Assembly: GCA_965213685.1 (NCBI GenBank)
Contig: CBDBZY010000016.1
Location: 462,800 to 526,799 of the forward strand
Length of the DNA: 64,000 nt
Reading direction: 5' to 3'
Source: a bacterium
Lineage (GTDB): Bacteria; UBA8248
This document shows, in pieces, positions 1 through 64,000 of the stretch. The position numbers were made by a program, and so were the translations under genes. The notes under the pieces were generated by a model. The model had not been told where the DNA came from. It saw only the letters and a program-made list of their open reading frames with translations, and did not search any database. The stretch's first letter is position 1; the number at the start of each line of letters is the position of its first letter.

Positions 1-1373
1 GGATAGTCAGTATTCCCTATGAATATGCAGTCAGTGAAAACTGGATTTGTAATGGCGCCTGTCCAATCTACTGACCGCTCTGATAAGTCCATTGCACTAC
101 CAACTCTGCCAAGGTTGTATAGCCATGAACAGTTGTAGAACAGTAATCTGTTGGTAGCCAGGCTCCTGCTTCTCTCTCTGGCTGTGTCGAAGTATACCCC
201 TCCCCCCCAGTACGCCCAGTTGTGTTGGAAAGTGCAGTTTTGAAAGAGCATGTTATTGAGGCTCATACGGGAATCGTTACTGAAATGGAACCCAAGTTTC
301 ATTCCTCCACCACCTGTAGCTTGGCCAGTTGTTGCAGTAGCGTTGTAGAGGTATGCAGTGTTGTTATATATTATACAGGAGTCCATTGTGAATGTGCTGT
401 TCCAACTCAGATGCTGGAACTCTACAAACACTCCTCCTCCCCACTCCGCCTCATTGTTCTCAAACACACACCTTTCCACTGCCACTGAGCTGTTCTCAAC
501 TTCACTGAAGAACACACTCAGGCCTCCTCCGTGACCGAATGTCAGGTGGTTCGTGTCCTGGGGCAGGAGGTAGATGTACTCCACTGGGTGCCACATGTGC
601 CCACGATTGCCCCCAAACACACACTCACTGATCCTGTACTCCACTCCTGTGCTGTACTGTGGGGGGATGGAGGTGTTGCCTGCGTCACAGTCGCTAGGGA
701 GTTGGGGGTCACAGAAGGGAAATTCGATGTATAGACCCCCTCCACTAGGAACCATTTCATTGTTGGGGGGTCTGTTATAGAGGAAACTGCAGTTGTGGAT
801 GTAGTTGAGTCCACCAGTAGCATACACGGCCATTCCTGTCCCTGTGCTGTTGGTGACACTCACTCCAGTCAGGTTGATGTGCTGACAGAACAGGAAGTAC
901 ACGCCCACAGGAAACTGCATGAAGGAGAAGCTGTGGTCACTGAAGTTACGGCTCGTGCTGTTCTGCAGAGCCCCACAGCCAGAGAAGTGCACATTCTGGA
1001 TAGTGATGCCACTGGACTGGACAAAGCTGAGGCCTGCCCCAGATTCACACGTCACTGTCACCACAGGTCGGGATAACCAATTTACAAATGGGTCAACACC
1101 AGTCAGGGCTATACTAGTTAATCCAGATAAGCTAATCATGTGGTTCAGTGAGTAGTCTCCACTACTCACCTCCACCTGAGTGGAGTTTAGCACTCGCTCA
1201 CTCACAGCATAGGAGAAGGTACGACAAGGGTGGGTGTGGCTTCCACAAGTGACATTGTCACTGGCATTGGGGTTGCTACAGTCCACATACACTGTGTGGT
1301 CATAGTGAGCAAAGGAGAGGGCACTATGCAGCACAGCTGCCACCAGCAGCCAGAACAACCTCTCAGATGTCAT
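1..1373 (-). CDS. Pmp-like beta-helix multi-pass membrane protein, paralog 1 (5' part only; runs off the window start)
   Basis: ATG at 1373 reads MTSERLFWLLVAAVLHSALSFA and is nearly identical to paralogs 2-4 down to position 1 (..GAITNPVFTDCIFIGNTDY). Not in the ORF track, consistent with its stop lying outside the window. Confidence 0.9.
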   Translation of the reverse strand, partial: MTSERLFWLLVAAVLHSALSFAHYDHTVYVDCSNPNASDNVTCGSHTHPCRTFSYAVSERVLNSTQVEVSSGDYSLNHMISLSGLTSIALTGVDPFVNWLSRPVVTVTCESGAGLSFVQSSGITIQNVHFSGCGALQNSTSRNFSDHSFSFMQFPVGVYFLFCQHINLTGVSVTNSTGTGMAVYATGGLNYIHNCSFLYNRPPNNEMVPSGGGLYIEFPFCDPQLPSDCDAGNTSIPPQYSTGVEYRISECVFGGNRGHMWHPVEYIYLLPQDTNHLTFGHGGGLSVFFSEVENSSVAVERCVFENNEAEWGGGVFVEFQHLSWNSTFTMDSCIIYNNTAYLYNATATTGQATGGGGMKLGFHFSNDSRMSLNNMLFQNCTFQHNWAYWGGGVYFDTARERSRSLATNRLLFYNCSWLYNLGRVGSAMDLSERSVDWTGAITNPVFTDCIFIGNTDY

Positions 1374-1889
1374 CACGCTCTTTTTCAATCTAGCAGGACA
1401 ACAAGAGTAGGGCTGATATATGCAATACATTAGCCACTGTATGTGTAAAGCTATATGCACACGTATTACTGCTAATGTCACACTCTCTGAATACAGCGAA
1501 AACAGAACTGTTCTCTTCATAGACGATTGTTGTGTGAGTTGCACCTGTGTAGCAGTGCCCATGGTTCCCTCCCACGTGCTACACAATCACAACACTTTCT
1601 TTCTCATGTGGCCCACAGCACAGCTCAAAATAGCTGTATTATTTGTATTATATGTTGCCCTGCAACTTGTATGGCAAAGGCCTTTGTTAAAGGAACAATG
1701 TCAGTTGCTGTAAATAACATAGTCCGTATGTATAATACCTAAAAGTGCATGGTTTGCTATACGTGACGTATGCTACTTTGTTCTGGGCTAATGCTCACCT
1801 GCTGTGTGTTGAAACGCTCCCTTTTCACGCTGCGTATACACACGTACTGCAGCTTGTAAACTAGCTACTCAGTCCAGTTGAGCCTTATA

Positions 1890-2635
1890 GGTATTTCCCA
1901 CAGAAAGGTGTGAAGGAATGTTAATTAGAAATTTAGTTCCGCTTAACTGCGGAAGCGGATGTGCCACGCCCCTTGGAGGGCTATCGCGAGCCTTAGTAAC
2001 GTTGTGATGTTGGCCTGTGTAGCAAAAACTTTATTCGCGGTGCGAAAATGAGCGACTCTCTCCTTAGTTTGACTACAACGGTGAAAGCTTGCAAGCTCTC
2101 TACGTTGGGGCTTAAAGAAAAACGACGATCCCTACGCTGCACACCACCGTGCCACTGACTTCGTGAATCAGTGACATGTCGATGTGGCCCAACACGCAGG
2201 GAGGCAGAGGTGAGAGTGCTTCGAGTCAGCGGTACTAGCCGTCTTCTGACAGCAAGAGTTAACTTTGAATGCTCACTACATTCATAGATACCTTACGTTC
2301 CGTAAGGTATAGTACCTATGCTACAATTCCGGAGGCTTCCGAGCCCGGCCAGTCCTACCTGCTCATTGCAGCTCCTCGACTTATCAGAGAGCAAACTCCA
2401 GCCGAACTTGTTATGGCAGCCTACAACACAGCAGTTGTTCACCATGACAGCTTAGTCGCGAAAACCCTGTGTACAGCGTTCGCCAGCGCGGCACTCGCAC
2501 TTGACCCGTCCCTATCGAATCGTGTTACTAAGGCTTGGCGGTGGCCCTCCAAGGGGCGTGGCACATCCGCTTCCGCCTTTAACCGGAACTACATTTTTAA
2601 TTAACATTCCTTCACACCTTGTCGTGGGAAATACC
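1890..2635. mobile_element. Non-autonomous DNA transposon A (long imperfect TIRs, TATA TSD)
   Basis: Starts GGTATTTCCCAC...GCGGATGTGCCACGCCCCTTGGAGGG and ends CCCTCCAAGGGGCGTGGCACATCCGC...GTGGGAAATACC (>100 bp TIR). TATA lies at 1886-1889 and 2636-2639. The empty site is visible upstream of paralogs 2 and 3 (gagccc-TATA-aaatttcagtc). Confidence 0.85.
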
Positions 2636-2639
2636 TATA

Positions 2640-3819
2640 GAGGCCTTGCACCGGAAGTAAATTTGGGGGTGTGTCCGTAGCAACCGTTGCTATCCGCCAT
2701 CTTTGGGGGCATCTGCTGTACATCGAATAGTGCGTACGTAGAACGAACTGCCGTGCTCTCATCCGTCCTCCTATTCTGAAGGAAGATACAAAGCAAAGTT
2801 GCCCTTGCAGGACCTAAGAGAGATCGATGTAGTACTTAGTAGCGAACTTAGATGCCTGACTGGAGCTATATGATAGTAGCCGTGAGTTCATATATCTAAG
2901 CCTGGAGGCATCACTGATGTACACACCATCAACGAATAGAGAAAATTGACGTAGAGAAACTCCAAATGAGAATCTACATTGGTATGCTCGATGGTGATAG
3001 CCTCCCTGAACAGGTTCATAGCAAGTTGAAGCCGAGTTTAGCCTGCCTGAACTTGATTCACCCTTACATGTATGTGAGGATAGGGTGTAAACTCAGCTGC
3101 TGTGCTTCACTATCTAAATTCCCCCTCAGCATCACATATTAGGTGAGCATAGATATTAGAGACTGTAAGCTTACCTCCATGGCTGGCACACAGATAGCAT
3201 TATAGCAAGTAGTTTAGCATTTGACATGCACATAAATTGCACAGAGATGTGCACATCATCGTCAGCATGGGAAAGATCAGTCGAGTCTCACACTAGTTGC
3301 ACTTGTAACCATGTTGAACCATAAATTTATGACCAGATTTACTTTGGAGTGAAATGAATGATTGCACTTTCCATGATAAAATAACATCTCAGACCATAGA
3401 TATTATACACGGAACTATAACGTATAATATCTATGCTCAGACTCACTCACTCCATGTTAACTAAACCCCTAACATCATACAGTATCCTGTACTCGCATAA
3501 CAGACGCAGGTATGGGTGTCAACATAATACATATCGAGCAAGAAGCGTTCTGAACAACTGCGAGATGACTACTCAAAACGGCATACGATAATCCTTGCTA
3601 CGGTCCTCGCCAGACGCCGCTTGAGCTATGAATCTTTAGTTTATGCTGCACGGCAGGTAGAGAGAGGAGATCAACGGTCTTGTCCCTTCCTGAACTCTTG
3701 GCGTAGCTCGAAACACAGCGTGTACTCTACAAAGTCGCCTACAAAGGAACTGCCGCTTGCCCCCAAAGATGGCGGCTTCCGGTGTATCACATGACCTCTG
3801 ACGTCTCGTGCAAGGCCTC
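2640..3819. mobile_element. Non-autonomous DNA transposon B (GAG..CTC termini, TATA TSD; Sola-like by termini)
   Basis: TIR GAGGCCTTGCAC / GTGCAAGGCCTC, subterminal inverted CCGCCATCTTTGGGGGCA, flanked by TATA at 2636-2639 and 3820-3823. No transposase ORF; the superfamily call is an inference. Confidence 0.75.
3395..3435. mobile_element. 41-bp P-like mini-element or excision footprint nested in element B
   Basis: 14-bp perfect inverted repeat CATAGATATTATAC/GTATAATATCTATG with a 13-bp spacer, flanked by the 7-bp direct repeat CTCAGAC (3388-3394, 3436-3442). Confidence 0.65.
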
Positions 3820-3941
3820 TATAAAATTTCAGTCGTGAACTCCGAAGATTCACATGCCAATCACCCTCTCAGTACCGGCAGGACAAGTAGCTTTTGCACC
3901 ATCCTAGCCTCGTTCCCAGGCTCTTGCGTACAAGGCTAGTA

Positions 3942-4190
3942 CCACCCATGCGCAGCTATAGTGGCGGTGTCTACCGTTCTCTGCGCCACCCATGCGCAGC
4001 TAGTTGTGTGTCTACCGTTCTCAGCGCCACCCATGCGCAGTTAGTGGCGGTGTCTACCGTTCTCTGCGCCACCCATGCGCAGCTAGTGGCGGTGTCTACC
4101 GTTCTCTGCGCCACCTATGCGCAGCTAGTGGCGGTGTCTACCGTTCTCAGCGCCACCCATGCGCAGCTAGTGGCTGTCTACTGTTCTCTA
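3942..4190. repeat. 42-bp minisatellite, about 5.5 copies
   Basis: Unit GCCACCCATGCGCAGCTAGTGGCGGTGTCTACCGTTCTCTGC; it produces the ATHAQLVAVSTVLC repeat in ORF 3894..4229. Confidence 0.9.
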
Positions 4191-4543
4191 GGATGTGTAT
4201 TCAAAAACTTACCTAACAAAAGCGGCTGAGTGCCTCCTCGCAAGTAGTTAGTCTCGTGAGTCTCTCTTGAGCGCTGCCAGAAATACTTCACTAAGACACT
4301 CGCTGGGTGCTGCAATGGCTACATGTATAAACTGAACTTCCGCGGTGGTTTATAGCAGCGCACAAACAATTATAATTATGGCGGAAACAGTATTGTTTTC
4401 ACCACGCTGTTCATTGGCTATTGTAATGGTTCGCGTATAAACCCGCGCGTGACGGCTACACTTCCTTATCGTGTGGCTCACAGCACAGCACAATTGTGAA
4501 ATAGTAGGAAACGGAACAAACGGACCGGAATAGTGAGCACATG

Positions 4544-4975
4544 CAAAGTCAAAGTCAAAGTTCATCATTAATGCTTTCCAAGGGGTTCCAAGGGGCACAA
4601 ACACGCATACACAAAAGTACTACACAAGCAGGGTAATAAACTCAAAAAAGGAGATAAAAGTGAGCAATATCTGAAAAAATATCATTACAAATAGAATGAA
4701 GAGTGGACTCAGGTGTGGAGTGTTCAGGGATCCACAGCAGCCTGTAGTGTGCACTGATGACATGCTCTAGGAGAGGGACTTCACAGCTGTCACAGTAGGG
4801 GCAAGGCTTCTTCCCTCTTCCATGGTGCTCATTAGCCTTGTGAGGGCTTGCACACATTTGGTGTATCTGCCACCACACTCAAGGGCACTATCCCAAATCC
4901 TAGGCCACCTTGACCTCTCTGCTACGGCTGCAATCATATAGGCTTTTTCCTTGCATTTCTCAACTGACAACATAT
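4544..4975 (-). mobile_element. 5'-truncated non-LTR retrotransposon (LINE) 3' fragment
   Basis: Frameshifted peptide ..WPRIWDSALE../..HHGRGKKPCPYC..LLEHVISAH resembles an ORF2 C-terminal zinc knuckle, followed by a (CTTTGA)n tail at 4544-4560. Confidence 0.55.
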
Positions 4976-5399
4976 AGCCCTAGCCCTAGCCCATCCCCTT
5001 CCCTCTCCTGCCCTCCCCTCCCCTCCCCTCCCCTCCCCTCCCCCTCTCTTGTTCTAGTTTTATTAAAAAACAGGATTACATGCATTTTTACAGCTTTACA
5101 CAAAGGGCTAAGAAACCTACCACAAATCAAGGCAGTCTCATTGATCATATATACACAAGGAACATCTCAGTACAGCTACATGTAGAAGTATCACCTCAGA
5201 AATATAATTACACTATATCAGCTCAGTGTTAGATGTTTGAGTAGGAACAGAAGCTCGCTTGGGCTTGAGCAGCCCAAGAACTTACACTTCTCCAATAGGT
5301 GCACACCCAAGAACTAGCTAGGCTTACCGCTTTGGCTGGACACATGTGAGCCGAAAAGCTCCCAACCGCGTATGTGACACCAGATCGTACTGTTTGTAC

Positions 5400-5781
<382 letters not shown>

Positions 5782-5983
5782 GTAATCTCTAGCACCTAAA
5801 TGGGTGTCTCCTTTGTTTAACCTATACCAAGTGATGAGATTATGTACCAATAGGTCACAGTTCATTGAACCTACTGTATGCAAAATTTCTATATTTTATG
5901 CACTAACAAAAATATTATACTTGCAGAAGAGTGTATTGTGTACATATTGCACACACAGTCTAGTAACAGCTTAACTATCACTG

Positions 5984-8900
5984 CTATTGGTTCCATATGT
6001 TTGGCTGGTTGACTGTCCATATATAGGACTGGTTTGGTGTTGGTGGTTTTCTCTGAACCAGAGGAGACTGGTCTGAGCTCCCTCTTGTGCTGGTCTTGGT
6101 GACACTCTGCTGTGTTGAAGAGCGTGCATAGCTCTGTGAGCTGCTCTGAGCTTCTTCACTTGAGTTGGTGCTGGTGGTGGAGTTAGTGTGCTTGGGTCGG
6201 TAGCGATTCCTCTCGCGGTCCCTCCCAAAAGCTTCCACGCCCTCCACAAAGAGTCGGTATTCCTCATCAGCAGATGACAAAGGAGGGGCTTCAGATGTCT
6301 CCTCATCTGTGTCTTTAGGAAAGGGTACCAGTGGTGACCTCTCAGATGCATTGATACCTATACATCGAGACAGACATGACCTAAAAGACAGTTTGCTGTT
6401 CTTGGCTATTCGGTATATTACATAACAGATCATGTAGAAGAGAGGACAGAAGATGAGGATATACTGAAGTGCAAAGGCCCAACTAGATAGTGGAATGCCT
6501 ATTGCTGTGTAATGGATGTTGTTCATACTGAGAACATTGATCAGTGCAAGGATTCCAAGAATTGTGGCATCAACATTATTGTAGAAGTCTTTCTTGTATG
6601 GTCTGATGACAGCAAATAGGAGAATTCCAACTGTGCACACCAACTGCTGGACAACATATTGCTGAAAATATGTGGAAGTATAGATATAGGAAGTGAATAT
6701 TACTGTGCGCAGAAGGAAATAGAGCCCGGCAAAGTATCGGCAATCTCTTGTTCCATTTGTTCCATCTTTAAAGCAACCTTGGAATGTATCGAGAAACACC
6801 TGCATACGTCCACCAGCTTGGAAAAACTGACCACAACAACCAAGCCTTCTAGTCAGACTCTCTACTAACTTCAGTGGGTAGACGAAGAGGATCAGAGGTG
6901 GGAGTAGTACGAATGTGATCATCACAAACATGGCCATTATGAAGTATGGGATGTGCTCCTTGCCAAGGTATTCTGTGCCTCCTTGAAAATAGAGATGATT
7001 ACCTGCTCTTGGTCCTGTGGAGTCCTGCACAGTTGTAGGAGTGAGCAGGTAGGTAGAAATCACAGTGAACTTGGTATATGAAAGGACAAGAAATGTGGAA
7101 AAAGCATCAATGGTGGACCTATTCAAGTTCCAGCGTCGTTGGAACGAGCCAAAAATACGATGCACTGGTTTACAGAGACAGAAGATTGGCTGTATGCCAC
7201 GTTCATACAGTGACACTGTGCAGTAGAACACCAGTATCAGAAGCAGAGGATAAACAGCAAGGACATACTGTAGAGACAGCATTCCTAGGGTGTCTACATC
7301 AGGGCTGATGCAGAAAGGTGGCATAACAGAAGTGAAAAAGTTCAGATTCCAAATGTCGTATGGTACTTCATAGATCTTTTGCAGAGAATTGGCACTGCTA
7401 GTGACGTTTCTTATAGGGACAGTCTTATCTCCATCTATATCGAATGTTGTTGTTAGAAGTTGAGCAAAAAAGATGAAGCCATTTGCGCTGCCTCTAGTAA
7501 CACTGATGTGGAAGAGGACAACAATGAAGAAGAATATAGTGATAGGGAGGATCTCTAACAGCAGGTAATAGACCCAGTGGTACAGGGCCTGCTTGTGAGT
7601 GCACTTCACACAGTCAAAGGTATTTGAGTTGATGGCAGGGGCATACCCCTTAACACACTGTCCACAAAACATTCCTGTCCTGTTAGCAGGATGGCAGAGC
7701 ACTTGATCTAGCTCAGAACTTTTGTTGGGCAGCTTCATGTACTCCTCCTCCATATGCACAGCAGTGTAGGGACACAGCCCCACAACAAGCTGGCCTGATG
7801 ACTTGTCTATCCCCATCCACTGCCCTCTCCTCAGTTTCACTGAGAAATCCGCCTGATTGCACCTTACCACTCCACCATAGTTACCAGTACACACACACTG
7901 TGTGTTGTTGTGTGTGTCATTCTGAGGGGAAAATCCCGGGGGGCAGGGAAGAATTTCTACTACAATTTCAGTGTAGAGCACTCGAGGATTGATTGTTTCT
8001 ATTGCTAGCAGAGCAGTTGAGTTTGGTTCTCCAGTTAGCTCAACAGTATTGTCTGAAACATAGGTATAGGCACTTGGAATCTGCGCAGTGTCTGGAGAGT
8101 GTGACCACAAGTTGAACACAGCATGAGCAGTTTGGTTTTTCATTCTGTCACCCAAAACCTCAACAGGCATCAACTGTCTCTTCCCCAGTATGACCTCCAT
8201 GTGGTAGGATGAATCATTCCCTGTGTTACTGAAGGCAGCCGGAGCGCTGGATATATCGTCTGAACAGTTACCTCCATCATATTCCCATGCACTGCTCCAA
8301 CAAAACACTTCCTTGCTGGGGTCGGGAACATTTTTCTTGGACATTGGGGTATAGTATGCCCAAAAACAAGGTACAAGAGATGTGCTATATATTGCATTCC
8401 CACCATCGCTGTACAGAGCAGTATTCCCCCTGAAGTAGAAAGTGGCTGTCCAGTTCCACGGCTGTAGTAGAGGGTCACTGTACTGGATGAAGCACGTGCC
8501 AAACAGTATTAACATATGCTGCCCAACAATGTAGGAGTATATGGCACCACCATACTGGCTGGCTTTGTTGTCAATGAATATCATTTGTGTGTAGTTGTAA
8601 ACACGAATGTAGGAGGAGCTATAGAGGGCAATGGCACCGCCAGTCCTGCCCTGGTTTCCAGTGAAGTTAGCGATGCAGTAATCTAAGAAATGCATACCGC
8701 TGTCAACAACAGCCAAAGCCGATCTGTTGTTGTTTTCAAAATGGACACTATTATTAAAATGTAGAGGAAGTTTCTGTGTGTTAACTGTGCCAACGCCTAT
8801 GGGTTCCCCGAGTATGGGCACCACACTGGGATAGTCAGTATTCCCTATGAATATGCAGTCAGTGAAAAGGGGAATTGTGATGGCACCTGTCCAACCTAAT

Positions 8901-10198
8901 GACCACTCTGATAAATGCACAGCACTTCCTACTCTACCCAGATTATGCAGCCACAAACAATTGTGAAACAGCAATCTGTTGGTAGCCAGGCTCCTGCTTC
9001 TCTCTCTGGCTGTATTGAAATATACCCCTCCCCCCCAGTACGCCCAGTTGTGTTGGAAAGTGCAGTTTTCAAAGAGCATGCTATTGAGGCCCATACGAGA
9101 ATCATTAGTAAATTTGTATGAGAGTTTCATTCCTCCACCGCCTGTAGTTTGGCCAGTTGTTGCACTAGCGTTGTGGAGGTATGCAGTGTTGTTATAAACC
9201 CTACAAGAGTCCATTATGAACGTGTTGTTCCAACTCAACTGCTGGAACTCTACAAACACTCCTCCTCCCCACTCTGCCTCATTGTTCTCAAACATACACC
9301 TTTCCACTGCCACTGAGCTGTTCTCAACTTCACTGAAGAACACACTCAGGCCTCCTCCGTGACCGAATGTCAGGTGGTTCGTGTCCTGGGGCAGGAGGTA
9401 GATGTACTCCACTGGGTGCCACATGTGCCCACGATTGCCCCCAAACACACACTCACTGATCCTGTACTCCACTCCTGTGCTGTACTGTGGGGGGATGGAG
9501 GTGTTGCCTGCGTCACAGTCGCTAGGGAGTTGGGGGTCACAGAAGGGAAATTCGATGTATAGACCCCCTCCACTGGGAACCATTTCATTGTTGGGGGGTC
9601 TGTTATAGAGGAAACTGCAGTTGTGGATGTAGTTGAGTCCACCAGTAGCATACACGGCCATTCCTGTCCCTGTGCTGTTGGTGACACTTACTCCAGTCAG
9701 GTTGATGTGCTGACAGAACAGGAAGTACACGCCCACAGGAAACTGCATGAAGGAGAAGCTGTGGTCACTGAAGTTACGGCTCGTGCTGTTCTGCAGAGCC
9801 CCACAGCCAGAGAAGTGTACATTCTGGATAGTGATGTCACTGGACTGGACAAAGCTGAGGCCTGCCCCAGATTCACACGTCACTGTCACCACAGGTTGGG
9901 ATAACCAATTTACAAATGGGTCACCAGTCAGGGCTATATTGGTAAATCCAGATAAGCTAATCATGTGGTTCAGTGAGTAGTCTCCACTACTCACCTCCAC
10001 CTGAGTGGAGTTTAGCACTCGCTCACTCACAGCATAGGAGAAGGTACAACAAGGGTGGGTGTGGCTTCCACAAGTGGCATTGTCAGTGGCATTGGTGTTG
10101 CTACAGTCCACATACACTGTGTGGTCATAGTGAGCAAAGGAGAGGGCACTATGAAGCACAGCTGCCACCAGCAGCCAGAACAACCTCTCAGATGTCAT
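5984..10198 (-). CDS. Pmp-like beta-helix multi-pass membrane protein, paralog 2 (frameshifted extreme C-terminus)
   Basis: Intronless ORF with ATG at 10198. Signal peptide; VYVD..CGS...PCxTF start motif; repeated FxxN..GGA/GGG motifs; CPPGF and CGxCxxGY Cys-rich stalk; about 9 hydrophobic segments; Ser/Thr-rich tail. Confidence 0.9.
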   Translation of the reverse strand: MTSERLFWLLVAAVLHSALSFAHYDHTVYVDCSNTNATDNATCGSHTHPCCTFSYAVSERVLNSTQVEVSSGDYSLNHMISLSGFTNIALTGDPFVNWLSQPVVTVTCESGAGLSFVQSSDITIQNVHFSGCGALQNSTSRNFSDHSFSFMQFPVGVYFLFCQHINLTGVSVTNSTGTGMAVYATGGLNYIHNCSFLYNRPPNNEMVPSGGGLYIEFPFCDPQLPSDCDAGNTSIPPQYSTGVEYRISECVFGGNRGHMWHPVEYIYLLPQDTNHLTFGHGGGLSVFFSEVENSSVAVERCMFENNEAEWGGGVFVEFQQLSWNNTFIMDSCRVYNNTAYLHNASATTGQTTGGGGMKLSYKFTNDSRMGLNSMLFENCTFQHNWAYWGGGVYFNTARERSRSLATNRLLFHNCLWLHNLGRVGSAVHLSEWSLGWTGAITIPLFTDCIFIGNTDYPSVVPILGEPIGVGTVNTQKLPLHFNNSVHFENNNRSALAVVDSGMHFLDYCIANFTGNQGRTGGAIALYSSSYIRVYNYTQMIFIDNKASQYGGAIYSYIVGQHMLILFGTCFIQYSDPLLQPWNWTATFYFRGNTALYSDGGNAIYSTSLVPCFWAYYTPMSKKNVPDPSKEVFCWSSAWEYDGGNCSDDISSAPAAFSNTGNDSSYHMEVILGKRQLMPVEVLGDRMKNQTAHAVFNLWSHSPDTAQIPSAYTYVSDNTVELTGEPNSTALLAIETINPRVLYTEIVVEILPCPPGFSPQNDTHNNTQCVCTGNYGGVVRCNQADFSVKLRRGQWMGIDKSSGQLVVGLCPYTAVHMEEEYMKLPNKSSELDQVLCHPANRTGMFCGQCVKGYAPAINSNTFDCVKCTHKQALYHWVYYLLLEILPITIFFFIVVLFHISVTRGSANGFIFFAQLLTTTFDIDGDKTVPIRNVTSSANSLQKIYEVPYDIWNLNFFTSVMPPFCISPDVDTLGMLSLQYVLAVYPLLLILVFYCTVSLYERGIQPIFCLCKPVHRIFGSFQRRWNLNRSTIDAFSTFLVLSYTKFTVISTYLLTPTTVQDSTGPRAGNHLYFQGGTEYLGKEHIPYFIMAMFVMITFVLLPPLILFVYPLKLVESLTRRLGCCGQFFQAGGRMQVFLDTFQGCFKDGTNGTRDCRYFAGLYFLLRTVIFTSYIYTSTYFQQYVVQQLVCTVGILLFAVIRPYKKDFYNNVDATILGILALINVLSMNNIHYTAIGIPLSSWAFALQYILIFCPLFYMICYVIYRIAKNSKLSFRSCLSRCIGINASERSPLVPFPKDTDEETSEAPPLSSADEEYRLFVEGVEAFGRDRERNRYRPKHTNSTTSTNSSEEAQSSSQSYARSSTQQSVTKTSTRGSSDQSPLVQRKPPTPNQSYIWTVNQPNIWNQ

Positions 10199-11267
10199 CA
10201 CGCTCTTCTTCAATCTAGCAGGACAACAAGAGGAGGCTGATATACAATACAGTAATTAGCCACCCTATGTGTAAGGCTCCATGCACACTCTGCTAATGTC
10301 ACACTCAACACAGTAAAAACAGAACTGTTCTCTTTAGTGTTATGTGAGTTGTACCTGTGTAGCAGTGCCCATGGTTCCCTCCATGTGCTACACAATCACA
10401 ACACTTCCTTATCATGTGGCCCACAGCACAGCCCAAAACAGCTGTGATGATATGTATTACCATGCACGGATAGTTTACTATCCCATGGTATTACATGGCG
10501 TAAAGGTATTTGCTAAAGAAACAATGCCATTTTTGCTGTGAATACCATAGTCCGTATGTAAAGTGCATGGTTTGCTATACGTGACGTATGCTACTTTGTT
10601 CTGGGCTCACCTGCTGTGTGTTGAAACGCTCCCTTTTCACGTTACGTACACACGTACTGCAGCTTGTAAACTAGCTACTCAGTCCAGTTGAGCCCTATAA
10701 AATTTCAGTCGCGAGAACAAGAAGTTATTGTACATGTCACAAGTAGAACATACAAAACATGGAGTACGCAGCGACGTTGAGTATGCATGCGATGAGAGGC
10801 TGCAACGCGTAGAGTCTACATGTACTTTGCTTACCTACCAAGTACGACTCGTTTATGCTGAGCCTCTTTCACTGTGCAAATTCTGGCCCTCTTGAAGCAC
10901 TGGTATGCGTTTGCAAGTTGAATGGTGCGCCTAGAAGTAGCACACCGCCATACCATACCGCACCCTTTTGGTTGGAATTGGAATCGGAAACAAACGGAAG
11001 TGATTCCGGAATATTGAGCACAGTGCGCGCGCGATGCACGCTAGTGGCATGCGGTACTAGCTACAGTGGCAACTGCTATAAAGTACCCTTTGTTTAGCCT
11101 ACCAAGTGATGAGATTCTGCACCAATAGCTATAGGTTACAGTTCATTGAACCTACTGTATGCATTATGTGCACACTTTTTATATGCACTAACAAAAATGA
11201 TAGAAATACAATCAAACCTGCAGAAGAGTGTATTGTGTACATATTGCACACACAGTCTAGTAACAGC

Positions 11268-14200
11268 TTAACTATCACTGCTATTGGTTCCATATGTTCG
11301 GCTGGTTGACTGTCCATAGGACTGGTTTGGTGTTGGTGGTGTTCTCTGAACCAGAGGAGGCTGGTCTGAGCTCCCTCTTGTGCTGGTCTTGGTGACACTC
11401 TGCTGCGTTGAAGAGTGTGCATAGCTCTGTGAGCTACTCTGAGCCTCTTCACTTGAGTTGGTGCTGGTGGTGGAGTTAGTGTGCTTGGGTCGGTAGCGAT
11501 TCCTCTCGCGGTCCCTCCCAAAAGCTTCCACGCCCTCCACAAAGAGTCGGTATTCCTCATCAGCAGATGACAAAGGAGGGGCTTCAGATGTCTCATCATC
11601 TGTGTCTTTAGGAAGGGGCACCAGTGGTGAGCTCTCAGACACATTGGTACCCATACATCGAGACAGACATGACCTAAAAGACTGGTCGTTGTTCTTGGCA
11701 ATTCGGTATATTACATAACAGATCATGTAGAAGAGAGGGCAGAAGATGAGGATATACTGAAGTGCAAAGGCCCAACCAGAGAGTGGAATACCTATTGATG
11801 TGTAGTGGATGTTGTACATACTGAAGACATTGATCAGTGCAAGGATTCCAAAAATCGTGGCATCAACATTATTGTAGAAGTCTTTCTTGTATGGTCTGAT
11901 GACAGCAAATAGGAGAATTCCAATTGTGCACACCAACTGCTGGACAACGTATTGCTGAAACCATGTGGAAGTATAGACATAGGAAGTGAATATTACTGTG
12001 CGCAGAAGGAAATAGAGCCCGGCAAAGTATCGGCAATCTCTTGTTCCATTTGTTCCATCTTTGAAGCAACCTTGGAATGTATCGAGAAACACCTGCATAC
12101 GTCCACCAGCTTGGAAAAACTGACCACAGCAGCCAAACCTTATAGTCAGACTCTCTACTAACTTCAGTGGGTAGACGAAGAGGATCAGAGGTGGGAGCAG
12201 TACGAATGTGATGATCACAAACATGGCCATTATGAAGTATGGGATGTGCTCCTTGCCAAGGTATTCTGTGCCTCCTTGAAAATAGAGATGATTACCTGTT
12301 CTTGGTCCTGTGGAGTCTTGGATGGTTGTAGGAGTGAGGAGGTAGATAGAAACCATGGTGAATTTGGTATACGAAAGGACAAGAAATGTGGAAAAGGCGT
12401 CAATGGTGGATCGATTCAAATTCCAGCGTCGTTGGAATGAGCCAAAAATACGATGCACTGGTTTACAGAGACAGAAGATTGGCTGTATGCCACGTTCATA
12501 CAGTGACACTGTGCAGTAGAACACCAGTATCAGAAGCAGAGGATAAACAGCAAGGACATACTGTAGAGACAGCACTCCTAGGGTGTCTACATCAGGGCTG
12601 ATGCAGAAAGGTGGCACAACAGAAGTGAAAAAGTTTAGATTCCAAATATCGTATGGTACTTCATAGATTTTCTGTAGAGTAATGGCACTGCTAGTGACAT
12701 TTTTTAAAGGGACAGTCTTGTCTCCATCTATTTCAAACGTTGTTGTCAGCAGCTGAGCAAAGAAGATGAATCCATTAGCGCTGCCTCTGGTGACACTGAT
12801 GTGGAAGAAGATGGCGATGAAGAAGAAAATAGTGACAGGGAGGATCTCTAACAGCAGGTAATAGACCCAGTGGTACAGGGCCTGCTTGTGAGTGCACTTC
12901 ACACAGTCAAAGGTATTTGAGTTGATTGCAGGGGCATAACCTTTTTGACACTGTCCACAAAACATGCCCTGCCTGTTGACAGGATGGCAAAAGAACTCAT
13001 CCAGCTCAGTGCTTCTGTTGGGCAATTTCACATACTCTGCATTTGTCACCATGGTAGTGTAAGAACTTGTTCCAACCACAAGCTTGCCAGTTGATCTATC
13101 TACCCCCATCCACAGCCCTCTCCTCAGTTCTGCTGTGAAGTCTTCCTGGTTACATCTTAATACTCCACCATAGTTACCAGTACACACACAGAGTGTGTTG
13201 TTGTGTGTGTCATTCTGAGGGGAAAATCCCGGGGGGCAGGGAAGAATTTCTACTACAATTTCAGTGTAGAGTACTCGAGGATTGATTGTTTCTATTGCTA
13301 GCAGAGCAGTTGAGTTTGGTTCTCCAGTTAGCTCAACAGTATTGTCTGAAACATAGGTATAGGCACTTGGAATCTGCGCAGTGTCTGGAGAGTGTGACCA
13401 CAAGTTGAACACAGCATGAGCAGTTTGGTTTTTCATTCTATCGCCCAAAACCTCAACAGGCATCAACTGTCTCTTCCCCAGTATGACCTCCATGTGGTAG
13501 GATGAATCATTCCCTGTGTTACTGAAGGCAGCCGGAGCGCTGGATATATCATCTGAACAGTTACCTCCATCATATTCCCATGCGCTGCTCCAACAAAACA
13601 CATCCCGTTGAGGGTCGGGAACTTTCTTCTTGGACATTGGGGTATAGTATCCCCAAAGACAAGGTACAAGAGATGTGCTATATATTGCATTCCCACCATC
13701 ACTGTACAGAGCAGTATTCCCCCTGAAGTAGAAAGTGGCTGTCCAGTTCCATGGCTGTAGTAGAGGGTCACTGTACTGGATGAAGCATGTGCCAAACAGC
13801 ATTAACATATGCTGCCCAACAATGTAGGAGTATATGGCGCCACCATACTGGCCAGCTATGTTGTCAATGAATATCATTTGTGTGTAGTTGTAAACACGAA
13901 TGTAGGAGGAGCTATAGAGAGCAATGGCACCACCAGTCCTGCCCTGGTTTCCAGTGAAGTTAGCAATGCAGTAATCTAAGAAATGCACACCGCTGTCAAC
14001 AACAGCCAAAGCCGATCGGTTATTGTTTTCAAAATGGACACTGTTATTAAAATGTAGAGGAAGTTTCTGTGTGTTAACTGTGCCAACGCCTATGGGCTCC
14101 CCGAGTATGGACACCACACTGGGATAGTCAGTATTCCCTATGAATATGCAGTCAGTGAAAAGGGGAACTGTGATGGCACCTGTCCAACCTAATGACCACT

Positions 14201-15497
14201 CTGATAAATGCACAGCACTTCCTACTCTACCCAGATTATGCAGCCACGAACAATTGTGAAACAGCAATCTGTTGGTAGCCAGGCTCCTGCTTCTCTCTCT
14301 GGCTGTATTGAAGTATACCCCTCCCCCCCAGTACGCCCAGTTGTGTTGGAAAGTGCAGTTTTGAAAGAGCATGTTATTGAGGCCCATACGAGAATCATTA
14401 GTAAATTTGTATGCGAGTTTCATTCCTCCACCGCCTGTAGTTTGGCCAGTTGTTGCAGTAGCGTTGTAGAGGTATGCAGTGTTGTTATAAACTCTACAAG
14501 AGTCCATTATGAACGTGTTGTTCCAACTCAAATGCTGGAACTCTACAAACACTCCTCCTCCCCACTCTGCCTCATTGTTTTCAAACACACACCTTTCCAC
14601 TGCCACTGAGCTGTTCTCAACTTCACTGAAGAACACACTCAGGCCTCCTCCGTGACCGAATGTCAGGTGGTTGGTGTCCTGGGGCAGGAGGTAGATGTAC
14701 TCCACTGGGTGCCACATGTGCCCACGATTGCCCCCAAACACACACTCACTGATCCTGTACTCCACTCCTGTGCTGTACTGTGGGGGGATGGAGGTGGTGC
14801 CTGCGTCACAGTCGCTAGGGAGTTGGGGGTCACAGAAGGGAAATTCGATGTATAGACCCCCTCCACTGGGAACCATTTCATTGTTGGGGGGTCTGTTGTA
14901 GAGGAAAGTGCAGTTGTTGATGTAGTTGAGTCCACCAGTAGCATACACGGCCATTCCTGTCCCTGTGCTGTTGGTGACACTCACTCCAGTCAGGTTGATG
15001 TGCTGACAGAACAGGAAGTACACGCCCACAGGAAACTGCATGAAGGAGAAGCTGTGGTCACTGAAGTTACGGCTCGTGCTGTTCTGCAGAGCCCCACAGC
15101 CAGAGAAGTGTACATTCTGGATAGTGATGTCACTGGACTGGACAAAGCTGAGGCCTGCCCCAGATTCACACGTCACTGTCACCACAGCTTGGGATAACCC
15201 ATTTACAAATGGGTCAACACCAGTCAGGGCTATATTGGTAAATCCAGATAAGCTAATCATGTGGTTCAGTGAGTAGTCTCCACTACTCACCTCCACCTGA
15301 GTGGAGTTTAGCACTCGCTCACTCACAGCATAGGAGAAGGTACGACAAGGGTGGGTGTGGCTTCCACAAGTGGCATTGTCACTGGCATTGGGGTTGCTAC
15401 AGTCCACATATACTGTGTGCTCATAGTGAGCAAAGGAGAGGGCACTATGCAGCACAGCTGCCACCAGCAACCAGAACAACCTCTCAGATGTCATCAT
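11268..15497 (-). CDS. Pmp-like beta-helix multi-pass membrane protein, paralog 3
   Basis: 1409-aa intronless ORF with the same architecture; the tandem unit is about 5.29 kb. Confidence 0.92.
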   Translation of the reverse strand: MMTSERLFWLLVAAVLHSALSFAHYEHTVYVDCSNPNASDNATCGSHTHPCRTFSYAVSERVLNSTQVEVSSGDYSLNHMISLSGFTNIALTGVDPFVNGLSQAVVTVTCESGAGLSFVQSSDITIQNVHFSGCGALQNSTSRNFSDHSFSFMQFPVGVYFLFCQHINLTGVSVTNSTGTGMAVYATGGLNYINNCTFLYNRPPNNEMVPSGGGLYIEFPFCDPQLPSDCDAGTTSIPPQYSTGVEYRISECVFGGNRGHMWHPVEYIYLLPQDTNHLTFGHGGGLSVFFSEVENSSVAVERCVFENNEAEWGGGVFVEFQHLSWNNTFIMDSCRVYNNTAYLYNATATTGQTTGGGGMKLAYKFTNDSRMGLNNMLFQNCTFQHNWAYWGGGVYFNTARERSRSLATNRLLFHNCSWLHNLGRVGSAVHLSEWSLGWTGAITVPLFTDCIFIGNTDYPSVVSILGEPIGVGTVNTQKLPLHFNNSVHFENNNRSALAVVDSGVHFLDYCIANFTGNQGRTGGAIALYSSSYIRVYNYTQMIFIDNIAGQYGGAIYSYIVGQHMLMLFGTCFIQYSDPLLQPWNWTATFYFRGNTALYSDGGNAIYSTSLVPCLWGYYTPMSKKKVPDPQRDVFCWSSAWEYDGGNCSDDISSAPAAFSNTGNDSSYHMEVILGKRQLMPVEVLGDRMKNQTAHAVFNLWSHSPDTAQIPSAYTYVSDNTVELTGEPNSTALLAIETINPRVLYTEIVVEILPCPPGFSPQNDTHNNTLCVCTGNYGGVLRCNQEDFTAELRRGLWMGVDRSTGKLVVGTSSYTTMVTNAEYVKLPNRSTELDEFFCHPVNRQGMFCGQCQKGYAPAINSNTFDCVKCTHKQALYHWVYYLLLEILPVTIFFFIAIFFHISVTRGSANGFIFFAQLLTTTFEIDGDKTVPLKNVTSSAITLQKIYEVPYDIWNLNFFTSVVPPFCISPDVDTLGVLSLQYVLAVYPLLLILVFYCTVSLYERGIQPIFCLCKPVHRIFGSFQRRWNLNRSTIDAFSTFLVLSYTKFTMVSIYLLTPTTIQDSTGPRTGNHLYFQGGTEYLGKEHIPYFIMAMFVIITFVLLPPLILFVYPLKLVESLTIRFGCCGQFFQAGGRMQVFLDTFQGCFKDGTNGTRDCRYFAGLYFLLRTVIFTSYVYTSTWFQQYVVQQLVCTIGILLFAVIRPYKKDFYNNVDATIFGILALINVFSMYNIHYTSIGIPLSGWAFALQYILIFCPLFYMICYVIYRIAKNNDQSFRSCLSRCMGTNVSESSPLVPLPKDTDDETSEAPPLSSADEEYRLFVEGVEAFGRDRERNRYRPKHTNSTTSTNSSEEAQSSSQSYAHSSTQQSVTKTSTRGSSDQPPLVQRTPPTPNQSYGQSTSRTYGTNSSDS

Positions 15498-16558
15498 GCT
15501 CTTCTTTAATCTAGCAGGACAACAAGAGGAGGGCTGATATATACAATACAGTAATTAGCCACTCTATGTGTAAGGCTCCATGCACACTCTGCTAATGTCA
15601 CACTCAACACAGTAAAAACAGAACTGTTCTCTTTAGTGTTATGTTGTACCTGTGTAGCAGTGCCCATGGTTCCCTCCATGTGCTACACAATCACAACACT
15701 TCCTTATCATGTGCCCCACAGCACAGCCCAAAACAGCTGTGATGATATGTATTACCATGCACGGATAGTTTACTATCCCATGGTATTACATGGCGTAAAG
15801 GTATTTGCTAAAGAAACAATGCCATTTTTGCTGTGAATACCATAGTCCGTATGTAAAGTGCATGGTTTGCTATACGTGATGTATGCTACTTTGTTCTGGG
15901 CTCACCTGCTGTGTGTTGAAACGCTCCCTTTTCACGTTACGTACACACGCACTGCAGCTTGTAAACTAGCTACTCAGTCCAGTTGAGCCCTATAAAATTT
16001 CAGTCGCGAGAACAAGAAGTTATTGTACATGTCACAAGTAGAACATACAAAACCAAACATGGAGTACGCAGCGACGTTGAGTATGCGATGAGAGGCTGCA
16101 ACGCGTAGAGTCTACATGTACTTTGCTTACCTACCAAGTACGACTCGTTTATGCTGAGCCTCTTTCACTGTGCAAATTCTGGCCCTCTTGAAGCACTGGT
16201 ATGCGTTTGCAAGTTGAATGGTGCGCCTAGAAGTAGCACACCGCCATACCGCACCCTTTTGGTTGGAATTGGAATAGGAAACAAACGGAAGTGATTCCGG
16301 AATATTGAGCACAGTGCGCGCGCGATGCACGCTAGTGGCATGCGGTACTAGCTACAGTGGCAACTGCTATATAGTACCCTTTGTTTAGCCTACCAAGTGA
16401 TGAGATTCTGCACCAATAGCTATAGATTACAGTTCATTGAACCTATTGTATGCATTATGTGCACACTTTTTATATGCACTAACAAAAATGATAGAAATAC
16501 AATCAAACCTGCAGAGGAGTGTATTGTGTACATATTGCACACACAGTCTAGTAAGAGC

Positions 16559-19500
16559 TTAACTATCACTGCTAATGGTTCCATATGTTCGGCTGGTTGA
16601 CTGTCCATAGGACTGGTTTGGTGTTGGTGGTGTTCTCTGAACCAGAGGAGGCTGGTCTGAGCTCCCTCTTGTGCTGGTCTTGGTGACACTCTGCTGTGTT
16701 GAAGAGTATGCATAGCTCTGTGAGCTACTCTGAGCTGCTTCACTTGAGTTGGTGCTGGTGGTGGAGTTAGTGTGCTTGGGTCGGTAGCGATTCCTCTCGC
16801 GGTCCCTCCCAAAAGCTTCCACGCCCTCCACAAAGAGTCGGTATTCCTCATCAGCAGATGACAAAGGAGGGGCTTCAGATGTCTCGTCATCTGTGTCTTT
16901 AGGAAGGGGCACCAGTGGTGACCTCTCAGGCACATTGGTACCCATACATCGAGACAGACATGACCTAAAAGACTGGTCGTTGTTCTTGACTATTCGGTAT
17001 ATTACATAACAGATCATGTAGAAGAGAGGACAGAAGATGAGGAGATACTGAAGTGCAAAGGCCCAACTAGTGAGTGGGATATCCATTGCAGCATAAAAGA
17101 TGTTGTACATACTGAGGACATTGATCAGTGCAAGGATTCCAAGAATTGTGGCATCAACATTATTGTAGAAGTCTTTCTTGTATGGTCTGATGACAGCAAA
17201 TAGGAGAATTCCAATTGTGCACACCAACTGCTGGACAACGTACTGCTGGAACCAGATGCCAGTATAAATGAAAGAGGTGAATATTATTGTGCGCAGAAGG
17301 AAGTAGAGCCCGGCAAAGTATCGGCAATCTCTTGTTCCGTTTGTTCCATCTTTAAAGCAACCTTGGAATGTATCGAGAAACACCTGCATACGTCCACCAG
17401 CTTGGAAAAACTGACCACAACAACCGAGCCTTCTAGTCAGACTCTCTACTAACTTCAGTGGGTAGACGAAGAGGATCAGAGGTGGGAGCAGTACGAATGT
17501 GATCATCACAAACATGGCCATTATGAAGTATGGGATGTGCTCCTTGCCAAGGTATTCTGTGCCTCCTTGATAGTAGAGATGATGACCTGTTCTTGGTCCT
17601 GTGGAGTCCTGCACAGTTGTAGGAGTGAGCAGGTAGGTAGAAACCACAGTGAACTTGGTATACGAAAGGACAAGAAATGTGGAAAAAGCATCAATGGTGG
17701 ATCTATTCAAGTTCCAGCGTCGTTGGAATGAGCCAAAAATACGATGCACTGGCTTACAGAGACAGAAGATTGGCTGTATGCCACGTTCATACAGTGACAC
17801 TGTGCAGTAGAACACCAGTATCAGAAGCAGAGGATAAACAGCAAGGACATAGTGTAGAGACAGCACTCCTAGGGTGTCTACATCAGGGCTGATGCAGAAA
17901 GGTGGCACAACGGAAGTAAAAAAGTTCAGATTCCAAATGTCGTATGGTACTTCATAGATCTTTTGCAGAGTAATGGCACTGCTAGTGACGTTTCTTATAG
18001 GGACAGTCTTATCTCCATCTATATCAAATGTTGTTGTTAGAAGTTGAGCAAAAAAGATGAAGCCATTAGCGCTGCCTCGAGTAACACTGATGTGGAAGAG
18101 GACAACAATGAAGAAGAATATAGTGATAGGGAGGATCTCTAACAGCAGGTAATAGACCCAGTGGTACAGGGCCTGCTTGTGAGTGCACTTCACACAGTCA
18201 AAGGTATTTGAGTTGATGGCAGGGGCATACCCCTTAACACACTGTCCACAAAACATGCCTTGCCTGTTGACAGGATGGCAGAGCAGTTCATCCAGCCCAG
18301 AACTTTTGTTGGGCAGCTTCACGTACTCCTCCTCCATATGCACAGCAGTGTAGGGACACATCCCCACAACAAGCTGGTCAGACGACTCGTCTATCCCCAT
18401 CCACTGCCCTCTCCTCAGTCTCACTGAGAAATCCGCCTGATTGCACCTCACCACTCCCCCATAGTTACCAGTACACACACACTGTGTGTTGTTGTGTGTG
18501 TCATTCTGAGGGGAAAATCCCGGGGGGCAGGGAAGAATTTCTACTACAATTTCAGTGTAGAGCACTCGAGGATTGATTGTTTCTATTGCTAGCAGAGCAG
18601 TTGAGTTTGGTTCTCCAGTTAGCTCAACAGTATTGTCTGAAACATAGGTATAGGCACTTGGAATCTGCGCAGTGTCTGGAGAGTGTGACCACAAGTTGAA
18701 CACAGCATGAGCAGTTTGGTTTTTCATTCTGTCACCCAAAACCTCAACAGGCATCAACTGTCTCTTCCCCAGTATGACCTCCATGTGGTAGGATGAATCA
18801 TTCCCTGTGTTACTGAAGGCAGCCGGAGCGCTAGATATATCATCTGAACAGTTACCTCCATCATATTCCCATGCACTGTTCCAACAAAACACATCCCGTC
18901 GAGGGTCGGGAACTTTCTTCTTGGACATTGGGGTATAGTATCCCCAAAAACAAGGTACAAGAGATGTGCCATATATAGCATTCCCACCATCGCTGTACAG
19001 AGCAGTATTCCCTTTAAAGTAGAAACTGGCAGTCCAGTTCCACGGCTGTAATGTAGGGTCACTGTACTGGATGAAGCACGTGCCAAAAAAGAATAACATA
19101 TGCTGCCCAACAGCATATGAGTATATGGCACCACCATACTGGCCAGCTATGTTGTCAATGAATATCATTTGTGTGTGGTCGTAAATACGAATGTAGGAGG
19201 AGCTATAGAGGGCAATGGCACCGCCAGTCCTGCCCTGGTTTCCAGTGAAGTTAGCAATGCAGTTTTCTAAAAAATGCACACCACTGTCAACAACAGCCAA
19301 AGCTGATCTGTTATTGTTTTCAAAATGAACACTGTTATTAAAATTCAGAGGAACAGTGTGTGTGTTAACTGTGCCAACACCTATTGGTTGACCAAGAGTC
19401 GACACCACACTGGGATAGTCATTGTTTCCTATGAATATGCAGTCAGTGAAAACTGGATTTGTAATGGCACCTGTCCAACCTACTGACCACTCTGATAAGT

Positions 19501-20797
19501 CCATTGCACTACCAACTCTGCCAAGGTTGTATAGCCATGAACAGTCATAGAACAGTAATCTGTTGGTAGCCAGGCTCCTGCTTCTCTCTCTGGCTGTGTC
19601 GAAGTATACCCCTCCCCCCCAGTATGCCCAGTTGTGTTGGAAAGTGCAGTTTTGAAAAAGCATGGTATTGAGGCTCATACGGGAATCGTTACTGAAATGG
19701 AACCCAAGTTTCATTCCTCCACCACCTGTAGTTTGGCCAGTTGTTGCACTAGCGTTGTAGAGGTATGCAGTGTTGTTATAAACTCTACAGGAGTCCATTA
19801 TGAACATGTTGTTCCAACTGAACTGCTGGAACTCTACAAACACTCCTCCTCCCCACTCTGCCTCATTGTTCTCAAACACACACCTTTCCACTGCCACTGA
19901 GCTGTTCTCAACTTCACTGAAGAACACACTCAGGCCTCCTCCGTGACCGAATGTCAGGTGGTTCGTGTCCTGGGGCAGGAGGTAGATGTACTCCACTGGG
20001 TGCCACATGTGCCCACGATTGCCCCCAAACACACACTCACTGATCCTGTACTCCACTCCTGTGCTGTACTGTGGGGGGATGGAGGTGGTGCCTGCGTCAC
20101 AGTCACTAGGGAGTTGGGGGTCGCAGAAGGGAAATTCGATGTATAGACCCCCTCCACTAGGAACAATTTCATTGTTGGGGGGTCTGTTATAGAGGAAACT
20201 GCAGTTTTGGATGTAGTTGAGTCCACCAGTAGCATACACAGCCATTCCTGTCCCTGTGCTGTTGGTGACACTCACTCCAGTCAGGTTGATGTGCTGACAG
20301 AACAGGAAGTACACGCCCACAGGAAACTGCATGAAGGAGAAGCTGTTGTCACTGAAGTTACGGCTCGTGCTGTTCTGCAGAGCCCCACAGCCGGAGAAGT
20401 GCACATTCTGGATAGTGATGTCACTGGACTGGACAAAGCTGAGGCCTGCCCCAGATTCACATGTCACTGTTACCACAGGTTGGGATGACCCATTTACAAA
20501 TGGGTCGACACCAGTCAGGGCTATATTGGTAAGTCCAGACAAGCTGATCATGTGGTTCAGTGAGTAGTCTCCACTGCTGACCACCACCTGAGTAAAGTTC
20601 AGCACTCGCTCACTCACTGCATAAGAGAAGGTACAGCAAGGGTGGGTGTGGCTTCCACAAGTGACATCATCAGTGGCATTGGGGTTGCTACAGTCCACAT
20701 ACACTGTGTGGTCATAGGCCAATGCCAGAGACAGAAGCAATGGAGTTAGAAATATTGTGGCCACCCAAAAAGTGTGCACTGTTTGTACTGCTGCCAT
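16559..20797 (-). CDS. Pmp-like beta-helix multi-pass membrane protein, paralog 4 (distinct signal peptide)
   Basis: First ATG at 20797 (MAAVQTVHTFWVATIFLTPLLLSLALA), just downstream of a splice acceptor (tttgctactgcag). The mature region is nearly identical to paralogs 1-3. Confidence 0.9.
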   Translation of the reverse strand: MAAVQTVHTFWVATIFLTPLLLSLALAYDHTVYVDCSNPNATDDVTCGSHTHPCCTFSYAVSERVLNFTQVVVSSGDYSLNHMISLSGLTNIALTGVDPFVNGSSQPVVTVTCESGAGLSFVQSSDITIQNVHFSGCGALQNSTSRNFSDNSFSFMQFPVGVYFLFCQHINLTGVSVTNSTGTGMAVYATGGLNYIQNCSFLYNRPPNNEIVPSGGGLYIEFPFCDPQLPSDCDAGTTSIPPQYSTGVEYRISECVFGGNRGHMWHPVEYIYLLPQDTNHLTFGHGGGLSVFFSEVENSSVAVERCVFENNEAEWGGGVFVEFQQFSWNNMFIMDSCRVYNNTAYLYNASATTGQTTGGGGMKLGFHFSNDSRMSLNTMLFQNCTFQHNWAYWGGGVYFDTARERSRSLATNRLLFYDCSWLYNLGRVGSAMDLSEWSVGWTGAITNPVFTDCIFIGNNDYPSVVSTLGQPIGVGTVNTHTVPLNFNNSVHFENNNRSALAVVDSGVHFLENCIANFTGNQGRTGGAIALYSSSYIRIYDHTQMIFIDNIAGQYGGAIYSYAVGQHMLFFFGTCFIQYSDPTLQPWNWTASFYFKGNTALYSDGGNAIYGTSLVPCFWGYYTPMSKKKVPDPRRDVFCWNSAWEYDGGNCSDDISSAPAAFSNTGNDSSYHMEVILGKRQLMPVEVLGDRMKNQTAHAVFNLWSHSPDTAQIPSAYTYVSDNTVELTGEPNSTALLAIETINPRVLYTEIVVEILPCPPGFSPQNDTHNNTQCVCTGNYGGVVRCNQADFSVRLRRGQWMGIDESSDQLVVGMCPYTAVHMEEEYVKLPNKSSGLDELLCHPVNRQGMFCGQCVKGYAPAINSNTFDCVKCTHKQALYHWVYYLLLEILPITIFFFIVVLFHISVTRGSANGFIFFAQLLTTTFDIDGDKTVPIRNVTSSAITLQKIYEVPYDIWNLNFFTSVVPPFCISPDVDTLGVLSLHYVLAVYPLLLILVFYCTVSLYERGIQPIFCLCKPVHRIFGSFQRRWNLNRSTIDAFSTFLVLSYTKFTVVSTYLLTPTTVQDSTGPRTGHHLYYQGGTEYLGKEHIPYFIMAMFVMITFVLLPPLILFVYPLKLVESLTRRLGCCGQFFQAGGRMQVFLDTFQGCFKDGTNGTRDCRYFAGLYFLLRTIIFTSFIYTGIWFQQYVVQQLVCTIGILLFAVIRPYKKDFYNNVDATILGILALINVLSMYNIFYAAMDIPLTSWAFALQYLLIFCPLFYMICYVIYRIVKNNDQSFRSCLSRCMGTNVPERSPLVPLPKDTDDETSEAPPLSSADEEYRLFVEGVEAFGRDRERNRYRPKHTNSTTSTNSSEAAQSSSQSYAYSSTQQSVTKTSTRGSSDQPPLVQRTPPTPNQSYGQSTSRTYGTISSDS

Positions 20798-22151
20798 CAA
20801 GCGCTTCCTGCAGTAGCAAACAAGAGATGATATCTTCACGCAACACCCTACTGGCCATACAAACTACAAGTACATGTACATTGTGTCCTGTGAGTAGCGC
20901 ATGCATCCTGTGAGTACGGCGGCGGCATAGACTTAATACCTCAGTAGGCTCCTGGTTGTAGATACTTTGACACGCACTAACTCAACTGACAGCAACGCAG
21001 CGGTCTCTCGGTGACAGAGCAGACAGGAATGGGCTTGTAGGTCCGTGCGGTGCCGTATTTCAGTAGAGTGTAGCCGGCTGCTTGCGCTGTACTAGACTCT
21101 ACTCGTTTATCATGAACTGAAAGTAGCCTATCACCTACCGTCTGACTCCCGGAAAGAGCAGGGGAGATGTAGCTAGCTACACTGCCGGTGCCAGCTGCTC
21201 GCCCACGCGCCCACCACAAGACACACCGCTATAGCGCGCTATGTACACAGGATACGTCATACACAGTTTTACACTGTGTAGATCTAGCTAACGTACGCGG
21301 AAAATTTTGGCGCCCCAAACATAAACAGAAACTAGTTCCGCGAAGAGTACCGTGCTGCGGGTGTTGTTTCGGTTTCATTTTACGACACGAAGCTCAGGCA
21401 AGGCTGTAGGTGCCTGCCCGTGTAATACCCAGGCCGTACCTGGATACTAGAGCCTGGACAATGGTTACGTGCCTCTAATATTCATGGCCAAGACTAGCTC
21501 CAGTTTACACAGTAAAAGGTCACTTCGTAATACGTCATGAGGCAGGCAGGTAGTATAGTAGTGTTACTTCCGGACGTCACGGTAAGTCCCCCTGCACCGG
21601 TCGAAAGGGTAAAGTTCACTACTAGAACTCTGGATGTATAAACCACATCAGCACTTGAAGAGGGCCAGAGTTTGCACGGCGAAGGAACGCGAACGAGTCG
21701 AGATTGCGTGTTGTACCAATTCAAGGTAAATGTTTAGCAACTTGGAAGTCCGCAGCTTAGCATCTCTGTGTATATAGTCACAGTGTAGTTTGTACGTGCA
21801 GATATTTTATTCATGACATGCACAATAACCGCTTCCTCTCACGACTGAAACTCAGGACCTTGCCGGACTTAGTGAATAATTTTCAGGCTGCGTTCAGTGC
21901 AGTGTACGTGTGTCGGTGTCTGCACGTGACGTGGAAAAGAACCATTTCTACGCACGACAGGTGAGCTCAACTGAGACATTCATCACACAGAGCAAAGCAC
22001 GCACCTTCAGGTACATGTGGTCCACAGTGTTGAGTGCGCATTCAGCTATGGCAACAATACTACTATAGCTCAATACATACATACAGTACCAAGTGTATTG
22101 AGTGTCAGCTCTTCTCTCGTTTGTTATCCTGCTAGGTTAAGGAGCAGGGCC

Positions 22152-25100
22152 ATGACGTCTGAGAGGTTGTTCTGGCTCTTGTTGGCGATTATGCTGCATA
22201 GTGCCCTCTCCTTTGCTCACTATGAACACACAGTGTATGTGGACTATAGCAATCCCAATGCCACTGATGATGCCACTTGTGGAAGCCACACCCACCCTTG
22301 TTGTACCTTCTCCTATGCTGTGAGTGAGCGAGTGCTGAACTCCACTCAGGTGGTGGTCAGCAGTGGAAACTACTTACTGAACCACACGATCAGCTTGTCT
22401 GGACTTACCAATATAGCCCTGACTGGTGTCGACCCATTTGTAAATGGGTCATCCCAACCTGTGGTGATAGTGACCTGTGAATCAGGGGCAGGCCTCAGCT
22501 TTGTCCACTCCAGTGACATCACTATCCAGAATGTGCACTTCTCTGGCTGTGGGGCTCTGCAGAACAGCACGAGCCGTAACTTCAGCGACCACAGCTTCTC
22601 CTTCATGCAGTTTCCTGTGGGCGTGTACTTCCTGTTCTGTCAGCACATCAACCTGACTGGAGTGAGTGTCACCAACAGCACAGGGACAGGAATGGCCGTG
22701 TATGCTACTGGTGGACTCAACTACATCCACAACTGCAGTTTCCTCTATAACAGACCCCCCAACAATGAAATGGTTCCTAGTGGAGGGGGTCTATACATCG
22801 AATTTCCCTTCTGCGACCCCCAACTCCTTAGTGACTGTGACGCAGGCAACACCTCCATCCCCCCACAGTACAGCACAGGAGTGGAGTACAGGATCAGTGA
22901 GTGTGTGTTTGGGGGCAATCGTGGGCACATGTGGCACCCAGTGGAGTACATCTACCTCCTGCCCCAGGACACGAACCACCTGACATTCGGTCACGGAGGA
23001 GGCCTGAGTGTGTTCTTCAGTGAAGTTGAGAACAGCTCAGTGGCAGTGGAAAGGTGTGTGTTTGAGAACAATGAGGCAGAGTGGGGAGGAGGAGTGTTTG
23101 TGGATTTTCAGGAGCTGAGCAGAAGCAACCATTTCTCAATATCTTCCTCAGTCATCCGAAACAACACCTCTTTCTTCAAGAAGGAGAGCTATTCCACGCA
23201 GACCACAGGAGGTGGTGGTATGAGATTGGAGTACATGTTCACCGATGACTCAGAAATGGAGAACAACAGTATAGTGGTCGATAGCTGCCTGTTCCAACAC
23301 AACAGAGCATACTGGGGAGGCGGGGTGTCCTTCAGCACTGCCCGTGAGAGAAGGCACAGCACGGCCTCAAACTCCCTCACATTTTGTAACTGTACTTGGG
23401 ACTCAAACTATGGGAGGACTGGCAGTGCCATTGACCTCTCCATTTGGAACAAGGCGTCAGAAGGAGCCACCGTGACTCCTGTATTCAGCGACTGTGCCTT
23501 CGTCAACAATAACGACAACAATACTAATTATAGTAACGTTATTGGTGACATCATTGGAGTGGGTACTTTGTATACAAGTTGCGTGTCAATCATATTCGAG
23601 CACTCTGTTGTTTTCGAGGACAACAACTCCTCCGCTCTGGCATCTGTTGATGCTTCGCTCGATTTCATGGACCACTGTGATGCAATTTTCTACAGGAACA
23701 GTGGCAGAAGTGGTGGTGCCATATCTCTATTTGGGTCGGCCTATATCAAAGTGCACAACTACACGAACATGCAGTTTATTAACAACTCTGCATCACAGTA
23801 TGGAGGGGCCATCCACTGCTACGCCATTGATCAACACACACTTGCCATGTTTGGCAATTGCTTCATCCAGTATCAAGATATCCTCACTGAGCCATGGAAC
23901 TGGACAGCTAGGTTCTTCTTCAAAGGAAACACGGCCACCTACAACGGAGGAAGGAACTCAATCTCGGCCGTGTCTCTGTACCCCTGTCTCTGGGACTACT
24001 ATAGCATGCAGCCTTCAACGCAAGTCCCCAGTCCATCCCAGCAGCTGTTCTGCTGGAATGAGAACTGGGTGTACGACGAAGGCTCCTGCGAGGACGAGAT
24101 ATCCAGTGCACCAGCTGCTTTCAACACCTCAAAGAACGGCTCGAGACACATGGAGCTCATTCTGGGGAGGCCCCAGGCAATGCCAGTGGAGGTTCTTGAC
24201 GATAAGGGAGTCAATGTGAGTGAGCGTGTCGTATACACTGCACGCTCCCTGACCCCTGACCTTGCCCAAGTGCCTAATAACTCATTCTACATATCTGATA
24301 GTGCTTTGAATTTGGTGGGGATTCCCAACAGCACAGCTGCTATTCAGCTCGAGACTCTTGGCCCCCGGGTGCTGACCTGGGAGCTAGACGTCACTGTCCT
24401 CCCCTGTCCCCCAGGGTTTGCCCCCCAGACTTCTGAAAATTCCTCCCTGGCCAAGTGTGTGTGTGATGAGAGTTATGGAGGGAGAGTGAAGTGTAACGAG
24501 GCTTCCTTTACTGCCAAGTTGCAACGAGGGCATTGGATGGGAGTGGACTCTAGTTTGGAAGGGGATCTCTCTAAGCAGCTTCTGGTTGGTATGAGTCCTT
24601 ACACAGCTAGTGCTATGGACTCACAGTATGTTGAGCTGCCAAACAAGACGGCGGATCTCGACGGACAGTTGTGTGAGCCAGTGGGGAGGGAGGGGATTAT
24701 GTGTGGTCGCTGTCGCCAAGGTTACGGTCTGGCTGTGAACACTAAACAAATCCAGTGTGTGCGATGCTCGGACAGCCAAGCCCACTACATGTGGGTCTTT
24801 TACATCCTCTCCCAATTACTGCCCATCACAATAATGTTCCTGATATTTGTCCTACTTCACGTCAGCACCACCACTGGCCCTGCCAATGCCTTCATTTTAT
24901 TTGCACAGCTCTTGACAACCACTTTCAGCATTGAAGGAGACGAAACAGTCCACATAGACAGCGTCACCTCACACTACGATGCGCTGCAAAAAGCCTACAC
25001 CATTCCCTACGATATCTGGAACCTCAATTTCTTCTTCTTCCCGCCCACCTGCCTCAGCCCCCACCTCAGCACTCAAGCATTCTTATCGCTAGACTTCCTC

Positions 25101-26471
25101 GTGGCGGCCTATCCTCTCATTCTCATTGCCCTCTTCTATGGTGTGGTCTCTCTCTATGATCGAGGTATCCAACCTGTTTACTGCCTGTGTCGTCCCCTGC
25201 ATAACCTGTTTGCCCGGTTTCAACACCAGTGGAACCTCCAACACTCAACCATTGACGCCTTTGCGACATTTCTTGTTCTCTCCTACAATAAGTTCACCGT
25301 GACCTCTGTGTACCTCCTGACCTCTGACCCCTTGGTGGACAGCTTGGACAAAACAGTGACCAATGTGTTGTACCTTGATGGCAATGTCCATTTCCTTAGC
25401 AACGAACACCTTCCCTACTTCTTCCTAGCTCTCTGCATTCTTCTGACCATAGTGACACTGCCTCCTCTCCTCCTCCTCGTCTACCCACTCAGACTGATTC
25501 AGAGGTTGTCAAACTGGTTTGGCTGCAAGAAAACCTGTTGTAAGATCAACACTGGCGGCCGAATGCAGATGTTCCTCGACACATTCCAAGGCTGCTTCAA
25601 GGACGGCACCAATGGGACAAGAGACTACAGATACTTTGCTGGTGTCTACTTCATCCTTCGCATCCTCTTCTTCACACTCTATGCCTACACAGGTATGTGG
25701 ATACGGCAGTACTTCATACAGCAGCTGTTCTGCACAGTGGCTGTGCTTCTCTTCGCAGTGTTCAGACCTTACAAAAAGGACTTCTACAATAACCTCGATG
25801 CGACCATATTTGGTGTGTTAGCCCTCATTAACGCTGTGAGTATGTACAACATATACTTCACATCGCTGGATCAGCCTGCGTCCAAATGGGCTTTTGCCAT
25901 ACAATATATCCTGATATTCTGTCCTCTGGTGTACATGGTGGTATATGTCATGTGGGCAGTGATCAAGAACAATCGGCAGAAGCTGAAGAAATTTTTCCGT
26001 TTTGGATCCGTTGATGAGAATACTACGCTTCTCTCTAGTCACCATGACGACGGCAGTTTGGATGCTGAGTTTCTGGCATTTGCAGCTGTTATGGATGATC
26101 AGTCACACCAGGTTATTCACATCACACCACCAAGGGGGCGTAACACAGGGAGAAATTCTGGTCCCCAGGGGGCCGGCTTGGATCTGTCCACTAGCCCAAC
26201 TTCGTCTCGTGGCACTTCTGGTGTCATTCGTATCCATGACTACAGCTACGAGAGGAATGAGGGAGGGAGGAGGTCAGAGGGCGAGCACAGGACTGACCAC
26301 CTCACAGAGGGAGAGGGACAGGGCAGTGGAAGGGAAGAAGAGAGGGGAGAGAGAGGTGGGACGGAGGGCAGAGGAGGGAGGGGGGACAGTGAGGTCGGTC
26401 CATCAAGAGATGGCCACCATCAACACAGGGACAGGCAGGACATAGATGAAGACCACATCCATGACAACTAA
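22152..26471 (+). CDS. Pmp-like beta-helix multi-pass membrane protein, paralog 5
   Basis: ATG at 22152 (gccATGa) after the acceptor ttatcctgctag. Same architecture, with a divergent mid-ectodomain and a Gly/Arg/Glu-rich tail. Confidence 0.92.
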   Translation: MTSERLFWLLLAIMLHSALSFAHYEHTVYVDYSNPNATDDATCGSHTHPCCTFSYAVSERVLNSTQVVVSSGNYLLNHTISLSGLTNIALTGVDPFVNGSSQPVVIVTCESGAGLSFVHSSDITIQNVHFSGCGALQNSTSRNFSDHSFSFMQFPVGVYFLFCQHINLTGVSVTNSTGTGMAVYATGGLNYIHNCSFLYNRPPNNEMVPSGGGLYIEFPFCDPQLLSDCDAGNTSIPPQYSTGVEYRISECVFGGNRGHMWHPVEYIYLLPQDTNHLTFGHGGGLSVFFSEVENSSVAVERCVFENNEAEWGGGVFVDFQELSRSNHFSISSSVIRNNTSFFKKESYSTQTTGGGGMRLEYMFTDDSEMENNSIVVDSCLFQHNRAYWGGGVSFSTARERRHSTASNSLTFCNCTWDSNYGRTGSAIDLSIWNKASEGATVTPVFSDCAFVNNNDNNTNYSNVIGDIIGVGTLYTSCVSIIFEHSVVFEDNNSSALASVDASLDFMDHCDAIFYRNSGRSGGAISLFGSAYIKVHNYTNMQFINNSASQYGGAIHCYAIDQHTLAMFGNCFIQYQDILTEPWNWTARFFFKGNTATYNGGRNSISAVSLYPCLWDYYSMQPSTQVPSPSQQLFCWNENWVYDEGSCEDEISSAPAAFNTSKNGSRHMELILGRPQAMPVEVLDDKGVNVSERVVYTARSLTPDLAQVPNNSFYISDSALNLVGIPNSTAAIQLETLGPRVLTWELDVTVLPCPPGFAPQTSENSSLAKCVCDESYGGRVKCNEASFTAKLQRGHWMGVDSSLEGDLSKQLLVGMSPYTASAMDSQYVELPNKTADLDGQLCEPVGREGIMCGRCRQGYGLAVNTKQIQCVRCSDSQAHYMWVFYILSQLLPITIMFLIFVLLHVSTTTGPANAFILFAQLLTTTFSIEGDETVHIDSVTSHYDALQKAYTIPYDIWNLNFFFFPPTCLSPHLSTQAFLSLDFLVAAYPLILIALFYGVVSLYDRGIQPVYCLCRPLHNLFARFQHQWNLQHSTIDAFATFLVLSYNKFTVTSVYLLTSDPLVDSLDKTVTNVLYLDGNVHFLSNEHLPYFFLALCILLTIVTLPPLLLLVYPLRLIQRLSNWFGCKKTCCKINTGGRMQMFLDTFQGCFKDGTNGTRDYRYFAGVYFILRILFFTLYAYTGMWIRQYFIQQLFCTVAVLLFAVFRPYKKDFYNNLDATIFGVLALINAVSMYNIYFTSLDQPASKWAFAIQYILIFCPLVYMVVYVMWAVIKNNRQKLKKFFRFGSVDENTTLLSSHHDDGSLDAEFLAFAAVMDDQSHQVIHITPPRGRNTGRNSGPQGAGLDLSTSPTSSRGTSGVIRIHDYSYERNEGGRRSEGEHRTDHLTEGEGQGSGREEERGERGGTEGRGGRGDSEVGPSRDGHHQHRDRQDIDEDHIHDN

Positions 26472-26628
26472 CAAGCTACTACATCTAGCATGATAGCATG
26501 GAATGACTCCACTACTGCAGAGTACTACTCTGTACCACATGTATAGTGCTCTATTTGAAGGTATTTTCATTTTACTTTATGTATACAGTGGTATTGTAGC
26601 TATGGCCAATGTATATACTGTGTGTGAA

Positions 26629-26845
26629 TTTATATGGCAGTACAAAGTGAAAATTCAGTGATAATTAATATAGTAGTGATGAGCATGCACAGTATGGTAG
26701 TGGGTGTGGTCACAGTATGGCAGTGGGTGTGGTCACATATTCTCCTGATGATGGTGTTCTGCAGTTTGACAATTAACGTTCTTGGCTTGCAGTAGGAGGG
26801 GTAGGTCCAATGGTGTGACTGCTGCAGACAATGCATCCTAGGGAG
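26629..26845 (-). pseudogene. Degenerate duplicate of the CLYBL last exon and 3' UTR
   Basis: Minus strand reads DLPLLLQAKN after a cctag acceptor, versus DLPLLLQAEN in the CLYBL last exon. It shares TGCAGTTTGACAAT, GGGTGTGGTCA and TATGGCAGTACAAA with 33951-34118 and carries indels. Confidence 0.7.
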
Positions 26846-26996
26846 GGGAAGTGAGGGGAGGTGCTTAGAGAGGGTACATACTATTCCCAGTACATGGCAA
26901 CCAGATTTGTAGCCCAGGGAGCCATTAAGATGAAAGTTTAAGCTTATGAAATGTGAGCAGCTAACAGTTGTGCACGGCTTACATCATAGTTATAGT

Positions 26997-28315
26997 CGCT
27001 GATGCTGCAAGGTATATATACCGCTAATGTGCAGTCCGTGCAGTGCGGGGGAACAACCGCGTAAGGTCGGCTAACATTACGGGAAATTTATGCACGTTGT
27101 GGGCACGAGTAGCGGCCGCTGATGCTGCACGGTATATAGAGTAAGTTATCGATGATCGGACGCCATCTATTTTCGGACGCATTTGCGAAGTCTGTGTGTA
27201 ATTAAAGTAGTTAATTTTTGCGACAAAATGTAGTCCTGAGTCACAAACCTTTGTAGAAAAAAAATCGTTTTTATCAAAGCTTCAAGGCCTGAATTATGTG
27301 GCGATAAATGACCGTCCGAAAGTAATGCATTAGCAGACAAAAGTATCATTCTTCGGACGCCTCTTCCAAAAACTACGTAATGTAGGGGATTCTATCGAAA
27401 GTATGCTTCATACATAATGTTATCCTTTGGCTATCCAGCGAACTATAGTTTGGCTACTTTCGTCTTCATTGCTTCCCACGTCATCGCTGTAAACATGTCA
27501 AAGTCACGTAATCAATATTCGGACACAAAAAATGGATTTTGCCTTATTCCGCCTGAGACACGTAAGTAATTCTGATTCCAAAATTTTTACACATGCTGCT
27601 GGTGCTTTTACAAGAAAACTACACCACTATTTTTTGCTTTTGCAAGATTTGAAGTTTTTAGGTAATTAAATACTAAATTATTTTTTAAAAGACCAAAAAT
27701 CAAAATCAGGTATAATCAAAAAAGGTGGTGTAGGTATTCTGTACACGACCAGTAGCACCTGAAGAAAGTATTGAAAGCAGACGTTCTCGCTTGCCTTAGG
27801 TGCAAGAGAGCAAAAACCGTTCATCGTGTCCGAACATTGATTAGGTGACTTTGGTATGTTTGACGGGGATGGCGTGTGAAGCACTTAAGATGAAAATGAA
27901 CAAACTATAGTTCGCTGGATAGCCAAAGGATAACACTGTGTATGAATCATACTTTCGATAGAATCCCCTGAATTATGTAGTTTTTGGAAGAGTCGTCCGA
28001 AGAATGATACTTTTGTCCGTTAATGCATTACTTTCAGACTGTCATTTATCGCCACATAATTCAGGCCTTGAGGCTCTGATAAAGGCGAATTTTTTTCTAC
28101 AAAGGTTTGTGACTCAGGACTACATTTTGTCGCAAAAAGTAACTAGTTTAGTAACACACAGACTTCGCAAATGCGTCCGAAAATAGATGGCGTCCGATCA
28201 TCGGTAACTTACTCTATACCGCTAATGTGCAATCCGTGCACTACCGGGGAACGGCGTAAGGTCGGCTTATATTACGGGAAATTAATTCACGTTGTGGGCG
28301 CGGGTAGCGGATATA
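26997..28315. repeat. About 118-bp tandem repeat interrupted by element C
   Basis: TATACCGCTAATGTGCA..GTAAGGTCGGCT..ATTACGGGAAATT..CACGTTGTGGGC..GTAGCGG occurs at about 27017-27115 and again at 28215-28311. Confidence 0.75.
27139..28214. mobile_element. Non-autonomous DNA transposon C (about 320-bp TIRs, GAG..CTC termini, TATA TSD)
   Basis: GAGTAAGTTATCGATGATCGGACGCCATC... mirrors ...GATGGCGTCCGATCATCGGTAACTTACTC. Mirror ORFs 27167..27349(-) and 28004..28186(+) reflect the TIRs. TATA at 27135-27138 and 28215-28218. Confidence 0.88.
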
Positions 28316-29152
28316 TTACGCGCAGTGCTTTCACTTACGGCTTCCTGGAAGGCTCGTCGGCTACCCTTGCTAGCCACACTATTAGCTCTGCCTGGAGTGT
28401 GGAGCAGCTCTGCTCCATGATGTCTCTGAACTTTCACGAAAAAACCCCATAAAAAACAAGCCAGAGGTGTTATACTGCTTCCGCCCGTGGAACGCATCAG
28501 TTATATAAGATAGATATAAGTTCTGTCCAGGTTTACATCCAGGTTTACATCATAGTTTACGCTATCTATAGGGATCTGACTATCACAACCATTCCGGAAA
28601 CGTTTATTGTCCCAGCGTAAACGCGGTGAGACACACAGTCTGATACGGTACTGAAATTTGGACCAGCGCTTCCTCGAAAGAGCACAATGTGTTGAGATTG
28701 CGTGCTAGCTGTACCAATCCCAGGTAAGTGGCGCGTTGTAGTTTCAACGTCGCTGCGTATATATATAAGCTTACCACACGCTCAGTTTTGTATGATTGTG
28801 CAGATACATTGGTGACGGACTGAAATTTTATAGGTCTCAACTGGACTTGGTGAGTAGCTAGTTTACAAGGTGCAGTGCGTGCGTTCGTGTCTGCACGCTG
28901 CGTGATACTTCTTCACACTGCAGGTGAGTTCAGTTCAGGTATAAGTAGCACTGTTTGTGTATATCCATTGCCTGTATTTGGTCGCCCTTTGTATGTGCTT
29001 CTATTGTCTATTTGTACGCAAGCAGGTATAAGTAGCACACACCACGCAGAGCAAAGCATGTAATAGGGACCACTTTATATGGCGACATTAACAAATTGTT
29101 GGTGCATTGTGTGTCAGCGTTTCTCTTGTTTGTTATTCTGCTAGACAAAGCC

Positions 29153-32100
29153 ATGGCATCTGAGAGGTTGTTCTGGCTGCTGGTGGCAGCTGTGCTGCAT
29201 AGTGCCCTCTCCTTTGCTCACTATGACCACACAGTGTATGTGGACTGTAGCAACACCAATGCCACTGACAATGCCACTTGTGGAAGCCACACCCACCCTT
29301 GTCGTACCTTCTCCTATGCTGTGAGTGAGCGAGTGCTGAACTCCACTCAGGTGGTGGTCAGCAGTGGAGACTACTCACTGAACCACACAATCAGCTTGTC
29401 TGGACTTACCAATATAGCCCTGACTGGTGTTGACCCATTTGTAAATGGGTCATCCCAAGCTGTGGTGACAGTGACATGTGAATCTGGGGCAGGCCTCAGC
29501 TTTGTCCAGTCCAGTGGCATCACTATCCAGAATGTGCACTTCTGTGGCTGTGGGGCTCTGCAGAATAGCACGAGCCGTAACTTCAGTGACCACAGCTTCT
29601 CCTTCATGCAGTTTCCTGTGGGCGTGTACTTCCTGTTCTGTCAGCACATCAACCTGACTGGAGTGAGTGTCACCAACAGCACAGGGACAGGAATGGCTGT
29701 GTATGCTACTGGTGGACTCAACTACATCCACAACTGCACTTTCCTAGAAAATAAGCCATCAAGGTTTGGTGGGGGAGGTCTCTATGTCGAGTTTCCCTAC
29801 TGTTCACCCACAAATCAAACGGGTTGTACCACTATCCAGGATAATGAATATAACTCTAATGCATCCTACACTATATCCGAATCATTGTTCAGTGGGAACG
29901 TTGCACTAGAACCAGAGGCAAGCATTCATGAAAGCCAGTACAATTTTCTGCCCCTTGACCCCCACTATCACAACACTGCAGGGCATGGTGGTGGTATAGC
30001 ACTGTACCTGTGCAGGGCAAATGACATCGTTATATCACTCACTGAGTGTAAGATAGAGCATAACAAGGCCTACTTTGGTGGCGGTATTGTAGTAAGTTTT
30101 GAGGAGTACAGTGTAGATACTAGAGTGAATATAGTCAGCAGCACTATCAGTGACAACCACTGTGTATACCGCAGTGCCTTTGGTGGCTCTGGTGGAGGAA
30201 TGATGGTACTTTTCAAGTTCTCCTACCAAGCAAGCCACACACACAACAGTATGTCTGTGAGCCACTCTCACTTTACCAAAAACACAGCATATTTTGGAGG
30301 GGGATCTGTCGTCAAAGCATCTCCCGAGATGGAACAGACTGACCCGACAAACAGTGTGTACTTCAATGAGTGTGTCTGGAGTGGGAATTATGGGACAGTG
30401 GGAGCTGCTCTGTTAGCCTCAGCCTACAACATATCTGCCAAAAGAGGTGCCCTATTGAAACCTGTTTTTGAGAGCTGCACTTTTGAGAACAATACTGGGG
30501 ACATCCCTGGCATTGTTACAGCAGATTATCTTCCAATTGCATTCAGTACTAATGTTAAGTTTTTTCATAATGGAAACAGTTCTCAGGCTTCTTCCCCCCT
30601 CACTATTGACCAAACCAGTGTAGATTTCTTAGAGAACTGCCAGGCTACCTTCCATCACAACAAGGCAGCGTATGGCGGTGCCATATCACTTCATGGACAT
30701 GCCTTCATGACAGTGCATAGAAATACTTCTCTGACCTTCTCACACAACTACGCACAGCGAGCAGGTGGAGCAATTTACCAGAATCCTACCAGCACTGGAC
30801 TCCTGAGTAATGGACACTGTTTCGTGCAGTATATGGATGGTTCTGTACATCCCAAAGACTGGGAAACCAACTTTGTATTTGATTTTAATCGAGAAAATGT
30901 TCATACTTCTGACCCTGAGTGCAATGCAATGGTACTGGGCTCACTGATTCCATGCATTTGGAATGGCTACACATACAGTCGATCTCAGAATGAGACGGTC
31001 TTGAGCAAAGTGTTCTGCAAGGATCGCAACAACTGGACTTTTCGGTCAAACTCTACCAATTGTGGCTGTAGCAATCAGACACGAACCTTACCTAACAGGA
31101 TCATGGCAAATATTTCATTGAATGTAATTCCTGGACTTCGCAGTCCTCTCAACATAACACTGCTCGATGACTACAGCAAAAATGTGACAAAATATGCAGT
31201 ACTGAATGTGTGGCCTGCCACTAACAGTTCCATAAGCTTACCTCCAAACTCCTTTTATATAACCGATAATTCTCTAGTAATGTATGGTGAAAGCATGAAT
31301 AATGGAACATTGGATGTTGACACTCTGCCTCCTCGCCATCTCTTTGCCTCTGTTCCTGTTCATTTCCAGCAGTGCCCACCTGGCTTTGTGCAGACCAATA
31401 AGGATGGACACAGACCGACCTACTCCAGTGTAGACCTCTCCCAGAATGTGCGCGAGCTGGCCAAGTGTGTGTGTGATGAGAGTTATGGAGGGAGGGTGAA
31501 GTGTAGTGAGGCTGCCTTTACTGCCAAGTTGCAACGAGGGCTCTGGATGGGAGTGGACCCTAGTTTGGGAGGGGATCTCTCTAAGCAGCTTCTGGTTTGT
31601 ATAAGTCCTTACACAGCTAGTGCTATGGACTCACAGTATGTTGAGCTGCCAAACAATACGGCGGATCTCGACAAGCTGCTATGTCAGCCAGTAGGGAGGG
31701 AGGGGATTATGTGTGGTCGCTGTCGCCAAGGTTATGGTCTGGCTGTGAACACTAAACAAATCCAGTGTGTGCGATGCTCGGACAACCAAGCTTACTACAT
31801 GTGGGTCTTTTATATCCTCTCCCAATTACTGCCCATCACAATAATGTTCCTGATATTCGTCCTACTTAATGTCAGCACCACCACTGGCCCAGCTAATGCC
31901 TTCATTTTATTTGCACAGCTCTTGACAACAGCATTAGACATTGAAGGTGATGGAACAGTCCACGTGGACAGCATCACCTCACACTACGATGCGCTGGAAC
32001 AAGCCTACATCATTCCCTATGATATCTGGAACCTCAACTTCTTCTTCTTCCCACCCACCTGCCTCAGCCCCTACCTCAGCACTCAAGCATTCTTATCGCT

Positions 32101-33472
32101 AGACTTCCTCGTGGCAGCCTATCCTCTCATTCTCATTTTCCTCTTCTATGGTGTGGTCTCTCTCTATAATCGAGGTATCCAGCCAGTCTACTGCCTGTGT
32201 CGTCCCGTGCATAACCTGTTTGCCCGGTTTCAACACAAGTGGAACCTCCAACACTCAACCATTGACGCCTTTGCGACGTTTCTTGTTCTTTCATACAACA
32301 AATTCACGGCGACCTCTGTGTACCTCCTGACCCCTGAGCCCTTGGTGGACAGCTCTGGCAATGGGGTGACCAATGTATTGTATCTTGATGGCAATGTCCA
32401 TTTCCTTAGCAATGAACACCTTCCCTACTTCTTCCTAGCTCTGTGCATTCTGCTGACCATAGTGATACTGCCTCCTCTCCTCCTCCTCGTCTATCCACTC
32501 AGACTGATTCAGAGGTTGTCAAACTGGTTTGGTTGCAGAAGAGCTTGTTGTCAGATCAACACTGGCGGCCGAATGCAGATGTTCCTCGACACATTCCAAG
32601 GCTGCTTCAAGGATGGCACCAATGGGACAAGAGACTACAGATACTTTGCTGGTGTCTACTTCATCCTCCGAATCCTCTTCTTCACACTCTATGCCTACTC
32701 AAATACTTGGATACAACAGTTTTTTGTACAGCAGCTGCTCTGCACGGCGGCTGTGCTCCTCTTCGCAGTTTTCAGACCATACAAAAAGGACTTCTATAAT
32801 AACCTCGATGCGACCATATTTGGTGTGTTGGCCCTCATTAATGCTGTGAGTATGTACAATATATGCTTCACCTCACTAGATCAGCCGTTGTCCAAGTGGG
32901 CATTTGCCATGCAATACATTTTGATATTCCTTCCTCTGATGTACATGGTGGCCTATGTCATGCGGGCTGTGGTGAGGAATAACAAGCAGAAGCTGAAGAA
33001 GTGTTTTAAAAAGGTTTTCCGTTTCAGTTCTACTGATGAAAACACTCCTATCCTCACTAATCAGCGTGATGAAGGAACTTTGGATGCTGAATTTCTGGCA
33101 TTTGCAGCTGCTATAGACGATCAGTCTCACCAGGTTATCTGTGTCACACCACCAAGGGGGCACAACACGGGGAGAAATTCTGGTCCCCAGGGGGCTGGTT
33201 TGGATGTGTCTACTAGCACAACTTCATCTCATGGCACTACTAGTAGTACTGATCTCTATTGTGAGAGAGGTGAGGGAGGAAGGAGACCAGAGAGTGAGCA
33301 CAAGACAGACAACCTCAGGGAGGGAGAAGAGCAGAGCATTGGAAGAGGAGGGGACAGCGGAAAGAGAGGAGGGAATAGGGGTCATGAGGCGCGGAAGGAT
33401 GGTGAGCTCTCTCCATCAGGAAGTGGCCATAATCAAAACAAAGATGGCAAAAGCACTGATGAAGATCCATGA
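29153..33472 (+). CDS. Pmp-like beta-helix multi-pass membrane protein, paralog 6
   Basis: ATG at 29153 (MASERLFWLL) after the acceptor ttattctgctag. It has the most divergent central ectodomain, and its TM region is close to paralog 5. Confidence 0.92.
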   Translation: MASERLFWLLVAAVLHSALSFAHYDHTVYVDCSNTNATDNATCGSHTHPCRTFSYAVSERVLNSTQVVVSSGDYSLNHTISLSGLTNIALTGVDPFVNGSSQAVVTVTCESGAGLSFVQSSGITIQNVHFCGCGALQNSTSRNFSDHSFSFMQFPVGVYFLFCQHINLTGVSVTNSTGTGMAVYATGGLNYIHNCTFLENKPSRFGGGGLYVEFPYCSPTNQTGCTTIQDNEYNSNASYTISESLFSGNVALEPEASIHESQYNFLPLDPHYHNTAGHGGGIALYLCRANDIVISLTECKIEHNKAYFGGGIVVSFEEYSVDTRVNIVSSTISDNHCVYRSAFGGSGGGMMVLFKFSYQASHTHNSMSVSHSHFTKNTAYFGGGSVVKASPEMEQTDPTNSVYFNECVWSGNYGTVGAALLASAYNISAKRGALLKPVFESCTFENNTGDIPGIVTADYLPIAFSTNVKFFHNGNSSQASSPLTIDQTSVDFLENCQATFHHNKAAYGGAISLHGHAFMTVHRNTSLTFSHNYAQRAGGAIYQNPTSTGLLSNGHCFVQYMDGSVHPKDWETNFVFDFNRENVHTSDPECNAMVLGSLIPCIWNGYTYSRSQNETVLSKVFCKDRNNWTFRSNSTNCGCSNQTRTLPNRIMANISLNVIPGLRSPLNITLLDDYSKNVTKYAVLNVWPATNSSISLPPNSFYITDNSLVMYGESMNNGTLDVDTLPPRHLFASVPVHFQQCPPGFVQTNKDGHRPTYSSVDLSQNVRELAKCVCDESYGGRVKCSEAAFTAKLQRGLWMGVDPSLGGDLSKQLLVCISPYTASAMDSQYVELPNNTADLDKLLCQPVGREGIMCGRCRQGYGLAVNTKQIQCVRCSDNQAYYMWVFYILSQLLPITIMFLIFVLLNVSTTTGPANAFILFAQLLTTALDIEGDGTVHVDSITSHYDALEQAYIIPYDIWNLNFFFFPPTCLSPYLSTQAFLSLDFLVAAYPLILIFLFYGVVSLYNRGIQPVYCLCRPVHNLFARFQHKWNLQHSTIDAFATFLVLSYNKFTATSVYLLTPEPLVDSSGNGVTNVLYLDGNVHFLSNEHLPYFFLALCILLTIVILPPLLLLVYPLRLIQRLSNWFGCRRACCQINTGGRMQMFLDTFQGCFKDGTNGTRDYRYFAGVYFILRILFFTLYAYSNTWIQQFFVQQLLCTAAVLLFAVFRPYKKDFYNNLDATIFGVLALINAVSMYNICFTSLDQPLSKWAFAMQYILIFLPLMYMVAYVMRAVVRNNKQKLKKCFKKVFRFSSTDENTPILTNQRDEGTLDAEFLAFAAAIDDQSHQVICVTPPRGHNTGRNSGPQGAGLDVSTSTTSSHGTTSSTDLYCERGEGGRRPESEHKTDNLREGEEQSIGRGGDSGKRGGNRGHEARKDGELSPSGSGHNQNKDGKSTDEDP

Positions 33473-34018
33473 CCATTGAAAAATTACCACATCTAGGATA
33501 ATGAACGCTGTAGAGCACTGCTGCATATCACTGTATGCCACATGCACAATCATAGTCTCGGGTCCCAGCGTCCCGCGTATATAAATTACGTCTGGTTTAC
33601 ATTGAAACTTTTTGTGTACTGCGCTCAAGTACTGTTGATCTAACGCACATTGTTAATTAAATTTCGTGTACCCTGGTGTATAGTTTGGGGGTATCGCATG
33701 CGCGCTGGGCGCAGTTTACAGGTCTAAACGATCTCTAAGCAGCCTCGCAAGCCATCCCCCGCGAAAATTACGACTAACTTGCGAGGTAGTCTCGCGTAGC
33801 CAGACTACTTGCGAGGCTGCTCTGCAGGTCACCTAGGCTACCCGCAGTACGCGCATCATTCCGGCAAGTCATTAGGGATCCTTAGCGTAGCCTTTATGCG
33901 TAGAGTATGCGCAGATTCCAGACAGTAACAGGCCACGTGAGGAGATATAATTATGGCAGTACAAACTTAAAACCAGTGATTAGTGATGGACACACAGAAA
34001 ACATGGCAGGGGGTGTGG

Positions 34019-37593
<3,575 letters not shown>

Positions 37594-37599
37594 AATTGG

Positions 37600-37905
37600 T
37601 TGCAACTAGGCTTGGTGCGCATCAACTAGAACAGAGCTTGCGCCCACTGCGCGTGCGCAGAAACCCACCCTCCCACACCACACTTCGTACTTTTCCCGAA
37701 AAGAACACGCCCTCCAAGCTCGTATTCCATATTTGCAGATTTCCACGATCGGCAGGAAACCCACTGTCACGGTCACGATACACCCAGCCAACCGTGCAGG
37801 GAAGGCGGAGAAACCGGCAGACGAGGGGGCAAGAGAGCGGTCGGGGCAGCCAGCGAGCCAAAGAGTGGTACATGTTGCTCGCTCTGACAAGTTTAAAAAG
37901 TGAGT
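37600..37905. promoter_or_regulatory. Bidirectional CpG-rich promoter for CLYBL/CYRI and probable non-coding CYRI exon 1
   Basis: Divergent gene starts, an NRF1-like TGCGCGTGCGCA at about 37648-37659, and a donor-like AAA|GTGAGT at about 37900. Confidence 0.5.
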
Positions 37906-38167
37906 GTTGTGTAGTCTCCCAAATTTGGACTGCTGGCTTGAGAGCTAGAAAGGCTACGTGTGTTGTGCGTCGTCTAGGAACGTGTGGAAGGGTTCATTGG
38001 ATTAGCAAGCGCGTGGGGTGTGCGAGTGTGTCTTGTGTCTCGCTGCGAGCCTTGGCCAGTGGAAGCGCGTTGTAGTGGCATGTGGCGGGGTGTGTCGCTG
38101 CACAAGGCTTCTGTATATACCGTAGTACTAGGTTTTGAGGGCAGGAGGAGGTAGGGAGGTTGGGAAA

Positions 38168-38204
<37 letters not shown>

Positions 38205-38614
38205 AGAGAGGGAGAGAGAGAGGGAGAGAGAGTGTTGAAGACGGGGTAAGAAAACAAGAATGCTCTCCATGTGTATTCACAAAAGAAAAAAATCTAACCA
38301 TTCTGACGTTACTGCATACTTAGAATAATACATTTTTAGTTACATGTTGTTCAGGATGTACATTTTCATGTAGCGTTGTTGTCTACTTAGCATGTTGTTT
38401 ATTCCCATGTTGTTTATGTACATGTTGTTAACATGCATGTTGTTCATGTAATCTACCCTTGTAGCTGTTGTTGTTCAGTTACATGTTTTAGTAGCTGTTA
38501 CATTCTCTGCTGTTCTTGTGTGCATTTCACATTATTTTTTGCATTTAATTACCTCGTTGCCATGACAAAGGCTGACTATTCTGACCAATTATGTGGGAGA
38601 TGATAGTCCTGCCT

Positions 38615-38686
<72 letters not shown>

Positions 38687-39166
38687 AAGGTGGGAGTGTG
38701 GCAGGTAAACAGGTTTAGACAGGTTTGGTCAGGTGAGGTAGGACTCTAAGGGGTGTTGTGTGGTTGCTAAGCCAACATTCATGTGTACCATCCATTTGGG
38801 GCAGGACGGGAGAGAGGGAGGGAGGGAAAGGGTGGGAAGAGAGGGAGAGAGAGGGAGGTAGTGTGCTAGGTTGAACAAGGGGAATTGGAGGGACGGGGAG
38901 ATTTGTGCCATCAAGAAAGTGCTCAGCTTATTAAGGGTTGTCCTTGCTAGGTTGTGCGTTCACCTAATGCACTAGCAACAGTGCTGTTGCTCTGGGCAAC
39001 CACCATACTGACATCAGCAGCCCTGTGTCAGTAGGGTGAGTGTGGAGTGCAGAGCCATCCTGGGATGGGCCCAGTGCTATGTCTCCTGTGCAAGGCCTCT
39101 GCCTTGCAAAACCTGTTCCTGTAACCCGTTCTGTTGTTATCTTTATGTCAAATGCTACTAGGCCCT

Positions 39167-39220
<54 letters not shown>

Positions 39221-39281
39221 TGTCAAGCAGATGTGACGGGAAGATTGGGGGAAGGTAGGATGAGAGAGATGGGGGGGGGGG

Positions 39282-39335
<54 letters not shown>

Positions 39336-40450
39336 CGTACATACATTTGTACATGTACAGAGCACAAGCATGTTGCCATGGGAATGGCAGCAGATGGTCA
39401 CTTCACACCCAACTATGCACACACAAGCCCCCGGAATGTTTACCCAAGCTCTGCTAGGCCCTGGACTCTCTCCTAAGTAACCATCTTCTTCCCCCGTGGT
39501 GTGTGTGCAGGGGCTGCTAAAACCTTTCCTTTCATGCTTGTCAGCTTTGCTTTGTGGCTGTCATGGGTACTTAGAATAACAGAGCTGACTCAGCTGTTAA
39601 CTCAGGTGATGTGTTAAGGAGACAGACTGATGGACAGACAGACAACGGACAGATTGATGGAGAGATAGACGTGCCGGCATGCAGGCAGACAGACAGGCAG
39701 ACAGGTAGGCAGACAGACAGACAGACAGACAGACAAGCAGGCAGACAAACAGATGTACAGGCAAACAGACAGACATACCATACTCCATCCAATGCTCACC
39801 ATCCTTGGCCAGCAGCTGTTTCTTGTTACCATAGCAACATCCTCCAACAGCCCCTAACCTCAAACAGTCAGCTCATCAAGATAATCACATTACTCTCCTG
39901 TGAGGGCAACAATGCCTCCAGTTGCCGGGGCTCCCTTACAAGGCCGACTGTGGTTATTTAAATGCTGTTCGGAGGAAGATTTGCTGTCTCTTTGGCCAGA
40001 ATTGATCATTGGGTGTCGCCTTAGTGCCAGCTCGGCCATTGTGTGAGCGGTGTCAGCAGGTTTCAGCACTTTCGGGGAGAGATGGAGGAGGAGGGATGGA
40101 GGAGGAGAGATGGAGGAGGAGGGGAGTAGCCTGAGGGTATGTGTGTGAGGGATGGGAGGGTACGCTGCGTTTCTGTGGTACCATGTGATGGTCATGTGAT
40201 AGTCTTGTGATGTATGTATGTGGTGGTACTAGCTGTACATCTGTTTTTATTGTTGAGTGAAAAGTAAGTTACGTTCTGTTCAACTGTTATTCCTCTTCCT
40301 TCCTTCCCCCCTCTCCTCCCTCCCTCCCTCCCTCCCTCCTTCACTCCCTCCCTCCTCCCCCCTGTCTCTCTCTCCCCCTGTCTCTCTCTCCTCCTGTCCC
40401 TCTCTCCCTCCTCCCCCTTCCCCCCTTCTCTCTCCCCTGCACAGGTCACG

Positions 40451-45556
<5,106 letters not shown>

Positions 45557-46199
45557 ACCTAGTTGCCCCTAGCTACCGGTCCTGAACATACATCCACACA
45601 TATACACGCACTCTACACATGGCCTCACACATACTGAATGACTGTGCTAGTGCATTAATTAGAAATATAGTCTTTGTATGGTGCATTGGGTGCTGTACTG
45701 TCTGTCGTTTCTTAATGTACATGTATAGTATTATACAGTCCGAGTTTCATGGGGGGACCCTGGGATTTTCCCCCCAGTTGAAGTTTCCCAACACCAGCCA
45801 TGGCCCCATGCCATGTAATTATATTAATGAGACAGGGGGAGGGAGAGGGAGGGAGAGAGGGAGGAAGGGAGGGAAGGATGGATGGATGGAGAGAGAGAGT
45901 ATCATGATGTACTGTAAAGCTGGCTCCTCCCAGATGTCTGGGGGCGTGGTCAATAGTAGTGTCATTAGGGCAATCCATTATATGTGCGTGTGAGCTAGTG
46001 CATGCTGCAACAGGCGGAGGTGAAAGAAGTAGATGATGTTTCAACTACATGATAGGGAACTGTGAAAAACTGGCAGCTCCAGGATTGAAACAGGAGTTCT
46101 CTCACTTAAGCTGCCTGTGCTCTATATACCAGCTGCATGAGCTATGGCCACTGGGCGACAGCCAGTTCTCAATATCACTCTGTATGTATTATTGTTATT

Positions 46200-46715
46200 A
46201 GGAAAACTGGTGTCTGCTACAGATACGGAGCAGGTGTGGCCTTACATGTAGGTTCACAAAAACAGAGCATTCGTGCCTAGTAGATTTAAATATAACACCC
46301 TGCATTTCTTGCCTTCCATATGCACGTGAGCCTGAGGCCCGCCCCCTAGGCTGGCTAGCCTTATTAATATGTGCTTCCCTTATCCTGCCGCTAATAAGTA
46401 CCAAGCTTTGGCTTGGTCTCCAAAGCAGACACAGGAATTCGAACTCTACCCTCAGGCCTCCCCCTTGGCAGAGTGGTTATGCGTTCCGTCTGGTAAACGG
46501 ATGAGCGTGGGTTCGAATCCCGCGGTGGGAGCCGGTTTTTTCCGGCGAGGAAAACTGGTGTCTGCTACGGATACGGAGCCGGAGTGGCCTTAGGTTCACA
46601 AAAACAGAGCATTCATGCCTAGTAGATTTAAATATAACACCCTGCATTTCTTGCCTTCCATATGCACGTGAGCCTGAGGCCCGCCCCGGCCCCCTAGGCT
46701 GGCTAGCCTTATTAA
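46200..46715 (+). repeat. About 170-bp direct repeats flanking a tRNA-like sequence
   Basis: AGGAAAACTGGTGTCTGCTAC...CTAGGCTGGCTAGCCTTATTAA at about 46200-46367 and 46548-46715. Confidence 0.85.
46456..46533 (+). ncRNA. tRNA-like Pol III unit (anticodon position GGT); SINE head or tRNA pseudogene
   Basis: A box TGGCAGAGTGG, stem-loop TCCGT-CTGGTAA-ACGGA, B box GGTTCGAATCC, and a T6 run just downstream. The acceptor stem is imperfect. Confidence 0.5.
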
Positions 46716-47099
46716 ATATATGCTAATAGTACTATTTTGACATATGCTAGCCATAAGATTTGTTGCTAAAAACAACTTTGTTGCCAAACACTTTGGTCAC
46801 CTTTCTGCAACCCTCATCAGTGGCAGAGGCCGTGTACTGCACTTCCATGTAAAATCATAGTTCTGTATTAGTATAATCATTGCAATATGGGAACAATATT
46901 GTGTTGCTTGTTAGTATTTCGAACAGAAGTCCTTAGCCCGCTACTGCGCATGCGCAAATAGGGGACCGTGTACGCGCGCCGCGCTGTTAGTGACCACGTG
47001 GAGAATGTTTTTTCGCCACGCGGGAAGGCCCAGGATCGTGAGAAGTCCGGGGCAGCCGCACACCTCCTTCGCCTTCTCTCTCCCTCTGATCCTTCAACG

Positions 47100-63002
<15,903 letters not shown>

Positions 63003-64000
63003 CAAGTTTATTGCCATAAGAAAGTGTAGAAATAATCACCTGCACACATACTAACTTTGTCACCATACTCTGTGTGTCGATAGATATGCTTTCATATGTA
63101 TTTGCCTCAGAGAACCTCTTGTTGAACTGGAGGGAAAATTATCTCAACCTGTTGAATATGTTCATTTGATGTTAATTGTGTAATTGTTTATGTTGATTGT
63201 GCAATATGCTTTGTTTATTTGTTATTCATGTACCATGTGGCATGTTGGGCAGATGTTAATCTTGTAATCATCTTGTAATGGTTTGTGTTGTGGTCATGTC
63301 CAGTATCCACTACTAGACTGCTGGGACATCTCTTCCTTCCTCTCTCTCCCTCCTCTCTCTCCCTCCTCTCTCTCCCTCTCTCTCTCTCTCTCCCTCTCTC
63401 TCTACACATGCTGCACTTAAGTCACTCTCCTCTTCATTGTTTCTGAGTCATGAATGAGATAATGGCTATCACATCTTCCTGGAGGTGCCCAAATATAGTG
63501 AGGTTTTCTGTCTCTGTTCCCAGCTGCTGCCCTAGTTGACATGCCCTGGGCCTGTCAAAGCTACATGTTTGGACTGTTAATTACTCTCTTTCTTGTAGCT
63601 AACTCTTTCACTCTATCCTTCACCACTCTCCCTCAATCCCTCCCTCCTCCCTCCTCCCTCCTCTCCCTACTTCCCTTCTTCTGCATTCTCCCTTCCCTCC
63701 TCCCTCCCTCCTTCCCTCCCTCCCTCCCTCCCTCCCTCCCTCCCTCCCTCCTATTTGTTAGCAGTGGTATATACAATCCTTTCCAAGTAGTCCCCTCACA
63801 CACAGTCCCTATGGGGGGAAGGGGGGCATGAAATATTTAGCTAAAGTTGACCCCTCCCATTTTGCTTGCATGTAGATAGCTGGTCTTAATGAGCTGAAGG
63901 TAGTGTTCCTGGAAATGGTAACCATGGATACTAATGGAGATAACAGGTGCCAGGTCAGCATTTTCTTAGGAAACTAGCTTGATTATTCAAATGATGCAAT

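Follow-up and report, generated by a model that had tools for sequence, protein, structure and literature searches.

The 64,000-nucleotide window, the whole stretch of DNA that was analysed, carries a cluster of genes for a real and uncharacterised family of membrane proteins, in which a predicted right-handed beta-helix is joined through a Cys-rich stalk to a nine-helix membrane module. The reading that we prefer, tentatively and with a confidence slightly short of even, is that the genes are functional and belong to a eukaryotic host, probably a sponge, and that they encode heavily N-glycosylated surface proteins of type-I orientation in which a ligand-binding helix is coupled to a signalling module. 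The function of the family, including its surface location, ligand binding, coupling and signalling, is only what we infer.

Five complete single-exon genes (ATG-to-stop open reading frames encoding 1404 to 1439 amino acids) and the 5′ part of a sixth were found in the window (Table 1). Together with a seventh member located outside it on the same contig (C16:449008-453087), they bear out the original prediction of six or more intronless paralogs. The whole of the truncated gene, g1, spans C16:460087-464361 on the full contig, and its true start is likely the Met at window position 1373, which yields a signal peptide of the paralog type. The proposed tandem expansion was visible as three repeated units (Table 1), and g4 and g5 are arranged head-to-head with a 1.35-kb spacer between them. 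The flanking open reading frames at C16:455884-457497, 405551-406804 and 438807-439946 had no match in Pfam; a reading of the first of these as a reverse transcriptase, based on a YADD-type motif, was dropped for that reason. The DNA comes from a eukaryotic host, probably a sponge, and was mis-binned into a "bacterial" genome. A bacterial origin within the bin was rejected, since searches for the module and the helix on its 49 high-GC contigs returned no match at E ≤ 1e-3.

Table 1. Positions in the window of the cluster genes, of the tandem units and of the regions of the reference copy, g2.
Feature	Position	Strand	Details
g1, 5′ part	1..1562	-	520 aa up to window edge; Beta_helix 7.6e-12, Chlam_PMP 5e-6
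g2, reference copy (P0001)	5984..10198	-	1404 aa
g3	11268..15497	-	1409 aa
g4 (P0003)	16559..20797	-	1412 aa; signal peptide differs
g5 (P0002)	22152..26471	+	1439 aa
g6	29153..33472	+	1439 aa; P0018 is g6 with an earlier start
Three tandem units (g2, g3, g4 with spacers)	5810..20717		~5.28 kb each; 93.7% identity over 9.6 kb
g2 signal peptide	10133..10198	-	~residues 1-22, from translation; model helix at 2-19; putative cleavage site
g2 right-handed beta-helix (predicted)	8339..10126	-	~residues 25-620; FxxN/GGx coils, Asn ladder
g2 beta-rich linker domain, helix to stalk	7964..8338	-	residues 621-745; model strands 638-749, pLDDT mostly >80
g2 Cys-rich stalk, beta-hairpins	7598..7963	-	residues 746-867; strands 12-121 of the stalk+TM model
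g2 nine-helix membrane module	6374..7597	-	residues 868-1275, 408 aa
g2 cytosolic tail and stop codon	5984..6373	-	residues 1276-1404; disordered, Ser/Thr-rich

The C-terminal 540 residues were modelled by AF2 as a Cys-rich stalk followed by 13 alpha-helices (pLDDT 87.7, pTM 0.87). The model helices, taken with the loop charges, gave nine membrane helices with the N terminus outside and the C terminus inside. After TM1 the loops contain 20 Lys and Arg residues inside versus 5 outside, a topology that agrees with the positive-inside rule; hydropathy alone detected just 5 to 7 strongly hydrophobic segments. Translations, model helices and loop charges are thus in accord with the signal peptide, stalk, approximately nine membrane segments and cytosolic tail described before. 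An alignment of 44 long and short relatives showed that R1154 and P1200 of the module are invariant, and that R1164 and H1082 (43/44), K1144 (40/44) and Q913 (39/44) are close to it. In the stalk, C835, C845, C848, C863 and R840 are present in all 44. The stalk is probably related to DUF7630 (PF24633), as judged from below-threshold similarity: five of the six window proteins scored 11.3 to 14.8 bits against a gathering score of 27 bits, and 14 of the 44 relatives matched at E ≤ 1, the best at 0.001. The literature searched held no mention of "DUF7630". In the model the tail has no structure (pLDDT <50 at its start); its sequence diverges fast, and a motif consisting of a short acidic-aromatic stretch followed by G-R-D...Y-x-P recurs in the tails of relatives.

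Comparison of the stalk+TM model with PDB folds matched nothing convincing, and Pfam searches with the membrane module found no family besides the sub-threshold DUF7630. Five PDB rows obtained with the module profile (E 0.25-9.6), zinc-ribbon ribosomal proteins aligned over the stalk, were taken as Cys-pattern noise. In the order of its parts (a large, putatively ligand-binding ectodomain, then a connector rich in Cys, a bundle of helices and a variable tail) the protein bears an analogy, and no more than an analogy, to class C and adhesion GPCRs; NCD3G matched faintly (E 0.45) in one of the six window proteins.

The module is not confined to this locus. A profile of stalk and TM module matched 11,591 clusters, all unnamed where names were visible, and the only visible names of relatives were "predicted outer membrane repeat protein" and "hypothetical protein". 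A sister subtype comprises at least 5,281 proteins. Uncharacterised relatives had been expected in databases, and these numbers confirm the expectation. The absence of a characterised orthologue was likewise upheld: in the PDB, in Pfam and in the articles searched we found no named, described or characterised member. A single protein had no match at E ≤ 1 among PDB sequences, and in Pfam searches with ten family representatives Chlam_PMP was the only family above cut-off, in one of them. The module is also encoded by numerous complete short genes that have no beta-helix, which indicates that it is an autonomous unit and not a mere anchor. The pairing of an ectodomain with a multi-pass module that had been described is seen in the cluster proteins, and the short genes qualify it. 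In deeply diverged paralogs on another contig, C41, the module stands behind a quite different type of helix (Beta_helix 2.7e-31, NosD 8.6e-26), which means that the pairing of helix and module is old and has been retained.

Among the alternatives, one starts from the module and proposes that it is distantly related to the fungal Pkd2/Flc "TRP-like" proteins (PF06011) and conducts cations, while the beta-helix, as a tether or gate outside the cell, reports on pull or on contact with the matrix. We consider this unlikely, although the architectures run parallel. Schizosaccharomyces pombe Pkd2, as described from an AlphaFold model, begins with a signal peptide and an extracellular domain, which are followed by a 405-aa nine-helix TM domain and a mostly disordered cytosolic tail of 135 aa (10.1101/2022.08.11.503631), compared with the 408-aa module and the tail of about 130 aa found here. 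What the family shares with Pkd2, Trp663 and Flc, from the signal peptide and ectodomain through a nine-helix domain of some 400 aa to the disordered tail, is architecture only. An Arg inside a membrane helix, R1164, is near-invariant, as noted above, and an Atlas feature search, run twice, returned clusters with 12-15% PF06011 members among the nearest named neighbours (scores 0.92 and 0.83), results that serve as leads only. Against this reading, the PF06011 profile matched none of the 44 module sequences at E ≤ 1, and searching the complete assembly in six frames at E ≤ 10 produced one match (E 2.53, on C18), which is at none of the family's loci. Nor did a Pkd2/Flc protein come up in the PDB searches. 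The ectodomains also differ, an Ig/ML-like lipid-binding domain in Pkd2/Flc and a beta-helix with a Cys-rich stalk in the cluster family. A remote link of the module to Pkd2/Flc is possible, but only as a lead.

That the ectodomain is a right-handed beta-helix is the conclusion of structure prediction. The AF2 model (pLDDT 89.9, pTM 0.89) is all-beta by DSSP, and Foldseek found 35 PDB matches at E ≤ 1e-3; among the matches listed, all are beta-helix proteins. They include galactosidases, PL6 alginate lyases, lacto-N-biosidases, phage tailspikes, Pel9A and the adhesin PfbA, and the probabilities reach 1.00; the alpha-1,3-galactosidase 8yk1 (E 8.4e-7) is an example of the best matches. The TM-scores were low (0.13-0.29), which speaks against the fit but is expected for long solenoids. 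In Pfam searches, Chlam_PMP (PF02415) scored 25.5 to 33.2 bits, above the cut-off of 20.6, in all six window proteins, and Beta_helix (PF13229) was above cut-off in four, being unlisted for both genes of the plus strand. Motifs were counted in the ectodomains of all seven genes and compared with 500 shuffles each. There are 21 to 30 NxS/T sequons versus shuffle means of 9.6 to 13.8, a count that no shuffle reached, 9 to 13 FxxN versus 3.3 to 4.1 (reached in 0 to 4 of 500), and 6 to 7 GG[AG][ILVMF] versus 0.2 to 0.3 (reached in none). The beta-helix and the richness in NxS/T sites that had been predicted were thus corroborated. So was the enrichment in FxxN and GG[AG] repeats, although the strict form GGA[ILV] occurs only twice per protein and the glycine motifs are mostly GGG.

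FxxN and GGx repeats are shared with the chlamydial Pmp autotransporters, in which the repeats are described as forming beta-helix coils (PMC11166332, PMC10715098). Unlike these, the cluster proteins start with a eukaryotic signal peptide, carry sequons for N-glycosylation and continue in a Cys-rich stalk and nine alpha-helical spans, and none of the six window proteins matched a Pfam family for a Pmp middle domain or an autotransporter beta-barrel. The Pmp-like proteins of trichomonads are eukaryotic, combine N-terminal Pmp-type repeats with a membrane anchor of eukaryotic kind and likewise form an expanded family; by their description, they have a single span and endocytic tail motifs, whereas the cluster proteins have nine helices, the Cys-rich stalk and another tail motif (PMC6701047).

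A second alternative is an adhesion or self/non-self molecule whose helix attaches cells to cells, matrix or microbes in the manner of a Pmp and whose module mainly anchors and sorts. Besides the Pmp-type repeats themselves, it can draw on descriptions of chlamydial Pmps as adhesins (PMC11166332), on the increased adhesion reported upon expression of trichomonad Pmp-like proteins (PMC6701047), on PfbA among the fold matches, and on the fact that recognition loci typically consist of tandem, mosaic paralogs. Nonetheless, a highly conserved 408-aa module with invariant polar residues far exceeds the needs of an anchor, for which the trichomonad proteins are described as managing with a single span (PMC6701047), and the numerous short forms without a helix do not fit. 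We hold this reading to be improbable.

The best fold matches being mostly enzymes (8yk1, PL6 alginate lyases, lacto-N-biosidases, the pectate lyase Pel9A), a third alternative is a membrane-tethered carbohydrate-active enzyme, in which the helix would be a polysaccharide lyase or glycosidase and the module would anchor it or move the product. Such matches are generic for the fold. Apart from the shared fold class, the cluster ectodomains are only 9-13% identical to beta-helix enzymes and tailspikes, show no conserved catalytic residues by alignment and are joined to a polytopic membrane module. Pfam returned no family of CAZyme type. In alignments of 41 and 52 long forms nearly every invariant column of the ectodomain is Gly, Asn or Cys, no acidic/basic constellation is conserved, and E216 is the sole near-invariant charged residue, a pattern more in keeping with a scaffold or binder than with an enzyme. 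This reading is quite improbable.

Comparisons of paralog pairs with unsaturated dS gave dN/dS values of 0.11 to 0.46 in every folded region, indicating that the copies are kept by selection; the values for the tail were 0.5 to 1.3. Selection of this kind, seven uninterrupted open reading frames of 1359 to 1439 aa, and pieces at least 99% alike from four independent runs, whose contigs are of unknown or DNA kind, make it very improbable that the genes are decaying retro-copies or an assembly artefact, a reading that we disfavour even though they are intronless, lie amid repeats in a mixed bin and have one relative, on C64, with 6 stop codons.

The second half of the ectodomain is its most divergent part, with 52% and 32% identity between subgroups versus 65-97% in the first 330 residues, and to this extent the ectodomain is variable, as had been claimed. 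However, its region-wide dN/dS (0.17-0.30) is purifying and not diversifying, and diversifying selection, sought region by region among the paralogs, was not seen. By sequence, the paralogs are mosaics generated by segment exchange. Between g2 and g3, dS is 0.03 in the N-terminal part and 0.58 in the stalk, the extremes of its range. In g5 the N-terminal third is of the g2 type and the stalk, TM region and tail are of the g6 type. The tail region of g1 differs from those of g2 to g4 (dN 1.18-1.26, dS saturated) and resembles the tail of the paralog g0. The ectodomain variation looks like exchange of segments between old lineages.

In the preferred reading, that of a glycoprotein that couples ligand binding to signalling, a rigid right-handed beta-helix of about 600 residues would bind a ligand outside the cell, a polysaccharide or the surface of a microbe or cell being most likely. 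The beta-rich linker and the disulfide-locked stalk would couple it mechanically to the module, whose conserved polar core (Q913, K1043, H1082, R1154 and R1164) may pass the binding event on to the cytosol, through a change in conformation or a flux of ions or solutes. The conserved loop F-x-G-C-[YF]-K-D-G...D-C-R-x-F and the short tail motif could engage cytosolic partners. The cluster would have grown by tandem duplication and diversified by segment swaps between paralogs. A receptor function is plausible. Weighing against this reading are the region-wide ectodomain dN/dS below 1, without the usual diversifying signature of a recognition receptor, and the many complete short genes that have no helix, in which the module has a task of its own, perhaps transport and not signalling. 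Taken together, the observation behind the original prediction is confirmed and its interpretation partly supported.

Sponges harbour dense microbial communities, and, to our knowledge, nothing in the sponge recognition repertoires known so far resembles the beta-helix/nine-helix family. A broader proposal, which we regard as possible but rather doubtful, is that this is a very large unrecognised early-animal superfamily with an unsolved nine-helix fold ancestrally fused to a beta-helix. In an animal rich in symbionts it would be the chief repertoire with which the host senses microbial or matrix glycans, diversifying by gene conversion, with the module perhaps an animal branch of the Pkd2/Flc lineage. 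On the practical side, the window reveals that a reference "prokaryotic" genome contains host DNA amounting to about 4.9 Mb. The size of the family and the lack of a solved fold matching its module leave a considerable gap in what is known of animal membrane proteins. Should the module prove to transduce signals or conduct ions, the family would be a new class of receptors or channels in animals that branched early, and might connect them with the fungal Pkd2/Flc proteins.

Five uninterrupted open reading frames (g2 to g6, numbered in window order; 1404-1439 amino acids) lie in the left half of the window, together with part of a sixth, g1, which crosses the left edge and is whole on the full contig, C16, where the window spans positions 462800-526799. 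A seventh, more distant member lies elsewhere on C16, so that the paralog cluster described in the original prediction was recovered and extended to seven genes in 47 kb. No open reading frame of at least 300 amino acids other than these six was found in the window. The genes g2, g3 and g4 each sit in one copy of a unit of about 5.28 kb that is repeated three times in tandem (93.7% identity over 9.6 kb), and g4 and g5 are arranged head-to-head. A dispersed repeat, probably a short mobile element, is located immediately upstream of g1, g2 and g3. It gave 26 BLAST matches on contigs of low GC content (C64, 15; C16, 6; C41, 4; C56, 1), and its summed contig depth in sequencing run X1 was about 35,900 versus roughly 65-950 over the gene bins. 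The g2 stop codon is followed, 250 bp 3', by a (CA)n microsatellite about 128 bp long. One contig from another run (X9, record 24; 2,379 bases, depth 235) begins 87 bases past the same stop codon, with loose letters that resemble a sequencing adapter; this start is not readable as a transcript end. Upstream of the cluster, two 417-residue open reading frames 20 kb apart share identical first 50 residues, which suggests a further segmental duplication; the copy at C16:405551-406804 had no Pfam match.

Coordinates of the features (window positions unless a contig or residues are named)
Feature	Position	Strand	Evidence
g1, partial	3-1562	-	window ORF scan
g1, whole	C16:460087-464361		full contig
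g2, ATG to stop	5984-10198	-	window ORF scan
g3, ATG to stop	11268-15497	-	window ORF scan
g4, ATG to stop	16559-20797	-	window ORF scan
g5, ATG to stop	22152-26471	+	window ORF scan
g6, ATG to stop	29153-33472	+	window ORF scan
Seventh member	C16:449008-453087		
Repeat upstream of g1, g2, g3	1540-1782, 10350-10600, 15645-15895		
(CA)n microsatellite	5607-5734		
Start of X9 contig	5897		
HpcH/HpaI-type aldolase, exon-sized match	36982-37605	-	Pfam, 9.9e-6
CYRI Rac1-binding domain, exon-sized match	42975-43787	+	Pfam, 9.1e-8
RNA polymerase III Rpc34, exon-sized match	50068-50700	+	Pfam, 6.6e-17
Low-complexity DNA	34240-59947 (e.g., 48155-49397)		
Direct duplication	60359-61067, 61079-61753		
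417-residue ORF pair	C16:405551-406804, C16:425566-426819		
Tandem diverged paralogs L078, L079	C41:150697-155055, C41:156843-160364		Beta_helix 2.7e-31, NosD 8.6e-26
Stop-bearing family copy	C64:818940-820373	-	six in-frame stops
Intact short form	C64:812731-814650		
g2 predicted membrane spans 1-9	residues 868-896, 903-922, 970-999, 1025-1052, 1083-1106, 1154-1173, 1177-1198, 1204-1232, 1239-1268		model helices

The right half of the window is intron-bearing eukaryotic DNA. Exon-sized matches to an aldolase, CYRI and Rpc34 are set there in long purine/pyrimidine-rich low-complexity sequence; they are ordinary intron-bearing genes adjoining the intron-free cluster. The low-complexity DNA is dense and strongly strand-skewed. 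It contains extended tracts of (AC)n, (CT)n and (CCTC)n as well as a G/A-rich array whose units, 115-285 bp in size, are built around a conserved core of about 70 bp. Near the right end of the window, some 700 bp are directly duplicated at 91% identity. Despite being scored as prokaryotic (94.19% complete, 3.68% contaminated), the assembly is a mixed bin. Its high-GC part comprises 49 contigs (3.07 Mb, 61-69% GC), most with an ORF density of at least 0.9, and its low-GC part 22 contigs (4.90 Mb, 33-54% GC), the large ones with a density of 0.2-0.5. The low-GC contigs bear eukaryotic genes; they include the 527-kb contig of the window and carry every family member in the assembly. The host was taken, with moderate confidence, to be a sponge because 21-35% of the words sampled from g2 were present in sponge metagenome runs and, as leads, the nearest Atlas clusters were labeled "commonest Porifera" and "Cnidaria".

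The original prediction depended on a beta-helical ectodomain, and this is the fold that AlphaFold2 returned for residues 1-760 of g2, the reference copy, from 52 aligned relatives (all-beta; pLDDT 89.9, pTM 0.89). Foldseek found 35 PDB matches at E<=1e-3, and those listed were all right-handed beta-helix proteins: the AgaBb galactosidase (best, 8.4e-7), PL6 alginate lyases, lacto-N-biosidases, tailspikes, Pel9A and the adhesin PfbA. Probabilities reached 1.00, yet TM-scores were just 0.13-0.29 and identities 7-13%. The Chlam_PMP repeat exceeded the Pfam cut-off in all six window proteins and Beta_helix in four. When the ectodomains of the seven genes were each compared with 500 shuffles, the proposed richness in NxS/T sequons (21-30 versus 9.6-13.8; equaled by none) and FxxN (9-13 versus 3.3-4.1; equaled by 0-4) was borne out. 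Of the proposed glycine repeats, GG[AG] plus a hydrophobic residue was likewise enriched (6-7 versus 0.2-0.3; equaled by none); most of these motifs are GGG, and the strict chlamydial GGA[ILV] occurs just twice per protein.

The Cys-rich stalk and the membrane module were modeled together from 44 aligned regions (AlphaFold2 pLDDT 87.7, pTM 0.87) as a beta-hairpin stalk followed by 13 helices and one extracellular beta-hairpin. We infer from this model nine spans with the N terminus outside and the C terminus inside, in agreement with the loop charges (20 K+R inside versus 5 outside). This reading agrees with the nine or so hydrophobic segments of the original prediction; plain hydropathy gives only 5-7. 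Four stalk cysteines, R840, R1154 and P1200 are invariant in all 44 long and short relatives (module with and without the helix, respectively); R1164, within a span, H1082 and C963 are found in 43, K1144 in 40, Q913 in 39 and K1043 in 34. In the model the module is a conserved polytopic unit with buried polar residues. The only Pfam signal was DUF7630, below the cut-off, in the Cys-rich part of the window proteins and in 14 of the 44 module sequences. PDB sequence searches with the protein and the module profile gave no meaningful match, and Foldseek found no PDB match to the stalk-module model at E<=1e-3. Together these absences do not establish a new fold. The tail evolves fast and carries a short conserved motif.

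The uncharacterised relatives anticipated by the original prediction are abundant, and the cluster proteins belong to a very large family with no name or description in the sources searched. The module profile matched 11,591 clusters (50% identity) at E<=1e-3, 8,612 at 1e-10 and 3,586 at 1e-30; the 150 listed are mostly short proteins of 450-700 amino acids. The g2 module region matched 293 of 4072 candidate proteins at E<=1e-3, and the 120 listed have 869-1519 residues, most of them 1300-1500. Within a set of 76 metagenome loci, the short forms examined are complete single-exon genes, often in tandem, with their own signal peptide and just 50-125 residues ahead of the stalk. On contig C41, two deeply diverged tandem paralogs have the same nine-helix module behind a different, NosD/PbH1-type beta-helix. 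Of 8,000 candidates scored, at least 5,281 proteins match this subtype at E<=1e-3, with 63-77% module identity among the matches listed below the first. Database names for the module relatives and this subtype did not go past "hypothetical protein" or "predicted outer membrane repeat protein". A family copy on C64 with six in-frame stops (2 TGA, 3 TAG, 1 TAA) is, by its sequence, likely a pseudogene; an intact short form adjoins it. In a module tree of 50 rows, the long/short label takes 2 changes versus a shuffle mean of 15.9 (0 of 500 as low), and under midpoint rooting, which does not establish the root, the short forms fall inside the long ones. The pairing of helix and module is ancient and retained.

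Identity among the paralogs shifts abruptly along the gene. Residues 1-330 share 88-97% identity among g1-g5 and 65-71% between these and g6. In the second half of the helix, g2-g4 share 52% with g5 and 32% with g6; in the module they share 59% with either, versus 89% between g5 and g6. For one and the same pair, dS can vary as much as about 20-fold from segment to segment, as in g2-g3 (0.03 in the N-terminal part, 0.58 in the stalk). The g1 tail is far from those of g2-g4 (dN 1.18-1.26, dS saturated) and resembles that of g0, the seventh cluster member. The segment-wise dS and the likeness of the tails form a pattern indicative of gene conversion or unequal exchange. In pairs with unsaturated dS, dN/dS was 0.11-0.46 for every folded region; tail comparisons within g2-g4 gave 0.5-1.3. 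The copies are kept by selection, and region-wide dN/dS showed no diversifying selection in the cluster pairs.

Several rival readings of these proteins can be weighed. One is a Pkd2/Flc-like channel: in Pkd2 an ectodomain is followed by a 405-residue domain of nine helices and then by a disordered tail (10.1101/2022.08.11.503631), an outline strikingly like that of the cluster proteins in architecture only. As leads, 12-15% of the members of some neighboring Atlas clusters have PF06011; however, this profile matched neither the module sequences nor the family loci. The proteins could otherwise be adhesins or recognition molecules. They could also be tethered enzymes, a reading mildly weakened by the invariant ectodomain columns (alignments of 41 and 52 long forms), which are nearly all Gly, Asn or Cys that make up an Asn ladder, Gly turns and disulfides, and which leave E216 as the sole near-invariant charged residue. 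They are not demonstrably GPCRs or TRP-like. Membership in the chlamydial Pmp family was rejected because the cluster proteins have no barrel.

A precedent for a eukaryote fusing Pmp-type repeats to its own anchor is found in the trichomonad Pmp-like proteins, where the anchor is a single span (PMC6701047). The sequences and models of the cluster proteins indicate a signal of the secreted type, a rigid solenoid decorated with glycans and a disulfide-rich connector. The receptor system put forward in the original prediction is a reasonable but unproven interpretation of this family. In the likeliest of the readings, the helix would bind an extracellular carbohydrate or surface, the stalk would couple this binding to the module, and the module may then signal or conduct.

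Follow-up and report, generated by a model that had tools for sequence, protein, structure and literature searches.

Two layers of recombination appear to have produced a sponge cluster of combinatorial mosaic receptor genes, with a putative role as glycan-binding receptors or adhesins; for this reading we estimate a probability of about 0.78. The cluster is composed of seven eukaryotic paralogs, p0 to p6, each with one large coding exon. The window, meaning the whole stretch of 64,000 nucleotides that was analyzed, is sponge-like DNA wrongly binned with a bacterial genome, and p0 is located just upstream of it, on the plus strand. The contigs of the bin fall in two groups, one of about 65% GC with a fraction of 0.9–1.0 covered by ORFs, the other of 42–54% GC with 0.1–0.4 covered. 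A split RNA polymerase III Rpc34 gene is also present in the window, and the nearest Atlas clusters are from Porifera. The phenomenon is already known in kind, while the sponge family carrying it is undescribed. The features are listed below by window position and strand.

1..1373, minus: p1, alpha body; only the N-terminal 457 codons are in the window (full CDS G000:C16:460087-464172, 1361 aa)
5984..10198, minus: p2, alpha-type gene, 1404 aa; Beta_helix and Chlam_PMP
11268..15494, minus: p3, alpha-type gene, 1408 aa
16559..20797, minus: p4, alpha-type gene, 1412 aa, with its own signal peptide; head-to-head with p5
21961..22135, plus: p5 5'UTR intron, GT..AG, 175 nt; from the sequence and one X7 contig (joint 21958->22134, cut +2)
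22152..23101, plus: p5 shared N-terminal cassette (modules A + B1): signal peptide, N-cap, first beta-helix rungs; 96–97% identical to p1–p4
23102..24446, plus: p5 gamma-type central beta-helix and beta-sandwich; unique in the cluster
24447..26471, plus: p5 gamma-type Cys-rich stalk, multi-pass membrane domain and Arg/Gly/Glu-rich tail; dS to p6 0.24, tail 0.71
26921..28588, no strand: high-copy repeat between p5 and p6; inverted arms 27135–27493 and 27860–28218
28924..29144, plus: p6 5'UTR intron, GT..AG, 221 nt; joint 28921->29143, cut +2, in X7
29153..29745, plus: p6 shared cassette, module A only
29746..31411, plus: p6 beta-type central module; common to p0 only, dS 0.105 (B1) and 0.21 (B2)
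31412..31456, plus: p6 in-frame filler, 45 nt, RPTYSSVDLSQNVRE; at the beta-to-gamma junction
31457..33472, plus: p6 gamma-type stalk, membrane domain and tail

The initial annotation described p5 as nearly identical to p1–p4 up to about 23102 and abruptly diverged thereafter, p6 as nearly identical only up to about 29744, and the two as close again from about 24448 and 31457. This picture holds: the breaks, as seen by codon-aligned sliding identity, whole-unit blastn and junction displays, fall within 1–3 nt of these positions. p5 is 96–97% identical to p1–p4 up to 23101 and about 59% after; over codon columns 31–337, 27–37 differences are found in 879–882 nt, against 1160–1169 in 2844 nt beyond. 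Its last shared base, at about CDS nt 950 (23101), lies within the motif EWGGGVFV. For p6, identity is 95.6–96.1% over CDS nt 1–593 (to 29745), the cassette ending within the motif YIHNCTFL, and then drops to about 45% (0.37–0.59 past the break). p5 and p6 align again from LAKCVCD at 24447 and 31457, corresponding to nt 2296 of p5 and nt 2305 of p6, and are about 91% identical over the membrane module.

These breaks exceed chance by a wide margin: by single-breakpoint maximum chi-square, each of the 12 pairs tested gave a value that 0 of 2000 permutations attained. Sliding-window identity and segment-wise trees, both suggested at the outset, bear out the mosaic: the trees conflict at bootstrap values of 95–100%, with (p0,p6) at 100 in B1 and B2, (p5,p6) at 100 in C and (p0,p1) at 95 in the tail. 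Synonymous divergence is not uniform along the genes. NG86 dS, a noisy estimate when taken from 60-codon windows, is 0.00–0.16 within the cassette; past its edges, values are saturated or undefined (p5 versus alpha; p6 versus all but p0; p0 versus all but p6). When tabulated by module, dS is 0.00–0.25 in modules of the same type and saturated between types.

The bodies in the cluster belong to three old lineages, named alpha, beta and gamma, and the membrane domains and tails likewise come in three types each, all of which are found with the same head. The mosaic, originally attributed to paralogs 5 and 6, is indeed present there, but extends further: it includes p0, p1, which carries a cytoplasmic tail of the p0 type (delta; dS 0.25 to p0, saturated versus p2–p4), and the alpha copies, which are mosaics of each other. 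The stalk/membrane part of p3 diverges locally from p2 and p4, giving a mosaic inside the alpha type. That the central beta-helix stays diverse is not supported in the sense of diversification in place; the diversity is that of three old lineages, each with relatives in other sponges. The gamma central part of p5 features 0.56 nt identity to alpha, with saturated dS; the protein nearest to it, P0002 (70% aa), comes from another assembly. For the beta type, five relatives (P0121–P0124, P0060) have beta bodies 44–56% and delta membrane modules 48–58% identical, while their heads are only 43–47% identical to the cassette.

The first layer of recombination would be rare, consisting of illegitimate or microhomology-mediated joins of diverged paralogs, which generate in-frame chimeras. 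p0 would be a native beta body with a delta membrane domain, given a head of the alpha/gamma type; p6 may derive from a p0-like head and beta body fused to a p5-type gamma membrane module, and p1 from an alpha gene that acquired the tail of p0. Scars of illegitimate joining are found in both p0, as a 36-nt duplication, and p6, as the 45-nt filler. At the p0 junction, NCSFLYNRPPNN runs directly into NCSFLENTPSRF, so that the join is out of register by 36 nt (staggered duplication). None of the other six paralogs has the p6 filler, nor do the 6 relatives compared at the site, and the bin contains no second copy of at least 20 nt. Recent homogenization of the p5/p6 membrane module, also proposed initially, is not supported: its dS, 0.24, matches the age of the p0/p6 beta body (0.21), which suggests that both copies descend from a single chimera-forming event.

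The second layer would be frequent and ongoing: homology-dependent gene conversion, involving all copies in both orientations, would keep the cassette near-identical, with sharp edges because conversion tracts stop where homology collapses. Homogenization of the cassette by conversion, as first suggested, finds support as non-reciprocal exchange, not constraint, in dS, incompatible sites, the two orientations and the relatives. Cassette dS is 0.02–0.16 among all seven copies, below the values of about 0.2–0.25 of same-type body modules; differences amount to 1.6–4.5% among p1–p5, versus 6.6–10% in alpha-alpha bodies, and p0–p6 dS is 0.056 in A versus 0.21 in B2. The closest B1 pair is formed by the head-to-head genes p4 and p5 (dS 0.000 over 106 codons). 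In the PHI test, 35 of 5000 permutations are at or below the observed value for the cassette, where 137 out of 351 site pairs are incompatible, and 0 of 5000 for the alpha bodies; the test restricted to p1–p5, over A+B1, is not significant (643/5000). Both orientations carry the cassette, p1–p4 on the minus strand and p0, p5 and p6 on the plus strand. That of p6 is a patchwork, p2-like in columns 31–59 and p4/p5/p0-like in columns 62–100. GC3 is 0.60–0.63 in the cassette versus 0.43–0.52 elsewhere (for p6, 0.60 versus 0.44–0.45 in the central module), and this may point to a gamma-type donor or to GC-biased conversion. The sequences themselves show the mosaic with its breakpoints, the uneven dS, the scars and, at the protein level, heads more alike among paralogs than among orthologue-like proteins; the repair mechanism and the donor direction, as well as the biological role, are what we infer.

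Orthologue-like proteins from other assemblies are 47–77% identical in the cassette part, less than in the rest (60–88%). P0002 (gamma-like) and P0011 (alpha-like), a second alpha/gamma pair, also from other assemblies and with a cassette of its own, are 80–90% identical over residues ~37–318 and 31–64% after, and the break falls on the same WGGGVFV motif as in p5; judging from these sequences, the alpha/gamma edge, at the conserved GGG rung motif, appears to be conserved between lineages. Head identity, at the protein level, is 84–100% for p5/p2 and 80–90% for P0002/P0011, and 47–77% for P0002/p5 and 44–77% for P0011/p2, where P0002 and P0011 are not known to share a genome; as both are known as proteins alone, the argument for concerted evolution in two lineages rests on amino-acid identity. 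L011, two members of this family in tandem on a contig from another sponge metagenome, shows no homogenized segment in the 23 windows scored, indicating that head homogenization is not general to the family.

A single ancient domain shuffle, without later conversion, would need a head held by very strong purifying selection, synonymous sites included. The alpha/gamma edge does look old, given the shared break motif of P0002 and P0011, and the scars show that chimera-forming events happened. Yet later-duplicated bodies of the same type exceed the cassette in dS, dN/dS is higher, not lower, in the cassette (about 0.3–1.2 in A versus about 0.23–0.25 in bodies), orthologue-like heads are less conserved than other parts, site patterns within the cassette are incompatible and the L011 tandem pair lacks a conserved head, all of which makes such a history improbable. 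Similarly unlikely is that reciprocal unequal crossing-over both built and homogenized the array with no contribution from non-crossover conversion. Its classic substrate is available, p2, p3 and p4 being tandem duplicates of a whole unit of 5.29 kb, ~93–95% identical including the spacers, and p6 is a possible crossover product; the cassette, however, is common to genes in opposite orientations, where a crossover inverts and does not homogenize, and the patches exchanged within the cassette measure only tens to hundreds of nt, with other patterns on both flanks.

Recent spread of the cassette as a mobile or duplicated segment (a transposon-carried 5' exon, or a segmental duplication) is very unlikely, despite its distinct GC3, the high-copy repeat between p5 and p6, and a start near an intron acceptor. 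The latter, in p5, is 16 nt upstream of the ATG, and homology with p1–p3 and p6 starts within the 3' end of the intron, at about -42 to -72; but the 5' starts differ among copies, being at the ATG or about -42 to -72 for p1–p3, p5 and p6, and past their own signal peptide for p0 and p4 (in p4 only past codon column ~31), as do the 3' ends (nt 593, 629 or 950). The flanks show neither repeat termini nor target duplications, the copies keep the reading frame and line up with homologous rungs in register, and the 7 strong cassette matches in the bin are all within the cluster, with no extra copy. As for false chimeras due to collapsed or mis-joined near-identical repeats, the cluster is repeat-rich and lies on a contig of a mis-binned genome bin; among the public contigs listed, none spans a whole gene and no piece bridges either p6 junction. 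Even so, an assembly artefact is highly improbable: all seven ORFs are intact, and contigs of X1 and X2, independent public short-read runs which may be of the same sample as the window assembly, cover 22850–24476 with 0 mismatches across 23101, reaching 251 nt to one side of it and 1375 nt to the other. X5 and X7, runs of two other studies, branch exactly there, one unitig ending at 23101 and the next beginning at 23072. The odd junction of p0 recurs in an X1 contig, as joint 22764->29730, an X7 record of 3086 nt joins a beta body to the membrane type of p0, and proteins of other assemblies show the same mosaic.

The encoded proteins are receptor-like glycoproteins of 1359–1439 aa, each with its own cassette. 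They combine a signal peptide with a right-handed beta-helix of ~600 aa, whose GGx/FxxN rungs are of the PMP type, and further have a beta-sandwich, a Cys-rich stalk, ~8–9 membrane helices and a cytoplasmic tail that varies among copies. The joints seen in run contigs correspond to 5'UTR introns only. The Pfam family Chlam_PMP is found in all 3 proteins scanned, in one stretch per protein (25.5–33.2 bits; cut-off 20.6), and Beta_helix in p2 only (34 bits; cut-off 25.9). The AF2 model of the ectodomain has a pLDDT of 86.2 and gives 31 Foldseek matches in PDB at E <= 1e-3, with low TM-scores (0.13–0.27); those listed are all beta-helix proteins (lyases, glycosidases, tailspikes, an adhesin). For the stalk and membrane domain, modeled with a pLDDT of 88, the C-terminal 540 aa are predicted to form alpha-helical membrane segments. 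Compared with 7TM (GPCR-like) receptors and other known membrane folds, the membrane domain scores above cut-off for no Pfam family and has no fold match in PDB by Foldseek (best E 0.49); VIA-align wide gives a best Z of 8.1, to a designed helical protein, and Atlas provides leads only, namely protist clusters with the TRP family PF06011 on 12% of members.

Clustered protocadherin and UGT1 loci, where the constant part is a single shared exon set joined by splicing, offer the same "constant plus variable" appearance over a tandem cluster, and region-restricted conversion is reported for protocadherin variable exons. Each sponge gene, in contrast, holds its own physical cassette in one continuous ORF; this full ORF per gene, cassette included, does not fit a variable/constant exon cluster with shared spliced exons. 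Chlamydial Pmps are bacterial autotransporters. They are described as a multigene surface family with a beta-helical passenger of GGA(I/L/V)/FxxN rungs (PMC11166332, PMC10715098). The sponge proteins resemble them in their GGA(I/L/V)-/FxxN-like rungs, in scoring above the Chlam_PMP cut-off and in forming a multigene surface family, but their genes are eukaryotic, with a signal peptide, a 5'UTR intron and an alpha-helical multi-pass C-terminus. The C-terminal 540 aa, predicted as alpha-helical, the GT..AG 5'UTR intron and the eukaryote-like contig do not fit a bacterial autotransporter of the Pmp type, with its outer-membrane beta-barrel translocator at the C-terminus.

Parallels are also found in vertebrates. 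In paired activating/inhibitory leukocyte receptors (KLRC/NKG2, Siglec-11/16, CD300A/C), ligand-binding domains are homogenized by gene conversion (PMC3210942, PMC5701461, PMC12447643). As seems to be the case in the sponge cluster, neighboring paralogs share a near-identical distal extracellular part through conversion, with sharp edges, and differ in their membrane and cytoplasmic parts, the shared part being fast-evolving between species. The sponge set features an unrelated fold, a beta-helix and a multi-pass domain, not an Ig or lectin domain with a single-pass anchor, and is made of seven genes with three body types, not of pairs. For TLR1/TLR6 and the CEACAM family, gene conversion is reported to limit the divergence of tandem innate receptors (PMC2077338, PMC7042247). 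These systems and ours have in common a concerted evolution confined to part of the genes of a tandem receptor cluster, with one segment more similar among paralogs than, in ours, among orthologue-like proteins. The non-converted sponge parts have diverged much further, to saturated dS, and the chimeric junctions carry non-homologous scars.

By analogy, an immune or adhesin role may be suggested for the sponge cluster. Most likely, its products would act as glycan-binding surface receptors or adhesins, whose distal tip is kept in step across differing body, membrane and tail modules. That the cluster is a sponge counterpart of the vertebrate paired-receptor systems, namely a germline combinatorial recognition set of a Porifera-wide class, with a fast-evolving, glycan-binding beta-helix tip homogenized across receptors of differing body, membrane-domain type and tail, is a more speculative and rather doubtful proposal. 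If true, one ligand, such as a surface glycan of a symbiont, of a food bacterium or of allogeneic origin, would be read out via several signaling or trafficking modules, selection would maintain the conserved conversion edge, and the genes would represent a receptor class, so far undescribed and present throughout Porifera, whose membrane fold PDB does not yet contain.

The high-copy repeat between p5 and p6 lies outside the genes and is probably a transposon remnant; its summed contig word-depth is about 3–80x that of neighboring bins in X1, X2 and X5.

The window, G000:C16:462800-526799, carries six long open reading frames (ORFs) of the family, p1 to p6, all in its left half:

1-1373, minus strand, p1, extending past the window edge
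5984-10198, minus strand, p2
11268-15494, minus strand, p3
16559-20797, minus strand, p4
22152-26471, plus strand, p5
29153-33472, plus strand, p6

A tblastn search of the genome bin G000 recovered p1 at full length and added a seventh paralog upstream, together with distant copies on a second contig, C64:

G000:C16:449008-453087, plus strand, p0, about 9.7 kb upstream of the window's first base
C64, 103892-105127, 236216-237631, 671472-675299, 813019-814554 and 819213-820370, distant family copies

The five C64 copies share 27-29% identity with p5, and one alone is near full length; C64 is itself eukaryote-like. p2-p4 are tandem duplicates of a whole 5.29-kb unit, spacers included, and their bodies are mosaic among themselves (PHI, 0 of 5000 permutations; local jumps in synonymous divergence, dS).

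The seven genes were aligned in codon columns and divided into modules, whose types are labelled alpha, beta, gamma and delta:

columns 0-31, signal peptide: three types (p0; p1, p2, p3, p5 and p6; p4)
columns 31-207, head A: one type in all seven
columns 208-337, B1: alpha in p1-p5, beta in p0 and p6
columns 338-815, B2: alpha in p1-p4, gamma in p5, beta in p0 and p6
columns 816-1340, stalk and membrane module, C: alpha in p1-p4, gamma in p5 and p6, delta in p0
columns 1341 to end, tail: alpha in p2-p4, gamma in p5 and p6, delta in p0 and p1

Segment-wise trees give separate groupings for each module, backed at 95-100% bootstrap. In p0 the common head is followed by a beta body, a delta membrane domain of its own and a tail type also present on p1.

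The initial annotation had described sharp breakpoints in p5 and p6, at the end of a near-identical N-terminal cassette, and these are borne out by the alignment. p5 is 96-97% identical to p1-p4 up to nucleotide ~950 of the coding sequence (window 23101, within EWGGGVFV) and about 59% identical thereafter, with 27-37 differences in 879-882 nt before the break and 1160-1169 in 2844 nt after it. For p6, identity to p1-p4 is about 96% over nucleotides 1-593 (window 29745, within YIHNCTFL), and falls to 0.37-0.59 beyond; similarity between p5 and p6 resumes, as had been noticed, at 24447 and 31457, respectively. In the maximum chi-square test the observed value was reached in none of 2000 permutations, for all 12 pairs. 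Synonymous divergence is not uniform along the genes, since dS is 0.00-0.16 in the cassette and saturated outside it. Strong constraint would also keep a head alike, but dN/dS in A, at about 0.3-1.2, lies above that of the bodies (about 0.23-0.25), and constraint is therefore no explanation.

The N-terminal cassette is homogenised, as the initial annotation proposed; for the membrane module of p5 and p6, to which the same process had been extended, the similarity reflects shared descent instead. Judged by divergence, the cassette looks younger than the bodies to which it is attached: between p0 and p6, dS rises from 0.056 in A through 0.105 in B1 to 0.21 in B2; the comparison of p5 with p6 gives 0.087 for A and 0.24 for C; alpha genes differ from each other by 1.6-4.5% in A and B1, against 6.6-10% across the bodies. 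For p4 and p5, which are neighbours placed head-to-head, dS is 0.000 across 106 B1 codons. In p6 the cassette is a patchwork, resembling p2 over columns 31-59 and p4/p5/p0 over columns 62-100; over the whole cassette, 137 of 351 pairs of informative sites are incompatible and PHI is significant (35/5000), while for p1-p5 alone it is not (643/5000). The cassette is common to genes of both orientations.

Related proteins from other assemblies show comparable profiles. P0002 is gamma-like, with 70% identity to p5; P0011 is alpha-like. Identity between the two is 80-90% over residues ~37-318 and drops to 31-64% beyond, with the break at WGGGVFV, as here; over the same residues, each is just 44-77% identical to its counterpart in the cluster. 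Provided that both proteins share one genome, two lineages would each show concerted evolution, with the edge conserved between them. For P0019 and P0007, identity is 84-100% across the first ~350 residues, 54-71% near residues 470-640 and 79-95% thereafter, a mosaic profile which suggests module exchange elsewhere in the family. No related locus was found in genome contigs, nor in metagenome contigs with p5 as query; a search of the latter with alignment A2 yielded 13 distant loci. Only one of the 13, L011, held two complete tandem genes, while another, L012, carries the end of one family gene and the start of the next. L011 served as control: divergence between its two genes is uniformly saturated, with no shared or homogenised head.

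The central beta-helix had been described as diverse. What the centres contain is three old lineages, combinatorially recombined. Five beta-type relatives are 44-56% identical to p0 and p6 in the body, and 48-58% in delta-type membrane modules, while their heads are just 43-47% identical to the cassette. It follows that p0, with a beta body joined to a delta membrane domain, has the native build, and that p0 and p6 have had their heads replaced.

Three junctions carry scars. In p0, head and body meet at ...NCSFLYNRPPNN followed by NCSFLENTPSRF...: alpha-type sequence runs 36 nt too far, and beta-type sequence restarts at the homologous NCSFL, the junction being a 36-nt staggered duplication. 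Exactly this join is carried by a contig from the public sequencing run X1, where it is seen as a joint 22764->29730 against p5/p6. In p6, homology to p0 stops at window 31411 and homology to p5 begins at 31457, leaving a 45-nt in-frame filler, which is absent at this site from the other six paralogs and the 6 relatives shown, and has no other copy of at least 20 nt in the bin. p1 changes from alpha type to the p0 tail at a short TG(C/T)-TGT microhomology. These scars point to illegitimate or microhomology-mediated joining, not to homologous exchange.

A two-step process may be proposed. Rare non-homologous joins would generate in-frame chimeras; a single such event fits p6, because its beta half (dS 0.21 to p0) and its gamma half (0.24 to p5) are about equally diverged. 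Frequent homology-dependent, non-crossover conversion would then keep the common head alike, with tracts ending where identity drops to 45-60%, so that old junctions would survive as sharp edges. The alpha/gamma edge coincides with the rung motif that is most conserved. Cassette GC3 is 0.60-0.63 and falls to 0.43-0.52 at the edge in alpha and beta genes; in p5 no fall is seen, values being 0.60-0.62 throughout, a pattern for which either a gamma-type donor or GC-biased conversion would account. Chimera formation with scars and later, homology-limited conversion are visible together in one locus.

Chimeras could also be produced by misassembly, or mimicked by exons shared through splicing. Logan contigs of runs X1 and X2 cover 22850-24476 with 0 mismatches, spanning position 23101 with flanks of 251 and 1375 nt; these runs may be the source sample of the window. 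In X5 and X7, which come from different studies and carry different organism codes, one unitig stops at 23101 and its successor starts at 23072, as expected of the branch point where a tract shared by paralogs ends. A 3086-nt record from X7 contains a beta body followed by p0-type sequence. Among the 32 contig pieces listed, none bridges the p6 junctions at 29745 or 31412-31457, and none of the pieces listed holds the whole stretch. The shared-exon explanation was rejected on the basis of ORFs and run contigs, and the cluster is not a shared-exon locus. Putative introns are found upstream of the coding sequences:

21961-22135, 5'UTR intron of p5, 175 nt, GT..AG, skipped by X7 contigs, acceptor 16 nt before the ATG
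28924-29144, 5'UTR intron of p6, 221 nt, GT..AG, skipped by X7 contigs, acceptor 8 nt before the ATG

Both feature canonical donors, pyrimidine tracts and acceptors. Each gene appears to consist of a 5'UTR exon, an intron and a single coding exon, the contigs offering a hint of splicing; no RNA data set is listed among the sequencing runs that contain the stretch. The conserved acceptor context (CCTGCTAG or TCTGCTAG) is present upstream of p1-p3 too.

As for the encoded proteins, the Pfam domain Chlam_PMP matched all three scanned and Beta_helix one of the three. The AF2 model of p5 residues 1-800 (pLDDT 86.2) is almost entirely beta, with 31 Foldseek PDB matches at E<=1e-3; the matches listed, whose TM-scores are low, comprise right-handed beta-helix lyases, glycosidases, tailspikes and an adhesin. 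Residues 750-1290 (pLDDT 87.6, pTM 0.87) form, in the model, a small beta stalk rich in Cys and then about 8-9 long helices. This helical membrane domain has no convincing match in Foldseek PDB, VIA-align wide or Pfam at E<=10, and its Atlas matches, to protist clusters, are leads only. The repeat match notwithstanding, the sponge proteins are not chlamydial Pmp autotransporters; their predicted fold suggests an adhesin or a receptor that binds glycans at the cell surface.

Although G000 is classed as prokaryotic, it is a mixture, of which its completeness and contamination (94.19 / 3.68) give no sign. GC content and ORF coverage separate two contig classes: contigs of ~65% GC, 0.9-1.0 covered by ORFs of at least 200 aa (about 3 Mb, gene-dense, bacterial), and contigs of 42-54% GC, only 0.1-0.4 covered (about 5 Mb, eukaryote-like), which include C64 (1.6 Mb), C18, C41, C16, C51, C7, C2, C56 and others. 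Split eukaryotic genes adjoin the cluster, in the right half of the window:

36982-37605, minus strand, HpcH/HpaI aldolase/citrate-lyase ORF, weak match (25.4 bits, cut-off 25)
50068-50700 and 51649-52227, plus strand, exon-like ORFs matching successive parts of Rpc34, an RNA polymerase III subunit (E 6.6e-17 and 7.4e-8)

Because Rpc34 is split, the closest Atlas clusters are from Porifera, and the single source-given name among the 143 relatives found is 'uncharacterized protein [Dysidea avara]', the window is sponge-like host DNA, from a eukaryote that is probably a sponge, binned by mistake with a bacterium. A prokaryotic reading of the ORFs was rejected, given the ORF coverage of the contig and the split Rpc34. 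In practical terms, a 'bacterial' bin contains about 5 Mb of host DNA.

Immune receptor clusters that evolve fast in vertebrates are characterised by region-restricted gene conversion, which holds the ligand-facing parts of the paralogs alike. The behavior of the cluster matches descriptions of vertebrate paired receptors, and of TLR1/6 and CEACAM clusters. The phenomenon is already known in kind, and this appears to be a sponge instance, in a large gene family that is new and uncharacterised. No description of a sponge PMP-repeat/beta-helix multi-pass family was found in the literature searched, outside subscription journals. The cluster is a concrete candidate for a system by which sponges recognise self, non-self or microbes, and its mapped module boundaries are ready for domain-swap experiments.

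Two inverted repeats are also present in the cluster:

19797-20717 and 22220-23140, cassettes of the head-to-head genes p4 and p5
26921-28588, high-copy repeat between p5 and p6, with inverted arms at 27135-27493 and 27860-28218

The former is a 921-nt repeat, 96% complementary, with copies 1502 nt apart: it is a potential substrate for inversion, and the same gene pair has the latest exchange (B1 dS 0.000). The arms of the latter are 359 nt long and 91% complementary; its summed contig word-depth is about 3-80x that of adjacent bins in three runs, and near zero in X7. It is probably a transposon remnant.
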